Positions 1 to 64,000 of a DNA stretch of 64,000 nucleotides are shown here, piece after piece (position 1 is the first letter of the stretch; the number at the start of each line of letters is the position of its first letter). Made by a program: the position numbers and the translations under genes. Source of the DNA: Ignavibacteriota bacterium (GTDB taxonomy: Bacteria > Bacteroidota > Ignavibacteria > UBA10030). Where the stretch lies: NCBI GenBank assembly GCA_963790045.1, contig CAWBMS010000013.1, forward strand, positions 19,085 to 83,084, in the 5' to 3' direction. The notes beneath the pieces were generated by a model. The model did not search any database. It saw nothing but the letters and a program-made list of their open reading frames with translations, and was not told where the DNA came from.

Positions 1-934
1 CTTTCAGTGCAGCATACGTTTCAGTGGTGGAATGCGGATTCACACCTTGTTCCGCAGTATAACCTTCATATTGTGCCCGGACGGTTTCGCGTGCCGAATA
101 TTCTTTTGAAATTTCCCGCATCGCGGTGAGCACTTTTACTTTTTCATTTCGCAGCGCATCGGCTTGAATAGTGATCGGCGGTTCCATTGCAACAAGCGTT
201 AAAATTTGTAAGAGATGATTTTGGAAAATATCGCGCAGCACGCCGGCTTGATCGTAATATCCTGCGCGCCTGCCGACACCGACAGTTTCCGCAACGGAAA
301 TTTGCACGTGGTCGATATAGTTTCTGTTCCAGAGCGGTTCGAAGATCGCGTTGCCAAACCGAAGCACGACAAGATTCTGCACCGTTTCTTTTCCGAGATA
401 ATGATCGATGCGGTAAATTTGATCTTCTTTTAATACACGATGAAATTCTTGATTGAGAACAAGCGCCGACGGAAGATCATGCCCGAACGGTTTTTCGACA
501 ATCACGCGCCGGTAACCGGACTGACCGTCTTCATTCAACAAATTGACTTCCGCCAATCTTGCAACGACATCTGGATAAAATTCCGGAGCGGTGGCAAGAT
601 AGTACAAACAATTTTTCTCCGCGCCACCGAGCAGATCGATTCGTTTGGAGAGATTGCGATATGCCTCGGCGTGATTAAATTCTCCCTGCTGATAAAACAC
701 ATGCGACATAAACTCATTCCACTGCACTTCATCGTAATCAGCCGGATCGAATGCCGACAACGATTCCTGCAACTGCTTGCGGAACACATCATCGCTCAAC
801 GGTTTGCGTGCAAAGCCGATGATCGAGGTTTGTTCCGGCAAACGCTTTTTTCGAAAGTCGTTATAGAGCGCCGGGATCAGTTTTCTATTTGTTAAATCAC
901 CTGTTGCGCCAAATATGACGATGATTGTCCGCAT
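1..934 (-). CDS. zwf: glucose-6-phosphate 1-dehydrogenase, N-terminal ~311 codons (3' part runs off the window)
   Basis: Absent from the ORF track because it has no stop in the window. Reverse translation from ATG at 934-932 gives MRTIIVIFGATGDLTNRKLIPALYNDF...IIGFARK..., then EKPFGHDL and RIDHYLGKE, the classic G6PD signatures. Confidence 0.9.
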   Translation of the reverse strand, partial: MRTIIVIFGATGDLTNRKLIPALYNDFRKKRLPEQTSIIGFARKPLSDDVFRKQLQESLSAFDPADYDEVQWNEFMSHVFYQQGEFNHAEAYRNLSKRIDLLGGAEKNCLYYLATAPEFYPDVVARLAEVNLLNEDGQSGYRRVIVEKPFGHDLPSALVLNQEFHRVLKEDQIYRIDHYLGKETVQNLVVLRFGNAIFEPLWNRNYIDHVQISVAETVGVGRRAGYYDQAGVLRDIFQNHLLQILTLVAMEPPITIQADALRNEKVKVLTAMREISKEYSARETVRAQYEGYTAEQGVNPHSTTETYAALK

Positions 935-1033
935 GAAAATTCTTTCATCAATGTTTTACTACTTATTTCAAAAACAAACTAATGCTAAAAAACGTTCGCT
1001 TATTGACGAATATTTTTAAAACGCAATCCAGCA

Positions 1034-1654
1034 TTATAATGATTTTATGAAATAGGATTCGTTGTTGTACACGGTAGATTTGAATCCCATACGCTTTAAA
1101 AACTGCGTGTGTTCTTTATAATAGGATTTTGTGACAATCGTTTTCACACCGTGCGATTGTAAATACTCTCGTCCTTCTTCAAAAATAAATTTTCCAACTT
1201 TATAATCACGGAATTTCGGAATAGTGTAATTAATCTCGACAACGATGACGCCTTCTTCTTCCTTGCGTGCGACAAAAAGATTTGCCATCGTCTCGTTGCG
1301 CAGCACCATAAAGCAAATACGATTCTCATCAGTGGTAAAACGAAATTCCGGAAAATATTTATGAAGATCTTTTTGATAAAATTTCATGAAACTCTCAACG
1401 ATCTCATCGCCATGATGAATTTGCACGTATTCAAAGTGCTCTCGATGCATCGAAAGATTGATGATCTGCACGATGTTGATGATTGCAAGAATTCCGTTTG
1501 CAAGAATCACCGGAAATGCATCTATCATATCGCCGTAGATTACAAAGGTGAGACATCCAAAAAGATTAATCCACCGAAACCACATCTCACGCTTTACCAT
1601 TAACGAAACCGCAAGAAATGCAGAAGCAAGATATCCGAAAAAGACAATCATCAT
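1034..1654 (-). CDS. membrane-anchored protein with C-terminal GNAT-like acetyltransferase fold (hypothetical)
   Basis: 206-aa ORF. The first ~65 aa are hydrophobic (2-3 TM). The soluble C-terminal half resembles small acyltransferases (VVVEINYTIPKFRDYKVGKFIF). Confidence 0.5.
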   Translation of the reverse strand: MMIVFFGYLASAFLAVSLMVKREMWFRWINLFGCLTFVIYGDMIDAFPVILANGILAIINIVQIINLSMHREHFEYVQIHHGDEIVESFMKFYQKDLHKYFPEFRFTTDENRICFMVLRNETMANLFVARKEEEGVIVVEINYTIPKFRDYKVGKFIFEEGREYLQSHGVKTIVTKSYYKEHTQFLKRMGFKSTVYNNESYFIKSL

Positions 1655-1666
1655 TCTTCCTTTCTC

Positions 1667-2785
1667 TTATTTTCCGAACAATAATTCTTCAACATATCGT
1701 GCAATAGCCGGAGACGATGTCAGTCCGGGAGATTCAATGCCGATTAAATTGATAAAGCCATGCAAGCCGCGTTCAGTTTCATGAACAATCACAAAATCTC
1801 TTGCCGGCGCACCTTTCTTTTGTAACTTCGGACGAATGCCGCTCATATCCGGAACAATATCGTTGTCTGCAATCATCGGCAAAATGCGGCGGATGGATTC
1901 TGCAAACGCATGACGTTTCGATTCATCCACTTGATAATTCAATGTGCGGTCATCGAGATATTCTACATCCGGGCCAAACTTCATTCTTCCACCCAAATCG
2001 ACAAGCGAGTGCACACCGAGTCCTTCGTTTAACGGAACCGGATACACAAGCCGTGAAACTAATTTTGCTTTGGACGGCGTGACGGCAAAATACGAACCTT
2101 TCACATAATTCAATCTGTAATTTGCTTTATCAATATCGATGCCCGCCAATTCTGCAATCATATCGCATTGCAATCCCGCTGCATTGATGACGATTTCACT
2201 TGTGAATGAAGAACGAATGCCGCTTTCATCAATTGTAACTTCATATCCGCCGGAAGACGAATGCAAGCCGACAACATTGCTTCTCTGCTGCACAATACCG
2301 CCGTTGGAAAGTATGGTACGATAAAAATAATCCATCAAGTCATGCACACTCACAATGCCTGTGCGCGGAGAAAAGAGCGAACCGACAGTGCGAATATTCG
2401 GTTCCAATTTTAAAGTTGCCGCAGTATCTAAAAATTCTAACGGTACGCCGTTCGCTGTTCCTGTTTTATAAATCTTTTCCAACTTCGACATTTCTTCCGG
2501 AATCGTTGCAGTAATAATTTTTGTAATGTTCCGGTGCGGAATATTGTTCGCTTTGCAAATCGCATAAAACTCTTCGCGCCCTTCGACACACAATTTTGCC
2601 TTGAGAGAATCTGGTTCATAATACATGCCGCCGTGAATCACTTCGCTGTTACGGCTGGAAGTTTCCATGCCGTACTTTTCATTTTTTTCCAACACAACAA
2701 GCCGCGGATGTTTTTGTGATAATCGTGCGGCAATTGCCAGCCCTACAACGCCGCCGCCGATAATAATTATTTCGAAATCTGCCAT
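1667..2785 (-). CDS. FAD-dependent oxidoreductase (L-2-hydroxyglutarate oxidase / glycerol-3-phosphate dehydrogenase-like)
   Basis: 372 aa with N-terminal IIIIGGGVVGLAIAARL dinucleotide-binding motif; DAO-family layout. Confidence 0.8.
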   Translation of the reverse strand: MADFEIIIIGGGVVGLAIAARLSQKHPRLVVLEKNEKYGMETSSRNSEVIHGGMYYEPDSLKAKLCVEGREEFYAICKANNIPHRNITKIITATIPEEMSKLEKIYKTGTANGVPLEFLDTAATLKLEPNIRTVGSLFSPRTGIVSVHDLMDYFYRTILSNGGIVQQRSNVVGLHSSSGGYEVTIDESGIRSSFTSEIVINAAGLQCDMIAELAGIDIDKANYRLNYVKGSYFAVTPSKAKLVSRLVYPVPLNEGLGVHSLVDLGGRMKFGPDVEYLDDRTLNYQVDESKRHAFAESIRRILPMIADNDIVPDMSGIRPKLQKKGAPARDFVIVHETERGLHGFINLIGIESPGLTSSPAIARYVEELLFGK

Positions 2786-2926
2786 TCTTTAATCCGTTCC
2801 TGAATTATTCCAAGATACAAAAAGGTAGATGAAAACACACAAGAATCTTGATTAATGACTTTTCGCTCCGTATGTTATAGATAATCGTATATCGAAGAAC
2901 AAATTATTAGCAAGAGGAGTAACAGT

Positions 2927-3046
2927 ATGGGAAAAGGCGATTATCGTTCGAAGCGCGGCAAGATTTTTCTTGGAACATTCGGCAAAACACGAAAGCGTAA
3001 AACAAAAGTTTCGACAACTATGAAAAAGCCCGTCGTTCAGAAGTAG
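2927..3046 (+). CDS. 30S ribosomal protein Thx (bTHX), 39 aa
   Basis: Too short for the ORF track. MGKGDYRSKRGKIFLGTFGKTRKRKTKV... closely matches Thermus Thx ([24 protein letters not shown], from memory). GGAG Shine-Dalgarno sits 8 nt upstream and a terminator follows. Confidence 0.8.
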   Translation: MGKGDYRSKRGKIFLGTFGKTRKRKTKVSTTMKKPVVQK

Positions 3047-3066
3047 CATTGTTTTACTTTTTAAAA

Positions 3067-3104
3067 GCATCTGTAGGACAATGCTGTCCACAGGTGCTTT
3101 TTTT
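3067..3104 (+). terminator. rho-independent terminator after Thx
   Basis: gcatctgtaggaca / tgtccacaggtgc stem (13 bp, one bulge, one G-U) followed by TTTTTTT. Confidence 0.7.
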
Positions 3105-3117
3105 ATTTTGATCAGCG

Positions 3118-4365
3118 ATGAAACAATCAGCAGACAACTCCACAAAACATTTCAGCTTGGCACAAACATTTGCCGCGCTGCAGCACCGCAATTATCGCTT
3201 GTGGTTCACCGGACAAGTTGTGTCGCTATTCGGTACGTGGATGCAGGTAACGGCCCAAGGATTTTTAATTTATCAACTCACCAAGTCTCCTGCATTTCTT
3301 GGTTTCGTTGGATTCGCCAACGGCTTACCATCGCTGGTGTTCATGCTGTATGCCGGTGTCATCGCCGATCGTTTTCCACGCCGCACGTTGCTGTTAACCA
3401 CACAGACGATGATGATGGTGCTTGCGTTCATTCTTACGATCCTTACATTTTTCAATCTCATTGCACCGTGGCATATCATTGTGCTCGCGTTTCTGCTCGG
3501 CATCGCGAATGCTTTTGATGCGCCCGCTCGCATGGCATTTATTCCGCAATTAGTACCAAAAGAACGATTGACCAATGCGATTGCACTGAATGCAATGATG
3601 ATGAACACCGCCACAACGCTTGGCCCCGGCATCGCCGGTGTTATCTATGCCACCATGGGACCAGCTTGGTGCTTTGCTTTCAATGGCATTTCATTTCTTG
3701 CGGTCATCGGAGCTTTATTAATGATCAAACCGCCGATACAGCAAATTCAACACAGTGAAGGATCGACATTTTCCAAACTCAAGACAGGCATTTCGTATGT
3801 GCTTCATACACCGACTATTCGCACACTTGTTCTGATGGTCGGCGCAACAAGTTTATTCGGGATGTCGATGGGCACATTGATTCCAGCATGGAGCGTTAAA
3901 GTTTTGCATGGCGATGCAGCAACGAACGGTTTGCTCCAATCGGCACGCGGCATCGGCTCGCTCATCGGTGCATTCGTCATTGCTTCAATAGGACACATGA
4001 AAATTCGCGGTAAGATGGTCACATTCGGTTCATGCTTCCTGCCAGTGTTTTTTATCTTGTTTGCACTAACTACATGGCTGCCGCTTTCATTCGTGTTCAT
4101 CGGGTGTCTGGGATTTGCATCAATCTTTATTGTGAATGATGCCAACGCACTCGTAACATCGACGGTACCGGAAAATATCCGCGGCCGTGTGATGAGCGTG
4201 TACAGCATGTTATTCTTCGGTTCGATGCCAATCGGCGCATTGATGTACGGCTCACTTGCCGAACGATTCGGGGAAGTTTCTACTTTAATTTTTAGCGGTG
4301 GATGTTTAACGCTTATTGCTCTGGCGGTGTGGACGTTTGCTCCGACGATTCGGTCGTTGGAATAA
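3118..4365 (+). CDS. MFS transporter (EntS/MFS_3-like)
   Basis: 415 aa, about 12 predicted TM segments. The N-terminal HRNYRLWFTGQVVSLFGTWMQ motif is typical of this MFS subfamily. Confidence 0.85.
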   Translation: MKQSADNSTKHFSLAQTFAALQHRNYRLWFTGQVVSLFGTWMQVTAQGFLIYQLTKSPAFLGFVGFANGLPSLVFMLYAGVIADRFPRRTLLLTTQTMMMVLAFILTILTFFNLIAPWHIIVLAFLLGIANAFDAPARMAFIPQLVPKERLTNAIALNAMMMNTATTLGPGIAGVIYATMGPAWCFAFNGISFLAVIGALLMIKPPIQQIQHSEGSTFSKLKTGISYVLHTPTIRTLVLMVGATSLFGMSMGTLIPAWSVKVLHGDAATNGLLQSARGIGSLIGAFVIASIGHMKIRGKMVTFGSCFLPVFFILFALTTWLPLSFVFIGCLGFASIFIVNDANALVTSTVPENIRGRVMSVYSMLFFGSMPIGALMYGSLAERFGEVSTLIFSGGCLTLIALAVWTFAPTIRSLE

Positions 4366-5779
4366 TATTTTTTTTCTGTGGAGTATTTTTTTCTAATTTC
4401 CCCCATCCCCACCACATCAACGCCATAAATAATCCCGGATACATCGGTTCTACACCGAAGAAATATTTTGGATTTCCATTCACGAGATTCAATTGCCCAT
4501 AGACCAAACTGAACGTAGAAATAAACCAGCCGTTCACCATCGCACCCAGCGCATACGTAGCAGGAATTTTTAATCGATCAAAATAACTTGAGAGTACCGG
4601 AATAAGAAGCCCGGGAATAATGCACGTGCCGATGGTGTACCATAGATTGACGACCGATGGTACCAACAACGCAAGAGCAACAGAAACAACAGCAGAAATG
4701 ATCAATCCAATTTTTGTCCACCGACGCACCAATTCCGAATCGTGCGGAGCGTTCTTCCATCTCCCAACAATATCTTTGCCGATGGTAATTCCCGAAATCA
4801 ACGTTAAGCTGCTTAAGGTGGACATAATGGTAGCAAGCATGCCGATATAAAATAATCCTTTGGCAATTGCCGGCAACGCAACTTCGGCAAGCATCGGATA
4901 AGAAAACATCGGCTGCGAGAGAACGGGCAATGCTGCACGCGCATACAATCCGGCGGAAGTTGTCATAAAATCAAACACGAGCCAGAATAAAATAGAGATG
5001 AGAATTCCGCGCTGTGCTGTTTTACCATCCTTCGCCGCATAACAGCGTTGATAAAACGCCGGATCGACCAACGTCCAGAGCGCAATGAAAAACCACACAG
5101 CAATATATTGCCAGCTATTGCCGCCGTGCCATGTAAGATGTAATTCCGGTACGTGCAAGCGAATAAATTCCATTCCACCGAATTTGAAATACGAAAAAAT
5201 GACAGCCATCGCGAAGCCGAGAAACATCAACACAAATTCAAATGCATTTGCCCAAACATCAGAACGGAAACCGCCGTTGTATAAATAGATAATCGTGATA
5301 AACGTCGCAATGAGTATGGAAAGCGTAAGATTGATTCCAAAAATTAATTGCACCAACACACCCAACATCAACACATACGCAGCGGGAGTAACGAGAAAAA
5401 ATGTTAACACTCCGCCGACGAGTGCCGTGCGTCGATCATACACCTGTTCCAACTTGTCAGGAATGGTGTAGAGGTTGGTTGCACGAATACGCTTTGCAAG
5501 AAACAGCGCAAAGATCAATGCAAAAATATAATATGGAACACCGAAAACGACCCAGTTGGAAATGCCGTACTTGTAGGAATATTCTCCCACACCAAGAATA
5601 CCGCCGTACCAAGTCGAAACTAATGTCGCAACAAACATCGGCAGCGTGAGTGTGCGCCCTGCAAGTAAATATTCATCATTATCCGATTTTTGTTTTCGTG
5701 ATGCGCGGAATCCGATAAAGACAACCGCAGCAAAGTATGCAACGATTAAAACAATATCGATAATGGATAAATGAACCAT
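4313..5779 (-). CDS. sodium:solute symporter (SSS/SSF family)
   Basis: 488 aa, polytopic, with YLLAGRTL...STWYGGILGVGE N-terminal SSS signature. Its start is 19 nt downstream of the thiamine pyrophosphokinase stop on the same strand. Confidence 0.85.
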   Translation of the reverse strand: MVHLSIIDIVLIVAYFAAVVFIGFRASRKQKSDNDEYLLAGRTLTLPMFVATLVSTWYGGILGVGEYSYKYGISNWVVFGVPYYIFALIFALFLAKRIRATNLYTIPDKLEQVYDRRTALVGGVLTFFLVTPAAYVLMLGVLVQLIFGINLTLSILIATFITIIYLYNGGFRSDVWANAFEFVLMFLGFAMAVIFSYFKFGGMEFIRLHVPELHLTWHGGNSWQYIAVWFFIALWTLVDPAFYQRCYAAKDGKTAQRGILISILFWLVFDFMTTSAGLYARAALPVLSQPMFSYPMLAEVALPAIAKGLFYIGMLATIMSTLSSLTLISGITIGKDIVGRWKNAPHDSELVRRWTKIGLIISAVVSVALALLVPSVVNLWYTIGTCIIPGLLIPVLSSYFDRLKIPATYALGAMVNGWFISTFSLVYGQLNLVNGNPKYFFGVEPMYPGLFMALMWWGWGKLEKNTPQKKNIIPTTESSEQTSTPPEQ

Positions 5780-5798
5780 GTAAATGATGAAAAACGGT

Positions 5799-6461
5799 TT
5801 ACGAATTATGAATTTTTAGTTTATTAAATGAATGGGCGATAAAAACGATCAGCTTACCGGTGCGGAATTTAACTGTGACCATTTCTGAAGTGGAAACATT
5901 GCTCGTGCTTTCTCGCACGCCAAGTCCGAGTGATTCGTTCTTTAAATTCCATTTGAGTCCTGAAGTCGTAACACCGCTGCACAACGTCAACGGTAATAAA
6001 GAAATTGTTGCTCCGACAGGCAATTGGATGACCGTTTCATTCTCGACAGAAAAATATTTGCCATATTGATCGACGAAGGTAATATCGATGGAATCCGAAA
6101 ATTTCGATAACGCGCTGAAGTTGCCAAATTCATGATCCGCTCTGCCGCCTGTTGCACCAAAGATCACTGCTTCGGAAAAATGATGCGCCACTGCGTACGA
6201 TAATGCTTTTTCCAAATCGGTACTGTTTTGTTCTCGAATTTGTTTAATCGGCACTTTGCTGAAGAGCTTCAACGTCTTCGCTGTTATTGAATCCAGATCA
6301 CCGAGAATCATTTGCGGCACGATAGACAATGCGGCTGCAGCATTCGCACCGCCATCGGCACAGACAAGAATATCGTTCGGCTCTTGATACTGTTTGAGAA
6401 TCTGTTTTGTCGGCGATGTGCCGTTCGCCAGAATAATGATCCGTTTGTTCATATCGCACAT
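5799..6461 (-). CDS. thiN: thiamine pyrophosphokinase
   Basis: MNKRIIILANG...VCADGGAN...ILGDLDS...STDLEKAL...FGATGGRADHEF... matches the TPK catalytic plus B1-binding domains. The track ORF extends to 6674, but that extension overlaps the upstream TBDR stop. The real start is ATG 6461 or 6452. Confidence 0.8.
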   Translation of the reverse strand: MCDMNKRIIILANGTSPTKQILKQYQEPNDILVCADGGANAAAALSIVPQMILGDLDSITAKTLKLFSKVPIKQIREQNSTDLEKALSYAVAHHFSEAVIFGATGGRADHEFGNFSALSKFSDSIDITFVDQYGKYFSVENETVIQLPVGATISLLPLTLCSGVTTSGLKWNLKNESLGLGVRESTSNVSTSEMVTVKFRTGKLIVFIAHSFNKLKIHNS

Positions 6462-6651
6462 AAAAATAAAAACGCCGCCAGATCGAGGGGAGGCAACAAC
6501 CCAGCGGCGAATTGTACATAACGGAATAAATCCGTACGCACATACAATAAACGCATAGCCACCATAAAGGTTTCTCCGTCTCGCATTATCTTCTCTTTCT
6601 CTGTCACGCTGTGTAATGTACGCAACAGAGAAAGAAAAACACAGAAAGAAA

Positions 6652-8922
6652 TTATAATTGCAGCGCCATACCAATAATGTAATTGCGTTCGGCAGCAGGA
6701 TAGAATTCCTGCCCTTCGCCAGTCATCGTATATAATCGATTTAACAAATTGTGCACTTCACCGCGCACGATAAGATGCACGCCGGCACCAAGCGTGAACC
6801 GATACAATGCAGATGCATTCAGTACCATATACGCATCATTTTTTTCGAGATCATTTTTAGTATTGTCCGTATAAAATGCACCGACATATTTTGCATCGAT
6901 TGAGGCACTCCAAGCATCAACAGTTTGAGTCAACCGAAGGTTCGCCATAAAATCCGGTGAGCCGGCAATCGGATTGCCATCCAAACTATGGCGATACGTG
7001 ATGCCATTCACGATGCTATCAGCAATCGCATAGCTGATGAGGCGATTGTGAGAAATCGTTGCATTGCCGCTCACACTGAATCCGTTATTGAACGATGTTT
7101 GCGCTTCAAGTTCGATGCCAATGTGCCGCGTGCGGTCAGCATTGCCCATCACCGGTTCTCCGAAAATATCAAGCGCGCCACTTTTAATGAGTTCATCTTT
7201 AAATTCCATCCAGAAAATATTTGCCGCCAGCAGCGAATATTCATTACGGTATGCCGCACCAATTTCTAAATCGTACAAATGTTCCGGTTTGGCAATCGGA
7301 TTATTGAAATTGTATTTCACGGCACCGCCTACCGTATCGGCTTCAAACTGCGGCGTGCTGCCCCAGATGGTTTCTTCCGCAGAATATAAATCTATCAATC
7401 GCGGCTCGCGAGACGTGTATGCGAGATTGATGTAAGAATTAAAATGTTCATCCACATTATAATTGACGCCGACACGTGGATTGACAAAGAAATACGGGAC
7501 AGCAAAATCATCATTATAAAATTTTTCATTGCTCAGTGTATAGCGATCATAGACAAATTGAAGATCGGTCATTAATGTCAGATCGTCGTTCAATCTATAT
7601 AATTCATTACCGTAGAACGAAACGATATCTTTTCCGCCGTTGTATTTATAGATATAATAATCAGGATCGTAATTCGACGGAAAGTTTTCTGCATACTGAA
7701 TTTTTCCCCAATGCAGCGAACGATGGAAACGCAATTCCGCACCAAGCGTCAGCACACCGGTGTTGTGATCGATTTCCAACCGCGGCAGCCATCCGAATTG
7801 TTTATCACCGACATACGCGCGCACAAGCGAATTGATCGGATCCGCAGCACCGACATATCCGTTTGCTGAATCCCAATGAATCGCCGATGCCGTCAAACCA
7901 CTTCCATCATAGTCATAATATCCATCGCCTTGAATATAAAAAAATGTATTGGAGAGTGTGATCTTCGGTGTCAATCGCCATTCGTTCAATAATTCAAAAT
8001 GCGGCTGGGAAAATGATTCTGCTTCTTGCGCACGACGATTCGTGGCATAGGTAACAGAATCTTGCGCATCGTTCAATTCAAAATAATTGTAATTCGTACG
8101 ACGAAGATTTAGGTCGTTGTTATAAAATTTCGGGATGCCATTATATACTAATCCATCGGTGAACGGACCGCCGTAAAAATGTATGCGTGTCGTCATGTTC
8201 GCATCCAATCGTTCGACACCGAAAAAATAAGAATCAATTTCGTCCCAGGATTTATCGCGATACCCATCGGTAGAAAGTTTGCCAAGCCGCCCGTAAAACA
8301 TATATTGACTATCGACAAGACCGGAGTTGAATGTTGCGGAATATTTCCGCGTAGAAAGCACAACAGTATTTGTTGAACCGTATTCCTGAAATCCCAAACT
8401 GCTTTCAAGCAAAACACTCGGCTTTGGCTGGAACGGAATTGCAATCAAATTCACAGAGCCGCCGATTGCCGGCGGTCCGTAAAACGCGCTGCCTGCTCCG
8501 CGCTGCACTTGAATGGTGGATGTGCTTCCCAGCAAATCCGGAAAGTCGATCCAGTACACGCTAAAATCTTCCGGATCATTCTGCGGCACGCCATTCACCA
8601 TCACAGAAAGCCGCTGCTGTTCAAAGCCGCGTAAATTAATGTAGCTGTACCCGCCGCTTGCATTTCCATTTTCAGAATAAAATGTGATGGACGGAAGTTC
8701 GGATAACAGTACAGGAACATCCTGCACAGTATATTGCTGCTGGATTTGCGATCTGGATAAATTAGAAAATGTTACGGGCGATAAACGCTCCGTTGCCTGT
8801 GTTGCCGCAACGGTTGTAACAGGTGCTTCGTGATAGACAGTGTCACGATCGATTTTCTCTTGCGCAGTGGCAATTGAAAATCCTATGGTGACGGCTGCAA
8901 GAAGATGTGAATAGTTCAGCAT
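6652..8922 (-). CDS. TonB-dependent outer-membrane receptor (predicted thiamine/precursor receptor)
   Basis: 756 aa with signal peptide, plug domain (INLRGF..VMVNGVPQND) and a beta-barrel ending in a terminal aromatic/L residue. AAGGAG Shine-Dalgarno present. A TPP riboswitch lies immediately upstream. Confidence 0.9.
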   Translation of the reverse strand: MLNYSHLLAAVTIGFSIATAQEKIDRDTVYHEAPVTTVAATQATERLSPVTFSNLSRSQIQQQYTVQDVPVLLSELPSITFYSENGNASGGYSYINLRGFEQQRLSVMVNGVPQNDPEDFSVYWIDFPDLLGSTSTIQVQRGAGSAFYGPPAIGGSVNLIAIPFQPKPSVLLESSLGFQEYGSTNTVVLSTRKYSATFNSGLVDSQYMFYGRLGKLSTDGYRDKSWDEIDSYFFGVERLDANMTTRIHFYGGPFTDGLVYNGIPKFYNNDLNLRRTNYNYFELNDAQDSVTYATNRRAQEAESFSQPHFELLNEWRLTPKITLSNTFFYIQGDGYYDYDGSGLTASAIHWDSANGYVGAADPINSLVRAYVGDKQFGWLPRLEIDHNTGVLTLGAELRFHRSLHWGKIQYAENFPSNYDPDYYIYKYNGGKDIVSFYGNELYRLNDDLTLMTDLQFVYDRYTLSNEKFYNDDFAVPYFFVNPRVGVNYNVDEHFNSYINLAYTSREPRLIDLYSAEETIWGSTPQFEADTVGGAVKYNFNNPIAKPEHLYDLEIGAAYRNEYSLLAANIFWMEFKDELIKSGALDIFGEPVMGNADRTRHIGIELEAQTSFNNGFSVSGNATISHNRLISYAIADSIVNGITYRHSLDGNPIAGSPDFMANLRLTQTVDAWSASIDAKYVGAFYTDNTKNDLEKNDAYMVLNASALYRFTLGAGVHLIVRGEVHNLLNRLYTMTGEGQEFYPAAERNYIIGMALQL

Positions 8923-8940
8923 CGTATTTCTCCTTTCAGA

Positions 8941-8980
8941 AATAAAAAAGCCGTTTCCATAGGAAAAAGAAAACGGCTTG
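8941..8980 (-). terminator. riboswitch expression-platform terminator
   Basis: Minus strand reads AAGCCGTTT-(loop)-AAACGGCTT followed by TTTTTATTT, 18 nt before the TBDR ATG. The left arm CCGTTTTC can alternatively pair with GAAAACGG of the aptamer P1 3' strand, forming an antiterminator. Confidence 0.65.
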
Positions 8981-8999
8981 AAGAAAGAAGAGCTGTTCT

Positions 9000-9106
9000 C
9001 CGTTTTCCTACGCCGGTATAACCCGGTTCAGGTTCGCAGGGTTTGATCTCAGTCCCGATCTCATCAAGTTCTTCGTCTGATGAAACCGTCAGGACACCCC
9101 TAACGG
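9000..9106 (-). promoter_or_regulatory. TPP (THI-box) riboswitch aptamer
   Basis: Minus strand reads CCGTTAGGGGTGTCCTGACGG...GGGACTGAGATCAAACCCTGCGAACCTGAACCGGGTTATACCGGCGTAGGAAAACGG. The GGGGUG, CUGAGA, ACCCU, GAACCUGA and CGUAGGAA blocks and a closing P1 (CCGTT/AACGG) are all present. Confidence 0.9.
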
Positions 9107-9140
9107 ATGAATAAATATGTTAATGTAAAAGAACTACTTA

Positions 9141-9169
9141 AATATACAGCGATGCAGAATCGATGTCAA
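9141..9169 (-). promoter_or_regulatory. sigma70-type promoter for the riboswitch operon
   Basis: Minus strand reads TTGACA-N17-TATATT, about 35 nt upstream of the aptamer. Confidence 0.45.
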
Positions 9170-9225
9170 GAAAAATATTTGCAGCAAGGGTGTTTCAATA
9201 ATCTTTTCAGCGGCGAGTAAAAGAA

Positions 9226-9254
9226 TTGACATTGAAATAATTAAACAGTAGAAT
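9226..9254 (+). promoter_or_regulatory. sigma70-type promoter pointing into repeat array 1 and the kinase gene
   Basis: TTGACA (9226-9231), 17-nt spacer, TAGAAT (9249-9254). Confidence 0.45.
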
Positions 9255-9384
9255 TCTGTCAAGATATTAAACGCGTTCACATGTTTTCCGGGTCAAGAAG
9301 TTTATGGTGGATGTTGAAAAGAAATTTTGCTGCAGATTCCCTTCTGGAATCTGCCTTTATCTCCCTTCGTTGTTCATACCAACA

Positions 9385-9782
9385 TGCTCCGTGGACGAAC
9401 TTTGTCTTTTTCCGGATCGATAAAATGCTCTGCGGAACGAGAGAAATGGTGTCGGCAATGACACAAATGGCGTTAGCAACGAGACAAATGACGCTGGCAA
9501 CGACACAAATGACGTTGAGAATGACAGAAATGGTGTCGGGAATGAGAGAAATGGCGTTGGGAACGACACAAATGACGTTGGGAATGAGGGAAATGGCGTG
9601 GGGAATTGAATAAATGCCCCGGCGAAAGGAATACATGGACTGCTGAAAGGAATAATTGTGCTGCCGGAAGGAATAATTGGCGTTGATTATAGTATTTTTG
9701 ACATACTGAACGGTACTTTGGTGCAGGGAATGGAATAATTGGTGATGGTAATGGTGTTTTGGAGAATGGAAAGGGAAAAAAT
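9385..9782 (+). repeat. array 1: about 19 tandem 21-nt units (degenerate minisatellite, consensus GGCGTTGGGAACGACACAAAT)
   Basis: Units start at 9385, 9406, 9427, ... 9700 in exact 21-nt phase, then 9721, 9741 and 9761. Conserved columns are GGAAYGA-N3-AAAT followed by G. All six reading frames are open because the unit has no stop codon. Confidence 0.85.
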
Positions 9783-9889
9783 GAGGTAGTCAAACAATTT
9801 ATGGTTCGAAATAAAAATAGAAATTGACTGGATATAGGCGATGCGTTGTTACAGGAGTTGGCACCAATATTAACTTCTAATAAGCAAAT

Positions 9890-10720
9890 ATGGTAAAATA
9901 TAGTGTAGTTAAAAAAATAGGACGTGGAGGAAATGGGATAGTTTATCAAGTAACAGATGAGAATGGAAATTTTTTTGCTAAAAAGGTACTTGAAAATATA
10001 AGATCAAAAAAAGCATATCAAAGGTTTAAGGACGAAGTAGAGGTTTTATATGGGCTTAAAGAAAGAAAGGGGGTAATTGAAATTATTGATGCTTATTTAC
10101 CTAATCAGTTTTCTAAACATGATAAACCCTATTATGTTATGCCTCTTGGGATAAGTTTGAAAGATTACATTAAAAACTTACACGATGAACAAATAATAAA
10201 TTTAGTGATCGAACTTTGTGATACTCTAGATTTTTTGCATTCTAAAGATATAACCCATAGAGATATAAAACCTGAAAATATATTGGTTATTGACAACAAA
10301 CCAGTCTTCTCAGATTTTGGTCTAGCTAATTTTCCCAAAAAGGTAAGAGTTTCAAGCCAAAACGAAAACATAGGTCCTAAATGGACAATTGCACCGGAGA
10401 TGAAAAGAATCTCATCAACAGCTGAGTTTAAAAAAGCAGATATATATTCTTTTGGTAAAACATTATGGATGCTAATAACCAAACAATGGTGGGGTTTTGA
10501 AGGTCAGTATATTCCCAATAGTTCAATATCGGTTGACAATTACGTCGAAATGATAATAAATAAACCGCACTTAGCCAGTAAATGGTATTATCATTCAATT
10601 GTGCTGTTAAATCAACTTTTAACTGAATCTACTGACAACGACCCATTAAAAAGACCTGATGCAAAATCATTTACAGATAAACTCAAATATTGGTATACTA
10701 GCCTGCGACGATTATTTTGA
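9890..10720 (+). CDS. Hanks-type serine/threonine protein kinase (stand-alone catalytic domain)
   Basis: GRGGNGIVY Gly-loop, AKK lysine, HRDIKPENIL catalytic loop, DFG, APE, DIYSFG and KRPDA are all present. The gene is visibly AT-rich compared with its flanks. Confidence 0.85.
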   Translation: MVKYSVVKKIGRGGNGIVYQVTDENGNFFAKKVLENIRSKKAYQRFKDEVEVLYGLKERKGVIEIIDAYLPNQFSKHDKPYYVMPLGISLKDYIKNLHDEQIINLVIELCDTLDFLHSKDITHRDIKPENILVIDNKPVFSDFGLANFPKKVRVSSQNENIGPKWTIAPEMKRISSTAEFKKADIYSFGKTLWMLITKQWWGFEGQYIPNSSISVDNYVEMIINKPHLASKWYYHSIVLLNQLLTESTDNDPLKRPDAKSFTDKLKYWYTSLRRLF

Positions 10721-11297
10721 GAGAAACCCTTATGAGTGGATTGACGCATTAAAAAGAATTTTTCCTGTTTCAATTCCAAACAGCTGTTCTTGGCAAAAAT
10801 TTGAGGATATTTATAGAATTCTGAAAATATTATGTGAACGTTACGATAATTTAAATCATTGCTTTTATCCTCGTTCAGGGGGTATGGACTTTGATAAAGT
10901 TGAACTTGATAAAACAAAAGAATTTTTGATTATAAACAACAATGAGATAATTAAACCCAAAATTCTATACTTTGAATTTATGAACGATTTTGATTGGAGT
11001 TATTTTAGACTGGAAGTTGAGGAAATTGAACCAATATTTAAAGAAAACTTGCACGAATTTGAAGAAAGAATATTTATTGACAATGAGGGGAATTATCTAT
11101 CAGAAGAATCTCCCAGGTATAGAGAATGTTCAAGATTTGTAAAGGGAAGTTTTCTGTTAACCAAAAAAACTTCAAAGATAAATCAATTATCTGGAAGACT
11201 TGATGCGTATAATGCATTGCATAACAAAATGAATAATACTAAATATAAAGATTTTCTTTTTGAATTGATTAATAAGTTGAAAAGCAGTTCTTCGTAG
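10659..11297 (+). CDS. hypothetical protein; probably the C-terminal module of the kinase gene, displaced by a +1 frame change
   Basis: 212-aa ORF overlapping the kinase 3' end by 62 nt in the +1 frame, with only one ATG before residue ~75. No motif recognised. Same AT-rich composition as the kinase. Confidence 0.5.
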   Translation: MQNHLQINSNIGILACDDYFERNPYEWIDALKRIFPVSIPNSCSWQKFEDIYRILKILCERYDNLNHCFYPRSGGMDFDKVELDKTKEFLIINNNEIIKPKILYFEFMNDFDWSYFRLEVEEIEPIFKENLHEFEERIFIDNEGNYLSEESPRYRECSRFVKGSFLLTKKTSKINQLSGRLDAYNALHNKMNNTKYKDFLFELINKLKSSSS

Positions 11298-11426
11298 GAA
11301 GTTCATCGGGTAAAATCCCGCCCTGCATGTCATCTCGTTTTATCTTGTTCCCAAGTTCTTTTACCCGCTGCGACGGGGCATGGGGCAAGGAGTTAAAATA
11401 AATTACACACAACAAGAAAAGTGAAT

Positions 11427-11768
11427 ATGGAAAAAAGTATTTATCAACTGCGGATCTATGAAGTATCTCCCGATAAAAAGGCCGCGTTTCATAACCGATT
11501 TAAAAATCATGCGCTTCGAATTATGAAAAAATATAATTTCAATCCGGTTGCATTATGGGAAAGTTCTTCCGTTGTAAATTTTGAATTCATTTATATTTTG
11601 AAGTGGCCGGATATTGAAACGATGGAACGGCAATGGAAATTATTTTTAGCAGACGAAGAATGGATAAACATTAAAAGAACAATGGATCAAGAAATCGGGG
11701 AACCGGTGCTCCGGGTAACCAGCAGGGTGCTTGAGCATATCGAATATTCTCCGGCATATTCAATATGA
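11427..11768 (+). CDS. NIPSNAP family protein
   Basis: MEKSIYQLRIYEV...FHNRFKNHALRIMKKY..., a typical NIPSNAP/dimeric alpha-beta barrel N-terminus. The GTG at 11421 is an alternative start. Confidence 0.75.
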   Translation: MEKSIYQLRIYEVSPDKKAAFHNRFKNHALRIMKKYNFNPVALWESSSVVNFEFIYILKWPDIETMERQWKLFLADEEWINIKRTMDQEIGEPVLRVTSRVLEHIEYSPAYSI

Positions 11769-11979
11769 TTTATACTTGATAAAGTTCCAGAGTACATAAA
11801 ATATTGACAACAACGCGCCCAACCAGGCCTATCGGCAGGCAAGGGTTGGATGCAAGTGGGAAAATAAAAAATTATATAATACATTTGATCAAGATAACAT
11901 ATACAATCCACGCACTCGATGATCCACAGGGAACACGGGAAAAATATACAGGAAGAAAAACAAAGAAAAGGTCACAGCG

Positions 11980-12318
11980 ATGAAAACAACAGACAACTTG
12001 TTAGAAGAACCGATGAAATGGTATCATTACATTGCAGGATTTTTTGCGGGAGCATTTTTAACGAATGCGGTTCCGCATTTCGTGAACGGAATTTCGGGAA
12101 ACGCTTTTCCGTCACCATTTGCTCATCCGCCCGGTCAGGGACTTTCATCTCCGTTGGTAAATGTTTTATGGGCATTATTGAATTTGCTTGCAGGATATCT
12201 CCTTTTTAGAGTGAGCAGAATAAATTCAAAACGTAAATCAGGATTATTCATATTTTTTGTAGGAGTGGTACTGATTAGTATTATGAGCAGTATTGTGTTT
12301 GTGGATAAAGTAAAATAA
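11980..12318 (+). CDS. small membrane protein (hypothetical)
   Basis: 112 aa with three hydrophobic segments. Confidence 0.55.
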   Translation: MKTTDNLLEEPMKWYHYIAGFFAGAFLTNAVPHFVNGISGNAFPSPFAHPPGQGLSSPLVNVLWALLNLLAGYLLFRVSRINSKRKSGLFIFFVGVVLISIMSSIVFVDKVK

Positions 12319-12490
12319 ATGTTCTTCTTGTTCCCAAGCTCAGTTATCTGTGAGTGACGGAATGATTTGCAATTAGAAAAATAGTTTTATGAGCGGCATT
12401 GATGAAGAAAAATTAAAAATGTTATATTGTATTTGTATGAACGTTAAGCGTAACAGGAAAAACACTCAACAGTAGAAACTACTCAAGCAC

Positions 12491-12971
12491 ATGAAAAAAA
12501 CATTATTCTTCATCTTCGTTCTTGTGGCATCCTTCTGCGGAGGGTTCGCGTTCAAGACCATTAGTTCAAATCACTCTACTACGGAGACCTCTATGAAAAA
12601 AGTAACGGGCATCGGCGGCATTTTCTTCAAATGCAAAGACCCTAGTAAAGATGACGGAATGGTACCACACTCATCTTGGCCTAAACACAAACCCATGGGG
12701 AGCAACGTTCGAATGGTATGAAGGCGCAGACAGCACAAAAAAAGGACAAACACAATGGACCCCGTTTTCCGAAACGACCAAATACTTTGAACCTTCGACA
12801 AAAGATTTTATGATCAATTACAGGGTAGAAAACCTGGAAGCACTCATTGAGGAATTAAAAAAGAACGGCGTTACCATTGTGGATACTCTTGAAACTGCAG
12901 AGTATGGTAAATTTATACATATCCTTGACGCAGAAGGTAACAAAGTTGAATTGTGGGAACCCAAAGATTGA
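12491..12971 (+). pseudogene. VOC (glyoxalase/bleomycin-resistance) family lipoprotein, interrupted by a +1 frame change near 12650
   Basis: Frame 1 gives signal peptide ...KKVTGIGGIFFKCKDPSK. Frame 2 gives MTEWYHTHLGLNTNPWGATFEW...VELWEPKD. Skipping g12650 produces a continuous VOC fold. Confidence 0.75.
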
Positions 12972-13090
12972 GTTTGAAAAGTTAGGCATCCAACTCAGGA
13001 GCAAGACGACAAAATGATCGACAGGTAAAACGCCTGCCGCAAACAAGTTCGCAATCAGGAAAATTGTTCGATGAGATGCAACATTGAAAC

Positions 13091-13208
13091 ACAGCAGGAG
13101 ACTGTCTTTAAATTACGTTTAACGGTAGGACAGGCATTCTTGCCTGTCCATTATACAACAAAAACACAAACAAGTATTTAAGCAACGATATATATCGTCG
13201 CCTGCTGT
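13091..13208. repeat. nested inverted-repeat element in a convergent intergenic region
   Basis: Outer arms are acagcaggagac (13091-13102) and gtcgcctgctgt (13197-13208), matching 11/12. They enclose a perfect 9-bp hairpin ggacaggca-ttct-tgcctgtcc (13128-13149) and the palindrome acgatatatatcgt (13185-13198). Confidence 0.5.
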
Positions 13209-13249
13209 TTGTTTAAAGATCACGCTTCGACAAGCCCAGTGTGACTTTT

Positions 13250-14143
13250 TCAACCGATAAAAAATCCTACGGCAAGCAACACAGGAGTTGAAATATTGAT
13301 GACGACATTCAATCCCATCGAAGGAATCAAAGCAGGGATATTATTTGCGTTGCGAAATGCTCCTTGAAACGCTATCCACGCGGGAATAATTGTCAGCAAC
13401 GCGAGCAAACTAAACTTCGGCATCAATCCAAACATCACACCAACAACAACCGTAACATACGTCAGCAATAAAAAAGTACCGTAGATAATTGCGCTGGCTT
13501 TCCGCCCAATCGTAATCGGAAAATGTTTTCGCCCGATGGTAATATCTGCATCGACATCAGGAAATTGATTGAGCAGCAGCAAGTCGCTGACTAAAAATGT
13601 CGGAATGAGCGAAGCAACAAATGCAATCCACGTGTAAGAACCTGTTAACGAAAAGTGTGTTCCCATCACCATGAGAATACCGAAACCCAATCCCGGTGCA
13701 ATTAAACAAGAAATCGGATTATACGCCCACCAAACGGTATATGTCACAAGTAAAATTAAACCGAAAAATCCGAGCGGCAGCAACAGCCAGCCGCGCAGCC
13801 AGACAAAATAAAATCCGATCATAACAACCACAACAAGTGACACGATAGCGAGATACAATGTTTGCTTCTTCACTTCAGGATGTGATGGCAATGTTCCGCT
13901 GCCGCCGCTGAATGGTGTTCGCTGCGTTTTGTTGTCGAGTCCGCTGATAAAATCAAAATACTCATTAAACACATTGACGCAAATGTGGCTTGCAACCGCA
14001 CCGATGAGAATTAATAGAATTTGAATCCAGTTGATTTCGTGTGTTTGCCAGTACGCTGTTCCGACGCCGACAGCGACACACGCGGGCGTCAGAATCAAGA
14101 ACGGTACCCTCATCGGGCCAAGCAAGGATTTCAATGTTTGCAT
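13250..14143 (-). CDS. UbiA-family prenyltransferase (MenA-like)
   Basis: 297 aa, about 8-9 TM segments, NEYFDFISGLD Asp-rich motif. Confidence 0.8.
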   Translation of the reverse strand: MQTLKSLLGPMRVPFLILTPACVAVGVGTAYWQTHEINWIQILLILIGAVASHICVNVFNEYFDFISGLDNKTQRTPFSGGSGTLPSHPEVKKQTLYLAIVSLVVVVMIGFYFVWLRGWLLLPLGFFGLILLVTYTVWWAYNPISCLIAPGLGFGILMVMGTHFSLTGSYTWIAFVASLIPTFLVSDLLLLNQFPDVDADITIGRKHFPITIGRKASAIIYGTFLLLTYVTVVVGVMFGLMPKFSLLALLTIIPAWIAFQGAFRNANNIPALIPSMGLNVVINISTPVLLAVGFFIG

Positions 14144-14223
14144 TCGACTCTCCTCTTAAAAGTTTGATTGGTCATTGAATAAATATTTTTCTTGTTCAGA
14201 TACTCACAGTTAAATTTTCTCGA

Positions 14224-14661
14224 TTACACGTTGCTATTCTTCGCTACGTTATTGATATCCACGTTGCGAAAGATTTTCGTTCCGTACCATAGCACGACCG
14301 CTTCTATCACCAACAGCGCACCGAACGATCCTTCATATAAAATTTTCCAGAGAAGCGGAATGGATTGAAAGACAGGAATTGAGATAGAAAAGAAGTGATC
14401 GTAGATATTATAGCATAATGCTGCGCCGATGGTGCCTTGCAGCACGATATTCCCCTGCCGGGCTTTTTCTTTTTCAATCATAAACGCAGCAATAATCGGG
14501 ATGATGGTAAATATGAAAATGATTGGAAGATGATCGGCAACAAAATAGAACGTGCCTAATTTTTCATGTGTGTAAGCATTTCCGGCAACCAAGAGCATGT
14601 GGGCAATCACAAGCCGCGAAATTATTTTCGATATCTTTGCAAGATGTTCTGTGTTGGCCAT
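14224..14661 (-). CDS. membrane protein (hypothetical)
   Basis: Start taken at MANTEHL, because the longer track ORF would overlap the upstream gene. Four hydrophobic segments. Confidence 0.55.
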   Translation of the reverse strand: MANTEHLAKISKIISRLVIAHMLLVAGNAYTHEKLGTFYFVADHLPIIFIFTIIPIIAAFMIEKEKARQGNIVLQGTIGAALCYNIYDHFFSISIPVFQSIPLLWKILYEGSFGALLVIEAVVLWYGTKIFRNVDINNVAKNSNV

Positions 14662-14671
14662 AATTATGTTT

Positions 14672-15820
14672 TTACTTTGAAGACGATATATTTTGAATAA
14701 CGCGCCGTGCGCGCACAAAACTCTTTTCTAACGATGCATCGTAAAACGGCGAAGCCGGATCGAAACTGCCATAGCGAACTCTGCCGATGCTATGAATAAA
14801 CAATTTATTCCCTAAATACATTCCCACGTGAATAATATGCTCCAGTGCTGTACCCTCTGCCTTCCGTCCGAAGAATAATAAATCGCCTTTTTGAAGATTC
14901 TGAAAATCATTTCCAACAGCAATGGCAATTCCTTCTTCCGCTTGCTGGCTTGCATCGCGCGCAAGTTCTTTGCCGTTCAAACGGTACACGGTTTTCGTAA
15001 ATCCGGAACAATCAACTCCTTTAGTAGAAGTTCCTCCCCACAAATATGGAATGCCGAGCAATGCCTTGGCAGATTTTTCAAGGTTACTCGCTGTTAATTG
15101 CCGGCTGTTGTTCCATTCGTCGTAATCCTGTACAAGCGAACTTTGCACATATCCTCTTCTTCCATCGGCAAGCTCGACTGCTGTCCAGCCATTTTTTGTT
15201 TCATGGGATTTGAGTACACACAACGCAACAACATCGCACATAGGAAAAGATTCTATCGACGGTTCCTCACGCACGACGCCGAATGTTTCCGTGACAATAA
15301 CTTTTGGCGCATCATTCCAGATTTTTGTTTCTGCATTATCGAACCGTTGCATTGCTTCTGCCGAAAGCCAGCCAAGATATTTATCCGGCGACTGCACATA
15401 AAAATAATTTTGCGAACGCTTTAATATTTTGACCGTCATACCCATCAGCACTTGCGATGAAAGCTCCGCCGCTTCGCCCGGTTTGGTGCGCATGTTTCCA
15501 ACACTCACGATGATAACACCGAAATATTTTGCGCCAACAGCTTCATCCGGTAACACGGCGATGTGGTCAACAACAGATTTGTGTGTTTTTTCTTTTACTG
15601 TTTCGATGAGTGATTTTTTTGCAGCAGAATTATCAACTTCGCCGCGAAGTTCAATACTTTCTGTCATCTCATTTCCCGTGACATCAAACACTGCCGTGCG
15701 GTGATCCGGTGCATATTTTTGTTGAACTTCATGAAGGATGTTTTCCCACGCCGCCTGCTGTGCCATAAGCGTGAGAGGAATTAGAAGGAAAATAAAAAAC
15801 GCTGCTTTTGTTTTTGTCAT
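14672..15820 (-). CDS. NlpC/P60 (C40) peptidase with SH3-like domains
   Basis: Signal peptide. C-terminal YLWGGTSTKGVDCSGF...HVGMY supplies the catalytic Cys and His. Confidence 0.85.
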   Translation of the reverse strand: MTKTKAAFFIFLLIPLTLMAQQAAWENILHEVQQKYAPDHRTAVFDVTGNEMTESIELRGEVDNSAAKKSLIETVKEKTHKSVVDHIAVLPDEAVGAKYFGVIIVSVGNMRTKPGEAAELSSQVLMGMTVKILKRSQNYFYVQSPDKYLGWLSAEAMQRFDNAETKIWNDAPKVIVTETFGVVREEPSIESFPMCDVVALCVLKSHETKNGWTAVELADGRRGYVQSSLVQDYDEWNNSRQLTASNLEKSAKALLGIPYLWGGTSTKGVDCSGFTKTVYRLNGKELARDASQQAEEGIAIAVGNDFQNLQKGDLLFFGRKAEGTALEHIIHVGMYLGNKLFIHSIGRVRYGSFDPASPFYDASLEKSFVRARRVIQNISSSK

Positions 15821-15896
15821 TCTGTTTTACTTTTCGCAGATATTCATGTTTGCAGAAATATAACAGAAATCTTCAGAGTGTGCAATAAATTATGTT

Positions 15897-16550
15897 TTAA
15901 GAATGAGGATTTAGCTGTTCAAGTTTTAAGTGCAGCCATTCAACAGAATCGTGCAAACTTTCTTCGCTAATCGTGTGGCCGATAGGATATTCTTTATACA
16001 CCAGCGGTGCTTGTGTTTTAGACAGCAGTTCGTTTGCGCGCATTCCAAAGCCAACCGGCACAACGGGATCGTACGTTCCGTGTGCTATGAAGAACGAAGT
16101 GTTTTTCAATTCATTCCATTTATAATCAATGCCGACATTCTCCGGCAGCAATCCGCTGTGAATAACGGCACCGCGAATTTTTTCCGGATGCGCGAGCGCC
16201 AGCACTAGCGACATCATGGCACCGATGCTGAATCCGTATAAAAATATTTTTGATGGATCAATGGAAAATTTATCCGGTAATTCATCGATGACCTGCAGTA
16301 CCTGCTGGTAACTCTGCTGCAACTGCCCTGCATCGATATTTCCCAAATCGTTCAAATCGAACCACGTATAGCCGCCGTACGGAAATTGCATCGGTGCGCG
16401 CACGCTGAAAATTTGAAACCGCGGATCGAGGTACGGCGTCAATCCCAGCAGATCGTTTTCATCGGTTCCTCTTCCGTGAAGAAGAATTAACACGGGATGA
16501 GAATCCGACAGCGTTGTCGGTTTCGGAGCAGCTTTGTAAAACAAACTCAT
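15897..16550 (-). CDS. alpha/beta hydrolase (phospholipase/carboxylesterase family)
   Basis: ILLHGRGTDENDL...LYGFSIGAMM (GxSxG)...GTYDPVVP...GHTI. Confidence 0.8.
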   Translation of the reverse strand: MSLFYKAAPKPTTLSDSHPVLILLHGRGTDENDLLGLTPYLDPRFQIFSVRAPMQFPYGGYTWFDLNDLGNIDAGQLQQSYQQVLQVIDELPDKFSIDPSKIFLYGFSIGAMMSLVLALAHPEKIRGAVIHSGLLPENVGIDYKWNELKNTSFFIAHGTYDPVVPVGFGMRANELLSKTQAPLVYKEYPIGHTISEESLHDSVEWLHLKLEQLNPHS

Positions 16551-16810
16551 ACAGAACTTTCTTGCCGCGGCGGTTGGAATCCGCGATAGGTATCGTACCG
16601 CGAATCGTACGTAATCAAATTAAAATTTTCATCGCGCAAGGTGCCGCCGGATGGATAGAGATAAAATTTTGATATAGATTGGGTCGGTTTGGACGACGGC
16701 AAGTTGTTTTCGGAATAAAACTCTAACACAAAATATCCGTTTCGGAATTTGGCGGTTTTCAATTGTTCCAGAATATGCTCGTGCGAAAACCTGTGGACAT
16801 CTTCTGTCAT
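16547..16810 (-). CDS. hypothetical protein
   Basis: 87-aa ORF with 4-nt start/stop overlaps with both neighbours, suggesting translational coupling. Confidence 0.45.
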   Translation of the reverse strand: MTEDVHRFSHEHILEQLKTAKFRNGYFVLEFYSENNLPSSKPTQSISKFYLYPSGGTLRDENFNLITYDSRYDTYRGFQPPRQESSV

Positions 16811-17196
16811 TGGCGAATCAGTTCTTCTATGCCACCCGGACGCAGCAGCATGAGAATAGAAGAATGCGGCACAATGAGATATTTTTCCTGCTCATATTCC
16901 ACTTCAATCGCAGCGTCTCGCACAAAGATGGCGAAGTCACCTTCTTCCGCTTGCAGCGGCAAATATTTTACCGGTTCTTTGGGGCTTGTGGACCACGATT
17001 CCTGATCGATGTATTGCGGATTCGGCACGGCATACCCCGGACCAACGCGCACTACATATCCCGCCTGCACTTTATCTTTTTCTTTTACGCCGGGTGGAAG
17101 ATACAAACCATGCGAGGTGCGTTCGTTATCCTTATCGGGAGCAATCAGCACCCGGTCGCCGACAAGAATAATTTTTCTATGTGATTTAACTTCCAT
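16807..17196 (-). CDS. GroES/Cpn10-like co-chaperone family protein
   Basis: LVGDRVLIAP...GLYLPPG...GYVVRVGPG...EYEQEKYLIV follows the Cpn10 pattern with an insertion. Confidence 0.55.
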   Translation of the reverse strand: MEVKSHRKIILVGDRVLIAPDKDNERTSHGLYLPPGVKEKDKVQAGYVVRVGPGYAVPNPQYIDQESWSTSPKEPVKYLPLQAEEGDFAIFVRDAAIEVEYEQEKYLIVPHSSILMLLRPGGIEELIRQ

Positions 17197-17250
17197 ATCT
17201 CTAAAGACAACAAGAGCACAGACAAAAAATTCATCTGTGCTGCATTTGAA

Positions 17251-17271
17251 TTGTCGGGACGGCGGGATTTG
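17251..17271. repeat. direct repeat, copy 1 (duplicate of the tRNA-Pro 3' end)
   Basis: ttgtcgggacggcgggatttg is identical (21/21) to 17565-17585. Confidence 0.9.
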
Positions 17272-17541
17272 TCACGAAGTGATCACGTCGTGAAACCCGC
17301 GACCATCTTTTATCCTTCGACTTTCAAGCCATCCAGCTCGGGACTTAAGAAATTGTTCACGTCTTATCGCTTCAGTCCGATTTTCAAATTCTTCGCAATA
17401 AAGAACTTTCCATGGACGATGTGCTTTCGTCCATCTCACTCGACCCTGATTGTGTTCTTGAATCCTGCGATTCAGATCAGAAGTTTGACCGATATAATAT
17501 TTGTTATCTTTCAAACTTTCGAGAACATAAACAACATACAT
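17272..17541 (-). CDS. GIY-YIG nuclease family protein (YhbQ/UPF0213-like, 89 aa)
   Basis: MYVVYVLESLKDNKYYIGQTSDLNRRIQEHN...W has the GIY..YIG..R..H/N core. AGGAGAGG Shine-Dalgarno sits 7 nt upstream. The longer track ORF runs into the tRNA. Confidence 0.85.
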   Translation of the reverse strand: MYVVYVLESLKDNKYYIGQTSDLNRRIQEHNQGRVRWTKAHRPWKVLYCEEFENRTEAIRREQFLKSRAGWLESRRIKDGRGFHDVITS

Positions 17542-17564
17542 ACCATGTCCTCTCCTAATATTAT

Positions 17565-17585
17565 TTGTCGGGACGGCGGGATTTG
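17565..17585. repeat. direct repeat, copy 2 (within the tRNA-Pro 3' end plus 3 nt of trailer)
   Basis: Identical to 17251-17271. Confidence 0.9.
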
Positions 17586-17641
17586 AACCCGCGACCACTT
17601 GCACCCCAAGCAAGTGCGCTACCGGGCTGCGCTACGTCCCG
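17568..17641 (-). tRNA. tRNA-Pro (anticodon GGG)
   Basis: Minus strand reads CGGGACGTAGCGCAGCCCGGTAGCGCACTTGCTTGGGGTGCAAGTGGTCGCGGGTTCAAATCCCGCCGTCCCGA. It folds as a 74-nt cloverleaf with anticodon loop TTGGGGT. Confidence 0.9.
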
Positions 17642-17697
17642 AGAAATTTTACTGAAATAAGATACCTTTTTTTTTGTGCCTGTGCAACAATCGTGCT

Positions 17698-18198
17698 TCA
17701 CTTCGCTCTTTTATAAAGCGGTAGATGAAGTTTACGCGCAATCGCATCCGCTAATCCCTCACCGGCAACACCAAACGACCAGTAAAACAAATACTGGATC
17801 GGATGCTGCTTCTGTATGGATTTGATGGATTGAATCATTAACCGCTTCGCTAATCCTTTGCCGCGATATTCCGGCAGCACGAGTGCAGAACACAAATACA
17901 CCGCATCGTACGTTTTTCCTGCGTGAGTTCGTCTCAGCAATTCGCGTTCAGTAATTTGTTTGCGGATAAAGAGTTCCATCAGCCGACGCGATGTTGGAAG
18001 CACCAGCATCCATGCAACGGGGCCGTTGCACGTACTTTTTTCTGTGATACTTGCAGGATGAATCTTCTTCAGACGCGCCATTACATGATCATTGACTTGA
18101 ATTTGTTCGGGATGATGTTTTGCTCCGAAGAATTCTTCGGCAAGCTGAATCATTCGTTCAAGATTTTCGTTCAACATACCTGCACCTTTTCCTTCCAT
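17698..18198 (-). CDS. GNAT family N-acetyltransferase
   Basis: LPEYRGKGLAKRLM acetyl-CoA binding motif. Confidence 0.7.
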   Translation of the reverse strand: MEGKGAGMLNENLERMIQLAEEFFGAKHHPEQIQVNDHVMARLKKIHPASITEKSTCNGPVAWMLVLPTSRRLMELFIRKQITERELLRRTHAGKTYDAVYLCSALVLPEYRGKGLAKRLMIQSIKSIQKQHPIQYLFYWSFGVAGEGLADAIARKLHLPLYKRAK

Positions 18199-18291
18199 GC
18201 AAAGAACAAAGATACCGCGAGAATGTCAAGGTTGATGTGAACGAAATGGAACCGAAATAGCCGTGAAAAAGTATTTTTGAAATGTAGAATG

Positions 18292-19227
18292 CTACAAGAC
18301 TGCTTCTTCAAAATTTTCTTGAGTTGCAAAATAATATGCCATCAACAATACACCGGCAATTCCCACCGCAACGAGAACGCCTAACCATGTCGGCCGGTAG
18401 GTGAACATCTCCAGCGCCGTGCGGTCATCCGGCGTTCGGTATAACGAAAGAACTGCGCACAGATTGTTGGTACAATGTGCCGCCATTCCGGGGAAAATGC
18501 TTTTGCTGCGATAAAAGAAAAATCCGAACAGGATGCCAAGCAGTGACAGCGACAACAAATTGATGGGCTGCATGTGAAACAATCCGAAAATGATGCCGGC
18601 GATGAAAATGCTTTTAACACCGAGTGCGCGTTCTAATGTTCGCTGTACATATCCGCGAAAAAGAATTTCTTCGCACAACGCCGGGCTTAAACACACCACA
18701 AAGATCAGCCAGAGTAATTCTTCCCGGCTGTAGGATGTGAATACTTGCGCATTGATACGCGATAAAAAATCCGGAATATGTAGCCGTTCGATAAAAAATT
18801 CACCGATGGCTTCATTCAATGGAAGCACACAAAGCGTTACGGCAACAGCAAGAACGACTTCGAAAAGAGGAATGCGTTTGAATCGAATATAAGCTGCCAC
18901 ATTGGTCGAATGCCAGCGTTTGACGATCCATAGTGTGGGCAACAGCATGCAACCAAATTGAGAAACAACAACGGCGATCCGCATCGGCCCTTTCATCACC
19001 ATTGCCATGTGTGTTAATTGTTCAACGAATGTTTTTCCATGAACCGATGTGTGATTTCGAACAGCATCAACCATCAAGAGTATTCCGCTTAGAAGTGCCT
19101 GAGCATGGAAATAGAGAACGCCGACAATCAGCAAACCCAGGAAAGCTGCCGCCGTCGAACTGCGATGTTTTTGTTCCCACGAACCGTTCAACGCTGGCAT
19201 CGTGGAATGATTTCGTTTTTCTTCCAA
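18292..19227 (-). CDS. CPBP family intramembrane glutamic endopeptidase (CAAX protease-like)
   Basis: EEILFRG, FGLFH and HCTNN motifs in a polytopic protein. Confidence 0.85.
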   Translation of the reverse strand: MEEKRNHSTMPALNGSWEQKHRSSTAAAFLGLLIVGVLYFHAQALLSGILLMVDAVRNHTSVHGKTFVEQLTHMAMVMKGPMRIAVVVSQFGCMLLPTLWIVKRWHSTNVAAYIRFKRIPLFEVVLAVAVTLCVLPLNEAIGEFFIERLHIPDFLSRINAQVFTSYSREELLWLIFVVCLSPALCEEILFRGYVQRTLERALGVKSIFIAGIIFGLFHMQPINLLSLSLLGILFGFFFYRSKSIFPGMAAHCTNNLCAVLSLYRTPDDRTALEMFTYRPTWLGVLVAVGIAGVLLMAYYFATQENFEEAVL

Positions 19228-19235
19228 CGGCGCTA

Positions 19236-20240
19236 TTACATTTGGTTAAAATCCATCGGTTGGGAAGATGAATCTGGCAGAAGAGGTTCTGGAGACGGTT
19301 GTTTCATCGCGTTGCTTCTGGCGCGCAAATCGACATACATCACCACCGTATAGACCGGAGTAATAAGCAGCGTAAGCAAATAATTTATTCCGGTACCGAT
19401 ACTGATGCCCGGTCCAAAGGATGATTCCATATTTTTTATCGCTACGGGATCGATATTGCCGCCGGTTTTTCCCAGCATCGTAAAAGATTCTTTATACACG
19501 TCCCACATACTGCCGAACGTAATCGGCAGCGACACAATCATAATGACCAATTGTGTGATCAACGTGAATAACATTAAAATACCGAACGTTCGCCACCAAT
19601 ATCCCGTTACTAATTCCCAGCTTCCTTTTAATGATTCGATCACGGTCATATCATCTACCGCAACAGCAGTCAATGAAAAATACCATTTGAGCACAACATA
19701 GCTCGCGACCGGTACAATACCGATCAGCAATAGCACAAGAACAAATCCCATCAGCACTTTTGAAACAGCAGCAAGTACGGCAAGAATAATGCCCACGACA
19801 ATAGCACCAACCACAAAAATACCAATTTGGAGCAATGCCTGACCGATACCATACAACCATTTTCCATGAAAAGTTTCATCGATAGCATCGCGAAAAGAAA
19901 TGGTACGAGAATTCAATTCTTCATTCACGACAACGCTGATGGCAATCTCAGCGAGCATAACCCCCAGCAACAGGACAAGTGTCGCAACACCGAAAAAAGA
20001 TAAAGCGCCGAGCAGCGACATGATGATATTGAAACTATTTTCTTTCGGAATACTTTGAAGTGATTCCTGCAAATCTGTTAAGGACGAGTAAAAACTATCC
20101 GCAGCAATCGCCATCAATATCATCGGGATGGCAAGAAATAGAAGCGCGATGATGAGATTGCGGACAAACGTTTTGCCAATGAGGGTGAATGTTTTTTCAA
20201 AAATATCGCCCAACTCCATTGGAGCTATTGGAACATTCAT
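19236..20240 (-). CDS. polytopic membrane protein (hypothetical)
   Basis: 334 aa, about 6 TM segments. Lies directly upstream of the CPBP protease on the same strand. Confidence 0.55.
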   Translation of the reverse strand: MNVPIAPMELGDIFEKTFTLIGKTFVRNLIIALLFLAIPMILMAIAADSFYSSLTDLQESLQSIPKENSFNIIMSLLGALSFFGVATLVLLLGVMLAEIAISVVVNEELNSRTISFRDAIDETFHGKWLYGIGQALLQIGIFVVGAIVVGIILAVLAAVSKVLMGFVLVLLLIGIVPVASYVVLKWYFSLTAVAVDDMTVIESLKGSWELVTGYWWRTFGILMLFTLITQLVIMIVSLPITFGSMWDVYKESFTMLGKTGGNIDPVAIKNMESSFGPGISIGTGINYLLTLLITPVYTVVMYVDLRARSNAMKQPSPEPLLPDSSSQPMDFNQM

Positions 20241-20515
20241 ATAACTACTCCTCTCTATAGAACTTCAATATGAATAATACCGTCTCTTAGCAATCGCATC
20301 GATTCCACGTATGAATCGGAAATTCAGAAACGACCTTTCCTTTTACGGAAAGGAACATTTCTTATGACGTTGTATCGTCTTAATAACTGGCGGTTATTCA
20401 TTGAGGAGAATATACATGATGCTTTACGAAAAAGAAAGAAATATTTTTGGACTGGATACTTTTCACCCCGACTAAAAAAGCGGCTCACAGCATACCACGA
20501 ACAACAACAGACAGA

Positions 20516-23168
20516 TTATCCGCCGATCCAATAGCTTAACTTAATAATAAAGATATTATCCGGTTTGGCGCCAGAAAGCAAATTGGTGGCACGATGAAAT
20601 TCGAAATCGCCGTAGTCGTTCGAATCCGAGCGAGTTTGTGTCCACACAAAATACAACGTAGAACCGGGCATGTATTCCCATCGTAAAACGGCGTTACCGC
20701 GCAAGGAAACATAATTGAAATTCGGATTTGATTCTGAAACCACATGATCCGGGTTTCCATCCGGACTGAGATCATAGGAAATCGATCCATCGCTTCCAAT
20801 GTTTTTTACAATCGTCGATCCCTCTTCTCCATAGTTTATAAAATCCAGCGTTCGCGATTGACGAAGCATTTTGTAATTCGTAAAATCTCCTGAGGATAGA
20901 AACGGCTGCACGTATATTTGCAAACTTAACTTTGGCGTCAAAGTCCAATCCACACGAAACTGTGCAGAAAGTTCTTTGTAATTCAAATCGGCGAAGATAC
21001 ACCGCCTGCCGTTCGTTGCCGTCGCCGCAGCGTCATCATAAATATCGATATAATGTGCATCATCGACCGATAATGTATATGCGGGTGTGAACGACAAAGA
21101 CAGATTTGCAACGGGACGCATCGTCAAGGGCAGACCAAACCCATTATAAAAACCGCTGACGCTTTTATTCGCAGACCAATAAATTTCTGCCGAATACTGA
21201 TCGCGATAATCGGTCCAATAATCGAACGACCACTCATTTGTCGGCATATTCGCTGTTTGCGGACCGCCGCGCGTCAGAAAATCGTTGTATGTCTTAAATC
21301 CATAATCGTACGAAATATTGCAGGTATGATAGTTCGGCAATTGATACGTCAATTGTGTCCATAATCCCCGCCACGTTTCGTTCCCGCCAAAATCTAGCTT
21401 ACCAAAGACCGAACCGTAAAGATTAATATACCGATAATACGACGTCGGATCGTTCCACTTATAACCTCCGGCAACATGATAGTTGATGATATTCAGCGCG
21501 AGAAAAATATCCGAGATCGCTGCAATCGAATCCCGGGCTGATGATGCCGACGGCAGAGTTGAGCATCCAATTTCCTTTTTGTTTGTTCAGTGTTACACGC
21601 CCCGCATAACCAGACATCGACGTAGCATTGCTGTCAACAGAAAGATACGATGCATCTGGACGCTGAAAGTAATGCGCGAAATTCTGCTGCAAGCTAATCA
21701 TACGATCTTGTGTTCCCTCAACATACGAACCCGCAGCCCAACCGGAAACCATATAAACTTTTCCGGTATCCAACGCAGTCCAGCCATCGATTCCCAACAC
21801 ATACGAAGCTTCGTTCACATCCGATTTTATAGCAATATCGCTGAATGAACGATTCACACCTGTAAACAACATTCCGAATCCTTGTTTCCCGTCGTTAAAA
21901 TCTTTTTGAACGCGTTCGATACTGTACAATGTCAACGGTTCCACTTCCAAACTGCTCTTTGTTCCATTCGCTTCCATATCGGCAAATTCACGTCGTGTTA
22001 CTGCTTCAATCGCACCAATGTTCCAGCCATCGGAAACTTTTCCGGTGATTTTTGCAGCCCCAAGAATATGTGCCGCAAGCGGAATATCGGCATAATCATA
22101 ATCCGGCATGCTGCGTTCAGGCGCACGCCCGATGCGGCGGCTGTAAAAAATGTTTGGTGATGACCAGCTAAATCCCCAAAAACTATTGACGCCTCCTTGT
22201 CCGAACGAAAAGATATTCATGCCTTCAAGAAAGAACGGGCGCTTTTCATTATAATAAGTTTCAACATCGCTTAAGTTCACGACCGCCGGATCAACTTCCA
22301 CCTGTCCGAAATCAGGATTGATCGTTCCCTCTAAAATCATATTATTACCCAACCCATATTTCAGATCCCCACCGACGTTTGTAGAATATTTTGATCCATT
22401 GTTGAACGGATCACCCGCTGCTGGATTCGAGTATTCCGCGCGTTCGTTGATGTATGGCAAAACTTCTATTCGCGCAGGCGGTGTGATGTGTTCGATGCCG
22501 AGCAATTCGGGAAAACGGGAAACAAAGCCACTTTGATTTCGCGGAGTATAAGTAAGGTACGCACTTTCTTTTTTTCGCCCGATGTACCGTTCAAAATCAA
22601 TTCCCCAAACATAGTGATCGCTCGGTTTAAAGCGTAACTGTGAAAATGGAATACGCATTTCCACACACCATCCCTCCGATGTGATGGTACGTTTGGCTTC
22701 CCACACGCCATCCCACGTTGCATCGCTCCAATCATCGTTATATTCAATCCCGTCGATTTGCGTGCCGCCGGCGGTAAGAACAAAATAAAATCCGTTGCGT
22801 TTGTCATGATAGGAATCGATAGCAACGCCGAAAAAATCTGCACCGATGTCGTTATCACGTCTTGACAAACGAGCGATGATTGAATCGGGATGCGAGTCTT
22901 TCATTCGTGCAGCGATATACAACGCATTATCATCGTACGCTACCCACACTTCTGTGGATTCCGTGACGGCTTTCCCTTGATTGGGATCTTGCTGAAAGAA
23001 TCCTGTCGTGCCGGGACGCTGCCATACTGTTTCCGACAATATGCCGTCGATATGAATCGACTCTGTCGTCCGCACTGCTGTTACCGACGTAACCAATTTC
23101 GGTGTCTGCCCCAGAAGCAAATTCCAAACGAACATCATTCCAACAAACACCGCTATCCAATAACGCAT
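20516..23168 (-). pseudogene. DUF5916 / CBM9-like outer-membrane protein, interrupted by a +1 frame change near 21488
   Basis: 569-aa ORF (signal peptide, IDGILSE..W, DSYHDKRNGFYF) ends at ...LGYFSRAEY. Skipping c at 21488 continues as INYHVAGGYKWNDPTSYYRYINL..., in frame with the 278-aa ORF 20516-21352. Confidence 0.75.
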
Positions 23169-23337
23169 CCTGTTCTCCTAATTTTCTTTTCTTACGTTGA
23201 TACTATGACTGGAGTTGCACTCAAAAGGTTGGTGCGTTATATTAACTTAATAAAATATTTGTGAACGTATCATCCACAACACAATAATAGAAGGTCCGAA
23301 TCTGAATCTCCATTTCCATGCATACGGCTCCAGTGAT

Positions 23338-24075
23338 TTGCCTGCACTCATTATTTTGCATGGGTTGTTTGGATCATCGGATAATTGGCATTCGTTGGGC
23401 AATGTATTTGGAGAACGATTTTACACACTCATTCCCGATGCCCGCAACCACGGCAGATCGCCGCACAGTGATGATTTCGATTATCAGGTGCTGGCAGACG
23501 ATGTTGTTGAATTTATTCAACAACATCGTCTTGCATCAGCATCGCTCCTCGGCCATTCGATGGGCGGCAAGACGGCAATGCTTGTAGCACTGCAGCATCC
23601 TGAACTCATCGACAAACTTATTGTTGTCGATATGGCACCGCGCGCATATCCACCGGAACATGAAATCATTTTTGAAGCGTTGAATTCTATCAATCTCTCG
23701 GTCATGGTTCGAAGAATCGATATTGAAACAAAACTTGCACAACATCTTGCTGATGAAGCAACGATTCAGTTATTGATGAAAAATCTTGCGCGGGATGAAC
23801 AAGGAAAATTTCGATGGAAAATCAATCTGCCCGTCATCCAAAAAAATTACGATTCCATGAACACTGCGCTTCCGACACAACAAATGCGTTTTGAAAAACC
23901 GGCGTTATTCATTCGCGGCGAGCATTCGGAATATATTTTATTGGAAGATTTGAGACCCATTGCAGCATTATTCCCTCGCGCGGAATTGATCACCATTAAA
24001 AACGCTGCACACTGGGTTCATGCCGATGCGCCGGAAGATTTCGCACAAACAGTTTTAGAATTCCTCCTTTCTTGA
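23338..24075 (+). CDS. alpha/beta hydrolase (YbfF-like esterase)
   Basis: ILHGLFGSSDNW...GHSMGGK...HWVHAD. Family-like residues (LNLHFHAYGSSDLP) continue upstream to ~23302 with no ATG/GTG, so the true start is uncertain. Confidence 0.75.
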   Translation: MPALIILHGLFGSSDNWHSLGNVFGERFYTLIPDARNHGRSPHSDDFDYQVLADDVVEFIQQHRLASASLLGHSMGGKTAMLVALQHPELIDKLIVVDMAPRAYPPEHEIIFEALNSINLSVMVRRIDIETKLAQHLADEATIQLLMKNLARDEQGKFRWKINLPVIQKNYDSMNTALPTQQMRFEKPALFIRGEHSEYILLEDLRPIAALFPRAELITIKNAAHWVHADAPEDFAQTVLEFLLS

Positions 24076-24163
24076 TGGCTTGCCGAAACATTTCGTTTCT
24101 TTCTGCCGTCTATATCTATTATATTAGATTCAAATAGAGATCCATTCATAAGAGGAAGGTACT

Positions 24164-26927
24164 ATGAAACCTATGGCCATTTTTGTAATCCTCACACTTG
24201 TTGCGGCACTTGTGCCGATGATCGTCTTTGCACAAAAACAAACCGCAAAAGAAAAAGCAGTCAATATCAATATCCCGTACAAAAAAATTTGTGCTCGATA
24301 ACGGTTTAACGCTGATCGTGCACGAAGACCACAAAGCACCGATTGTTGCGGTAAACGTGTGGTACCATGTCGGTTCGAAGAACGAAAAATTCGGGCGCAC
24401 CGGATTCGCACATTTATTTGAACACCTGATGTTCAACGGCAGCGAAAACAATAACGATGATTATTTTCAGGCGATGGAACGCATTGGCGCAACAGATTTG
24501 AACGGCACAACCAGCGAAGACCGTACGAATTATTTTCAGAATGTTCCGACTTCGGCAGTCGATGTTGCCTTGTGGATGGAATCCGACCGGATGGGACATT
24601 TGATCGGCGCCATCGATCAAGGAAAATTAGATGAACAGCGCGGCGTTGTGCAAAACGAAAAACGCCAAGGAGAAAATCAACCGTATGCCATCGCTGAAGA
24701 TCTGATCACCAATGCAACGTGGCCGACGGAACATCCATATTCTCACACGGTCATCGGTTCGATGGAAGATTTGAACGCTGCTTCGGTGAATGATGTACAC
24801 GAATGGTTCAAAACATATTACGGCGCGGCAAACGCCACGCTTGTTGTTGCCGGAGATATCGATGCCGATACCGCGCTTGCAAAGGTTAAAAAATATTTCG
24901 GCGATATTCCTTCCGGCCCTCCGGTAGCACATTTTAATTCGTGGGTTGTAAAACGCACCGGTACACAACGGCAAGACGCGCAGGATCGTGTACCGCAAGC
25001 ACGCATTTACAAAGTTTGGAACATTCCGCAGCGTGGAACTCCTGAAACATCGTATCTCGATCTCGTCAGCGATGTGCTTGCTTCCGGAAAAACTTCTCGC
25101 CTTTACAAACGGTTAGTGTACGATGATCAAATTGCGACGCAGGTGAATTCGTATTTAGATGACCGCGAGATCGCGGGACAATTTTATATCGAAGTCACAG
25201 CAAAGCAAGGCGAAGATATGAAAAAAGTCGAGCGTGCGATTGATGAAGAGCTTGCGAAGTTTCTCAAATCCGGCCCGACAGAAAAAGAATTGAATCGCGT
25301 GAAGACACAATACAAAGCCGGATTCATTCGCGGCTTGGAACGCATCGGCGGCTTCGGCGGCAAATCCAATATCCTTGCGATGAGTCAGGTGTATGGCGGA
25401 AGCCCGGATGCATGGAAAATAAATTATCAAAATGTTCTTTCGGCAACGGAAAAGGATTTACAAAAAGCTGCCAACGACTGGCTGAGTGACGGTTCCTATA
25501 TTTTAACGATCCATCCGTTCCCCAATTTTTCAACTACGCCAACGGATACGACCGTACGAAAATCGCTTCCCAAGCCGGGAACGCCGCCCGAAGCAACGTT
25601 CCCTGCTTTACAGCGTGCAACGCTTTCCAACGGTCTGAAAATTATTTTTGCAGAACGAAAATCCATTCCCGTCGTCAACTTCAATTTGATGTTCGACGCA
25701 GGATATGCCGCTGATCAATTTGCCGCGCCCGGCACCGCCGCGCTTGCAATGAATATGCTCGACGAAGGCACAACCACACGCAACGCATTGCAGATCAGCG
25801 AAGAACTTGCGAACCTCGGAGCAAATTTGTACACAGGATCGAATCTTGATATGTCCAATCTTTCGCTCTCGGCGTTAAAATCCAATCTTGATGCCTCGCT
25901 TGCATTGTATGCCGATGTGCTGCTGCATCCGTCATTCCCGAAAGAAGATTTTGATCGTTTGCAAAAGCAAACAATTGCCGGCATTCAACGAGAAAAAACA
26001 CAACCTGTACAAATGGGATTGCGCGTACTTCCAAGTCTCCTCTACGGGAAAAATCATGCTTACAGCATCCCGTTCACCGGTTCAGGATCGGAAGAGTCAG
26101 TTGCAAAGATGACGCGAGAAGATATGATAAATTTTTATCAAACATGGCTCAAGCCCAACCATGCAACACTCGTGATTGTCGGCGACATTACGCTTGCTGA
26201 ATTGCAGCCGAAGTTAGAAAAATTGTTTGCAGGATGGAAGTCAGGCAACATCCCGCAAAAAAATATCGGCGCCGTTCAATTGCCGACAAAGTCTTCAATT
26301 TATATTATAGATAAACCCGGCGCGCAGCAATCGATTATTTTCCCTTCAAACATTACGCTGCCGAAAAATAATCCTGACGCGATTGCCATCGAAGCTATGA
26401 ACACCATCCTGGGCGGCGCCTTTACCTCTCGCATCAACATGAATTTGCGCGAAGATAAACATTGGTCGTATGGTTCCGGCAGTTTTGTGTATGAGGCACG
26501 CGGGCAGCAACCATTCCTCGCGTACGGCATTGTGCAAACAGATAAAACCAAAGAATCAATGATTGAACTGAATAAAGAACTGCGCAACATTCTCGGCACG
26601 CGCCCCGCCACAGCCGATGAATTGTTGAAGGTCCAAAACAATATGACGTTGGAATTACCCGGTTCGTGGGAAACCAACAGCAGAGTTGCCGGTTCTATCA
26701 TTGAAATGGTCCGTTTCGGTTACAGCGACAACTATTTTTCAACGTACGTCAAAAAAATCAAGAGTTTGACTTTAGATGACATTACTAGAGCAGCAAAGGA
26801 AGTCGTGTACCCCGACAACATTACGTGGTTAGTCGTTGGCGACCGTGCAAAGATTGAAGCCGGTATCCGCGAGCTTGGATTCGGTGAAGTGCACTTGATC
26901 GATACAAATGGAAACGTGATTCAATAA
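24164..26927 (+). pseudogene. M16 (pitrilysin/insulinase) family zinc peptidase, two-lobe; frame change in an A7 run (24281-24287)
   Basis: ATG 24164 with AGGAAGG Shine-Dalgarno gives signal peptide MKPMAIFVILTLVAALVPMIVFA...NIPYKK. One A fewer joins this to FVLDNGLTLIVHEDHK...HLFEHLMFNG (HxxEH) in the 899-aa ORF. Confidence 0.85.
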
Positions 26928-26937
26928 TTTTATTAAT

Positions 26938-26969
26938 GAATGGGGATAAGATGAATCTTATCCCCATTC
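26938..26969 (+). terminator. stem-loop after the M16 peptidase
   Basis: Perfect 13-bp stem gaatggggataag/cttatccccattc with a 6-nt loop. The U-tract is weak. Confidence 0.5.
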
Positions 26970-26981
26970 GTTCTTCATTCC

Positions 26982-27369
26982 ATGATGTATCGACAACTCA
27001 CAATATTTCTTTTCCTTCTTGCTATATCATTTTCATTGTATAGTCAAGAAAAGAATTTATCGACCGACACTGCTGTTACAAATATAAATTTTTTTGTTCC
27101 GCCGTTACCTTTTGAACGGACGGAATCTACCTCTTCCTCCTTCCTTAACACTTATAACAACAAATTATTCTCTGGAATATTTGCGTGCATCTTTAACTGC
27201 ACCGCCTTCGCTCACCGAAAAAACAAATCGTGAACTTCAGGATATCTGGCAACACGAACTTGCCTTACAGAATGAAGGCAAGACATGGAAAACCATTCTC
27301 TCTTCTCTAAAAATGGGGGGAACGGCTTACATGCTTTATGAGCATGTTCGAAAGTATGGGTTGAAATAA
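26982..27369 (+). CDS. small secreted hypothetical protein, possibly split at a T7 run (27089-27095)
   Basis: ORF 26982-27233 carries a signal peptide. ORF 27094-27369 is in the +1 frame and is long and stop-free. Confidence 0.35.
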
Positions 27370-27603
27370 TTATCTGTTCAATTTTATTTTTATCTCTTTG
27401 TTCTTTTGAAATCATTTAGAAAAAAAATTTCGGAACTGAATTAACATATAAATTCTGTGATCTCTTTCTTATTACTTATCTTTTACAATTCTGGAACTAT
27501 CACCTGCACCTTTAATGCCCGGAGGAGTGCCACCATCACGATACGCTGAGCGACATCTCCATGATTGCAGATTTCATGTTAATCCATTTAAGTAATTATG
27601 ATA

Positions 27604-29022
27604 TTATTCTACAGGAAAATATTTTTGAAGAAAACTCATCATTTTATTCCACGAATCAATTTGCGCAGCAGCATTCTCTGAATCCTTACCTCCCACATTT
27701 ATTTGATCATATTTATAATTTACAGTTGGCATTAGATCTGGTCCATAAATAAGATGCCCGGTATTATCATAATTTAAACACACGACTTGATGTTCAAATT
27801 TTAAACTGTCTAATCGATTTTTAATCATTTGGCACATATCATAAGATGGCCATACCTTATCATCTTTCCCTGCAATCAGTAAAACCGGACCGTTAATTTT
27901 TTCAACTTCAATAAGTGCTGGTTCAATTATCGATTTATCCTCAGTGATAATAGGTTCAAAGATTTCACGAAGTACAATCTGTTTAGAATTGGTGATAAAT
28001 TTCCAGAAAAATGAAAAGCCAATATTGCATTTAAGGTAAGGAAGGTCTTTACCATTGAATGTCCATGATGATTTACTGCTAAAACTAGGCCCATTTGGTA
28101 TTCCCTGCCATCGAACATTACTTGGTACGAATGCTATTGCACCTTTAATATCTCTGCGCATCGATGCTACCAATAAAGCAGCTTCTCCACCTTTTGAAAA
28201 TCCTAAAATGACAATCTTATTAGTATCAATGAATTGTTTTTCTTTGGCCCAATTAATTGAATTGAAAAAATATTCAACAGGTATTCTTTCCAGATTCTTG
28301 GGAAGATTATCCATGCCAAAATAACCCAAGGCCAGAACCGCATAACCATGAGAAGAAATTATTTTAGCACGATCGTCCACTTCTTTCATTCCACCACCCG
28401 AACCACCTAACATGATAACAAGCGGCAAGTTATTTTTGTTTTTGGGATAATAGAAGTTTGCAACCATTTCCTTATTTCTTATCACCTCACAATAAATATC
28501 GGGTGTTTCCAACACTAGTTGAAGTTCATTTTTTGAAATGATCTTTCTGTCTACTTCCAATTGAAAATATATCGTATTCAATTTCAGATTCTTTATTTCA
28601 AACGGTAATTCTTCATTTCTATAGGATGGTTTTGTCATTGACCAAAAAATACCCAAAGAATCAGCACCTGAATATGTGGCTGATATCGGTATATCATTAT
28701 TAAGCTGTATTAGTCCTTTGGTGTCGGTCTTAAAGCAGGCAAATGAATAAATAATATCTTCCCATTTTCTACGATAGGCATGTAATGTAATATTTCTATT
28801 TGGCGGTAAATGATCTAGCATGATATGAATGGAAGTGCCCATCATAACTTTATTTGATGGTTCTATTATTATGCAATCGTCACGGTTTGTTGTATCCGCT
28901 TTAATTTTGATAAATTTAGAGAATTCAGAATCTCTTAATTCATCAGACTTTTGCGGGATATTATACGAACAACCTGATACCATCAGGATGGAAGTCAAAA
29001 CAAAATAAATTGTGTTTTTCAT
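27604..29022 (-). CDS. BAAT / acyl-CoA thioester hydrolase family lipoprotein
   Basis: Lipobox LMVSGC; GFSKGGEAALLVAS nucleophile elbow; GKDDKVWPS; TGHLI. AT-rich gene. Confidence 0.7.
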   Translation of the reverse strand: MKNTIYFVLTSILMVSGCSYNIPQKSDELRDSEFSKFIKIKADTTNRDDCIIIEPSNKVMMGTSIHIMLDHLPPNRNITLHAYRRKWEDIIYSFACFKTDTKGLIQLNNDIPISATYSGADSLGIFWSMTKPSYRNEELPFEIKNLKLNTIYFQLEVDRKIISKNELQLVLETPDIYCEVIRNKEMVANFYYPKNKNNLPLVIMLGGSGGGMKEVDDRAKIISSHGYAVLALGYFGMDNLPKNLERIPVEYFFNSINWAKEKQFIDTNKIVILGFSKGGEAALLVASMRRDIKGAIAFVPSNVRWQGIPNGPSFSSKSSWTFNGKDLPYLKCNIGFSFFWKFITNSKQIVLREIFEPIITEDKSIIEPALIEVEKINGPVLLIAGKDDKVWPSYDMCQMIKNRLDSLKFEHQVVCLNYDNTGHLIYGPDLMPTVNYKYDQINVGGKDSENAAAQIDSWNKMMSFLQKYFPVE

Positions 29023-29074
29023 AAATAATCCTATTAAGTAGTTAATAAAATAAACCATAATGACAAAAAAAATA

Positions 29075-29362
29075 CTATTTGGGATTTATATATTTCTTAA
29101 GGTTAATTACATAATTTTCAAATGCTTTTGTTCCTTTGCAGGTAATTGATATGGTAGTATTTGGATAATTATTTTTAAAAGATTTTTTAACTTGAATATA
29201 TCCTGCATCTTGTAATTTCTTTATCTGAATACTAATGTTTCCAGCCGCAGCATTAGTAGATTCTTTTATAAAAGTAAAATTGGCATCGTCCACTGTCATT
29301 AGAATAGAAATTATTGACAAACGAAGCTGCGAATGTAATAAGGGATCTAAATCGTTAAACAT
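29075..29362 (-). CDS. winged-helix transcriptional regulator (HTH_34-like)
   Basis: LDPLLHSQLRLSIISIL...FTFIKE...GNISIQIKKLQDAGYIQVKK matches the HTH_34 pattern. Confidence 0.7.
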   Translation of the reverse strand: MFNDLDPLLHSQLRLSIISILMTVDDANFTFIKESTNAAAGNISIQIKKLQDAGYIQVKKSFKNNYPNTTISITCKGTKAFENYVINLKKYINPK

Positions 29363-29948
29363 GTTCCTTCCTATCTGCCCTATTGAGTAAAATCCCAGGA
29401 ATTATCAATCCTACTAACGCTCCTAACATCATGCTAAACCCATGATAATCCCTGCTAACTAAGAAAGTACCGAATCCAATTAAATTCATTAAGATACCTC
29501 CAATAAATAGCGGTTTGAATTTAATGGATGATCCCGTAACAATCATAGATAAAGCAAACAAAATTAAAAATATTGGTGCAAGGGCATCACCAAGTTGCCG
29601 ACTAAAAAGAAAACCTAAAACCATAAGGTTTACACCCATCGCCCACCCCAACGTTCCTACTATCCTGCCGATTATAGTATTGGGCAGATTATTCTTTTTT
29701 ACTTTTCTCCTATCATATATAAATGTATAGATCGCCCCAAGCGGAAATAAAATAACAGTCCATATTATGTCAAATTTCTTGTATAATCCCGTTAATGAAA
29801 AAACATACTGACTAAAAAATACCGTAAACATCAAACAACCCCACAAAACAATTATGTGGCCGTTTTCTTCAAATCTTTTTTTAGTTTCTTCTATTGTCTT
29901 TGTAATTAACAAGAGACTTCCTTCGGGTGTTAAAGTTGTTTTGTCCAT
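29355..29948 (-). CDS. membrane protein (hypothetical), overlapping the regulator start by 8 nt
   Basis: 197 aa, about 5 TM segments. Confidence 0.55.
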   Translation of the reverse strand: MDKTTLTPEGSLLLITKTIEETKKRFEENGHIIVLWGCLMFTVFFSQYVFSLTGLYKKFDIIWTVILFPLGAIYTFIYDRRKVKKNNLPNTIIGRIVGTLGWAMGVNLMVLGFLFSRQLGDALAPIFLILFALSMIVTGSSIKFKPLFIGGILMNLIGFGTFLVSRDYHGFSMMLGALVGLIIPGILLNRADRKEHV

Positions 29949-30402
29949 TTGTATCCTTTAAATTTAATGAGATATCTATAACAATAAACTAATTAATACT
30001 ATTAACCATAATATAAAAAAGCTCGTTCAATGTCAAGAGTTGTGTAAAAATAATTATGCAGCCAGCAATAATATGGGCTTCTCCTTTTCAGATATTCACA
30101 TCTAGATAAAATACCAGAGCTCCTATATCCAGTTCCTCATCCTTTTTTCTTCATGATGTTTCATCAGGATTCCTGTAGGAAGTCACCGAAAATTTTTCTA
30201 TCTTATTCATAGTCGCAAGTTGCGACAGCCGCATCCGTGCCTTTGGGCATCGGGAGCGGGCATTTGAGACTCGCTCTCCGATGATAAAAAGTAAAGTAGT
30301 GCACGGGAACCTCCAGGACCTTTCTGCAGTTTTTCCCCAGTGTTTCATTTTGCGCCTTCTATCTTTTGCAGCGCGTTTCGTATTTATTTCATAAGGATAT
30401 TT

Positions 30403-32061
30403 ATGCCTTTTACCAAACTTGGCCTTAACGACCAATTAGTGCAGGGAATTCTTGCAACAGGATACTCGACACCAACACCCATTCAATCACAAGCAATTCC
30501 ATTAGCCGTTGCAGGCCGCGATATTATCGGATGCGCACAAACGGGCACCGGGAAAACTGCGGCGTTCATGCCGCCGATGCTGAATTTATTTCTCAATCAT
30601 CCTTCAAACAAAGGACACCTCACACGCGGATTAGTGTTAACACCAACGCGTGAACTTGCACAGCAGGTCGATGAATTTTCTGTTGCCTACGGACGCTTTA
30701 CAAATTTGCAAAGCACCTCTATTTATGGCGGCGTGAATATGAGCAACCAAATCAAACGCCTTCAACGCGGCGTCGATATTGTTGTTGCAACGCCGGGACG
30801 ATTGTTAGATCACCTCAATCGCCGCACCGTGAATTTATCACACGTGGAATTTTTAGTGATCGATGAAGCAGATCGCATGTTCGATATGGGATTCATTCAA
30901 GATGTGAAAAAAATTATATCGTACGTTCCGGCAAAACGCCAAACATTATTGTTTTCGGCGACAATGTCGCCGGAAGTACGATCGCTCGTCGGAGCAATTC
31001 AACAAAATCCTGAACAAATCGAAATCGGCGAACGGCGTAAGCCGGTGGAAACTGTACGGCAAAAATTTTATTCCGTGCCGCAAGATGCAAAAATCGATTT
31101 GCTGCTGCATATTTTCCACACACAGGAATTAGACAGCGTCCTGATTTTCTCGCGCACCAAACATGGCGCAGACCGGATTTCGAAAAAATTAGAACATGCA
31201 GGAATAAAATCCGTTGCAATCCATTCCAACAGAACTCAAGCACAGCGGCAAAACGCACTTGCAGGATTTAAGCAAGGCCGCTATAAAGTGATGGTTGCCA
31301 CCGATATTGCTGCACGCGGTATCGATGTTGAAGGCATTTCACACGTCATCAATTACGACACGCCGGCATTTGCAGAAGACTATATTCACCGCATCGGACG
31401 GACGGGGCGCGCTTCCGCTACCGGCGACGCAATAACGTTTGTCGGCAGCGATGAACGAAATTATTTTAAGAAGATCGAACGGTACACCGAGAAAAATTTT
31501 GATCTTGCTCCTTATCCCGGATTTGAACGCTCGAAGAAAGCACCTATTGCGGAGCGGTCGGCAGAAGAAAACTCTTCGCAGGAACGGCGATATGAGCGTT
31601 CACGCCAGCATGACGGACAACGACGCGATGGAGGACATCGTGATCGTTCACAAAGCAACTTCCGACGCGATGACAAGCCGCGCAGTTTCGCTGAACGAAA
31701 GCCGCAGCATGACGGCGAACGTAATAATGATAAACCACGAGGATTTTCAGAACGAAGACCTCAGCGTAATAATGATGAACGCCGCGAACGTCCGCACGGA
31801 ACCACACAACACAGCAACGATAGACGTGAACGTCCAAAAGGCGGAGTCACACGATATGGCGAGCGTATCGATACGCGCAACCAAGCTGCTCGCGGTACAG
31901 AATATCCGAGAAAGCGTTCCACATTCGTTGATCCATCAAAAGCCAAAGCGCCCGCGCCGGAAACGGACTGGCGTTCGTTAGTAGAATCGATGAGTGAAGA
32001 ACGCAGCGGCGGCAAGCTGAAGAAAAAACTGAAGCGCCTGTTCACGCGCGATAAAGAATAA
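30403..32061 (+). CDS. DEAD-box ATP-dependent RNA helicase with Arg/Asp/Glu-rich C-terminal tail
   Basis: Q-motif TPTPIQ, AQTGTGKTAAF, DEAD, SAT, HRIGRTGR. Start taken at MPFTKLGL (AAGGA Shine-Dalgarno). Confidence 0.9.
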   Translation: MPFTKLGLNDQLVQGILATGYSTPTPIQSQAIPLAVAGRDIIGCAQTGTGKTAAFMPPMLNLFLNHPSNKGHLTRGLVLTPTRELAQQVDEFSVAYGRFTNLQSTSIYGGVNMSNQIKRLQRGVDIVVATPGRLLDHLNRRTVNLSHVEFLVIDEADRMFDMGFIQDVKKIISYVPAKRQTLLFSATMSPEVRSLVGAIQQNPEQIEIGERRKPVETVRQKFYSVPQDAKIDLLLHIFHTQELDSVLIFSRTKHGADRISKKLEHAGIKSVAIHSNRTQAQRQNALAGFKQGRYKVMVATDIAARGIDVEGISHVINYDTPAFAEDYIHRIGRTGRASATGDAITFVGSDERNYFKKIERYTEKNFDLAPYPGFERSKKAPIAERSAEENSSQERRYERSRQHDGQRRDGGHRDRSQSNFRRDDKPRSFAERKPQHDGERNNDKPRGFSERRPQRNNDERRERPHGTTQHSNDRRERPKGGVTRYGERIDTRNQAARGTEYPRKRSTFVDPSKAKAPAPETDWRSLVESMSEERSGGKLKKKLKRLFTRDKE

Positions 32062-32078
32062 TCATTCCCATCATAATC

Positions 32079-32114
32079 AACGCCATCTTTTCTCAACAAG
32101 AAGATGGCGTTTTC
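32079..32114 (+). terminator. rho-independent terminator after the helicase
   Basis: Perfect 11-bp stem aacgccatctt/aagatggcgtt followed by TTT. Confidence 0.6.
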
Positions 32115-32195
32115 AGTTTCTTCCTTCTTGCTTTTCCAATCCTCATTGATGAAATTATAGGTGTAATGACCGAATGTTCATTTTGATGGAATCGT

Positions 32196-33884
32196 ATGAA
32201 ACCGCTTTCACTTATCTTCATCCTTACACTGTTTGCTTTTTCCTGCAAACCGAAAGAACAATCAAAACCCGAAAATGATCCAATGACTCTCGCACAACAA
32301 ATTTCTCGCTTTGCTCCTACTCCCATCACCGCAGATGTTTCCAAACTTTCCGCGAATGACCGGAAAGCGCTTGAGAAGATTATTGACGCTGCACGATTGA
32401 TGGATCAAATTTATTTCCGTCAGGTGTGGAGCGGCAATCCCGATGTGCTGCACCAACTTCAAGCCGACACGACACAGGAAGGCAAAGAGCGGCTCCATTA
32501 TTTTCAGATCAACATAAGCCCATGGTCAGCGCTTGACCGCGATACGCCGTTTGTTGCCGGTGTACCAGAGCAGCGTCCCGCCGGAGCAAATTATTATCCA
32601 ACGGATATGAGTAAAGAAGAATTCACCGCATGGTTAAATGGATTGCCGGAGAAAGAAAAAGAGCAGGCAACCGGATTTTTCTCTACTATTCATCGCGGCG
32701 CTGATGGAAAATTAAAAAGTGTTCCATATAACGAAGAATATAACGAGTGGCTTACGCCGGCCGCAAAACTTTTGAAAGAAGCTGCCGCATTAACGACAAA
32801 CAAGACGTTGAAAAAATATCTCACCGCGCGCGCCGATGCATTTCTTTCTAACGATTATTATGCAAGCGATGTTGCGTGGATGGAATTGGATGCGCCCATC
32901 GACGTAACGATCGGGCCGTATGAAACGTATATGGATGAATTGTTCAATTACAAAGCAGCGTTTGAAGTGTTTGTTACCTTGCGAGATGAAGTTGAATCGG
33001 CAAAGTTAGAAAAGTTTGGAAGCTACTTACAGGACATCGAAAACAATCTTCCCATCGATCCGAAATACCGCAATCCAAAACTTGCAGCTTTGTCACCGAT
33101 TCGTGTGGTGGATGTCGTGTATGCGGCAGGCGAAGGAAACCGCGGCGTGCAAACTGCAGCATACAATCTTCCGAACGATGAGCGTGTCGTGCGTGAAAAA
33201 GGATCGAAACGTGTGCTGCTGAAAAACATGCAGGAAGCAAAATTCAACAAGGTTCTTGTTCCTATTTCCCACCTTGTATTAGATTCAACGCAGCAAAGCA
33301 ATGTTTCGTTCGATGCATTCTTTACACACATTTTGTGTCACGAGTTAATGCACGGGCTCGGACCACACAACATCACGGTCAATGGAAAAGCAACCACCGT
33401 CCGCAAAGAATTGCAGGATTTATATTCCGCCATCGAAGAAGCAAAAGCAGATATTACAGGATTGTTTGCGTTACAGTTATTAATCGACAAAGGATCGCTC
33501 GATAAAAAATTAGAACAAGAAATGTACACAACATATCTTGCCAGTATGTTTCGCTCCGTACGATTCGGAACCAACGAGGCGCACGGCAAAGGTGTTGCGA
33601 TCCAATTTAATTATCTCACTTTAGAAGGCGGAATTACCATTGATGAAACAAGCGGGAAGTTCAGCATCGATCAAAGCAAAATTAAAGATGCTGTCACAAA
33701 GTTGACGGGCGAGATTTTGACATTACAAGCCGAAGGATCCTATGAAAAAGCAAAAGCGCTTTGCGATAGATTCGGTATTATTCATCCTGCTATGCAAAAA
33801 GCATTAGACAAACTTTCGAATATTCCGGTGGATATTGAACCGGAATTTACCTTTGTAAAAAAATCAGTAATTGGAATTCGATAA
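32196..33884 (+). CDS. DPP3 (M49)-related zinc metallopeptidase lipoprotein
   Basis: Lipobox FAFSC; HELMHGLGPH and EEAKAD motifs resemble HExxxH/EExxAE of M49. Confidence 0.65.
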   Translation: MKPLSLIFILTLFAFSCKPKEQSKPENDPMTLAQQISRFAPTPITADVSKLSANDRKALEKIIDAARLMDQIYFRQVWSGNPDVLHQLQADTTQEGKERLHYFQINISPWSALDRDTPFVAGVPEQRPAGANYYPTDMSKEEFTAWLNGLPEKEKEQATGFFSTIHRGADGKLKSVPYNEEYNEWLTPAAKLLKEAAALTTNKTLKKYLTARADAFLSNDYYASDVAWMELDAPIDVTIGPYETYMDELFNYKAAFEVFVTLRDEVESAKLEKFGSYLQDIENNLPIDPKYRNPKLAALSPIRVVDVVYAAGEGNRGVQTAAYNLPNDERVVREKGSKRVLLKNMQEAKFNKVLVPISHLVLDSTQQSNVSFDAFFTHILCHELMHGLGPHNITVNGKATTVRKELQDLYSAIEEAKADITGLFALQLLIDKGSLDKKLEQEMYTTYLASMFRSVRFGTNEAHGKGVAIQFNYLTLEGGITIDETSGKFSIDQSKIKDAVTKLTGEILTLQAEGSYEKAKALCDRFGIIHPAMQKALDKLSNIPVDIEPEFTFVKKSVIGIR

Positions 33885-33911
33885 TCATACGCATGGAGTT
33901 TAAAATTCAAT

Positions 33912-34451
33912 ATGCCACAAACACAAGAAACAAAGAATCAAAAACAATCTCCAGAAAAACGTCGATGGATTATTGGTGTGATCGCTATTCTTATTATCGC
34001 AGCAATTGCGTTCATTGTTATGCCGAAAAAATCACACGATGCCACTTCCGATCCGAGTACACCAATGTTTAAGAAACAAGGCACTCTGACGTTTCTTGGA
34101 ACAGACAAAAAGCAGATTACAACAATCAATATTGAAATTGCTGATGATGACAATAAGCGTGAAGTTGGATTGATGGGCAGGCCGACGATGGAAGAACAGC
34201 AGGGAATGCTTTTTATTTTCGAGCAGCCACAGATTCAATCATTCTGGATGCACAATACGATTCTTCCGCTCGACATGTTGTTCATTGATACGAATGGAAT
34301 TATCAAAACCATCCATAAGAATACCACACCGTTCAGTGACCAAACATATCAATCAACTTCGCCGGTGATTTATGTTCTGGAAGTATTAGGCGGATTCACC
34401 GACAAACACAATATTTCTGTCGGTGATCGGATTGAATGGAAACGAGAATAA
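33912..34451 (+). CDS. DUF192 domain protein
   Basis: GLMGR...GMLFIF...FWMHNTILPLDMLFID. Confidence 0.8.
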   Translation: MPQTQETKNQKQSPEKRRWIIGVIAILIIAAIAFIVMPKKSHDATSDPSTPMFKKQGTLTFLGTDKKQITTINIEIADDDNKREVGLMGRPTMEEQQGMLFIFEQPQIQSFWMHNTILPLDMLFIDTNGIIKTIHKNTTPFSDQTYQSTSPVIYVLEVLGGFTDKHNISVGDRIEWKRE

Positions 34452-34471
34452 TCGGCGACGACGGAATTCCC

Positions 34472-34792
34472 ATGAAAATGAAATTGAATATTCTCATCAT
34501 TTTTTTTATTGTCTCGTCGTTCGCTGGATGTACCACGACCAAAGAAATGACTGCAGGAAAAAAAGTATTCACCGGTTCTATCAAAGTCATTGGCAACGAA
34601 CCATTCACTTCATTAGCGCTTCAAACTTCAACAGGAAAAACGTACATCCTGCAGTGCCCTTCCAACATTCGGAGGGCATTGTTGAGCCATCAAGGATATC
34701 AAACAACGGTGTGGTACGATAGTGTGAAACAAACACTATCTGGACAAGCACTGCATGTTATCGATGCTGACACAGCATTTATAGCGCATTAA
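34472..34792 (+). CDS. small lipoprotein (hypothetical)
   Basis: MKMKLNILIIFFIVSSFAGC lipobox. Confidence 0.5.
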   Translation: MKMKLNILIIFFIVSSFAGCTTTKEMTAGKKVFTGSIKVIGNEPFTSLALQTSTGKTYILQCPSNIRRALLSHQGYQTTVWYDSVKQTLSGQALHVIDADTAFIAH

Positions 34793-34811
34793 ATTCTGAA
34801 AGGATGGCAAC

Positions 34812-37107
34812 GTGTTCAAACTGCCAGCAAGAAAATTATTTTATTTAGCGCTTTTTATTCCGATCATCGCACTTCCGTTGATTGCACAGCAAGATGCGGT
34901 GCGATCAACCATTTCCTCGTCGCAAAAAACAAGCTACCCGCTTCCCGGTTCGCTGTTCTTACAAAAACAGGAACAAGCAATTCATGCATACATTCGATTA
35001 CATCCTGAAGCAATTCAACGCTCCAATGCATTGCACAAAGCAACTACGTGGGGATTCACTGTCGGTTCTACGCACAGTTGGTATGCCGATAATTTGGTAA
35101 CTAACACCCGTTATGCTGTGCCTTCGACTTGCCGGGCGGTTGGAGACAACTGTTATATTTTTGTGGAAGATGCAAACTGGACGGATGGAAAGAGTGGACG
35201 TGTAACTCAAGCTATTGTCGATTCGGTGCGTCTTGCGTTCGATTCTGGTACTCCTGCCAATGGTTCGCTGGGAATTTTTCAAATGGATACCGCTGCGTTT
35301 GGCACGCCTCCAGATGTCGATAACGATCCGCGTATCATCATTCTTTTACTGGATATCAAAGATGGATACAGCGGCAGCGGCGGATATATTGCCGGATATT
35401 TCTTTGGGTATAACGAGATGCCTATCTCAACTCAATATCCAACAAGCAACCATGCCCGAAATATATTTCCTCGATGTCAATCCTGCAGACCTGACGACAA
35501 CGACAGGTCTCACGGATGGATTATCGACCACCGCACACGAGTTCCAGCACATGATTCATTTCAATTATACCAACATCTTGAATAACAACATCAGTCGGAT
35601 GGCTTTTATTAATGAAGGATGTTCTGTTCTCGCCGAAGTCAATGCGGGCTATGCTATTTATGATCAAAGCGGCTACGACAATGAAACTAATCATTATCTT
35701 TTTGATTGGCGCGATAACAAGGACACCGTGCTAAAGGATTATTCACGAGCTGCTCGCTTCTTTACGTACATTCGCGATCAAGTCGGCATCGGTGTCTTTA
35801 AAGATATCGTCAACAGCAAATACGATGGTGTGGACAATCTTAATGATGCGTTGACACGATTTGGAAGTTCCATGCGGTTTGCAGATATTTTACAAAATTG
35901 GTTTATTGCCAACACACTGAACGATAGAACAGTCGATCCGAAGTACGGATATTTGTATCCCAATTTACCATCAGTGAACGGATTGAACTATTACAATCCC
36001 AATGTTTCGTTGACTACCGATACAATAAAAAATTATGCCGCGCGGTATCTCGATTATAAAGACGGTGCTCAACTTGCAGCAACATTCACCGAAACCAATC
36101 CAGCGTTGATCGTCAAAGCTGTTGAAACCGGCCCGACTTCAAAACGTGTTGTCTCTGTACCAAACGGCACAGTGTTTTCAGAACCATTATATGGTTCCAC
36201 ATACACCGATATTCATTTTATTGTGATGAACACCGATCCATCCAACGCGTACACGTACACGTATTCTTCCTCCGGAATATCGCAGGAAGTCGAATTAAAA
36301 CACGATGCATCCGAACCAGTAGGCGTTCTTCCACTTGCTGCAGGTGATACTGTTTGTGTCGCCTTTGATGCTGTGCAAGGCGGCAAGTTAGATTCTGTGC
36401 GCGTTGCGCTCAGACGGAGCAGTACCATACGCGCCGGAATTTGGGCATACACCGGCACTAGCAATCCGACACCGCTTGGGCAGCCGTTAGCAATAAATTT
36501 AACAACTGCTGGAACTTCAACGGTCACAGGTGCATATCCTGTTCCTTGGGCTAACTGGGGAACAATCGATCTCCGATCAAAAAACATCAGCACAAATTCT
36601 CCGTTTGCCGTAGGTTTTATTATGGACGGTGCATACTCGGGCACAACGTACAATTACGTGATGGTCACCACTGGTCCTGTAGGAAACGGAGCGACAAGTT
36701 TTACTTATTCTTCGCAAGCCGAGAGCGGAGCACAATGGTATGTTTATTATCCAAGCACGGCTGATACAATTTATTATTATATCGTTCGCGCGTATGTGAG
36801 TTTTAATAGTTCCGATGGAAACGATACAACTAAATTAACGCCTCTTTCTTTTAGTCTCAATCAGAATTTCCCAAATCCGTTCAATCCGACGACAACGATT
36901 CAGTACCAACTACCCGTTCAAGGATTTGTCACATTAAAAGTTTATGATATTTTAGGGCGTGACGTTGCAACGCTCGTGAACCAACCGATGTCGGACGGAC
37001 CACACACTGCTACATTCAATGGTTCACGTTTTTCCAGCGGTGTATATTTTTATCGCATCACAACAAATAACTTTACCGAAACAAAAAAAATGCTGCTGTT
37101 GAAATGA
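34812..37107 (+). pseudogene. secreted HExxH metalloprotease (M30 hyicolysin-like) with T9SS C-terminal sorting domain; +1 frame change near 35457
   Basis: Signal peptide...GYIAGYFFGYNE...SNHA in frame 1. Skipping one C of CCC (35455-35457) gives EIYFLDVNP...TAHEFQHMIHFNY... The protein ends FPNPFNPTTTIQYQLP...VYFYRI..., a Por/T9SS CTD. Confidence 0.75.
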
Positions 37108-37302
37108 GTCGTTGAGTTGTTGAGCCGTAAGTATTTTTGTCGTTGAGTATAATATTGTAGAGACGTGTCACGATGCGCCCAATATGATTACGCAGCATTA
37201 CTTTTTTAGTCAATCTCCTTATGTTACCAGCAAAATTGAAATTCAGGACATTATCTATTCGAGAATCTTCCGTATATTCTTTTTAAGATTGAAAGAGTAT
37301 TT

Positions 37303-37973
37303 ATGGCAGTCGTTTCGATAAAAGGTTATCAAGAACAAATTTCTGTCGGAAAAATTTTGTGCATCGGGCAGAATTACGCTGCACACGCGAAAGAAATGCA
37401 GAGCGATATTTCAAAATCGCCGATCTTCTTTCTTAAACCACCGACAGCAATCATTCACGATGGCGAACACATCGTTCTTCCTTCCATCTCCAATAATGTG
37501 CATCACGAAGTGGAACTTACTGTCTTGATCGGTACCGGTGGAAAAAATATTCCGCGCGAACATGCGATGCAGCATGTTGCCGGTTACGGCATCGGATTAG
37601 ATATGACGATGCGTGATCTCCAAATGGAAGCAAAAAAACAAGGACAGCCATGGACACTCGCTAAAGGTTTCGATACCTCTGCACCGATTTCGGAATTCCT
37701 TCCCGTAACAATTGTTGGAGATCCATCAACACTTGGCGTGCAACTTCATGTCAACGGTGTATCCGGCAATCATCAAAAACAAATAATCTTATTTTTCCGG
37801 TTGATGTGTTGATCGCTTACATTTCACAATTTATCACGCTGGAACGCGGCGACATTATTTACACCGGCACACCGGAAGGCGTTTCGCGTGTCACGCACGG
37901 CGACACACTTGAAGCAGCATTATTGAACGCCGCCGGGAACACCATCGTTTCGCTCAACGTCTCTGTTCAATAA
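37303..37973 (+). pseudogene. fumarylacetoacetate hydrolase (FAH) family protein; -1 frame change near 37762
   Basis: ILCIGQNYAAHAKEM...FFLKPPTA...HHEVEL in frame 1. The other frame continues RQSSKTNNLIFPVDVLIAYISQFITLERGDIIYTGTPEGV... to the stop at 37971-37973. Confidence 0.8.
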
Positions 37974-37976
37974 AGC

Positions 37977-38357
37977 ATGAAACCGAAACTCAAAGAATTT
38001 TTCTCCAGCAACGAGAATGCGATATTTTCATGGTTCATTATTCTCGCTGTCGTAGCGCTGGGAATTAACTTCAACATCAAAGGCAGCATCATCGCCGCCG
38101 TCATCGTGCTCGTGGGATTTGCGGGGCAAGCATTTACCGCATCAATTGCTTTGATCGGTTTAATTCCCGTTGTCGGACCGATCATCGCTCACGTGCTTGC
38201 CTTGCCATTCATCTGGATCCTTAACGGCATCGGATATCTTGTCTCGCTCGTTGCCATTAAACGAGGTTATTCAAAAGACGTTATCAGCTACCGAGGTCTA
38301 ACGGTCGCACTTCTGGTCGGAATCACGATCGGATTCATTCTGGGCAAGCTGTTATAA
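37977..38357 (+). CDS. small membrane protein (hypothetical)
   Basis: 126 aa with four hydrophobic segments. Confidence 0.5.
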   Translation: MKPKLKEFFSSNENAIFSWFIILAVVALGINFNIKGSIIAAVIVLVGFAGQAFTASIALIGLIPVVGPIIAHVLALPFIWILNGIGYLVSLVAIKRGYSKDVISYRGLTVALLVGITIGFILGKLL

Positions 38358-38402
38358 CACAATATCTGTTTTTAATCTTTTATTTTAGTACCTTTTTATT
38401 CG

Positions 38403-39218
38403 ATGACAAAGATCATAGCCATAGCAATTTCCAAGGGCGGCGTCGGGAAAACAACGACCGCGGTGAACCTTGCTGCAAGTTTAGCCGTACTGGAAAAACG
38501 CGTGCTGTTGTTAGACACCGATCCGTTCGGTGCATGCAGTTTGTCGCTGGGATTCACACCAGAAAAAATCACCGGCGGCTTGTATGAAGTATTTAATTTT
38601 ATCCATTCCATGCCGCAAGTCATTCATCGGACAGATTTAGCATTTTTGGATTTTGTACCTGCGAACATTACGACTCCCAATGCGGAAGAACGTATTATGC
38701 GCCTTGCGGAAAATCGTACCCTGCTTAAAAATATTTTGCGCTCCGTCGCTCCGCATTACGATTACGTCATCATCGATACGCCGCCGTTCCTTCGCGGCTT
38801 AACGACGAATGCACTTACCTGCGCAGATTCTGTTTTAATTCCAATTCGTTCCGGGCATTTTTCGTTAGAAGGAATAGACAAGCTGATGAAGCATTTCGAT
38901 TGGATTCGAGAAGCAGCAAACAAAACACTGCAGGTAGAAGGTATTGTACAAACTATGTACGAGCCAAATACCAAAGTGACGGAAATTACCAACCGTGAAC
39001 TGCAACTTCGGTATCGAAAATATCTTCTTCGCACCATCATTCCCCGCAATACACATCTTGCTGAAGCAGCATTTTACGGAAAACCTGCCGTGCTGTTCAA
39101 CGCAACATCCAAAGGCACGCTTGCCTATCTCGATCTCGCACAGGAATTAATCGCACGTCATCAAGCAGCAGCACCTGCTGAGCAACCGGCAAACATCCTG
39201 CCGTTGATGCAGGCGTAA
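38403..39218 (+). CDS. ParA/Soj-type ATPase (no adjacent parB)
   Basis: AISKGGVGKTTTAVNLA deviant Walker A; IIDTPP. Confidence 0.85.
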   Translation: MTKIIAIAISKGGVGKTTTAVNLAASLAVLEKRVLLLDTDPFGACSLSLGFTPEKITGGLYEVFNFIHSMPQVIHRTDLAFLDFVPANITTPNAEERIMRLAENRTLLKNILRSVAPHYDYVIIDTPPFLRGLTTNALTCADSVLIPIRSGHFSLEGIDKLMKHFDWIREAANKTLQVEGIVQTMYEPNTKVTEITNRELQLRYRKYLLRTIIPRNTHLAEAAFYGKPAVLFNATSKGTLAYLDLAQELIARHQAAAPAEQPANILPLMQA

Positions 39219-39284
39219 TGCTTTTCTTCGCACGTTGATTTCATTCCACTTTTTTCGTTAATTGAAGTACGCAATAATATCAGC

Positions 39285-39309
39285 GGCAGCGTGTGCTGCC
39301 TATTTTTTT
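39285..39309 (+). terminator. short GC stem plus T-run after parA
   Basis: ggcagc-gtgt-gctgcc followed by TATTTTTTT. Confidence 0.5.
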
Positions 39310-39327
39310 ATCTCCAAGTAATCATTG

Positions 39328-42072
39328 ATGATGCAAGAACTTTCAAAAATTTATACGCCAAAAGATGTGGAAGACAAATGGTATTCTTACTGGGAAGGCC
39401 ATAATCTTTTCCACGCCACCGTTCAAAAGAATAAAAACCCTTTCACCGTTGTCATTCCACCGCCGAACATCACCGGTATTTTGACGATGGGACATGTTTT
39501 GAACAATACATTGCAGGATGTATTCGTTCGATGGAAGCGCATGTCCGGCTACGAAGCATGCTGGATCCCCGGCACCGACCACGCAGGCATTGCAACACAG
39601 AACGCTGTAGAAAAATCTTTAGCAAAAGAAGGCAAGCACCGGTACGATCTTGGACGCGAAAAATTCGTCGATCTTGTCTGGGATTGGAGAAAAAAATACG
39701 GCAGCACCATTATTCATCAGCTTCGCAAGCTTGGCGTCTCGTGCGATTGGGAACGCGAACGCTTTACGATGGATGAAGGTTTGTCGGAAGCCGTGAAAGA
39801 AGTGTTCATCCGATTGTTCGATAAAGGATTGATCTATCGCGGTAAGTACATCGTCAACTGGTGCCCGCAGCATCAAACGGCATTAAGCGACGACGAAGTG
39901 GATCACGAAGAATCGAACGGCAATTTATATCACATTAAATATCCGATTCTCGGCACGAATGAATTTGCAATCGTTGCAACGACTCGTCCGGAAACGATGC
40001 TCGGCGATACGGCGCTATGCGTGCATCCGAAAGACGAACGCTACAAACATCTCATCGGCAAAACCGCCGTGCTTCCCATCGTTCACCGGCATCTGCCGAT
40101 TATCGCTGACGATTATATCGAACTCGGATTCGGCACGGGCATTATGAAAGTAACTCCCGCGCACGATGCCAACGACTTTATGCTCGGGCAGCGGCACGAT
40201 CTTCAGCAAATCAACATTTTAGATGAAGCCGGACATTTGAATACATCTGTTCCCGCACAATATCAGGGAATGGATCGTTTCGAGTGCCGCAAACAATTAG
40301 TAAAAGATTTAGAAGCCGCGGGTTTTCTGGAAAAGATCAAACCGTACGTCCACAACATCGGCAAATGTTATCGGTGTCACACAGTGATCGAACCATGGCT
40401 CTCCGATCAATGGTTTGTAAAAATGCGGCCGCTCGCAGGCCCTGCATTGCGCGTGGTGCACGAAGGTAAAATCAAATTCCATCCTGACCGCTGGACAAAA
40501 GTGTACGAGCACTGGATGACGAACATTCGTGATTGGTGCATCTCGCGGCAAATCTGGTGGGGACATCGCATTCCCGTCTATTATACACCGGACGGCGCTT
40601 ACACCGCCGCACGCAGCGAAGAAGAAGCACGCAAAAAACTTGGCATCGACGCAAGTGTGAAGATCACGCAGGACGAAGATGTGCTCGATACGTGGTTCTC
40701 ATCGTGGCTCTGGCCATTTTCGACGCTCGGCTGGCCAAATGACAATGAGGAATTGCATTACTTCAATCCAACCGATACGCTTGTCACCGCGCCGGATATT
40801 ATTTTCTTCTGGGTCGCGCGTATGGTGATGGCGAACATGGAATTTATGAAAGGCACGCCGGGCAAAGACGGCAAGCCACGAAAAAAAGATGACGATCTTG
40901 TGCCATTCCGCGATGTGTACTTCACCAGCATCATCCGCGATGAACAGGGACGCAAGATGAGCAAGTCGCTCGGCAATTCACCCGATCCGTTAGACGTGAT
41001 CGATCAATACGGCGCCGATGCACTGCGTTTCACAACGGCATATCTTGCACCGCTCGGACAGGATGTGATGTTCTCGACAGAGAAATGCGAACTTGGCAGA
41101 AACTTTGCCAACAAGATTTGGAACGCCGGAAGATTTTTATTAATGAACAAACAGGAAATTCTCGGCGAAAAAGAAATTTCGTTAGAGCAGCTTCCTTCCG
41201 ACTATCTCGATCTTGCCGACCGCTGGATTCTTTCACGTTTGAATCAGGCAGTCAAAACAATGAACGCCGCATTAGATGAATTTCAGGTGAACGAAGCAAC
41301 CAAATTGCTGTACGATTTTATCTGGCATGATTTCTGCGATTGGTATGTGGAACTTGCGAAGACGCGCTTCTACGGCGATGAACCGCAGGAAGTCAAGCAA
41401 GCAACCATCACGCGCGCGCTCTGGATATTCGATCAAGCGCTGCGGTTGCTGCATCCGGTGATGCCGTTTATTTCCGAAGAACTCTGGCAGCATCTCGCCG
41501 ACCGCAAAGAGCAATCGTTAATGCGCGCTGCATTCCCGGTCGTTGATGCGCATTACATCAATCCGGTCATTGAAGAAGAAGTCGGATTTATGATGAAGCT
41601 CATCGATGCCGTGCGCAACATCCGCGGCGAGTTGAACGTGCCGCCCAGCAAACAAATCGATGTATATATTTATTTGCATGGAGAGTTCGGCGAAAAACTT
41701 GCGAACAACGCCGGCTACATTAAAGGTTTGCTCGGCTACATCGAGCGATTGTGCAAAGCGAAAGCAATTCCAAGCTGGCTGCAGGACGGAGAGAAGCCGC
41801 AGCAACACAAAAATTCTGCAAGCGCAGTCGTAGCGGGAACAGAACTATTCGTTCCGCTCGAAGGCATTATCGATCTCGATGCAGAGCGCAAGCGATTGGA
41901 AAAAGAGATTGCCCGCGTGCAGGGATTGATCGACGGCATTGAACGAAAACTTTCCAATCCCAGTTTCATCGAGAAAGCGCCAAAGGAGGTTGTCGATAAA
42001 GAACGCGAAAAGCAGAAAAACATCGCGCTCAATTTGGAAAAGCTCAAGGCCAATCTTGCAGCGTGGAGTTAA
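39328..42072 (+). CDS. valS: valine--tRNA ligase
   Basis: PPPNITGILTMGH (HIGH), KMSKSLGN (KMSKS), C-terminal coiled coil. 914 aa from ATG 39328. Confidence 0.95.
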   Translation: MMQELSKIYTPKDVEDKWYSYWEGHNLFHATVQKNKNPFTVVIPPPNITGILTMGHVLNNTLQDVFVRWKRMSGYEACWIPGTDHAGIATQNAVEKSLAKEGKHRYDLGREKFVDLVWDWRKKYGSTIIHQLRKLGVSCDWERERFTMDEGLSEAVKEVFIRLFDKGLIYRGKYIVNWCPQHQTALSDDEVDHEESNGNLYHIKYPILGTNEFAIVATTRPETMLGDTALCVHPKDERYKHLIGKTAVLPIVHRHLPIIADDYIELGFGTGIMKVTPAHDANDFMLGQRHDLQQINILDEAGHLNTSVPAQYQGMDRFECRKQLVKDLEAAGFLEKIKPYVHNIGKCYRCHTVIEPWLSDQWFVKMRPLAGPALRVVHEGKIKFHPDRWTKVYEHWMTNIRDWCISRQIWWGHRIPVYYTPDGAYTAARSEEEARKKLGIDASVKITQDEDVLDTWFSSWLWPFSTLGWPNDNEELHYFNPTDTLVTAPDIIFFWVARMVMANMEFMKGTPGKDGKPRKKDDDLVPFRDVYFTSIIRDEQGRKMSKSLGNSPDPLDVIDQYGADALRFTTAYLAPLGQDVMFSTEKCELGRNFANKIWNAGRFLLMNKQEILGEKEISLEQLPSDYLDLADRWILSRLNQAVKTMNAALDEFQVNEATKLLYDFIWHDFCDWYVELAKTRFYGDEPQEVKQATITRALWIFDQALRLLHPVMPFISEELWQHLADRKEQSLMRAAFPVVDAHYINPVIEEEVGFMMKLIDAVRNIRGELNVPPSKQIDVYIYLHGEFGEKLANNAGYIKGLLGYIERLCKAKAIPSWLQDGEKPQQHKNSASAVVAGTELFVPLEGIIDLDAERKRLEKEIARVQGLIDGIERKLSNPSFIEKAPKEVVDKEREKQKNIALNLEKLKANLAAWS

Positions 42073-42126
42073 AGCAATCCATCGTAATAAGTTTTTGTAG
42101 CATTACAAAAACACGGTGACGTCACA

Positions 42127-42567
42127 TCATTCGCCCGTTGCTTTCGCCGCGGGTTCGATGCGGTAGGAATGCGTGATTGATGCACTTGCTGCAAGCTGCG
42201 CAGAGACCGAGCAATATTTTGTCCGCGATAACTCTATCGCACGTTCCACATCCTCCGGCTTGATTCCGTCGCCATAAAAGACATACTCGATGTGAATCGT
42301 TTTAAAAATTTTCGGATGATCTTCTGCCTCTTCGCCTTTTACATTGCATTCGTACGCAACCACAGGCGAGCGTTTCTTTTTCAATATCGGAATCACATCC
42401 ATCGAGGTACAGCCCGCAAGCGCTGCAAGCAGCAATTCCTTTGGCGTCGATGCGCCTTCGTGTCCGCCCGCTTCGCCTTTTGTGTCCATCACTATCCAGT
42501 GATTCGAACTCGCTTTTGCCGCAAACGTGTTTCCTTTGAGTTGCCGGAGAAAAATTTCTTTTGTCAT
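42127..42567 (-). CDS. OsmC family peroxiredoxin-like protein
   Basis: 146 aa; LLAALAGCTSMD and KYCSVS cysteine motifs. Confidence 0.85.
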   Translation of the reverse strand: MTKEIFLRQLKGNTFAAKASSNHWIVMDTKGEAGGHEGASTPKELLLAALAGCTSMDVIPILKKKRSPVVAYECNVKGEEAEDHPKIFKTIHIEYVFYGDGIKPEDVERAIELSRTKYCSVSAQLAASASITHSYRIEPAAKATGE

Positions 42568-42741
42568 AGAATCCTTTGCGATAATTTATTTTATCTGTAA
42601 AGTACTATCCCGCAGCACGAAGTGCAACGTTTGGTTGAAGATAAGATGCAGAGATATGGGAAAAGATTCAGCATTCAAGGAACCGATTCCATTGCTTCTT
42701 GCTCTGCCTCCTGCTATATTCTGTAAGAATGAAGGAACACC

Positions 42742-43686
42742 ATGAAAGCACAATCACTCACAATAACAACACCGCACGATTTTCACTTCTGGCGCACCGT
42801 GTACAGTCACGGCTGGAGTTCGCTACCGCCATTTCAGATCGATAAAGAGAACGAGGCGCTCATCAGAATTCTGGAATTATCCGATGGATCGCTCGTTCAC
42901 TGCTCCATCTCTTCTTCTGCGCCAACAAAACTCCGGCTTTCACTTCAAACAAAAAAACAATTGCACACGGATCAACAACAGGAAGTGAAGCAGCAGCTTC
43001 GTTCTTGCTTTCGGTTGGATGAAGATTACACGGAATTCTTTCGCTATGTCAAACGCTTCCCGCAATACCGCTGGATCGCCAAGTTGCACACGGGCAGATT
43101 GCTCTGCTCGCCGTTCGTGTTCGAAGATATTGTGAAGATGATCTGCACCACCAATTGCAGTTGGGCACTGACGGAAGTGATGGTGAATAATTTTACTCAA
43201 TCGCTCGGCAAAAAGTTCGATGGCGATCTCTACAGCTTCCCTTCGCCCGAAGCAATTGCCGGTACAACCGAAACATTCTTGCGCAAGAACATTCACGCCG
43301 GCTACCGCGCGCCCTTTCTGCTGGAATTTTCCGAAAAGGTTGCTTCGCATAAACTCGATGTCGAATCGTGGCGCACAGCAGATTTATCAACGGAAGAAAT
43401 GTACAAACAACTTCGTTCCATTAAAGGCGTAGGAGAATATGCCGCAAGCAACTTGCTGCGATTGCTCGGACACTACGACCGATTGGGATTGGATTCGTGG
43501 ACACGCGGGAAGTTTTATGAACTGCATCACAACGGCAGGAAGGTAAGCGACAAGACCATCGAAAAATATTATGCGACGTACAGGCAAGTGGCGCGGACTC
43601 ATCTTCTGGTTAGAGATGACGAAGCACTGGCTGAACCAGAAGTTTCCGTTTTAAATGATTTCGATATTCCATTACTCTCGTTTTAA
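42742..43686 (+). CDS. DNA-3-methyladenine glycosylase II (AlkA-like, HhH-GPD) family protein; C-terminus probably frame-shifted near 43588
   Basis: HhH motif LRSIKGVGEYAASNLL. Skipping g43588 gives QWRGLIFWLEMTKHW...*, with stop at 43652-43654. This resembles the AlkA C-terminal PWRSYALLHIW. Confidence 0.7.
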   Translation: MKAQSLTITTPHDFHFWRTVYSHGWSSLPPFQIDKENEALIRILELSDGSLVHCSISSSAPTKLRLSLQTKKQLHTDQQQEVKQQLRSCFRLDEDYTEFFRYVKRFPQYRWIAKLHTGRLLCSPFVFEDIVKMICTTNCSWALTEVMVNNFTQSLGKKFDGDLYSFPSPEAIAGTTETFLRKNIHAGYRAPFLLEFSEKVASHKLDVESWRTADLSTEEMYKQLRSIKGVGEYAASNLLRLLGHYDRLGLDSWTRGKFYELHHNGRKVSDKTIEKYYATYRQVARTHLLVRDDEALAEPEVSVLNDFDIPLLSF

Positions 43687-43726
43687 AAATCTCAGATTGT
43701 GTGAAAACTTGAAAAAATACGGTAGT

Positions 43727-43749
43727 CGAGGACTTTAGTCCTCGTTTTT
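43727..43749 (+). terminator. rho-independent terminator
   Basis: cgaggac-ttta-gtcctcg followed by TTTTT. Confidence 0.65.
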
Positions 43750-43803
43750 ATTTTGGACTTCATTGCTCAACGGGAAGTTACCCAGAAGAGCGCAACAACA
43801 AGA

Positions 43804-44076
43804 CTATTTTTTGTCAATTTTTAAATAAGCGCCAAACAATTTATTGGATACTTCGGATTGTGCACCAAACCATTCTGTAAGGATTTTAATATGATCCAAG
43901 GTTTCGTTTCGTTGTTTCTCGTCAACGGTTTTTTCAAAACGACGCGCATATATTTGTAAAGAACTTCCTTTTGAATATAATTCTCCCAAATAATCTTTTA
44001 TTTCGTCGCCAAACAAGAACTCATAATCTTTTGAGTTGTGTAGAAATTTTGTCAATATTTCATCAGAGAGATTCAT
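43804..44076 (-). CDS. hypothetical protein (AT-rich orphan, 90 aa)
   Basis: ORF only; no motif recognised. Lies about 195 nt downstream of array 2 on the same strand. Confidence 0.4.
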   Translation of the reverse strand: MNLSDEILTKFLHNSKDYEFLFGDEIKDYLGELYSKGSSLQIYARRFEKTVDEKQRNETLDHIKILTEWFGAQSEVSNKLFGAYLKIDKK

Positions 44077-44271
44077 AAAACCTGCGACTCTAATTGAAGA
44101 GATATAATCTTTTACTGAGAGAAAGACAGAATAACGTTTTTCATATAAATCGAGTCACCAGCGTAACTTCCATTTCGCCATTTCCCATATACATTTCCCC
44201 AAAAAGCGGCGGATACGGCATTTATGCACCATTTTGGCATTCTCCGTTAAATATATTGGTTTTTTCTGGGT

Positions 44272-44628
44272 ATTTATTCAGTCCGGCGGTCTATTTATGT
44301 CGTCCGTTGATATATAAATACCATCCGGCAGTGTTTAAATACGCTTCAAAAGCGCATTTATTCCTTTCGGATGAATAAAAATACCTTTCGGGAGAGTAAA
44401 AATACGTTTCGTTAGAGCATTTATTCCATTCGGCAGGGTATTTCTGTCGTCCGGCGTGGCATTTCACTCGTTCGGAAGAGCATTCCACTCGTCCGTTAGT
44501 CGATTTCAGTCATCCGGCGAAGCATTTCTCTCGTCCGTTAGTCCATTTCAATCGTCCGGCGGAGCATTCCACTCGTTCGCAAGAGCATTTGAATCGTCCG
44601 TAGGGACATTTTAACTGTCTCGTCCTGA
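44272..44628 (-). repeat. array 2: 17 tandem 21-nt units, same family as array 1 but on the opposite strand
   Basis: Plus-strand units run atttattcagtccggcggtct ... atttcactcgttcggaagagc / attccactcgtccgttagtcg / atttcagtcatccggcgaagc ... in exact 21-nt phase (17 x 21 = 357 nt). Their reverse complement reads NNNNNNCCGGACGANNGAAAT. Confidence 0.85.
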
Positions 44629-44690
44629 AAAAAGTTGACAGGTAAAATAGTGATTTATAAGTATTGGTTCATTATGATTGTTTCGTAATT

Positions 44691-45542
44691 TCATGCAGCG
44701 TATTTCATTTCAGGCGTCAGGAAGTTTAAACTCAGATGTGGCCGTTGGGTGTTATAGGTCTCTATGGCTTCCTTCACGGCTTGCTGGACAAAAGGCATAT
44801 CTGTAAATATTCCATCCAACAAAAACTCTGTCTTCAAAATTCCGTTCACACGTTCGGCAATGGCATTCTCATACGGATTGCCACACTCACCCATACTGAT
44901 TTGTATCTGATGCTTCTGTAACAACGAGATATAGGCATCACTGCAATATTGAATGCCGCGATCCGAATGATGAATCAATCCTGCCGAAGCAGGAACACCG
45001 GATAATGCCATCTTCATCGCGCGTAACGCACCTTCTAACGATAAACTCCGGCTCACATCATAGCCAACGATCTTGCGAGAATACACATCGGTGACCAAGG
45101 CAAGATAACAGAACCCTTCTCGCAACCGCAGATAGGTGATATTCGAGACAAAGACTTGATTGGGCCGGTCAATATCCAGTTCCCGTATTAAATTCTTATA
45201 CACACGAAAACGATGATGAGCGTTGGTGGTGAGAGCATACTTTTTCTTCCGTCTCACCAATAAGCCCTCGTTGCGCAGGATGTCAAAGAATTTATCCCGT
45301 CCGATGGACATTCCTTCAAGTGCGTGGATGCGTTCAGCTAACTTCCAATACAGCTTCTTCCCGCCAAGCTTCGGCATCCAGCGGCGTTGCTCTTGAACCA
45401 TCTGCACAATGCAATGGGTCGAGACCTCTTGCCGGATCTTCACGGCACGCTGCTGATACACCGCCTGACGGCTGATCCCAAACAATGCACACACCTGACT
45501 CATCCTATAATCTCCTTCGTGATACGCTCGTCGCTGGAACAT
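44691..45542 (-). CDS. IS3 transposase OrfB (DDE/rve integrase core)
   Basis: 283 aa; HSDRGIQY...ENAIAERVNGILKTE. The -1 frame is open back to the slippery site. Confidence 0.9.
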   Translation of the reverse strand: MFQRRAYHEGDYRMSQVCALFGISRQAVYQQRAVKIRQEVSTHCIVQMVQEQRRWMPKLGGKKLYWKLAERIHALEGMSIGRDKFFDILRNEGLLVRRKKKYALTTNAHHRFRVYKNLIRELDIDRPNQVFVSNITYLRLREGFCYLALVTDVYSRKIVGYDVSRSLSLEGALRAMKMALSGVPASAGLIHHSDRGIQYCSDAYISLLQKHQIQISMGECGNPYENAIAERVNGILKTEFLLDGIFTDMPFVQQAVKEAIETYNTQRPHLSLNFLTPEMKYAA

Positions 45543-45907
45543 ACGTTCGATGATCCGGTATCGGTCTTTTTTTTATCGCCGCTTCCGTATTTTTCTTCCA
45601 GCACCTCCACGGTTGTTTCCAACGCGATGATCTTGAGATGGGCTTGGGCTAAGGCCGATTCTAATGCTTTCTTTTCCTTCTCTAACGCTTTCAGTCTATC
45701 TTGTTCGTCTTTCATTTCTATCCGCACAACGCGGTTTAACAGGTGGTGCTTGCCAAGCTCTTCGATCCATCGTCGGATCGTCATTGTTCCATGAATATCG
45801 TAAAGCTTTCGTGCTCCTTCAATGCCTATCTGACCACTTTCTATTTCCTCCACTACTTTCCGCTTAAAAGCAGTGCTATAGCGATAGCACATCCGTTTCT
45901 GTTCCAT
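45500..45907 (-). CDS. IS3 transposase OrfA (HTH plus leucine zipper)
   Basis: 135 aa; YSTAFKRKVVEEIESG...; coiled-coil LKALEKEKKALE. The A AAA AAA G frameshift motif is at 45567-45574 (T8 on the plus strand). Confidence 0.85.
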   Translation of the reverse strand: MEQKRMCYRYSTAFKRKVVEEIESGQIGIEGARKLYDIHGTMTIRRWIEELGKHHLLNRVVRIEMKDEQDRLKALEKEKKALESALAQAHLKIIALETTVEVLEEKYGSGDKKKTDTGSSNVCSSDERITKEIIG

Positions 45908-46044
45908 TGGTTGACTCCGTTCTTGTCAACCTATAGCAGGACAAGACAAACTGCTTTGATCCTCGCTCCCCGTGTCCTTTTACTCGACTTTTTCGTAGCG
46001 AGCAAGCTCAGGACAAGCATCGGATTGGAATGACGAATTCCTTT

Positions 46045-46752
46045 TTACTCTTCTTCAACAGCACCACGGACGGCGCCGCCGATCAGAAGAACATATTCGC
46101 CTCGCGGTTGTTTCGATTTAATTTCGGTTAAAACGGATTCTGTTGTTCCGCGCAAAATTTCTTCGAACTTCTTCGTCAATTCCCTCGCAATAACTACCTG
46201 ACGGTTGCCGAGATATGTTTGAATATCTTCCAGCGTACGGATAATGCGGTGCGGCGATTCGTAAATCACGATTGTTCGCTGTTCTGTTTTCAACGATTCA
46301 AATTTTGTCTTTCTTCCTTTTTTCAAAGGAAGAAATCCTTCAAACACAAAACGGTCGGTCGGTAAACCGCTGACAACCAATGCAGAAAGTACCGCGCTTG
46401 CTCCAGGAATGGGTATAATCGGAATATTGTTCTCTAACGCTTGCCGAACAATATGAAATGCTGGATCGGAAATTCCCGGCGTACCGGCATCGGAAACAAC
46501 GGCAATGGATTGGCCGGCAAGTAATTTTTCAATGAGTTGTGGTGCACGCACCTGTTCATTGTAACTGTAATAACTGATCATCGGCTTGATGATATTGTAA
46601 TGATCCAGAAGAATTTTTGTCGTGCGCGTATCTTCTGCAGCAATCAAATCTACAGATGATAATACTTTCACTGCACGATAAGTAATATCTTCCAAATTGC
46701 CGATAGGTGTTGCAACAAGGTACAGCGTTCCCGCTTGTATTGATTCGCTCAT
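46045..46752 (-). CDS. rsmI: 16S rRNA (cytidine1402-2'-O)-methyltransferase
   Basis: GTLYLVATPIGNLEDITYRAVKVL...IAAEDTR. Confidence 0.9.
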   Translation of the reverse strand: MSESIQAGTLYLVATPIGNLEDITYRAVKVLSSVDLIAAEDTRTTKILLDHYNIIKPMISYYSYNEQVRAPQLIEKLLAGQSIAVVSDAGTPGISDPAFHIVRQALENNIPIIPIPGASAVLSALVVSGLPTDRFVFEGFLPLKKGRKTKFESLKTEQRTIVIYESPHRIIRTLEDIQTYLGNRQVVIARELTKKFEEILRGTTESVLTEIKSKQPRGEYVLLIGGAVRGAVEEE

Positions 46753-46758
46753 ACTTGA

Positions 46759-47604
46759 TTAGATTCCCCAATCACGCACATAGCGGAAATCAACATTCAC
46801 GGTGCGGTACGAAACTTTCGCAATTACCGGCGGGCGGCGCTTGAATTGATTGCGTTGGATCATTCCATGCACTTTTTTGATGAGTGTTAAATCGAATCCT
46901 TGCTTGAGCAATTCTTCATCCGGCTGGCGTTCATCGATCATTTCGTACAACAGTGCATCTAACTTTGCGTACGTAATGCCCATTTCCGTTTCGTCGGTCT
47001 GCCCTTCCCACAAATCTGCTGAAGGAGGTTTATCGATAATCGACTTTGGAACCTCTAATGCTTCTGCGATCTGCCAGATTTGTGATTTGTACAGATCGCC
47101 AATGGGATTGATTGCCGAAGCAAGATCGCCATGCTGCGTTCCGTAGCCGACAAGAATTTCGGTTTTGTTGCTCGTGCCGATCACTAATGCACGTTCGCGC
47201 GCAGAAAGATCATACAACACCACCATTCTCATCCGCGCCATCACATTGCCGCGGCGCAGAGAATCGGTGATTTTATTTTCGTCGCAGTATGCATCCACCA
47301 TTTTGGTAATCTCTACAACTTCAGAACGAATGCCGAATTTTTCAATCAAAAGCTTTGCATCGGTCAAGCTGTTGGCGCTGCTGGTACGGTACGGCATCAT
47401 CACGGCAAGAACATTTTCGTTGCCGAGTGCTTTCGCTGCAAGCGCCGCCGACACCGCGGAATCTACGCCGCCGGAAACACCGATGACCGCTTTTGTAAAT
47501 CCAGCCGCTGTAGTTTCATCGTGAATAAATCGTACCAGCAAATCGCGCACAAGATCTGCGTTCACTTTTAAGTCTGCTCTATTCGTTCGTCGAGATGTTT
47601 CCAT
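46759..47604 (-). CDS. nadE: ammonia-dependent NAD+ synthetase
   Basis: GVSGGVDSAV PP-loop; 281 aa. Confidence 0.9.
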   Translation of the reverse strand: METSRRTNRADLKVNADLVRDLLVRFIHDETTAAGFTKAVIGVSGGVDSAVSAALAAKALGNENVLAVMMPYRTSSANSLTDAKLLIEKFGIRSEVVEITKMVDAYCDENKITDSLRRGNVMARMRMVVLYDLSARERALVIGTSNKTEILVGYGTQHGDLASAINPIGDLYKSQIWQIAEALEVPKSIIDKPPSADLWEGQTDETEMGITYAKLDALLYEMIDERQPDEELLKQGFDLTLIKKVHGMIQRNQFKRRPPVIAKVSYRTVNVDFRYVRDWGI

Positions 47605-47618
47605 ATATTCTTTTTAAA

Positions 47619-47704
47619 GTCTCGAAAAGAGACAAAGTCATCCTGAGCCTGTCGAAGGATGACGATGCACACAAGGGTCAGTCTTCGACAAGCTCAGACT
47701 GACC
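47619..47704. repeat. three consecutive stem-loops (REP-like) in the purB-nadE spacer
   Basis: gtctc-gaaaa-gagac (47619-47633); gtcatcct...aggatgac (47637-47663); ggtcagtct...agactgacc (47676-47704). Confidence 0.55.
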
Positions 47705-47714
47705 GAATTTTGTA

Positions 47715-49010
47715 TTATTCCAGCCCGACGCGCCCGAACATATAATCCAGATGTTTCAAACTGCGTTTGGCATCAAACAATTCATCTAACTCTGCTGCTG
47801 TAAGATGCTTCATCACATCGTCACTTGCAAGCAGTAATTCTTTAAATTCTTTTCCATCGCGCCACACTTTCATCGCCTGTTCCTGCACCATCCGGTACGC
47901 ATCTTCACGCTTCATTCCTTTTTTCGTCAGCGCCAGCAGCACTTCCTGTGAAAAGATCAATCCGTGCGTTAAATTCAGATTGCGCTGCATGTGTTCGGGA
48001 TAGACAAGGAGATTGTCGATGATTCTTGTCATATCGGCAAGGATAAAATCGAGAAGGATGCAGCTATCGGGAATAATGACACGCTCAACAGATGAATGCG
48101 AAATATCACGTTCGTGCCAGAGAGCAACGTTTTCCATTGCCGCAAGTGCGTTGGAGCGAAGCACTCGAGAAAGTCCTGCGATGCGTTCACAAATAATAGG
48201 ATTGCGTTTATGCGGCATTGCCGATGAACCTTTTTGCCCTTTGGAAAAATATTCTTCCGCTTCCAGCACTTCGGTTTTTTGGAGATGCCGGATTTCTGTT
48301 GCAAACTTTTCCAACGAACAGCCGATAATGGCAAGCGTGGTCATGAATTCGGCATGGCGGTCACGCTGTAAGATTTGTGTAGAAATCGGTGCGGGCTGCA
48401 ATCCCATTTTCTCGCAAACATAACGTTCCACGAACGGATCAAGATGCTGAAACGTACCGACAGCGCCGGAAATCTTTCCTGAGGAAATTGTTTTCTTTGC
48501 TGCTGTTAATCGCTCGATGTTGCGGCAAATCTCTGCATACCACAACGCAAGTTTCAATCCGAAAGTAATCGGCTCTGCGTGAATGCCATGCGATCTGCCG
48601 ATCATGACCGTGTGCTTGAATTCTTTCGCGCGGCGTCCCAGCACCGCTTTCAACTCTTCCAAATCTTTTAACAGAATTTCCGCAGACTGTTTCATCTGCA
48701 CGGCAAGCGAAGTGTCGAGCACATCAGAAGAAGTCATGCCCAGATGAATATAGCGCGATTCCGGACCGACGTATTCGCCGACATTCGTTAAGAACGCAAT
48801 CACATCGTGTTTCACTTCTTGTTCGATTTCAAGAATACGATCAACCTTGAAGTTGGCTTTTTCTCGAATCACCTTCACAGCATCTTTCGGTACCACGCCA
48901 AGTTCCGCTTGCGCTTCGCACGCGAGCGTTTCAATTTCTAACCAGATGCGGAATTTGTTTTCGTCTTCCCATATTTTTCCCATTGCGGGGCGCGTATAGC
49001 GGTCAATCAT
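47715..49010 (-). CDS. purB: adenylosuccinate lyase
   Basis: 431 aa; SSAMPHKRNP signature. Confidence 0.95.
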   Translation of the reverse strand: MIDRYTRPAMGKIWEDENKFRIWLEIETLACEAQAELGVVPKDAVKVIREKANFKVDRILEIEQEVKHDVIAFLTNVGEYVGPESRYIHLGMTSSDVLDTSLAVQMKQSAEILLKDLEELKAVLGRRAKEFKHTVMIGRSHGIHAEPITFGLKLALWYAEICRNIERLTAAKKTISSGKISGAVGTFQHLDPFVERYVCEKMGLQPAPISTQILQRDRHAEFMTTLAIIGCSLEKFATEIRHLQKTEVLEAEEYFSKGQKGSSAMPHKRNPIICERIAGLSRVLRSNALAAMENVALWHERDISHSSVERVIIPDSCILLDFILADMTRIIDNLLVYPEHMQRNLNLTHGLIFSQEVLLALTKKGMKREDAYRMVQEQAMKVWRDGKEFKELLLASDDVMKHLTAAELDELFDAKRSLKHLDYMFGRVGLE

Positions 49011-50236
49011 TCGTTCTTTTCTCCGGGCGCTCGTTCGAGCACAAGTTGTAATTCAAGATTTTTTCGTTCACGGTAGATGGTGAGGTTCAACGTATCGCCG
49101 GGACTCATATCCACCATCATAGCCAGCACATCTTCACCCGACTTAATCTTTTCTCCATTCACTTTCAAAATCACATCGCCCACGCGCAAGCCAGCTTTTT
49201 CTGCGGGGCCTTTTGCCGCCATCTCACTTACGATAATTCCTTCCGGCTGTTTCATACCGAGATATTTTGCAATGCGCCCATCGACAATCTGCCAATCGAA
49301 TCCCGCCGTTAAACTGCGTGCGACTTTGCCTTTGTTCTTTAATTGCGCAACAACCTTTTTCACTTTGTTCACGGGAATAGCAAACCCGTAACCGATGTAC
49401 GTTGTCGTTTGACCGTTCGTATAAATAAGCGTGTTCATGCCAATGACATCGCCATCGCTGTTCACCAACGGGCCGCCGCTGTTGCCCCCGTTGATCGCTG
49501 CATCGGTTTCCAACATATCACGATAGTAGCGATTTTCAATTTGACCGAGCTTCATTCCTGTCGAACTGATGACACCGACGGTTACCGTCGGCTTGTCGTT
49601 GATCTCGAATAATCCGAACGGATTGCCGAGCGCAATCGCCCACTCGCCGATCATCACATTATCGGAATTGCCGAATGTAACGAACGGTAAATTTTCGCCA
49701 TCAACTTTTAATAAACAAATATCTGTTGCCGCATCGGTGCCGATGAGTTTTGCTTTCATCTGCTTCCCGCCCGTGAGTGTTACGGTGATTTCTGTGGCAT
49801 TACCGGCAACATGGTCGTTCGTAACAATGTACCCGTCGGGAGAAATGATGAAGCCGGAGCCGAGTTCTTTCACTTCCTGCTTCATCGTACGGTCGCCAAA
49901 AAATTGCCGGAAGAACGGATCATCGAAAAATTGTCCGAACGGGTCGCTGTACCGCACCTGCTGTACAGCTGTTACATTGATGCCGACCACCGCAGAGCTT
50001 ACTTTCGCGACCGCTTGCGTGATAGCATTTTTCCGTGTGCTTGCAACGTCATCCGTTTGTGTGGACGATTTTTCCTGTGTCGTCACTGCTTGCGGAAATG
50101 ATTTTTCAAACAACGGCTCTGCTGCGCTCGCAGATTTTACACCGTTGGATTTTATCGCATAACCGACACCGAATCCGATCAACAGCGAAATTATCAGTAT
50201 CACAAAAAAGCGAATGTAGGGATTGTTCATAATCAA
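49007..50236 (-). CDS. HtrA/DegP-family serine protease with one PDZ domain
   Basis: TNDHV (His), GNSGGPLV (Ser), C-terminal PDZ (GLRVGDVILKVNG). Confidence 0.9.
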   Translation of the reverse strand: MIMNNPYIRFFVILIISLLIGFGVGYAIKSNGVKSASAAEPLFEKSFPQAVTTQEKSSTQTDDVASTRKNAITQAVAKVSSAVVGINVTAVQQVRYSDPFGQFFDDPFFRQFFGDRTMKQEVKELGSGFIISPDGYIVTNDHVAGNATEITVTLTGGKQMKAKLIGTDAATDICLLKVDGENLPFVTFGNSDNVMIGEWAIALGNPFGLFEINDKPTVTVGVISSTGMKLGQIENRYYRDMLETDAAINGGNSGGPLVNSDGDVIGMNTLIYTNGQTTTYIGYGFAIPVNKVKKVVAQLKNKGKVARSLTAGFDWQIVDGRIAKYLGMKQPEGIIVSEMAAKGPAEKAGLRVGDVILKVNGEKIKSGEDVLAMMVDMSPGDTLNLTIYRERKNLELQLVLERAPGEKNE

Positions 50237-50248
50237 CCTCTCATAAAT

Positions 50249-50872
50249 TTATACTTTAACATCGTTTCGTTCCTTCGTCAATTCTTTTGTCACTTCCAAG
50301 TGACTTAATAAAAGAATTCCACTTAGTATAAACGAAAACAACCGGTAATCGGTTGCACTCGCCGCATGTATCATTCCAATATCTATCCATCCTGCCGGAA
50401 CAACAAGCAGCACAAGCGGAGCAACCAAAATTGCTATAAGGTTCGCTTTCAAAATATCGTGCATACTTTTAAACGATATAAACCACGTGATGCACCATAC
50501 GATCATATAACTGATGCCGATGGCGCACACACCGCCTGCCGCCGGAGCAAGCCCGCGGCCGCCGCGAAACTTAAGCCACGCGGAATAATCGTGTCCGAGC
50601 AACACGCCGAAGAGTGCCGTTGCTTGCAGCCAGAATTCTGCGCCCAACATTTGCCCGGCAGCGTACGCAACAGCAAATCCTTTTAAGCCATCTAACAAAC
50701 CGACCAGAATACCGAGACGTTTGGATTGCGTTACAGCAAACGCATTATACGCGCCGGCGTTGCCGCTGCCATTCGTGCGCACATCTTTTCCCGATGCGAA
50801 CCGCACAATGAGATACGCTGTTGGAATTGCGCCGACAACATAGCCGCACAGCAAATAATAGAAGAACGACAC
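50249..50872 (-). CDS. plsY: glycerol-3-phosphate acyltransferase PlsY
   Basis: GSGNAGAYNAF motif; 207 aa, polytopic. Confidence 0.9.
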   Translation of the reverse strand: MSFFYYLLCGYVVGAIPTAYLIVRFASGKDVRTNGSGNAGAYNAFAVTQSKRLGILVGLLDGLKGFAVAYAAGQMLGAEFWLQATALFGVLLGHDYSAWLKFRGGRGLAPAAGGVCAIGISYMIVWCITWFISFKSMHDILKANLIAILVAPLVLLVVPAGWIDIGMIHAASATDYRLFSFILSGILLLSHLEVTKELTKERNDVKV

Positions 50873-51054
50873 GCCGATAGATTACCTGACGTTGTTGATA
50901 GCATCTCTTTTATTAAAATTACGGAAAACAGTAAGGGAAAGCAAGGAAGCTGATGAACGATAAATTGTGAAGATCATTATTTGCAGACGATGTCACGCGA
51001 CATTGACTGTCAGCCATAAGGAAACCATACCAACAAGGGCAAACAGATTTATTT

Positions 51055-51642
51055 TTATGATCCCTTAATCATCGCAGTTAGCCCGCCGCGAATCATCATA
51101 ATAGCAATTGCCGCCATGAACAATGCCGCTACTTTTGCGACCGCTTTGGAACCGGCTTCGCCCATCAGACGTAATAAATGCGTGGAGTAACGAAATACTA
51201 ACCACACGATAAACAAGTTTGAAAGCAGCGCAAGAATTGCCGCAAAATATCCGTACTGATCGACAATGATGACAATCATTGTCAGCGCAGCAGGGCCAAT
51301 GATCAGCGGAATACCGATGGGAACAACACCGACTGTTTGAGACGGCGCACGATGTTCATCCGAAGGAGTAATCAAATCCACAACAGCAATCACCAGCAGC
51401 ACAACGCCGCCGCCGACACGGAAATCATTTTCTGTAATACCGAGATAATTGAAAATCATTTTACCGCCGAACAAAAAGATGATCGATACAATCATTGCAG
51501 TCATCGATGCATCGGTCGTTAATTTGTTCCGCGCATTTTGATCCATCGATTGCGTCAACGACAGGTAGAGAGGAATCAATCCCACGACGTCGATAGCAAC
51601 AAACAACGGAATGAATGAGAGAAAAAATACTTTGACATCCAT
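51055..51642 (-). CDS. MarC family (UPF0056) membrane protein
   Basis: 195 aa, 6 TM segments, FVAIDVVGLIPLYL N-terminus. Confidence 0.8.
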   Translation of the reverse strand: MDVKVFFLSFIPLFVAIDVVGLIPLYLSLTQSMDQNARNKLTTDASMTAMIVSIIFLFGGKMIFNYLGITENDFRVGGGVVLLVIAVVDLITPSDEHRAPSQTVGVVPIGIPLIIGPAALTMIVIIVDQYGYFAAILALLSNLFIVWLVFRYSTHLLRLMGEAGSKAVAKVAALFMAAIAIMMIRGGLTAMIKGS

Positions 51643-51662
51643 AATAGAATCCTTGGGATCGC

Positions 51663-51929
51663 TTATGAAACCTTCGTGCCTTTTTCTTCCAATTTTTTGC
51701 GAATGATGCCGACAATATCTTCATTAGAAAGCGAGCTGCGTACACCGGATGCATGCACTACCTGTTCTAATGAACCGCGATGTTCGGTGAGCCACGCCCA
51801 CAAACAATAGCCCAGCCGATTGCGATCGTTGGGTTCCTGCGTTGGAATATCGGCAACAATGCCGTAAGCAATTTTTTCTAATGACTCACTGGAAGATTCA
51901 AGTATCGATGCTGGCGCTTTGGTTGTCAT
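51663..51929 (-). CDS. hypothetical protein
   Basis: 88-aa ORF, same strand and closely spaced with the MarC gene. Confidence 0.4.
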   Translation of the reverse strand: MTTKAPASILESSSESLEKIAYGIVADIPTQEPNDRNRLGYCLWAWLTEHRGSLEQVVHASGVRSSLSNEDIVGIIRKKLEEKGTKVS

Positions 51930-52015
51930 AGTAACTCCATCAGAACTGTATCTGAGAAATCTGATCTATGGTAAGATAGAAAGATTTCCTCAAAGAGACA
52001 AAGTTCCCATTTCGC

Positions 52016-53509
52016 TTATGAAGCGATATGATAGATAAATGCCGCCTGATTTTTGTTGCCGCGCGGATTGAGATGATAAAAGACGTCATCTAAAAAACTC
52101 GGATCGATTTGTTTTTCAATGACCAATTTTTTCTGCATCGTTGTCTCAACTTTTGCCGCACGCCGATCAATATCTTCCTTGCCGAACATCACCACATAAT
52201 TGGGCTGCACCTGCGACTCCTGAATGTGCACCGGCAATTGCTGGAGATCACCGTCATTTTCAATCGGATAAATTTTCATCGGATATTGATCAGAATAGAA
52301 CAGCGGCGGCTGAATAGTTCCAAGATTTCCTCCGACCAAAACCATCGCGGTCACTTTGTGGTTGTAAAAGTAATACATTGATTCGACTCGCGAGCGTTTG
52401 GAATAATACACGGTGAACGGTACCAACAGAACGGTATTCATAATCCAGAACCAGATCCAGAAACCGCGGACAAGTTTTTGATGACGCAGCCAGAACGGAG
52501 ACGTTTGCGTAATTTCCAGCCAACCGACAACGCTCAACGTCACGATAAGCGGTATGACGGTAAAAATAAACCGCTCCTGCTTACTGGGAAAATACGAATG
52601 GAACGCAAAGAATACGACGACCGGCAAAAACACCATGAGTGTCTTTTTCCAGTTCTTGACGAACCCGTACAACAGCACGAAGCTGGTTGGCGGAATCATC
52701 GCGCCGGCGATCAGCAGAAGATAATTGTACCACGGACCGATAACGTAATCCATGCTGTGCGTGGAATTATAACCGACATACGCAAGGAATGCAGCAAACG
52801 GATAGCCCCAAGCAAAAATATCTGCGCTTCCCTGCACGAGCAGCATGGTAAAGAAACACGCGAGTGAAAAATAAAAAAACGATTTCCACTGCTTTTGATA
52901 CAGCAAGAGCATTGCTGCGGGTGCAGTAACAAACAATGTTTGATAGCGGAAGACAAACGCCAAGCCGAAGCAAACACCGGAATACCAGATATATGAACGG
53001 CGTTCAGAAGATTTGAGAATATAATATATACCCGCCATCAACGGAGGAATGCAAACCATCTCGATAAGATTCCGCACACTCAAAAACGGAAATGCCCAAA
53101 ACAATGCCAGCACTAGACCGGTGGTTCGAGCATTCTTGCGCGAAGAAAAATGTTCTGCAATTTTATATCCGAACGAAACGACTAAGAGCGAATACAATGC
53201 ATGCAGTAATCGCACGATCAGCATTTTATTTTGAGGATCACGCATCCCTATCGATTGCAGTGCATTGAACAATCCGAAATGCAGCAGAGGATACACGATA
53301 CTGTGCCCGTGCGGCGCATTATTGACACGGTCGGTCCAATACGTAATGTCGTGCATAATTTGAAACGGTTGTTCGACGGGGCCGAAATGGTCGTCGTGCA
53401 TACCGTATCCTTTTGAGAGAAATGCAGCAATCAGGCGCGGAATCAGTGCAATAATTAAAACAGAAAGCAGCGGGTGTTCATCCCAGAAACGTTTGAGAAA
53501 GTTTATCAT
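52016..53509 (-). CDS. GT-C fold membrane glycosyltransferase (GT22/Alg9-like mannosyltransferase family)
   Basis: 497 aa, polytopic. N-terminal GMHDDHFGPVEQPFQ resembles the GT22 HPDE.FQ motif. Confidence 0.65.
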   Translation of the reverse strand: MINFLKRFWDEHPLLSVLIIALIPRLIAAFLSKGYGMHDDHFGPVEQPFQIMHDITYWTDRVNNAPHGHSIVYPLLHFGLFNALQSIGMRDPQNKMLIVRLLHALYSLLVVSFGYKIAEHFSSRKNARTTGLVLALFWAFPFLSVRNLIEMVCIPPLMAGIYYILKSSERRSYIWYSGVCFGLAFVFRYQTLFVTAPAAMLLLYQKQWKSFFYFSLACFFTMLLVQGSADIFAWGYPFAAFLAYVGYNSTHSMDYVIGPWYNYLLLIAGAMIPPTSFVLLYGFVKNWKKTLMVFLPVVVFFAFHSYFPSKQERFIFTVIPLIVTLSVVGWLEITQTSPFWLRHQKLVRGFWIWFWIMNTVLLVPFTVYYSKRSRVESMYYFYNHKVTAMVLVGGNLGTIQPPLFYSDQYPMKIYPIENDGDLQQLPVHIQESQVQPNYVVMFGKEDIDRRAAKVETTMQKKLVIEKQIDPSFLDDVFYHLNPRGNKNQAAFIYHIAS

Positions 53510-53684
53510 GGTACAATCATCATTATGTGAATGTGTGAATTCATTTTTTTCGTATCGTCAACCTATTGGAAAGTTTTTTGAAATGCAAGACGGCAAGAAC
53601 AACGCTGTGCTCTGCTTTCGGTAGTTTATAAAAAGTAAGCATTTGAATCTCCCACAAATTTTCTCTATTTTGAGTCTAGTAAAT

Positions 53685-53768
53685 GCCCGGATGGCGAAAT
53701 TGGCAGACGCGCTAGCTTCAGGAGCTAGTGGCCGCAAGGCCTTGGGGGTTCAAGTCCCCCTTCGGGCA
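53685..53768 (+). tRNA. tRNA-Leu (anticodon CAG)
   Basis: GCCCGGATGGCGAAATTGGCAGACGCGCTAGCTTCAGGAGCTAGTGGCCGCAAGGCCTTGGGGGTTCAAGTCCCCCTTCGGGCA; long variable arm; anticodon loop TTCAGGA. Confidence 0.9.
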
Positions 53769-53780
53769 CACAGATAGTTC

Positions 53781-53809
53781 AAAGGTCACTTAGCGTGACC
53801 TTTTCTTTT
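53781..53809 (+). terminator. terminator after tRNA-Leu
   Basis: aaaggtcac-ttagc-gtgaccttt followed by TCTTTT. Confidence 0.55.
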
Positions 53810-53867
53810 ATAACGATGTTACTGTAACGCTTGGCACTCGCCGTTTTCTGTATGAAAGAATATACCG

Positions 53868-54827
53868 ATGGATGTTTATTTTTATGAAGCATTCGAAGAA
53901 GAAGCAGAAGCATTAAAAAAATATCTCGGCTCCGGCATTTCTTTCGAGATGACGTCGAAGACCATTCAAGAAACCGGTCATATTCAGCCGCCCTCACGAC
54001 TGATCAGCATTCGTACACAATCAATCATTCCTCCTGCGTGGGCTGATACATTAGACGGCGTGTTGAGCAGAAGCACCGGCTACGATCATTTAAAAACATA
54101 CCTTGCAAAAATCCAAAAGCCACTTCCGTGCGGCTATTTAGAAGAATACGCTACACGCGCCGTTGCCGAGCATGCAATTTTATTGATGATGGCACTGCTG
54201 CGAAAACTTCCGCAGCAAGTTACACAGTTCAAACATTTTGAACGCGATGGATTGACGGGATTTGAGTGTGCTGAAAAAAATCTTCTTGTAGTCGGCGTAG
54301 GACGTATCGGCAGCGAGATTGCAAAGGTTGGAACGGGATTGGGAATGAATGTCCGCGGCGTCGATCTTGTGCAGCGACATGTTTTCGTTCAGTATGTATC
54401 GCGTGAAGAAGGAATTCGGTGGGCAGATATCATTGTCTGCGCAATGAATTTAACGCCGGAGAATTCCGGATATTTTTCCGAGCCGCTCTTGCGGCAAACT
54501 AAACGCGGTGCAATTCTGATCAACATTGCGCGCGGCGAACACACACCCATTTCTGTTCTGCATAAACTCATCGAAGAATATCATCTCGGCGGTATCGGAT
54601 TGGATGTATATGAGAATGAACCATCCATTGCAACGGCTTTACGGAACGGTACCACAGATTCTTTGCCGGCAAAGAAAATCGCGTCGCTTCTTCAACATCC
54701 GAATGTTATCTTCACTCCGCACAACGCATTCAATTCGTATGAAGCGGTGAAACGAAAATCAAAATTCAGCGCAGAAGCAATTCGCTACTTTCTGCACCAC
54801 CGTAATTTTCGTTCACACGTATCGTAG
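53868..54827 (+). CDS. D-isomer-specific 2-hydroxyacid dehydrogenase family protein
   Basis: VVGVGRIGSEIAKV NAD-binding motif; ILINIARGE; LDVYENEP; TPHNAF. Confidence 0.85.
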   Translation: MDVYFYEAFEEEAEALKKYLGSGISFEMTSKTIQETGHIQPPSRLISIRTQSIIPPAWADTLDGVLSRSTGYDHLKTYLAKIQKPLPCGYLEEYATRAVAEHAILLMMALLRKLPQQVTQFKHFERDGLTGFECAEKNLLVVGVGRIGSEIAKVGTGLGMNVRGVDLVQRHVFVQYVSREEGIRWADIIVCAMNLTPENSGYFSEPLLRQTKRGAILINIARGEHTPISVLHKLIEEYHLGGIGLDVYENEPSIATALRNGTTDSLPAKKIASLLQHPNVIFTPHNAFNSYEAVKRKSKFSAEAIRYFLHHRNFRSHVS

Positions 54828-54831
54828 TCGT

Positions 54832-56442
54832 TCACTGATTCATGTCGTTCTGTACCGGCACGCCGGGTTTTCGATACACCGGGATATACACGAAGAACGT
54901 CGAACCTTTTCCTACTTCACTTTCTACGGCGATAAATCCTTTGTGCCCTTTCACAATTCCTATGGCATTGGATAAGCCCAATCCCGTTCCTTTGCCAATT
55001 TCTTTTGTCGTATAAAATGGATCAAAGATTCTGTCAATGTCCTTCGCAGGTATGCCGTGGCCGGTATCATGAAACGCGAAGCAGACAAAATTTCCCGGTA
55101 CGGCATCAGGATTGCTCTCAGCAAGTTCGTACCCGACAATGCTGTTGGTGACAGAAATAGTAATCTCGCCGCCATTCGACATCGCATCTTTTGCATTCTT
55201 TAAGAGATTCAAAAACACTTGATGCAATTGTCCGACATCGCCGTTAATATTCCAAACCGTTTCCGGCATGTGAACTGAAAGGTGAATGGATGCGGGAAAC
55301 GTACTCTGCACTATTTTTTGTATCTCACTCAAAAGCAACGCAGGCCGAAGTTCCACACGACTTCCTTCCGCTCCTTTGACAAATGAAAGAACTTGATCGA
55401 CCATGTTCTTTGCATGATGAGTGCTGAAATCCATGGCGGCAATCACCGGCTGTAACGTTTCATCTTTGATATATGCCTTCACCATCTCAACACCCATAAT
55501 CACCGGTGCAAAATCGTTGCTCAAATCATGCGCAATGCCGCTGGTCAGAACACCGATACTTTCAAGACGCTGCGTGCGGAGAAATCGTTCCCGCAGGCGT
55601 TTGATTACCGTAACATCCGTACACACGATCATCACATCGTCGGGAAAATCTTGCTGGCCATGCACTATGGAAAGCCGGATGAACGAAACAAATTCTTTCC
55701 CTCTGCGCGTTCGTTGGAGTACTTCACTAGACCAGCTTCCTCTTGTGAAAGTTGTTTTCCATGCTTCAGAGAACGCTGCTTCTCTGCTGTACGATAAAAA
55801 TTCTGTAATCTGTTTTCCGATCGCTTCCTCAGAACTCCAGCCGTACATCTGTTCGGCACCGGCATTCCAATAGCGAATTGTTTGAGCTAAATTCATTACG
55901 ATGACAGCATCTTGAGTTTTGTTTAACAGATCCGCTTGCTCTTGGACCCGGCGCTCTGCATGCTTGCGTCTGGTAATATCGATAATGACACCTTCCAAAA
56001 TTTCTGTGGAAGAGAAATATTTTGCGGAAAATGAAAGCCATAAATCTGATCCATTGGCGCGCCGGAAATAATATTCTTCATTATCGATAAAACCCTGTGT
56101 AAATATTTTCTCCCGAATCGTTTCTCGGTATGATGGCGGTGTAGCATAGATTGCCTTTGTAATTTCTTCCAGCGCATCCATTTGGAAAATATGCAGCAGC
56201 GAACTGTTCGCTTCGACAATTCTTTTCTCCGATATAGAAAAACGAGCCATGCCTACCAACGAATTTTCAAACAGATTCCGATATTTTTTTTCACTTTCTG
56301 CAATGCGTTCTAATTCGCGCTGTTTTGCTTCTAATGCCTTCCGTTTACTTATGATAATGACAACGATCAGCGTCACAGCAATGCCGAGCATTGCCAGCGT
56401 TCCAACGATAACAACAAACCAAACGTCAAATTGAATATTCAC
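54832..56442 (-). CDS. PAS-domain sensor histidine kinase
   Basis: N-terminal TM segment, two PAS-like regions, H-box GIAHDLSN, N/G boxes NLLKNAKDAM...DTGHGIP...GTGLGLS. Confidence 0.85.
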   Translation of the reverse strand: MNIQFDVWFVVIVGTLAMLGIAVTLIVVIIISKRKALEAKQRELERIAESEKKYRNLFENSLVGMARFSISEKRIVEANSSLLHIFQMDALEEITKAIYATPPSYRETIREKIFTQGFIDNEEYYFRRANGSDLWLSFSAKYFSSTEILEGVIIDITRRKHAERRVQEQADLLNKTQDAVIVMNLAQTIRYWNAGAEQMYGWSSEEAIGKQITEFLSYSREAAFSEAWKTTFTRGSWSSEVLQRTRRGKEFVSFIRLSIVHGQQDFPDDVMIVCTDVTVIKRLRERFLRTQRLESIGVLTSGIAHDLSNDFAPVIMGVEMVKAYIKDETLQPVIAAMDFSTHHAKNMVDQVLSFVKGAEGSRVELRPALLLSEIQKIVQSTFPASIHLSVHMPETVWNINGDVGQLHQVFLNLLKNAKDAMSNGGEITISVTNSIVGYELAESNPDAVPGNFVCFAFHDTGHGIPAKDIDRIFDPFYTTKEIGKGTGLGLSNAIGIVKGHKGFIAVESEVGKGSTFFVYIPVYRKPGVPVQNDMNQ

Positions 56443-56594
56443 GACTCTCCACTATTTTCTTACCTGTATCGTTTACGTTTTATTTGCATAGAACATCCCA
56501 TAACATCAACACTTGCATCTTTGTCCCCCGCTATAACTTTACTACCGCCGATAAAGCGTTCGCCGACTAAACCTTGCCTGACAAACGCTTGATA

Positions 56595-57281
56595 CTACAT
56601 CGCTGTCTCCACAACACTTCCATTACCGGCTTCCCTCGCCGGCTCCGATTTACATAAAAATGCGCGAAGAAAGAAATAATGTTGAACGATAATGAACAGA
56701 CTATTCATTAACCAAAGTGTTCTCATCACCTCGAGAGAAATCTTCAACATCTCGTTAAATAATCCAAAAAGAAAAAACGTTGCCGAAGCATATAATACTA
56801 TACCCAATATCACCCAAAATCGTGGGTCACGTCTCCACACAACGCTGTCGTCCTTCAACACAGCCATCAACAACCAACTTCCAAAACTTATTTGGATAAT
56901 TTGCGAAACTGCACCAGAATATACATCGGACGCTGTTAACGGTTCGAATGTAAACTTGCCGATAATCCATACAACCAAATACGCAGCATAAGCCCACCAA
57001 AGAAGTGCTGTTTGTTTTTTGCTCATCCCCCAAAGACAAAACACAATTACAAACAAGAATAATTCTATAATGCTAAAACATTGAGAAAGCCATAACGTGT
57101 GAATTTTATAAAAGCTCATGACATCTTTTGCAATGTCAATGACAACAGCCGCTAAAATATACAACAATAAATACCGCAAGGGAGGGCTAAGTGTATTCAA
57201 CCGACGAAGCCCAACAATTCCGACAACACATACCCACCCCTGCGCCAGAAAAATAATTATAACACCAAATAAAAAAAACAT
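56595..57281 (-). CDS. polytopic membrane protein (hypothetical)
   Basis: 228 aa, about 7 hydrophobic segments. Confidence 0.5.
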   Translation of the reverse strand: MFFLFGVIIIFLAQGWVCVVGIVGLRRLNTLSPPLRYLLLYILAAVVIDIAKDVMSFYKIHTLWLSQCFSIIELFLFVIVFCLWGMSKKQTALLWWAYAAYLVVWIIGKFTFEPLTASDVYSGAVSQIIQISFGSWLLMAVLKDDSVVWRRDPRFWVILGIVLYASATFFLFGLFNEMLKISLEVMRTLWLMNSLFIIVQHYFFLRAFLCKSEPAREAGNGSVVETAM

Positions 57282-57285
57282 ATTA

Positions 57286-57714
57286 TTATTTTATTAAAGG
57301 ACTATCCGACCAACACCATGGGGGACAATCCATAGCTCTTTCCGCAATCGCTGCCTTTGTCATATCCTTTCCATTGGCATCAACACCAACTAACACTATC
57401 GTCGGCGATCCGTCTTTTTCCTGTGCATAATAATAACGAATTGCCACACATCCTTTTTGTGAAAGAATTTTATCGAATATTTTTCTATTGAACACGCCGC
57501 CTTTTACTGCTGTTCCCTTCAATCCTGCGTTGCGTGCCTTAATAAGCTCCTTTGCTTCTTTTAAACTAATGGAATGGTCTTTTTCCAAAAGTTGTTTCAT
57601 CTGCGGCGCGGCAACAGCATCATCCTGTTTTTTTTCTTGTTGTAAAAATGCAGTTGTGCCGAGCACTAATGCCACTGCTACACCGGCAAGTATCAACATC
57701 CGTTTAATATTCAT
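57286..57714 (-). CDS. secreted hypothetical protein
   Basis: Start at MNIKRMLILAGVAVALVLG signal peptide. C-terminal CPPWC pair. Confidence 0.45.
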   Translation of the reverse strand: MNIKRMLILAGVAVALVLGTTAFLQQEKKQDDAVAAPQMKQLLEKDHSISLKEAKELIKARNAGLKGTAVKGGVFNRKIFDKILSQKGCVAIRYYYAQEKDGSPTIVLVGVDANGKDMTKAAIAERAMDCPPWCWSDSPLIK

Positions 57715-58058
57715 ACAACCCTCCAAGGAAAATGAATGTGAATGTTTTTTTGAGTTTCATTTGCTGCAACGTATGCAACAAACACTCACCAGAAAGTTAC
57801 ATAAATTAGGGAAAAATACAAGAGGTACAAAAAAAATTACGGGAATGTCCAAAGTGGGCAGCAATAGCGGCTTTTCCGATCTTTGTTACATCACATTATT
57901 CGCTGCAACCGTTCGGCCTTTCCATAAAAAATAAAAGCACAGGATTGATTCTCAAACGAGACTTTTGCATCTTAAGTAATGGTTATTTTTTCACTCCGCG
58001 AGCAATTACATTATACGGCTTACCAAGGACGTCACCAAAAGTTTGAAAGAAAAAAAGA

Positions 58059-59018
58059 ATGACAAAGATAGATGTAGTGCTGGGAGTCGATATCGGCGGA
58101 ACCAATACTGCGATGGGATACGTAGATCAAAACGGAACAATCCTCGCGGAAGAATCCATTCCAACTCACGCAGATCGTCCGGCACCGGAATTTTTCGAAC
58201 GGTTTCATCAACATGCAGCATCGCTTTTTTCTGAATTGCAAGAAACATATAATCTTGTCGGAGTTGGATTGGGTGCACCGAATGCAAATTATTACAAAGG
58301 TACCATCGAGCAGCCGCCGAATTTGAGCTGGGATTTTGTCGATGTGGTCGGCACGCTCAAGCAATGGTATTCCATTCCCGTTGTCCTGACAAACGATGCC
58401 AACGCTGCAGCGCTCGGCGAGATGTTGTTCGGCGCGGCAAAAGGAATGAAAGATTTTATCGAGATCACTTTGGGAACCGGAGTCGGCAGCGGCATTGTTG
58501 CGAATGGAAATTTGATTTACGGACACGATGGTTTTGCCGGAGAGATTGGCCATGGCATTATCGATTACAACGGACGGCTGTGCGGCTGCGGACGGCACGG
58601 CTGTTTGGAAACCTATACTTCGGCAAACGGCATTCGCCGTACGGTCGATGAACTTGTTCGCACGACGGCAACGCCGAGCGAACTGCGCAAAATTAAATTC
58701 GAAGACCTTACCTCCAAACAAATATTTGAAGCGGCACAACGCGGGGATGCGCTTGCGCTGGAAGCATTTGAAGTAACAGGAAAATATCTCGGCATGAAAC
58801 TCGCGGATTCCGTTGCATACACAAGTCCGGAGGCGATCATCTTGTTCGGCGGATTGGCGCTTGCCGGCGATTATATCTTTAAGCCCACAAAGAAATATAT
58901 GGAAGAGTACATGCTGAACATCTTTAAAAACAAAGTTCGCTTGCTGCCCTCCGCACTGCCGAAAGGCAACGCTGCAATCCTTGGCGCGGCAGCTTTAATC
59001 TGGAATGAACTGATATAA
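58059..59018 (+). CDS. glk: ROK family glucokinase
   Basis: LGVDIGGTN ATP site; CGCGRHGCLE zinc motif; 319 aa. Confidence 0.85.
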   Translation: MTKIDVVLGVDIGGTNTAMGYVDQNGTILAEESIPTHADRPAPEFFERFHQHAASLFSELQETYNLVGVGLGAPNANYYKGTIEQPPNLSWDFVDVVGTLKQWYSIPVVLTNDANAAALGEMLFGAAKGMKDFIEITLGTGVGSGIVANGNLIYGHDGFAGEIGHGIIDYNGRLCGCGRHGCLETYTSANGIRRTVDELVRTTATPSELRKIKFEDLTSKQIFEAAQRGDALALEAFEVTGKYLGMKLADSVAYTSPEAIILFGGLALAGDYIFKPTKKYMEEYMLNIFKNKVRLLPSALPKGNAAILGAAALIWNELI

Positions 59019-59080
59019 TTTGCCGGATAGAGAAAGGAATTAAACATATCGAATCATAGTATTATCCACAAATATATGGT

Positions 59081-59113
59081 AACGATCCGATCTCTCTCAG
59101 AGATCGGATCGTT
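59081..59113 (+). terminator. stem-loop after glucokinase
   Basis: Perfect 13-bp stem aacgatccgatct/agatcggatcgtt with a 7-nt loop. The U-tract is weak. Confidence 0.5.
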
Positions 59114-59525
59114 TGTGGTAATATTGTTTTCTTGCATTTGGATTTGGGATTTATAACATTGTATTCGATAAGCTTTACCTGAGACGGAATTTTTTAATAA
59201 GTTGTCCCGCCCTGCGATATGGTAGGGACACAATTTATCTTGTCCCTGCTGTGAAGGAGTTAAACTCCTGAACAGAGATGGTCGTGAATGCAACTCCATC
59301 CTATCTTGGTGCTACAAATATTTCTACGGAATATTTGACAGCCTATCGGATATAGAAAAAATAAACAACTCTTCGTTGTGTTGAAGCAGATGGAATTTAT
59401 AATGCTTTTTCAAAGAAAATACTCTCCCTGAACATCTTGAATTGCAAGATGCTCAAGTGTTCTTTTACATTGTGATACACAATGATTGATTGTGGACATT
59501 TTTATGGATGGTCATGATAACCCCT

Positions 59526-59557
59526 CAGTCAAGATGAACAGGTGTTCATCTTGACTG
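59526..59557. repeat. perfect 15+15 palindrome
   Basis: cagtcaagatgaaca-gg-tgttcatcttgactg. Confidence 0.8.
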
Positions 59558-59723
59558 CTCCCCTTTAATAGCAATGTCGAAGTCTATCAAGAGGAAGTCA
59601 CGCGCATGGCAACGCACGCCTGCGGCGGATGAGCAACAGGACTGTACTCCGGGATGTAACACGCTGTGAAGGAGTCCTTGATCTTTTTATTGATTGATTC
59701 GTATGTTTTCATAAGCAATAATT

Positions 59724-59983
59724 TTGCATATTGAGACTATGCACAAACAATTGATAGATGCTTATTGTTTCAAAGAGTATGAATCCTGTGAAACGTTCGC
59801 TCAATTGTTCGGACATCATTTGGTTGGTCTCGCTGCTTTCTGTAGGCCGGAGAATAAAATCTCCCACGGTTTTGTCGAGGGACTTAATATGAAAATCAGC
59901 GATCTTCAACGTGGAACATAGGTCTTAGTGAAGAAGAGTATCTTCAAATGAAAATCTTAAACTGTATGTTGCCTGATTTTTAA
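59724..59983 (+). pseudogene. ISL3-like transposase C-terminal remnant (in-frame stop / frame change at ~59919)
   Basis: ...FCRPENKISHGFVEGLNMKISDLQRGT*, then in the next frame GLSEEEYLQMKILNCMLPDF*. This matches the ISL3 C-terminal pattern SNG.vEG.NnKIK..kR.aYGfrd.eY..lkI. No N-terminal part is present. Confidence 0.55.
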
Positions 59984-60144
59984 CAACGAATACCCGCTCT
60001 TTTTACCCACTCGCTTGGAAAAAGAACCTTAATTTTTAAAAAACTAAAACTCGCTCTCTTTTGAATGACAGAACATAATGCTCCATCGTTGTCCTTAACG
60101 ATTATGAGCATGGAGCCAAATAGAAAATCAATAGGAGAAAAAAC

Positions 60145-63100
60145 ATGAAAAAGAAAAATCGTTTATTGACTATGCTTGTAATGGCGCTTATACTGCCTGT
60201 TGCTATGATGATGTTGATCGCGATGTCTTGGGCAGTGCGCAATGTTACTCCACCCAGACCGGAAGGTCCGTGTGATATTTATGCCGCTGCAGGCAGCCCA
60301 TGCGTGGCAGCCCACAGCAGCACACGTGCGCTGTACGCTTCCTACAACGGTCCGCTTTATCAGGTTATGCGTCAATCGGATGGAAAAACCTTAGACATAG
60401 GCGTGGTTCAGCCCAGTGAAGGTGATCCGGGCGGATACGCCGACGCATCCGCGCAAGACGCATTCTGTGCAAATACATACTGCTGGATCACCACTCTCTA
60501 TGACCAGTCAGGTAAAGGCAATCACCTCGTTCAAGCACCCCGCGGTGGATTCAGTGGTCCGGGAATGGGCGGGTTTAACAACATCCCGATCGCAGACATG
60601 GCACCGATCACAATTATGGGTCACAAGGTTTACGGTATCTTCATTGAGCCGGGAATGGGCATTCGCTTGGACGACACTAAAGGGTACTGCAGTCGACGAC
60701 CAGGCAGAGGGTCAGTATTGGGTCATTAACGGTCACCACTATAATAATGGTTGCTGCTATGACTATGGTAACGCTGAGACCGATAGTCGCGACGACGGCG
60801 ATGGCACTATGGAAACCACCTATTATGGTAACGCCAATTATTGGTATCATGGACAAGATTCAGGCCCGTGGATTATGACCGACCAGGAGAACAACCTGGT
60901 GGGTGGTGTCAACGCTTCTCCAAACGATAAATACCTCCCCAATCTGCCGAGTATCACCTGGCGCTTCGTGACTGCAATGGCAGATGGAGAACCTCATCAC
61001 TGGAGATCTATGGGCGGAGACGCACAGCATGGTGATTTAAAAGTTATGTTCGATGGACCTCGCGTTATCAATGATAAAAACAGCTATGATCCGATGCGCA
61101 AACAGGGAGCGATCCTTTTGGGCAATGGTGGAGATAATAGCAACGGCTCACAGGGTACCTTTTACGAAGGTGCAATGACGGCCCCTGGTACTTTCCCGAC
61201 GAAGGAAACCAACCAGAAGATTCAGGACAATATCGTGGCTGCCAGGTATGATGTGCAGCGTCTGAGCTTAGCTCCGGCGAATGAAATCGCCACACCTCCG
61301 GGACTCCAAACATTCTCACCACAATCTTCGCAGAACACTACCGTCACATTTACAAATACTACTGGAGTGCCTGTGAAGGACGTTACCTTGAGTATTTCCG
61401 CGCCTAAAGGATGGAAATCTGTGGTCTTAAACGCCAAAGAAACTTCGAAGACGTTTGTTGATCCGATAGCGCCGGGTGCGAGTATGAATGCAACTTTTAC
61501 AGTCACCTCTGGGTCAGAGTCATTTAATGGTGATTTGGTCGGCAAAGCATCATGGACGAACACATTGAATGGCAAGAAACAAATCGAGACAATGGCTGAA
61601 AAAGTACGAAATGTTAACCCGATTAAAATTAATGAATTCCGAATTAGCGGCGGTTCTCCCGGCAACTCGACAAATTCATTCATCGAACTCTATAACGCTG
61701 GCAACAGTGCCGTCGATATCTCCAACTGGACTTTGACCTACCACCCGGCCCAATTGCCAATCTTTTCATCGATAAAGATCCTGACTGAAACGAAGCTTGC
61801 CGCGCACGGTTTTTACCTGTTCGGTCTGTCTAATTCAGGGTTGGCAGTTACTGCAAAAAAGGGCGAATCTACTATTTACGTCAGGAACACAATTGGCATG
61901 TCGGTTGGCGATGAAATTGAAATCGACAATGGTTCTGCAATGGAAATTCATAAAATTGCGAGCATCGGTACAGCGGCCGGTCTGGGAGAATCTAAAACAC
62001 CATCTCCGTTTGGTCCTCGTCGTCCAGTCGAACCCGGCACTCCGACAACCGTGTGGCAACCTCTTCCCGATGGCCCGGTGATAACGATTCCCGCAGGCTC
62101 AACCAATCTGCCTGTAACTAGTGTTGACGGCTTCGAAGTTGGCCAGAAAATGGCTATTGGTTATGGTGCAACTTACCCAACCGTTGCTCAAGCTATAGAG
62201 AAATATGAGTTGGTTACAGTTACCAAGATCGGCAAACCTGGTACACAAGCTTACCTGTCGAAAGATGCAAAAGCCGGTGACACGAACATAAAGGTGTCTT
62301 CCGTTACAAACATTTCTGTAGGTGACAAAATCAGATTAGATATTGATAGCAAAGGTCACGGGACCGAGATCGTTACCGTGAAGCATGTTGGCACACAGTC
62401 AGTTCGTAATACTTTGAATGGTCCTTTAAAGGAGACTGATGATTCGGGAACAGGGCTCGATCTGGTAGAACCGCTGAAGTTCAATCATTCATGCAATATA
62501 CCTTTCAGTGTCAGAGGAACTGGAATCAGTTTTGAACCAGCGACGGTTTTTGCTCACTCAAGTAACGAACCCGTTTTGCCGCTTGGCACTGGTATCACAC
62601 TTGATAAACCTCTCATAAGAAATCATGAGATTCACGCGGTTGTGTGTGATCAAAAGGTAACAACTGCCGGCTATCAGGGAACTACAACGCCAAACCAAAG
62701 ATTCGGAGGCCCAGCCCTTTCTTCGAATGCCGGTAGTTTAGTTCTACGTAATGCTGCTGGTCAAATTGTTGATGGCCTCAATTATGGTGGACTTGTCGAT
62801 CCATGGATTGCTGAAGGTTATCAAGCCAATTCAGGAACTGGGGAAAACGGAAACAGTGTACCTTCACCCGGTATGAGTAGAAGTTTTAGATGGTGGCTTC
62901 CTTCATCTACCACACCACCCGATAGAAGTGCAGGCCGCTATCCGGACGGCACCGACAGCGACAATAATGGCCGCGATTTCCTGTTGCAAAACACCACTAC
63001 TCTATTGGTAGCATCAGTCAATGGTTTAAACAATATTAAAGTTGCCAGTGTGGCTGACTTTGCGATCGGACAAAATATTTTTATCGGTTCAGGTGCAAAT

Positions 63101-63445
63101 AGCGAGATAGCTACTATTGCAACCATCGGAACAGCAGGTGGAACTACAATAGGTACTGCCACTAAAATTGGCGCGAATGTTATTCCTATTGCTAGTGTGG
63201 AAGGATTTAGTGCTGGTCAGACCATCACTATTGACAATGGTGAATACCGAGAAACAGCAGTAATCTCTTCCATTACTGTTGGACGTCCTCGTTTTGGCAG
63301 CCGCAATAACGGTCCAATTGACTCCATCACCGTCACCGTGCCATTAACCAAAGTGCACGATGTTGGTGCACAGGTTTCGGGCAGTGGCATTACACTAAGC
63401 GCACCTTTGACTAAAGCTCATGAAAATGGTACACCAAGTATCTAG
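60145..63445 (+). pseudogene. GH54-like alpha-L-arabinofuranosidase catalytic domain fused to a NEW3-like domain, a split lamin-tail domain and five ~40-aa repeats; +1 frame change at ~60682-60685
   Basis: Signal anchor; GPCDIYAAAGSPCVAAHSSTRALYASYNGPLYQV...DAFCANTYCWITTLYDQSGKGNHL... in frame 1. Frame 2 continues TAVDDQAEGQYWVINGHHYNNGCCYDYGNAE...GPWIMTDQENN...LLGNGGDNSNGSQGTFYEGAMT, near-colinear with fungal AbfB as I remember it. AGGAG Shine-Dalgarno before ATG 60145. Confidence 0.8.
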
Positions 63446-63531
63446 TAACATTCCCACACCGGGTGAGCCGAATCAATATTTCAGGAAACCTTAGTGAAGA
63501 CATTCGCAGGGTTTCATTAAACTATTCTATT

Positions 63532-63573
63532 ACTCCGCGGCTCGACAGAAAACTGAGAAACCGCGGAGTTTTC
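63532..63573 (+). terminator. terminator after the GH54 gene
   Basis: actccgcgg ... ccgcggagt (9-bp stem, 20-nt loop) followed by TTTT. Confidence 0.5.
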
Positions 63574-63618
63574 TATTTCAAAGTGTAGGTACATCCAACT
63601 TTGGTTATTTATAATGAA

Positions 63619-64000
63619 ATGATCCGTCTTCAAAAGTCTTGGCCATGGTGGCGATGGATATTGACGGTATTGAATATTTTAGGTCTGGTTTTTAGCATAA
63701 TCTTGAGTTGGCATTATCTGGAAGGAGGAACGATGGTTGGCTGCAGCGGTGGGAGCCCATGTGAACATGTGCTCAATAGCCGTTGGTCAACGATAGCAGG
63801 GGTGTTGCCTGTCAGTGGTTTGGCAGTAGGAGTGTACCTGTCAATTTTTGTTGCCAGTCTATTTATTGATCCGGATACTGAGGCGCCGGTTCGTCGTCTG
63901 GCGTGGAGTGTGTTATTGATACTGGTCGGCTCAGTTGCCGGAAGTGCGATATGGTTCACTATTATACAAAAATGGTTCATTGGGGACTTTTGCCCCTATT
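63619..64000 (+). CDS. vitamin K epoxide reductase (VKOR) family protein, N-terminal part (runs off the window)
   Basis: Not in the ORF track because it has no stop in the window. MIRLQKSWPWWRWILTVLNILGLVFSIILSWHYL...GCSGGSPCEHVLNSRWSTIAGVLPVSGLAVGVY...FCPY shows the VKOR loop cysteines and the start of CxxC. Confidence 0.75.
   Translation, partial: MIRLQKSWPWWRWILTVLNILGLVFSIILSWHYLEGGTMVGCSGGSPCEHVLNSRWSTIAGVLPVSGLAVGVYLSIFVASLFIDPDTEAPVRRLAWSVLLILVGSVAGSAIWFTIIQKWFIGDFCPY

Follow-up and report, generated by a model that had tools for sequence, protein, structure and literature searches.

Array 1, a row of 21-nt repeats in a 64,000-nt stretch of DNA from an Ignavibacteriota bacterium (the window), has a twin, array 2, at a distance of 35 kb. 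The two arrays share an asymmetric 14-nt box, GRAYGA-NNN-AAATG, whose consensus is identical at 12 of 14 positions (GAACGAGAGAAATG vs. GGACGAGTGAAATG), while the 7-nt spacer between the boxes is identical at only 1 of 7 (GCGTTGG vs. CTCTGCC). This contrast between box and spacer gives P = 0.003 in Fisher's test. Since the box is conserved and the spacer is array-specific, the comparison argues for a constraint on the box, acting either on DNA or on RNA. We suggest that, in each array, a single protein binds to phased sites along intrinsically curved DNA, and that the arrays were acquired with foreign DNA. This is a tentative proposal, to which we assign a probability of about 0.35, and it is favoured by the contrast between box and spacer together with the exact two-turn phase.

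Two arrays with a shared box

The features of the two loci are collected in Table 1. Read in register, array 1 has about 17–18 units, of which the first is degenerate; one of the distal AT-richer units has 20 nt. The earlier note had counted about 19 modules at this place, so the array was located correctly but the number was somewhat too high. Tandem Repeats Finder (TRF) reports a period of 21 at 9434–9606, with 8.2 copies, 76% matches, and 0% indels, and a further period-21 stretch at 9608–9680. Higher-order periods of 42 and 63 nt are also present.

Table 1. Coordinates of the features in and around the two arrays (positions in the window).
Feature	Position	Strand	Remarks
Strain-variable islet, 4,061 bp	9183–13243		Missing from L158, a 99.5%-identical strain
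σ70-type promoter, near-consensus TTGACA-N17-TAGAAT	9226–9254	+	Points into array 1
9-bp hairpin GCAGATTCC-CTTCT-GGAATCTGC, U-rich tail	9332–9354	+	60 nt upstream of array 1
Array 1	9414–9790	+	About 17–18 units of 21 nt, read in register
Array 1, degenerate unit	9414	+	n = 1, precedes the canonical units
Array 1, canonical units	9435–9602	+	n = 8, 21 nt each, consensus GAACGAGAGAAATGGCGTTGG
Array 1, AT-richer units	9603–9790	+	n about 9, GAAAGGAATAATTG type
Defence-type Ser/Thr kinase gene	9890–11297	+	Pkinase, E = 5e-31; PADLOC matches to mad6 and PD-T4-6
Damaged gene downstream of array 2	43804–44170	−	Remnant ORF 43804–44076 plus upstream frame
Array 2, twin of array 1	44264–44615	−	Same unit type, second 21-nt TRF array
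Array 2, AT-richer units	44431–44264	−	n = 8, after the canonical units
Array 2, canonical units	44599–44432	−	n = 8, consensus GGACGAGTGAAATGCTCTGCC
IS3-family insertion sequence	44616–45948	−	25-nt inverted repeats, AAC target duplication; abuts the upstream end of array 2

On its minus strand, array 2 reads CGGACGAGTGAAATGCTCTTC and similar units, and it turned out to be the most informative comparison for array 1. The earlier note had titled its feature 'Array 1' and drew no link to this second array. Both arrays consist of eight well-kept units followed by about 8–9 AT-richer ones, both are oriented in the same way toward the next gene, and both hold the exact 21-bp phase. Unit positions 3, 5–6, and 11–13 are invariant in both arrays, and the variable positions within each array are distributed non-uniformly, with P = 0.01 for array 1 and 0.10 for array 2. 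The 16 canonical units contain no indels, despite 59 differences from the consensus. The box GRAYGANNNRAATG has 11 matches in the window, all of them within the two arrays, vs. 0.72 expected by chance, and a scan of the window with a position weight matrix gave no further boxes above the score range of the arrays.

A MAFFT alignment suggested that the arrays might be collinear unit by unit. We rejected this, as an offset scan gave an identity of about 0.49 over shifts from −84 to +84 nt. Because the identity is flat across register shifts, what the arrays share is the unit type and the two-zone layout, and not the orthology of individual units.

Could such arrays arise by drift? The second explanation to be considered is that they are a decaying minisatellite with no present function, a foreign 21-nt repeat that is drifting and that perhaps came from a seven-codon coding repeat. 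The 42- and 63-nt periods are typical of unequal crossing-over and would suit such an origin. However, neutral drift leaves unexplained the conservation of the box at 12 of 14 positions vs. 1 of 7 in the spacer, the absence of indels, and the layout and length that the two arrays have in common. We therefore regard the minisatellite as possible but rather doubtful, and further evidence on it appears below.

The strain-variable islet and the neighbouring genes

Array 1 lies in an islet that varies between strains. A contig of another assembly (L158), which was reached through a protein of the window, matches the window at 99.5% identity over 1–9182 and at 99.9% over 13244–16250, and in place of 9183–13243 it has only 15 nt, TTTTTTATTGATGGT. 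Since both flanks match with 15 nt between them, we take 9183–13243 to be a strain-variable islet. In a more distant relative, L145, collinearity with the window ends at 9180. The islet contains the promoter, array 1, the kinase gene, a NIPSNAP gene, an ORF for a 112-residue membrane protein, and a glyoxalase-like gene. Its GC content is 31–39%, vs. about 45% in the flanks, and its edges show no target duplication.

The earlier note had described a promoter directed toward the array, a 9-bp hairpin upstream of it, and no terminator between the array and the kinase ATG at 9890, and all three descriptions are borne out. Only four sites on the two strands of the 64 kb match at 11 or more of the 12 positions, and this promoter, which lies within the islet 43 bp from its left edge, is among them. 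Back to back with it is an equally good promoter at 9169–9141 (−), which serves a TPP riboswitch (8988–9111) and the TonB receptor gene. The hairpin was flagged as terminator-like because of its CTTTATCT tail, and it may act as an attenuator or mark where a short RNA ends. It is the only such site ahead of array 1; there are none in 9790–9889, and the promoter scan found no good promoter close to the kinase gene. Given the strong upstream promoter and the lack of a terminator after the array, array 1 is probably transcribed, and transcription through it from the promoter at 9226 is plausible.

The kinase gene is split near 10700–10706 into two overlapping ORFs, 9890–10720 and 10659–11297. P0001 and P0002, two homologues, each join the kinase to the C-terminal domain in a single protein, which indicates that the gene in the window carries a frameshift, either as a pseudogene or through an assembly error. 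The gene beyond array 2 is damaged as well, by a nonsense codon and a 5′ truncation. Its ORF at 43804–44076 (90 residues) corresponds to the C-terminal 60% of a family of roughly 150 residues, with an N-terminal transmembrane helix and of unknown function. Upstream, the frame runs on through an in-frame TGA at 44155–44157, a stop that short-read contigs contain too, and the gene lacks the N-terminal transmembrane part. Remote homologues of the family number 115, among them one fusion to a PIN domain, and the AlphaFold model of the 90-residue protein has a pLDDT of 58, too poor for a fold search. Since the cargo genes of both arrays are damaged, the present-day function of the arrays may be relaxed.

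We also looked for a link between the two cargo genes. A 90-residue ORF lies beside a homologue of the kinase in L144, but it is unrelated to the 90-residue ORF of array 2, and this candidate was dropped. An association of the arrays with the kinase family was likewise rejected, as a kinase homologue in Neptunitalea has no array upstream.

Array 2 has no σ70-like promoter of its own. Before the insertion of the IS3 element, it began about 95 nt past the stop codon (46045) of an rsmI-like gene. The length of array 2 is identical, with no gaps, in four other assemblies or contigs (L155, L156, L157, and L159), so it is not a hypervariable locus. The region between the two arrays carries housekeeping genes, for example, valS.

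Searches for related arrays were made by synteny, by BLAST, and by pattern scans. By synteny, no array was found at this locus in relatives with 75–87% identity in the TonB receptor. Relatives of that receptor also mark the organism as an Ignavibacteria-type member of the Bacteroidota. BLAST gave no match among 72,556 plasmids and none in phages. A two-unit pattern applied to genome contigs gave, among the matches listed, mostly unrelated perfect repeats, such as what is probably a coding repeat (HDHSSHS) in Prochlorococcus and, in Endozoicomonas, elements made of a palindrome plus a repeat. In viral contigs, the same pattern gave seven single matches, each a lone site with no array, and a three-unit pattern gave none. 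The three-unit pattern matched 23 loci in metagenomes, none of which is demonstrably of the array family. The matches of these scans are not independent evidence, since the pattern itself defines the features that they have in common.

Several of these observations fit a decaying minisatellite: array 1 is missing from the 99.5%-identical strain and from all relatives examined, the metagenome, plasmid, and phage searches gave no related arrays, the neighbouring genes are pseudogene-like, and an insertion sequence lies at the edge of array 2. If the arrays are only a drifting minisatellite, the finding is of smaller value, namely, that a 21-bp repeat can resemble ribosome start sites in series and yet be nothing of the kind. 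Even then, a 4-kb strain-variable islet with a PD-T4-6-like kinase is documented.

Coding capacity, start sites and RNA

What is the function of the ATG in the unit? The earlier note had read array 1 as a series of translation-initiation-like modules with all ATGs in one frame. The ATG is indeed at a fixed position, and hence in frame, in 11 units (9414–9624); the three units after 9624 have TTG at that position, and the units beyond these have no ATG. Units in the distal half of array 2 have ATA, TTA, or AAA instead of ATG. The calculated pairing with the anti-Shine–Dalgarno sequence is −1.5 to −4.3 kcal/mol for the canonical units of array 1 and about −3.2 for those of array 2. For comparison, all ATGs of the window average −1.8, and roughly half of the real genes lie at −5 to −9. 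No more than 5–6 units of array 1 (9582–9666) come to about −6. With weak pairing in most units and loss of the ATG in distal array 2, the description as initiation modules does not hold, and mimicry of ribosome start sites by the arrays is unlikely.

The Met-rich ORF that the earlier note described as stopping at 9611–9613 exists, at 9281–9613. However, its frame is interrupted by repeated stops in array 2, and from unit to unit its pN/pS comes to 2.2 in array 1 and to 1.08 in array 2, which is not like that of a coding sequence, so conservation speaks against a real repeat protein. Together with the weak pairing and the loss of the ATG, this noncoding character of the Met frame led us to reject a ribosome decoy or multi-start leader. 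The related proposal that such a leader controls the kinase is weakened further because the kinase is frameshifted and the twin array precedes an unrelated, damaged gene.

No reading frame is open in both arrays. The best is sense frame +1, with pN/pS of 0.37 and 0.64, which has three stops in array 2. A protein-coding seven-codon (heptad) repeat was thus rejected, on the lack of a shared open frame and on the pN/pS of the Met frame. The variability of the unit does show a weak 3-nt periodicity, with 31 of the 59 changes falling on every third position from the first onward (1, 4, 7, etc.; P = 0.03). This periodicity and the pN/pS of frame +1 may point to descent from a seven-codon coding repeat and, to that extent, support a minisatellite of such origin, against which stands the absence of a frame open in both arrays.

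We next consider the arrays as RNA. The third explanation is that they form a transcribed repeat leader or decoy RNA, in which single-stranded 14-nt motifs bind many copies of an RNA-binding protein or a nuclease. The binding would govern how stable the downstream mRNA is or how well it is translated, or it would titrate the protein. Array 1 would be transcribed from the promoter at 9226 and array 2 by read-through from rsmI. The near-consensus promoter within the islet that aims at array 1, the absence of both a terminator before the kinase ATG and a good kinase-proximal promoter, and the orientation of both arrays along the flanking transcription are all consistent with such an RNA. The RNA of array 1 is also purine-rich and not more folded than shuffled sequences (z = +0.38, or +1.22 when the whole leader is folded), which would suit accessible motifs. 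Furthermore, the invariant AAAU presumably resembles the cleavage motifs of some endoribonuclease toxins.

Nevertheless, the two arrays fold differently: z is +0.38 for the first and −3.07 for the second, by a method that does not cover pseudoknots, and the latter value arises from inverted variants of the unit in the distal half of array 2. By eye, small CGUU/AAYG hairpins can be made out in only about half of the array 1 units, and those of array 2 are in another register; folding gave no recurrent hairpins in array 1 RNA. There is no Rfam family in either array, at gathering thresholds or even at E ≤ 1. The fold analysis thus gave no structural property common to both arrays, and a conserved RNA structure was rejected on these grounds. 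GGA is absent from 3–4 of the 8 canonical units in each array, and because it is not conserved, CsrA-type binding, and with it the CsrA-like sponge put forward in the earlier note, is unlikely. A decoy RNA is also at odds with the lack of a promoter for array 2 and with the damage to both downstream genes, and it gives no reason for a period of exactly two turns of DNA. We consider the decoy RNA about as probable as the minisatellite, possible but rather doubtful. A protein-coding repeat and a structured RNA of known family can be excluded.

Helical phase and comparison with known systems

Because 21 bp is exactly two helical turns, all boxes lie on one side of the duplex. Curvature was calculated with a dinucleotide wedge model, with parameters after Bolshoy and Trifonov. 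When the 189-bp windows of the 64 kb are ranked by curvature in this model, the top 15 all fall in the two arrays, and the ratio of end-to-end distance to contour length over 378 bp is 0.26 and 0.32 for the arrays vs. 0.89 for the background. With a period of 20 or 22 bp, the curvature disappears. Arrays with permuted columns are less curved (P = 0.02 each), but perfect 21-bp arrays made from random genomic 21-mers are equally curved in about 30% of cases. For this reason, we take the curvature to be a consequence of the two-turn period alone, and we rejected it as evidence for selection.

Of the roles listed in the earlier note, phased binding sites for a protein on DNA are the best fit to the 14-bp box, the array-specific spacer, and the two-turn phase, although no candidate binder was identified. 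The mechanism that we propose is as follows. The arrays would act on DNA as noncoding rows of the 14-bp box every 21 bp. One sequence-specific protein, encoded elsewhere, would bind the boxes head to tail and cooperatively, and the curved array would wrap with the bound protein into a nucleoprotein complex. This complex would sit between the upstream promoter or gene and the horizontally acquired cargo genes, and it may gate or silence transcription into them. In architecture, the arrays match iteron- or centromere-type repeats, and they probably arrived with foreign DNA. With only two copies and no binder identified, both the binding of a protein to the boxes and any effect on transcription are inferred.

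Some observations do not favour the binding-site proposal. Apart from the missing binder, the curvature is generic. Array 1 is probably transcribed, and the arrays share their sense with the flanking transcription units, as predicted by a role in RNA and not by a role on DNA. There are also only two arrays, whose individual units are not orthologous, with no homologous array found in relatives, plasmids, phages, or metagenomes, and both cargo genes are damaged.

How do the arrays compare with known systems? Those closest in locus order are the type III toxin–antitoxin systems (ToxI, CptI, and TenpI), which likewise have a promoter, tandem noncoding repeats, and a defence-type gene on one strand. 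In these systems, the antitoxin repeats are 31–62 nt long and present in 1.9–5.6 copies (Table 2 of PMC3401426). Array 1, by contrast, has about 17–18 degenerate units of 21 nt instead of 2–6 near-identical copies of 31–62 nt. A short palindromic terminator precedes the toxin gene in type III systems, whereas there is none after array 1, and the gene downstream is a kinase and not a ToxN, CptN, or TenpN endoribonuclease. Array 1 thus departs from a type III antitoxin as described (PMC3401426) in unit length, copy number, terminator, and toxin family; the earlier note had listed such an antitoxin with reservations. The repeat units of type III systems form pseudoknots; by a folding method that does not cover such structures, no structure signal shared by the two arrays was found. 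Array 2, which is of the same type, precedes an unrelated gene. The locus order and the 11 in-frame ATGs of array 1 are what speak for a type III-like RNA antitoxin for the kinase or, alternatively, for a Met-rich repeat protein or multi-start leader. Given the differences in units, terminator, and genes, the pN/pS of the Met frame with the stops in array 2, and the weak Shine–Dalgarno pairing, we consider these readings very improbable, and the comparison of the two arrays largely refutes them.

Sponge sRNAs, such as CsrB/RsmZ and CrcZ, resemble the arrays in having a short motif in many copies and a strong promoter. The arrays differ from them in having neither a conserved GGA in hairpin loops nor an A-rich CrcZ-type motif, no terminator that would bound a discrete small RNA, a rigid 21-nt spacing, and no Rfam match. 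A-tract-phased curved DNA in or upstream of promoters, a target of nucleoid-associated silencers, is similar in that the arrays have the strongest predicted curvature in the window and adjoin AT-rich foreign genes. However, the 21-bp period by itself produces the curvature here, and the arrays have a specific conserved box and not A-tracts alone. Contingency loci or VNTRs consist of near-identical units whose number varies between close strains, whereas the units here are only about 76% alike and array 2 has a constant length in the four other contigs.

Iterons (R6K, P1, F, and RK2) and the parC sites of R1 and pSK41 are direct repeats of 17–22 bp with two-turn spacing. In the classical iteron layout, there is a conserved core and a variable spacer, with an AT-richer stretch alongside. 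The arrays are like iteron clusters (R6K, P1 incA, F, and RK2) and parC in their asymmetric direct repeats of about 20 bp in two-turn phase, in the conserved core and variable spacer in many copies on one face of the helix, and in the adjoining AT-richer stretch and carriage on mobile DNA. Three units of array 1 also carry TGAGRG, which resembles the TGAGnG motif of iterons. Iteron origins further have an AT-rich unwinding region and DnaA boxes beside the repeats; here, the distal units are the AT-richer ones. In repeat-type partition centromeres, the repeats are placed immediately ahead of a ParA/ParM gene and a small adaptor gene and overlap the promoter of these genes. These likenesses raise the question of whether a plasmid-like or ICE-like element has integrated here, with the arrays as the relic, or even an active form, of its iteron origin or partition centromere. 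This is improbable. No Rep, ParA/ParM, adaptor, or small DNA-binding gene was found adjacent to either array; the neighbours are the kinase, the NIPSNAP protein, the TonB receptor, the RsmI-like gene, and the IS3 transposase, with no match to a Rep family. The arrays are chromosomal, with about 17 units in one unbroken run, far more than in any known single iteron cluster. Array 1 is downstream of its promoter and does not overlap it, no sequence match to any of the 72,556 plasmids was obtained, and housekeeping genes such as valS lie between the arrays.

A broader proposal can also be made. The arrays might be the cis element of an undescribed accessory-gene cassette in Ignavibacteria-like bacteria, consisting of a promoter, a transcribed array, and a defence gene, in which the repeat RNA or the phased DNA acts as a multivalent sensor or decoy that restrains toxic effectors other than RNases, for example, a Ser/Thr kinase. 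We offer this as speculation with a small chance of being correct. If true, control by such a cassette would work like that of type III toxin–antitoxin systems, but with a different chemistry. Returning to the phased binding sites that we prefer, if the boxes are bound by a protein, the arrays would be a chromosomal, islet-borne counterpart of the iteron and centromere arrays that gates defence-type genes gained by horizontal transfer, in a phylum that has been little studied, and the box would provide a handle for finding the binding protein and more such islets.

The islet and the locus to its left

Features of the two array regions and of look-alike loci (window positions unless a locus is named).
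Feature	Position	Strand	Remarks
TonB-dependent receptor gene	6652-8922	-	TPP riboswitch in front
TPP riboswitch	8988-9111	-	68.6 bits
Promoter of TPP riboswitch	9169-9141	-	
PD-T4-6/mad6-like Ser/Thr kinase and next 212-aa ORF	9890-11297	+	single gene
21-nt direct repeat inside islet	11343-11363; 12326-12346		TCTTGTTCCCAAGTTCTTTTA; TCTTGTTCCCAAGCTCAGTTA
Glyoxalase/VOC-like gene	12491-12971	+	seemingly split; overlapping ORFs 12491-12721 and 12651-12971
90-aa ORF downstream of array 2	43804-44170	-	truncated family member
IS3-family element adjoining array 2	44616-45948		
Near-perfect 21-nt arrays, uncultured Bacteroidetes MAG	L022 4683-4892; L054 6238-6489		unit GGATGAGCCAAATGTACATTT, 10-12 copies
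Dispersed hairpin and repeat elements	L008, L029, L083, L091, L096, L108 and others (Endozoicomonas sp. ALC020); also L130, L137, L139, L089		

In relatives, the receptor gene to the left of array 1 is followed by genes for thiamine pyrophosphokinase and an SSF transporter, which suggests that this region is a thiamine-uptake locus. Within the islet, the strain-variable segment that holds array 1, a frameshift near 10700-10706 disrupts the kinase gene; its homologues carry the kinase part and the part matching the 212-aa ORF joined in one protein. The Neptunitalea homologue is likewise in fragments. The division of the glyoxalase/VOC-like gene is probably a second frameshift on the islet, or else an assembly error. 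Two of the islet's genes, NIPSNAP and the 112-aa ORF, are bracketed by the direct repeat.

The repeat unit and the surroundings of array 2

Among the canonical units of arrays 1 and 2 (9435-9602 and 44432-44599), the variability between units has a weak 3-nt periodicity (P = 0.03), and the smallest pN/pS values are those of sense frame +1 (N-D/E-x-N-G-V-G) and antisense frame 0. Together, these two results hint that the 21-nt repeat may have descended from a seven-codon coding repeat.

When the IS3-family element is read in the array sense, its terminal inverted repeat has CAGGACGAGACA at its end, a match to the array box GGACGAGAG, the motif common to the units of both arrays. The element may have been drawn to boxes similar to its own ends. 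The 90-aa ORF belongs to a family of about 150 aa with a transmembrane helix at the N-terminal end; 115 remote homologues were found, one fused to a PIN_8 domain. In the copy within the window, the frame is interrupted by a TGA at 44155-44157, and the transmembrane part is absent.

Look-alike arrays in other genomes

Each of the two Bacteroidetes MAG arrays, in L022 and L054, sits in a loop enclosed by a long inverted repeat (AGCGGGCTGCCGCTACTATCGGGGCTAGG... / ...CCTAGCCCCGATAGTAGCGGCAGCCCGCT), a layout that suggests a repeated element, mobile or structured. In the dispersed elements of Endozoicomonas and the other listed loci, a ATTCCCGCCTTCGCGGGAAT-type hairpin is followed immediately by 4-8 tandem 21-nt units whose opening bases are the hairpin's own 3' arm (GGGAATGACGAGAATGAAGCC). 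The hairpin that precedes array 1 (GATTCC-CTTCT-GGAATC) shares the GGAAT arm, but is separated from the array by 60 nt.

Follow-up and report, generated by a model that had tools for sequence, protein, structure and literature searches.

Known repeat systems

Among described repeats, the BrickBuilt minisatellite/MITE of Porphyromonas gingivalis has a 23-nt unit, about 19 copies per genome, and a conserved leader and tail with IS5-type terminal inverted repeats (GAGACCTTTGCA / TGCAAAGGTCTC); it is limited to P. gingivalis and P. gulae, and its segments have promoter activity (Klein et al., 2015; PMC4596501). The two arrays considered here are like it in many respects: both systems belong to the phylum Bacteroidota, are intergenic and run head-to-tail without spacers, are built of up to about 20 imperfect units of about two helical turns with conserved and variable columns, and lie near IS elements, beside variable loci. 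BrickBuilt membership was nevertheless rejected: the period is 21 rather than 23 nt, there are no IS5-like terminal repeats, the two arrays have neither leader nor tail in common, and unit type changes along each array in an alpha-to-beta gradient. The BrickBuilt terminal repeat, at up to two mismatches, is absent within 4 kb of either array (nine matches in the whole window, i.e., the entire 64,000-nt stretch analysed, vs. 4.9 expected). No flanking inverted repeats of at least 16 nt at good identity were found at the arrays, and a consensus scan found no sigma-70-like site inside them.

The MIRU minisatellites of Mycobacterium reportedly have units of 46-101 bp inside operons, with small ORFs said to extend over the stop and start codons of neighboring genes. 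They resemble the arrays in being oriented to transcription, containing short ORFs, lying between genes, and growing or shrinking by whole units. A MIRU-like minisatellite was rejected: the arrays, in contrast, have 21-nt units in accessory islets, and their last mini-ORFs end >100 nt before the cargo ATG.

Also comparable are the curved DNA with phased A-tracts that occurs near promoters, and the sites at which xenogeneic silencers such as H-NS, MvaT, Lsr2, and Rok nucleate. The arrays share with such sites A-tracts in helical phase, strong predicted curvature, and adjacent AT-rich acquired genes; curved elements, however, are not known to form long exact-period arrays with a sequence-specific 12-nt core, and the curvature of the arrays is modelled only. 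Iterons (plasmid oriV) and the centromeres parC and sopC are likewise direct repeats of ~20 bp, at whole helical turns, with protein bound on one face. The arrays are similar in having many direct repeats of about this length and spacing, but are chromosomal, with neither a DnaA box nor an AT-rich unwinding element, and no rep, parB, or adjacent parA gene was found in either islet. An iteron or plasmid origin was rejected on gene content (kinase, NIPSNAP, glyoxalase-like, and orphan genes; no Rep domain), as was a partition centromere: the sole ParA-like ATPase (38403-39218) is 5 kb from array 2, among conserved core genes, with no ParB. A CRISPR array was also rejected, the units being head-to-tail without spacers and no cas genes occurring among the window ORFs examined.

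Anatomy of the arrays

The arrays and their surroundings comprise the following features:

9183-13243, +: islet 1, a strain-variable 4,061-bp segment (from strain comparison and GC)
9226-9254, +: predicted sigma-70-like promoter, TTGACA-17-TAGAAT (11/12 match), reading into array 1
9332-9354, +: 9-bp hairpin with a poor T-tract, between the promoter-like site and array 1
9385-9426, +: array 1 lead-in, two degenerate in-phase units (TGCTCCGTGGACGAACTTTGT and CTTTTTCCGGATCGATAAAAT)
9427-9615, +: array 1 alpha block, nine units, G-N7-(G/C)-A-A-Y-G-A-N3-AAAT, with a 63-nt higher-order repeat
9616-9678, +: array 1 beta block, three units, N6-8-G(A/G)AAGGAATA-N2-T
9679-9783, +: array 1 tail, five degenerate units keeping the 21-nt phase
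9890-11297, +: 468-aa Ser/Thr kinase with a C-terminal domain of unknown function, islet 1 cargo
43804-44076, -: 90-aa orphan ORF, islet 2 cargo
44077-44271, -: non-repeated stretch separating array 2 from the orphan gene, with scattered GAAATG motifs
44272-44439, -: array 2 beta/mixed block, eight units (CCGAAAGGAATAAAT, CCGAAAGGTATTTTT, and two alpha-like units)
44440-44607, -: array 2 alpha block, eight units, N7-C-G-R-A-Y-G-A-N3-RAAT, with a 42-nt higher-order repeat
44616-45948, -: IS3-family insertion sequence (orfA 45500-45907, orfB 44691-45542; NCBIfam transpos_IS3, 2.5e-74)

A strict 21-nt register is kept in array 1 (9427-9678, + strand), which fades out after 9678 to about 9783, and in array 2 (44607-44272, - strand). 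Lag-21/42 autocorrelation reaches 0.75 and 0.68 at the two arrays, compared with a background of 0.27 +/- 0.05, and singles out these and no other region in the 64 kb, bearing out the locations and periodicity given in a preliminary description of this DNA. The stretch 44628-44608, taken there as the opening unit of array 2, consists mostly of the IS3-family element's right inverted repeat; since 44628-44616 is its terminal inverted repeat, array 2 begins at 44607.

The core common to both arrays is (G)RAYGA-N3-RAATG. In the form GRAYGA-N3-RAATG it has 11 matches in the window, all within the arrays (five in array 1, six in array 2), compared with 0.72 +/- 0.84 in shuffled sequence, a comparison that the preliminary description had proposed. 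A two-unit version of the core gives 11 matches where none is expected; a three-unit beta probe, also with none expected, matches once in each array and nowhere else in the window. Block order is the same in both, running as first described from alpha to beta (CGAAAGGAATA-like) units and then to an AT-rich gene. In array 1, every beta unit (9616-9678) resembles a ribosome-binding site, AAGGA, with ATG or TTG behind it. Phase is held without any indel through very diverged beta and tail units. Of the approximately 36 units originally claimed to be conserved, about 26-28 have a recognisable core (~17 alpha and ~9-11 beta), while the other 8-10 are degenerate. The 44077-44271 tail of array 2 has no significant similarity to that of array 1. 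A match of 16/21 nt between the first alpha unit of array 1 and an array-2 unit, together with the common block order, indicates that the two arrays are paralogous, as had been proposed.

Coding and RNA-level possibilities

Neither array codes for protein. Every frame of array 2 is interrupted by stops, with three in-phase TGA codons in the Asn-frame; in array 1 that frame begins directly behind a stop codon and lacks a start. A 110-aa ORF matches only itself among 5.8 billion proteins, and the Asn-frame translation has no match or relative there, and none in Pfam. The preliminary description had allowed that both arrays might derive from a decayed repeat-containing coding gene, here one for a heptad-repeat protein (an AAT-Gxx frame reading N-x-x-x-(N/D)-(D/E)-x, with beta units as x-L-P-x-G-I). 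One frame does give similar Asn/Asp/Glu heptads in both arrays, and in other genomes the degenerate core pattern catches many real acidic heptad-repeat coding sequences. Against this, besides the stops, the missing start codon, and the lack of homologues, third-codon positions (T21, A18, G9) are among the most conserved columns, and variability is greatest at the first two positions of codons 2-4; such an origin is very improbable, and close to refuted.

A role in RNA has more in its favor, although it too is improbable: the arrays could be transcribed as long 5' UTRs with initiation-like units (GGA/AAGGA, A-rich spacer, AUG/UUG). The outcome, at the same low likelihood, would be either a string of mini-ORFs or an unstructured, purine-rich RNA on which ribosomes or an RNA-binding protein could assemble, and how well the cargo mRNA is translated, or how stable it is, would be tuned in this way. 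Each array points in the same direction as its downstream gene. Array 1 sits downstream, not upstream, of the best promoter candidate and would therefore be transcribed, which leaves room for such a role; a divergent 11/12 sigma-70-like site (9169-9141) is correctly positioned for the TPP riboswitch at 8988-9111, implying that the organism uses promoters of this kind. Its Shine-Dalgarno sequences, such as AAGGA and AGGAG, lie 4-8 nt before starts, the beta units read GAAAGGAATAAATG or GGAAGGAATAATTG, and in both arrays the alpha/beta boundary carries stop-start junctions (GAA TAA ATG). Fold energy is no better than that of shuffled sequence for array 1 (z = +0.46), consistent with an unstructured RNA; for array 2, z = -2.5. 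On the other hand, the alpha GGA varies (R at column 10, G/C at column 9), the two arrays have entirely different mini-ORFs, none of which overlaps the start codon of the cargo gene, and bacterial initiation at a downstream ribosome-binding site is independent of upstream AUGs. No promoter was found for array 2, which the IS now separates from upstream DNA. An Rfam search, also suggested earlier, returned at gathering threshold only the TPP riboswitch and two tRNAs, with no family matching the arrays. A CsrB/RsmZ-type GGA sponge RNA, or a known Rfam family, was rejected on this result, the variable GGA, and the z value of array 1.

Two accessory islets

Array 1 forms the 5' part of islet 1, which also contains the promoter-like site, the hairpin, the kinase, a NIPSNAP gene, a small membrane ORF, and a glyoxalase-like gene, with a GC content of 36.2% (window, 43.8%). 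The islet is missing in the co-occurring strain L131 (same sample, 99.5-99.9% identical), where window position 9182 is joined to 13244 via 15 unrelated nt; its ends have no target duplication and no inverted repeat. The kinase had been described as an AT-rich gene starting at 9890 on the same strand as the array, which holds (30.1% GC), except that the ORF seen covers only the N-terminus: the full gene encodes 468 aa, and a frameshift in the window splits it into ORFs 9890-10720 and 10659-11297; the copy in L121/P0010 is intact. It matches Pfam Pkinase (5e-31) and the PADLOC profiles mad6 (1e-36) and PD-T4-6 (1e-31). Homologues elsewhere occupy array-free defence islands, with either ThsB_TIR and SduA_C genes or a group II intron plus IS66 as neighbors; two close ones (73-74% identity) have no array upstream.

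In islet 2, the orphan ORF (31.5% GC) is a single-member cluster at 90% identity, with no match in Pfam, NCBIfam, or PADLOC. The sister species has 173-aa and 308-aa genes where array 2 and the orphan sit. The earlier view of the downstream ORFs as AT-rich is upheld by GC content, and by strain and species comparison both are accessory genes, in islets that vary between strains or species. No array accompanies a third AT-rich islet of the window, at 27-30 kb.

The IS3 element, with inverted repeats TGTCTTGTCCTG...GTTGACA and TGTCTCGTCCTG...GTTGACA and a GTT target-site duplication (44613-44615 and 45949-45951), abuts the upstream edge of array 2 exactly, but is separate from it; Logan unitigs break at 44645. 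One possibility, a doubtful one, is that the arrays are recombination or transposition targets, a landing pad that draws insertion sequences or mediates gain and loss of cassettes. Unit one of array 2 is precisely where the element lies, its duplication is clean, and there is a likeness between its terminal repeat CAGGACGAGACA and the alpha core CGGACGAGAGA; IS911 is one of the IS3-family elements known to insert beside sequences resembling their own ends. Both arrays are at synteny breakpoints, and in a Kapaibacterium MAG a two-subtype 21-nt array abuts an IS21 end. However, the window has only one IS event, no integrase or transposase is common to both loci, and islet 1 lacks a recombinase gene as well as target duplications and inverted repeats: the 15 unrelated nt at its empty site in L131 fit replacement by homologous recombination better.

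Amplification and signs of constraint

In Tandem Repeats Finder (TRF), higher-order repeats of 63 nt (array 1) and 42/63 nt (array 2) outscore the 21-nt period, so the arrays grew by amplification, and recent amplification alone accounts for some of the similarity within each array. This weakens the original argument that they are not slippage products. A possible but somewhat unlikely explanation is that they are neutral or selfish minisatellites, functionless by-products of slippage or unequal crossing-over in poorly constrained flexible-islet DNA; with the same likelihood, their common core would be a remnant of a shared ancestral unit. The higher-order repeats favor this, as do the position of both arrays in dispensable, strain- or species-variable DNA, kinase homologues that work without an array, the lack of a homologous array in the sister species or among the matches listed from public collections, and the wide occurrence of heterogeneous 21-nt arrays in many phyla.

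The distribution of changes argues for constraint. Between-array identity is 0.75-1.0 at columns 1, 11, 13, 14, and 18-21, and at the random level (0-0.5) in spacer columns 2-8 and 15-17, the conserved columns grouping into three blocks (P about 0.03); conservation of the core between the arrays is thus column-specific, as the preliminary description had it. The first alpha unit of array 1 retains the array-2-type variable segment; later alpha units have changed at 5/8 variable positions and at no core position, and the 5-6 changes between ancestral-type and derived array-1 units all fall outside the core (about 0.02 by a hypergeometric count). Each array, moreover, has ~17 units without a phase-breaking indel, though some are <50% identical. 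These are signs of selection, seen in two instances only.

The window has two array copies, both intergenic. The core was not found in the sister species, where another 21-nt array precedes an AT-rich RHS/T9SS gene by 330 nt; no further copy appeared in the genome collection among the matches listed, none among phages and plasmids, and none in a metagenome scan that also failed to return this organism's own arrays. With no further core copy among those matches, and kinase homologues free of arrays, the general element class first envisaged is largely undercut; the proposal that individual units are constrained is not. The arrays are, so far, non-coding 21-bp minisatellites found only in this uncultured Bacteroidota lineage. 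With low confidence, they may be regarded as a new variant of bacterial intergenic minisatellites; a new element class is not demonstrated.

A possible DNA-level leader

A wedge model based on dinucleotides, crude as it is, ranks the arrays as the most strongly curved DNA predicted in the window: when 146-bp segments of the 64 kb are ordered by curvature, 24 of the top 25 fall in the arrays. Both out-curve about 97.5% of column-permuted periodic controls; relative to periodic controls they are only in the 2-7% tail. The 10.5-nt periodicity of A-tract steps also peaks at the arrays within the window. No curvature is predicted for the 21-nt array of the sister species.

The reading tentatively preferred is that the arrays are a phased architectural or protein-binding leader of accessory islets, most likely acting at the DNA level. 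Each is the upstream or leader part of a small islet, facing an AT-rich foreign gene, with a defence-type kinase (array 1) or an orphan (array 2) as cargo. Growth was by amplification of blocks of two to three units, retaining the 12-nt core (AYGA-N3-RAATG) and an exact spacing of 21 nt (two helical turns). Each unit has two short A-tracts about one helical turn apart, which would therefore bend the DNA in phase and put the motif on one face of the helix, a possible platform for cooperative binding of a putative nucleoid-associated or regulatory protein. Such a protein might modulate the transcription that leaves the islet promoter for the foreign gene, and would probably dampen or insulate it. 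That a protein binds, that transcription crosses the array, and that expression is affected are what we infer here; no DNA-binding gene is common to both loci, and they yielded no candidate for the binding protein.

A more specific form of this DNA-level leader, and a distinctly improbable one, would have the arrays as phase-locked operators for an unrecognised, silencer-like nucleoid-associated protein of a Bacteroidota lineage; on the intrinsically bent DNA they would seed a one-faced nucleoprotein filament, and recently acquired AT-rich cassettes would thereby stay silent or insulated. To our knowledge, no xenogeneic silencer of the H-NS/Lsr2/Rok type has been described in that phylum. If true, "array plus cargo" would be this lineage's recurrent way of domesticating foreign genes, and a toxic defence kinase would be among the cassettes kept silent or insulated.

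Array anatomy

Read in a 21-nt frame, the two arrays of the preliminary description are both present, with corrected boundaries and an unbroken register in each:

9385 to about 9783, + strand: array 1
44607-44272, - strand: array 2

The segment 44628-44608, previously counted as the first unit of array 2, proves to be mostly the terminal inverted repeat of an IS3-family element. Sliding autocorrelation over the whole 64 kb (lags 5 to 69) picks out only the two arrays, which reach 0.75 and 0.68 where the background is 0.27 +/- 0.05. Tandem Repeats Finder gives a period of 21 in both, with longer periods fitting better: 82% matches at 63 nt versus 76% at 21 nt in array 1, and 78% at both 42 and 63 nt versus 64% at 21 nt in array 2. 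The claimed enrichment of the core is borne out: GRAYGA-N3-RAATG occurs 11 times in the window (five in array 1, six in array 2, none outside them) versus 0.72 expected from shuffles. A two-unit version of the core has 11 matches and a three-unit probe for the beta type one match per array, with none expected for either in the window.

Unit-by-unit reading recovers the same order in both arrays, as first described: a block of alpha units, the type far from the gene (nine and eight units), a block of beta units, the type nearer the downstream gene (CGAAAGGAATA / CGAAAGGTATT), a degenerate tail, and an ORF on the same strand. The estimate of some 36 periodic units stands for phase, no phase-breaking indel being found over about 17 units per array even where unit identity falls below half, but not for sequence, a recognisable alpha or beta core being present in only about 26-28 of the 36. 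The two loci have no leader or tail in common, alignment scores lying within the shuffle range.

Coding potential

One frame through both arrays yields similar heptads (NGVGNDT in array 1; NAPPDD* and NGLTDER in array 2), with beta units translating to xLPKGI, and one possibility, foreseen in the preliminary description, is that the arrays are a decayed repeat-containing gene. This is rejected on four grounds: array 2 has in-phase stops in the heptad frame and stops in all the others; in array 1 the frame begins immediately behind a stop and lacks any start codon; the most conserved columns include third-codon positions, while in three codons it is the first two positions that vary most; and the heptad-frame translation has no homologues among 5.8 billion proteins or in Pfam. 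The heptad likeness arises because the core RAY-GAN reads as Asn/Asp followed by Asp/Glu, and a loose core pattern consequently retrieves many real coding repeats of other phyla. A 110-aa ATG-frame ORF over array 1, carried as a gene in a public assembly, matches only itself among the same 5.8 billion proteins and nothing in Pfam.

Descent and constraint

The same columns are indeed conserved between the diverged arrays: identity is 0.75-1.0 at eight columns (1, 11, 13, 14 and 18-21) versus 0-0.5 at columns 2-8 and 15-17, with a purine kept at column 10 and a pyrimidine at column 12. Array 1 opens its alpha block with GCTCTGCGGAACGAGAGAAAT, which agrees with the array-2 unit GCTCTTGCGAACGAGTGGAAT at 16 of 21 positions, spacer included, and this argues for common descent of the arrays. 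The earlier contention that they are not a slippage product holds in part. The conserved columns cluster in three blocks (P about 0.03 by permutation), but the 63-nt and 42-nt higher-order repeats show that part of the within-array similarity is recent amplification; it is the comparison of one array with the other that is informative. Derived units of array 1 have changed at about five of eight spacer positions and at no core position; the chance of all changes falling outside the core is about 0.02 by our hypergeometric estimate. Judged from these alignments, the evidence that the core and its spacing are under selection is moderate, not overwhelming.

Accessory islets and synteny breaks

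The main new finding, from comparison of strains and species, is that both arrays lie in accessory islets. Array 1 is part of islet 1:

9183-13243: islet 1, containing a promoter-like site, a hairpin, array 1, a kinase gene, a NIPSNAP gene, a small membrane ORF and a glyoxalase-like gene
9226-9254, directed toward array 1: predicted sigma-70-like promoter of islet 1 (11/12 match)

On both flanks of the islet the window is 99.5-99.9% identical to L131, a contig of the same metagenome, which joins 9182 to 13244 via 15 unrelated bases; therefore, 4,061 bp present in one strain are missing from another. Islet 1 has a GC content of 36%. Because it shows no target-site duplication, terminal inverted repeats or recombinase gene, and because the two strains differ unusually strongly in the stretch immediately to the left of the junction, replacement through homologous recombination fits better than transposition. 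Another contig from this sample (L121:1-1706) can be aligned with the window rightward of 8774 only, a position within a TonB-dependent receptor gene; to the left of the break it carries RbsD_FucU and a 302-aa ORF with the receptor's N-terminus. This break is either a second structural variant at the islet 1 locus or an assembly chimera.

At locus 2, the window has a 90-aa orphan ORF (43804-44076, - strand), array 2 and an IS element between the glycosylase and TP_methylase genes, where a sister species (about 86% nucleotide identity) has genes for 173 and 308 aa. The IS is complete:

44616-45948: IS3-family element of 1,333 bp; its terminal inverted repeats measure about 25 bp and are imperfect

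Its right terminal inverted repeat, CAGGACGAGACA, ends at 44616 and its left end, TGTCTTGTCCTG...GTTGACA, begins at 45948. Its orfB matches NCBIfam transpos_IS3 (2.5e-74) and its orfA HTH_Tnp_1; a break in the short-read unitigs at 44645 is what a repeated element would produce. The sequence, read directly, has a 3-bp GTT target duplication at 44613-44615 and 45949-45951, and from this and the ends, the insertion point coincides exactly with the upstream edge of array 2, which before the insertion lay about 90 nt downstream of the TP_methylase stop codon. There is a likeness between the right end CAGGACGAGACA and the core of the array-2 unit, CGGACGAGAGA, that could reflect a preference for end-like targets or chance.

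The sister species has a 21-nt array of its own, but a different one: ATTCCGGAAATCTTTTAAGAA (L122:5710-5940), AT-rich, with a 42/63-nt higher-order repeat and identical in five samples (L122, L123, L124, L126, L127). It lies at another synteny break, between plsY and an AT-rich (37% GC) RHS/T9SS gene, 330 nt upstream of the latter. A third AT-rich islet in the window (27000-30000, 33% GC) has no 21-nt array near it; its genes encode a BAAT/acyl-CoA thioesterase-like hydrolase, a winged-helix HTH_34 protein and a 197-aa ORF. Elsewhere, a HicA toxin with a 68-aa partner lies in the sister species (L122:9309-9697) between the adenylosuccinate lyase and NAD synthase genes, which in the window are separated by just a 110-nt spacer (47605-47714).

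Cargo genes

Each array is followed, as reported, by an AT-rich ORF on its own strand: GC is 30.1% for the kinase and 31.5% for the orphan, versus 43.8% for the window. The kinase placed at 9890 exists, but that ORF is the N-terminal part only: 9890-10720 and 10659-11297 (overlapping at 10659-10720) are a single 468-aa Ser/Thr kinase gene, frameshifted in the window and unbroken in L121 from the same sample (P0010). The frameshift may mean that the gene is a recent pseudogene, or it may stem from strain variation or an error in sequencing. Full-length members of the family have about 465-475 aa and a patchy distribution across Bacteroidota (Cyclobacterium, Arenibacter, Saccharicrinis, Flavobacterium, Elizabethkingia, Pedobacter). 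Matches to PADLOC defence kinase models (mad6, 1e-36; PD-T4-6, 1e-31) cover the kinase domain, and the defence assignment is for that reason suggestive, not diagnostic. The closest homologues lie in one case between Thoeris ThsB_TIR and Shedu SduA_C genes and in the other beside a group II intron reverse transcriptase and an IS66 element, both being defence-island or mobile contexts.

Might the array travel with the kinase? Two homologues of 73-74% identity have no array upstream, where there is no room for one (128-205 nt) and no periodicity, and they share only about 35 nt with the window ahead of the kinase ATG. Co-travelling is therefore rejected: the array has not been carried with the kinase across Bacteroidota and is instead a feature of the window's lineage. 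For the 90-aa orphan, comparisons with protein clusters, Pfam, NCBIfam and PADLOC found no relative.

Action as RNA or as DNA

A stable RNA structure is rejected: the folding z-score is +0.46 for array 1 (no better than shuffles) and -2.5 for array 2, the latter because a few hairpins form locally within the beta block, and no fold is common to both. Another possibility is that the units are translation initiation sites. The organism uses Shine-Dalgarno sequences, beta units resemble a ribosome-binding site followed by ATG or TTG, and a GAA-TAA-ATG stop-start junction stands at the alpha/beta boundary of both arrays; however, the resulting mini-ORFs of one array bear no relation to those of the other and stop short of the cargo start codon. 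Sigma-54 promoters, looked for by eye in the tails (TGGCAC-N5-TTGC), are rejected, the -24-like motifs not being accompanied by the GC of the -12 element.

Two short A-tracts, GRAAY and RAAAT, make up the conserved columns; the distance between them is about one helical turn, in a unit of two turns. Of the 25 windows that a dinucleotide wedge model predicts to be most strongly curved in the 64 kb, 24 fall in the arrays, the end-to-end ratio is 0.71-0.84 there versus 0.964 +/- 0.029, and the predicted curvature of both arrays exceeds that of about 97.5% of column-permuted, equally periodic controls. The 10.5-nt periodicity of A-tract steps, a measure that depends on no model, has its eight highest windows in the arrays, which lie in the 5-7% tail of permuted controls. 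A role at the DNA level is therefore favoured, and it can be proposed, with low confidence, that the arrays act as a DNA-architectural element or a one-face binding platform. Curvature is not a general trait of 21-nt arrays: those of L122 (the sister-species ATTCCGGAAATCTTTTAAGAA array, with no predicted curvature), L086 and others are not curved.

At the gathering threshold, Rfam finds only a TPP riboswitch and two tRNAs in the whole window. The riboswitch (8988-9111, - strand) precedes an operon of TonB-dependent receptor, thiamine pyrophosphokinase and SSS transporter genes and has a sigma-70-type promoter ahead of it (9141-9169, - strand, 11/12). This promoter and the frequent Shine-Dalgarno sequences suggest that the organism is not a typical Bacteroidia-type Bacteroidota.

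Relatives elsewhere

The idea that a database search might place the arrays in a known element finds nothing in its favour: the arrays have no Rfam match, and blastn of both with their flanks against plasmids and phages gives none. A three-unit alpha core probe has more than 117 matches listed from 185,579 species genomes, among them coding repeats for acidic heptads, a multi-copy element of Endozoicomonas, a locus in Prochlorococcus and arrays from various Bacteroidota; the listed matches are heterogeneous, and so unspecific a probe does not define a family. In the Bacteroidota arrays the core was forced by the search pattern, and they are thus not evidence of homology. A beta-block probe gives nine unrelated matches on viral contigs and, on metagenome contigs, 107 arrays (the window's own not included), none with alpha units in phase. 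The alpha-to-beta architecture is absent among the listed matches from genomes and metagenome contigs.

Several retrieved arrays deserve mention in their own right. Umea1_bin-0439, a Bacteroidetes MAG, has arrays of TACATTTGGATGAGCCAAATG in at least two copies per genome (L013:4506-5038, L030:6007-6701), flanked by 121-176-nt inverted repeats that are 88-93% complementary: a BrickBuilt-like MITE with a 21-nt minisatellite. A Candidatus Kapaibacterium MAG (L040:1700-2300) has a two-subtype 21-nt array, 14 copies of CTCTTTGAAACGACCGAAATG then 8 of CTCAACTGGAAGACCGAAATG, adjoining repeated terminal motifs of an IS21-family element. The Endozoicomonas sp. ALC020 chromosome carries (GAAGCCGGGAATGACGAGAAT)n, with 3-8 units, at no fewer than 26 loci (L007, L009-L011, L014, L015, L018 and others) with conserved flanks (…GGCAGTATGGTTCTGGTGG…GATTCCCGCCTTCGC / array / …GTTCCCACGCCGGAGAGAGTTTTGCGACACCC), and the whole resembles a mobile or REP-like element in multiple copies. 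Many Prochlorococcus genomes (L008, L016, L027, L028 and others) share a conserved locus with (GATCGTGTGAATGAGAAGAAT)n, in 3-8 near-identical units whose number depends on the strain. Loose 21-nt core patterns thus arise by convergence in many phyla, as coding heptads and as non-coding satellites, and therefore a shared degenerate core alone should not be taken for homology.

Classification and significance

The closest described element is BrickBuilt, from the same phylum: an intergenic minisatellite/MITE of Porphyromonas gingivalis with as many as about 23 spacer-less, imperfect units of about two turns, in which some columns are conserved and others variable, and with promoter activity (PMC4596501). 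Its unit is 23 nt, whereas that of the present arrays is 21 nt; it has IS5-type terminal repeats, whereas neither array is surrounded by these or any other terminal inverted repeats; and the present arrays lack a common leader or tail. They are thus not BrickBuilt by the defining features tested, nor, with no terminal inverted repeats, MITEs. For each of iterons, partition centromeres, CRISPR, MIRU and CsrB-type RNAs, too, one or more of the features that define the class are missing. The arrays are filed here as a new form of bacterial intergenic minisatellite.

From the original interpretation, what survives is that the arrays are paralogous, non-coding, probably constrained and upstream of foreign genes; against it, they also show ordinary minisatellite amplification, no relatives of theirs were detected and the link to cargo is absent outside the lineage. 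The most likely reading, tentatively held, is a phased DNA-architectural or protein-binding leader; a neutral minisatellite, itself doubtful, is nearly as likely. If neutral, the arrays still mark flexible loci and synteny breakpoints, and still cause assembly breaks and spurious gene calls, such as the 110-aa "gene" over array 1.

How Bacteroidota control foreign DNA is poorly understood. If the core and its two-turn spacing do reflect protein binding or bending, the arrays would provide a compact example from nature of an architectural module that acts in cis and is joined to genes gained by horizontal transfer, defence genes among them, which would be notable in this phylum, and the 12-nt motif, repeated eight to nine times, would be a handle for catching the factor that binds it.

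Follow-up and report, generated by a model that had tools for sequence, protein, structure and literature searches.

The repeats described here lie in a 64,000-nt stretch of Ignavibacteriota DNA, which was analysed as a whole and which we call the window. Read on the minus strand, the rsmI gene, with its stop codon at 46045, is followed by a native spacer (45952–46044), an IS3-family insertion sequence (44616–45948), an array of 21-nt direct repeats that we call array 2 (44265–44615), a decayed tail of that array (44170–44264) and a pseudogene (43804–44169). A hairpin terminator at 43727–43744 lies between the pseudogene and a convergent HhH-GPD glycosylase gene. A sister array, array 1, is found on the plus strand at 9413–9727, 35 kb away within the window, and precedes a single gene for a PD-T4-6-like Ser/Thr kinase (9890–11297). 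The initial annotation had described array 2 as a series of phased units clipped by the insertion sequence and lying upstream of an orphan gene. The observation itself is confirmed, as array 2 is a real array and is non-coding, and the interpretation given to it is partly supported.

Tandem Repeats Finder reports periods of 21, 42 and 63 nt at 44312–44600 (array 2) and at 9434–9680 (array 1). For comparison of the two, position 1 of the unit was set three bases before A[CT]GA, which gives a common register. Cutting the minus strand every 21 nt reproduces the unit list first drawn up for 44272–44628, with no phase slip, but the count of 17 has to be lowered to 16 native units, since unit 17 (44628–44608) is chimeric, with the IS end CAGGACGAGACA joined to native GTTAAAAT. 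The native array consists, on the minus strand, of a 15-nt lead (GTTAAAATGTCCCTA, 44615–44601) and 16 units of 21 nt (44600–44265), without an indel. Eight type-A units (44433–44600), with the consensus CGGACGAGTGAAATGCTCTGC, are followed by a transition unit (CGAATGGAATAAATG..) and seven AT-richer units of types B and B′ (44265–44432), in which the 21-nt register is kept. The lead is similar to that of array 1 (..TAAAATGCTCTGC). The degenerate copies that were said to continue toward 44170 are present, but from 44264 to 44170 they are out of register, and the last part overlaps the coding sequence of the pseudogene. Three consecutive matches to GANNNRAAT at 21-nt spacing occur 13 times in the window, 13 of 13 inside arrays 1 and 2, and not once in 100 shuffles. 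Four copies of array 2 (L001, L002, L003 and L307), from assemblies 99.8–100% identical to the window, all have 16 units and differ by one SNP; in L003 and L307, GGACGA is changed to GGACAA at an “invariant” core position.

The insertion sequence is 1333 bp long and is read on the minus strand, with terminal inverted repeats TGTCTCGTCCTG and TGTCTTGTCCTG, orfA at 45500–45907 and orfB at 44691–45542 (rve domains). Its end had been placed at 44616, and this is borne out by the inverted repeats and by a 3-bp target duplication, AAC, of which one copy (44613–44615) lies in the lead of the array and the other at 45949–45951. The array has not been clipped by the element, however: the duplication is intact, and excision in silico restores a continuous sequence from which nothing has been lost. 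The idea of a native promoter displaced by 1.3 kb must likewise be given up, as only 96 nt lie between the array and the rsmI stop codon and there is no distant promoter to be moved. Since no terminator is predicted in the spacer, and the reconstructed native region upstream of the array contains, in our own reading, only weak promoter-like sequence, the native locus most likely owes any sense transcription of array 2 to read-through from rsmI. An identical 1333-bp copy in the same assembly (L306) lies in ordinary intergenic DNA, with the duplication ACG and no array beside it, and the short-read contig L308 is the bare 1333-bp element. The second copy without an array speaks against array 2 being part of a mobile-element end, an outcome for which the initial annotation had allowed. 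No IS-free sister strain was found; all contigs of the same strain carry the element.

On the other side of the array lies the 90-aa ORF (43804–44076). It is no orphan: an exhaustive HMMER search yields 115 relatives, mostly of about 150 aa, while a word index had returned none. Homology continues in frame upstream of its ATG to 44169, across a TGA at 44155–44157 (tblastn of family members, E 1e-23 to 1e-31), and therefore the ORF is the tail of a 5′-truncated pseudogene (43804–44169, minus strand) of this family of helical membrane proteins. The TGA stands where relatives have the conserved R/K of their RW[RK]L motif, and the remnant lacks the hydrophobic helix found at the N-terminus of the family. 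The gap of some 195 nt that had been noted between array and ORF does not exist, as the decayed end of the array directly adjoins the gene remnant. The family has no match in Pfam, PADLOC or PHROG. Its structural model is all-helical and confident (pLDDT 92), with no PDB neighbour at E <0.27, and the best match of the profile to PDB sequences has an E of 0.32. Neither tblastn against plasmids and phages nor a scan of viral contigs found a member. A fusion with a PIN_8 domain occurs in one member.

Array 1 is built of a lead (9413–9433), eight type-A units (9434–9601) and a transition unit with type-B units (9602–9685), and its register is lost at about 9727, as that of array 2 is at about 44264. 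The gene behind it had been read as two, a “kinase” (9890–10720) and an ORF (10659–11297). Both parts are covered by the alignments with the two homologues found and hence form one gene, with a frameshift at about 10701–10703; the gene is intact in L305. Among models of defence kinases, those of PD-T4-6 and mad6 match the kinase. Neither half as called in the window, the 276-aa kinase ORF or the 212-aa C-terminal ORF, had a record from an independent assembly when looked up, and the frameshift therefore rests on one assembly. The faint LHN.K.Y..FLF likeness once noted between the tails of the C-terminal ORF and the 90-aa ORF is not significant (BLASTP E = 0.92). A near-consensus sigma-70-type promoter (TTGACA-17-TAGAAT, 9226–9254, plus strand) points into array 1. 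Its back-to-back partner (9169–9141) is placed correctly upstream of a TPP riboswitch, which lends credit to both promoters. Both cargo genes are AT-rich, horizontally acquired and broken, and each has an array on its 5′ side, on the same strand.

The two arrays have in common the bipartite core A.GA....AAT, the type-A consensus of array 1 being GGAACGAGAGAAATGGCGTTG. They also have the same order of blocks, from a lead ending in ..TAAAATG through eight type-A units and a transition unit, which contains GGAATAAATG or TGAATAAATG, to AT-richer type-B units (CGAAAGGAATAAATG; B′, ..GTATTTTT..), and by permutation this agreement has a p of 0.00075. The order resembles that of iterons followed by an AT-rich stretch. 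Orthology between individual units of the type-A blocks is absent, with 11.1 matches on the diagonal against 11.4 off it, and the flanks of the arrays have no homology outside the repeats. It had been argued that the ATG-containing frame is closed in array 2, so that a nucleotide core and not a coding frame is common to the arrays. The first point holds, the other two sense frames being closed as well, and the comparison of positions and frames upholds the second. Arrays 1 and 2 are thus shown to be two representatives of a single family of 21-bp direct repeats, which is dispersed, lineage-specific and non-coding.

Arrays with a 21-nt period are not new as a kind; the novelty lies in the present unit family and in its association with acquired genes. 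Such arrays, with sequences unrelated to the present one, occur commonly across many phyla: pattern scans of genomes and metagenomes listed at least 120 rows each, a heterogeneous set that includes coding heptad repeats and genes of giant viruses. No further member of the present family was found among those listed, where the best PWM score was 14, compared with 18–27 for true units. Ten well-formed foreign arrays, by inspection, have no recurrent family of flanking genes. Neither array has a BLAST match in the plasmid and phage collections, and a search of the literature on 21-nt or 21-bp bacterial repeat arrays and on new type III families found nothing relevant.

What has been kept within the units, and what has been allowed to vary, bears on every interpretation. 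Unit positions 4, 6, 7 and 12–14 are invariant in 16 of 16 type-A units of the two arrays, and variation is concentrated at positions 8–10 and 16–21; the chi-square p of 0.0013 is inflated by the kinship of the units, whose common ancestry is evident in the 42- and 63-nt higher-order repeats. Between the arrays, the consensus sequences agree at 11 of 12 core positions and at 3 of 9 linker positions, for which p is about 0.002 if the core window is fixed and about 0.05 after correction for any window. Positions 11–14 are A/T in 29 of the 31 units, even where AAAT has become TTTTT. Mean pairwise identity in the A blocks is 0.77 (array 1) and 0.69 (array 2), and about 0.5 among B units. Minimum spanning trees require, as lower bounds, at least 65 substitutions in array 1 and at least 75 in array 2, at least 140 in total. 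Over 14 units in array 1 and 16 in array 2, no small indel breaks the register. Since bacterial non-coding DNA usually acquires about one indel per 10–20 substitutions, several would be expected; judged from the sequence, the register is conserved beyond neutral expectation. Base composition also sets the blocks apart, with a GC content of 0.49 (array 1) and 0.53 (array 2) in the A blocks, 0.42 and 0.375 in the B blocks, 0.44 as the average of window and genome, and 0.30–0.32 in the adjoining genes. The unit has no dyad symmetry, and single copies of the core are not enriched elsewhere in the 64-kb window, with about 7 matches outside the arrays compared with 10.5 expected for the window as a whole.

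The initial annotation had suggested a comparison with relatives. In the closest one found (L124), with a glycosylase 79% identical and flanking DNA 79–85% identical, both array and gene are absent from the array 2 spot, and rsmI and the glycosylase gene abut; the array is accessory rather than conserved. Three others (L125–L127, 75% identical) have an unrelated gene of 309 aa there. Because L124 has nothing and L125–L127 have something else at this position, array 2 and its pseudogene are an accessory insertion at a variable spot. The cargo families were followed in the same manner. Upstream of a kinase homologue in Neptunitalea (L304) there is no tandem repeat, and the only repeat near any cargo homologue is an array of 3.5 copies of 22 nt downstream of the one in L305. 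Members of the ~150-aa family come right after recR (L309) or after a DUF8370/DUF8371 gene (L310–L313), in each case without an array. In these comparisons, then, the array is not co-inherited with the gene families of its cargo, which fits a DNA element supplied by the host or by a vehicle better than an RNA partner specific to a gene.

We tentatively favour, as the leading explanation although at somewhat less than even chances, that the arrays are a lineage-specific, dispersed and helically phased DNA repeat, which would act as an iteron-like binding platform or as a platform of curved DNA. We infer that the 21-bp unit corresponds to two turns of the helix. As the asymmetric bipartite core (A-GA at positions 4–7, AAT at 12–14) and the A/T tract have the same place in each unit, all cores and tracts would then come to lie on one face of the duplex. 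The phased A/T tracts could bend the DNA intrinsically, and, by analogy with iterons, many copies of one putative sequence-specific protein, presumably encoded elsewhere in the genome, could be loaded side by side. The likely consequence would be a nucleoprotein block upstream of the acquired genes that silences or insulates them; alternatively, the arrays might be an iteron block that remained from the vehicle in which these genes arrived. We prefer an explanation at the level of DNA because the register, the position-specific variation, the core common to the arrays, the A/T tract and the block order have all been kept, and because dyad symmetry, an RNA signature, a usable reading frame and co-travel with cargo are lacking. 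Counting against it are the want of a candidate for the putative binding protein, the single cores that are no more frequent than expected elsewhere in the window, the absence of a rep gene or DnaA box nearby, and the restriction to two loci, with none further among the matches listed. The array is missing from the nearest relative, and the genes beside the two arrays are both pseudogenes, so that selection on the locus is perhaps weak or past.

The most serious alternative, which we nevertheless hold to be rather unlikely, is that the arrays are a neutral or selfish minisatellite without function, both descended from one ancestral array, in which a 21-bp seed has grown by slipped-strand mispairing and unequal recombination within decaying and dispensable accessory DNA. 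The 42- and 63-nt higher-order periods are typical of unequal exchange, the edges of both arrays are degenerate, and both adjoin pseudogenes. The missing array in L124, the frequency of unrelated 21-nt arrays across phyla (at least 120 rows listed per scan) and the SNP that segregates at an “invariant” core position in L003 and L307 can be read in the same way. However, the units are old, with pairwise identities of 69–77% and no fewer than 140 substitutions, and yet have not suffered a single small indel, whereas most of the foreign arrays listed are young, with nearly identical units. Neither is it easily explained why core and A/T tract were kept between two unlinked arrays when the linkers were not, or why the type-A units have a GC content of 0.49–0.53, above the genome average of 0.44, amid neighbours at 0.30–0.32. 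Among the four near-identical assemblies, no difference in copy number is seen.

Function could also reside in a transcript. Transcription is probable for both arrays, starting at the promoter at 9226–9254 in the case of array 1 and reading through from rsmI in that of array 2, although we regard this as secondary to a role of the DNA. It is unlikely, in our estimate, that the transcript is what matters, either as a long leader with 16–20 tandem mimics of a translation start (a purine tract and AAAUG) that would serve as a CsrB-like decoy or sponge for ribosomes or for a repressor that binds start sites, or as a source of ToxI-like 21-nt units that would neutralise a toxin. The arrangement is suggestive, as both arrays lie on the strand of the cargo and 5′ of it, a near-consensus promoter leads into array 1, no terminator intervenes between rsmI and array 2 or between either array and its cargo, and each cargo gene belongs to a class associated with defence or, possibly, toxicity. 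The composition of the arrays is suggestive as well: GGA occurs 17 times and ATG 19–20 times per array where 6–7 are expected, an about threefold excess, and the units resemble start regions of the organism, such as GAAAGGAGAAATACG-ATG of a TonB-dependent receptor gene. Shine–Dalgarno-like motifs precede 28% of the window ORFs of at least 150 codons, against a background of 7.6%. The two cargo proteins are unrelated, however, so that one RNA could not be a specific antitoxin for both, and their homologues elsewhere do without arrays. No GGA-presenting hairpins and no consistent fold were found; against shuffled sequences, the predicted folds have a z of −0.07 for array 1, no better than the shuffles, and of −2.5 for array 2, a modest excess that is apparently owing to one hairpin in a type-B unit. 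Neither array has an Rfam match at gathering or permissive thresholds, and several units of array 2 have AUC, AUA or UUA in place of AUG. Sponge RNAs, moreover, need no exact spacing. The lack of a CsrA or Hfq gene in the window is weak evidence, as the window covers only 64 kb.

Because 21 is a multiple of 3, the register by itself cannot tell helical phasing from a past reading frame, and a decayed protein-coding heptad repeat must be weighed as a source of the arrays (seven codons per unit; sense N-E-R-N-G-V-G / D-E-W-N-A-L-P, or antisense T-P-F-L-S-F-P). A frame would explain the conservation of the register. The sense candidate of array 2 is in frame with the downstream pseudogene, and its stops are TGA where sister units have the codon TGG; the antisense frame runs through both arrays without a stop. 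In array 1, pN/pS is 0.38 and 0.46 in the candidate frames, compared with 0.94–3.07 in the other four. But the ratio is 0.64–0.74 within array 2 and 0.8–1.0 between the arrays, and in our own tally no period of 3 is left once each variable position is given a single count (5:2:4). A strand rich in pyrimidines, in which few stops arise, is expected to leave antisense frames open, neither candidate frame has a start codon or a ribosome-binding site, and no frame has a Pfam match. As the relation of frame to cargo also differs between the arrays, we consider such a relic very improbable.

Least probable of all, to the point that we give it hardly any weight, is that array 2 is an end of the IS3 element or of a larger transposon, with transposase-binding sites as its units: the IS end CAGGACGAGACA does resemble the unit core CGGACGAGAGA, and a 12/16 inverted repeat coincides exactly with the two borders of island 2, but the IS is complete within its own inverted repeats and duplication and has a second copy in ordinary DNA without an array, its GGACGA lies about 6 nt out of phase with the core-defined register in a resemblance that is not surprising (about 0.15 over all alignments, a rough estimate of our own), the border repeat is reached by 9.5% of shuffles with no related motif flanking island 1, and the only transposase present is that of the IS.

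If the phasing of the platform that we favour reflects protein binding, the arrays offer a handle on how an Ignavibacteria-type genome treats acquired and potentially toxic genes, and the role of intergenic 21-bp arrays in Bacteroidota, Cyanobacteria and other phyla becomes testable. It is tempting to go further and to propose that a putative polymerising host protein reads 21-bp arrays as marks on the upstream side of acquired defence or toxin genes, as a sequence-specific silencer or insulator or as a landing pad for the capture of foreign cassettes, although we consider this more specific scheme quite a long shot. Were it true, it would amount to a repeat-based domestication of foreign genes in the Ignavibacteria/Bacteroidota group, for which we know of no H-NS-type silencer. 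If the arrays are neutral instead, they are a case for caution, in which the picture of an array with its orphan dissolves into the tail of a pseudogene and an intact, independent insertion of an IS.

Among known systems, the end of an IS3-family element does not account for array 2. The 1333-bp element has inverted repeats and a duplication of its own, the L306 copy is without an array, and L308 is the element alone. With CsrB and RsmZ sponge RNAs, the arrays have in common many GGA or Shine–Dalgarno-like motifs in one transcript, which here is a predicted one; they differ in that the spacing is exact, the motifs lie outside hairpin loops, there is no free-standing sRNA gene with its own terminator, and the 64-kb window contains no CsrA gene.

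Type III toxin–antitoxin loci (ToxI, CptI, TenpI) are similar in having tandem direct repeats that directly precede a gene for defence or toxicity and share its strand, here probably with co-transcription of the two. The repeats of ToxI, CptI and TenpI are about 34–45 nt long and present in 2–5.5 copies, whereas the present units are of 21 nt, in 16 copies in array 2 and about 14 in array 1. Between repeats and gene there is no terminator on the sense strand, the cargo consists of a kinase and a small helical membrane protein and not of RNases of the ToxN, AbiQ, CptN or TenpN type, and the repeats are not inherited together with the gene families (L304, L309–L313). The arrays fail four of the five defining features of these loci.

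Dispersed minisatellites, such as the MIRU-VNTR of Mycobacterium tuberculosis and boxB of the pneumococcal BOX element, are similar in that one family forms tandem arrays at several intergenic loci, in the orientation of the adjacent genes, is confined to a lineage and has a function that is mostly unknown. Their units, however, measure 45–100 bp against 21 bp in arrays 1 and 2, which consist of old, diverged units without indels, have no small ORFs bridging the flanking genes, and show no copy-number polymorphism among the four near-identical assemblies.

By analogy, the array would work most like iterons, of which the 22-bp repeats of the R6K gamma origin and the 19-bp repeats of P1 incC/incA are examples. 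It fails formal membership of that class, as there is no rep-like gene in the window and no DnaA box near either array; the arrays are, furthermore, chromosomal at two loci, beside unrelated cargo genes, and array 2 has sixteen units, more than is usual. The likeness lies in the architecture. As in iterons, asymmetric direct repeats of about 20 bp are spaced at two helical turns, within the 17–22 bp that define the class, each combines a conserved core with a variable linker, and the good copies stand beside an AT-richer stretch. Iterons are recognised by a protein rather than through an RNA fold, and we count this, too, as a likeness, binding in the present arrays being putative.

The junction between rsmI and the HhH-GPD glycosylase gene (42742-43686, plus strand) is a variable spot when the window is compared with its relatives L124 and L125-L127. 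L124 has nothing there, L125-L127 have a 309-aa gene that is unrelated, and the window has island 2, made up of an array, the ORF90 pseudogene and an IS element. A hicA-type toxin gene lies near the same junction in L125. The glycosylase itself has 314 aa in the window versus 303 aa in the relatives; its 3′ end is out of frame relative to theirs, and the ancestral stop matches 43654. A genuine indel close to the end of the gene would account for this frame change, as would a mistake in the assembly there.

At the borders of island 2 there is an imperfect inverted repeat, ATGATTTCGATATTCC at 43655-43670 and AGGAATTCGTCATTCC at 46027-46042, with 12 of 16 positions matching. As a best-of-all match it is not significant, being equalled in 9.5% of shuffles. 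The similar sequence TTCGATATTGCC is found in L125, directly 3′ of the glycosylase stop, and the flanks of island 1, which comprises array 1 and its kinase cargo, are without a motif of this kind.

The IS3-family element of island 2 (44616-45948, 1333 bp) has an identical second copy in the same assembly (L306, 2959-4292), flanked by a target duplication, ACG; its neighbours are a DPBB_1-domain gene on one side and a PF1765-like gene on the other. The presence of this second copy makes it probable that the element is active. It is also present in L308, a short-read contig.

The ORF90 pseudogene belongs to a family of ~150-aa proteins (P0124-P0237) in which a hydrophobic helix at the N-terminus is accompanied by a helical bundle and by the conserved motif WRLDLYDKRYPV; the AlphaFold model reaches a pLDDT of 92. 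The family has no match in Pfam, PDB, PADLOC or PHROG, and one of its members is fused to a PIN_8 domain.

In island 1, the kinase ORF and the 212-aa ORF that follows it are a single PD-T4-6/mad6-like defence kinase gene (9890-11297, plus strand), split by a frameshift at about 10701-10703 that is known from one assembly only. The kinase carries a novel C-terminal domain, and just two homologues were found: one fused (L305) and one, from Neptunitalea chrysea (L304), also disrupted. Downstream of the intact homologue in L305, beside an opposite-strand 90-aa ORF, lies a short array (1532-1609; 22 nt x 3.5) whose units, CCGAAAAGATAAAGTAG, are similar to the AT-richer type-B units. Upstream of array 1, a near-consensus sigma-70-type promoter (9226-9254, plus strand) reads into the array. 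It stands back-to-back with another (9141-9169, minus strand) serving a TPP riboswitch (8988-9111, minus strand) ahead of a TonB-dependent receptor gene (6652-8922).

A third AT-rich island (27000-30000, GC 0.30-0.34), with minus-strand ORFs for a 484-aa esterase-like protein, a 95-aa protein and a 197-aa membrane protein, has no associated repeat array. Elsewhere, tandem arrays with 21-nt units of unrelated sequence are frequent between genes in Bacteroidota, Cyanobacteria, Acidobacteriota, Planctomycetota and Bacillota, among the matches listed (L004-L123 and L128-L303). L007, L015, L027, L053, L056, L081 and L120 are examples, and such arrays are often built from two subtypes of unit or have a super-period of 42 nt. 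Most of the foreign arrays among the matches listed are young, with unit identity >90%.
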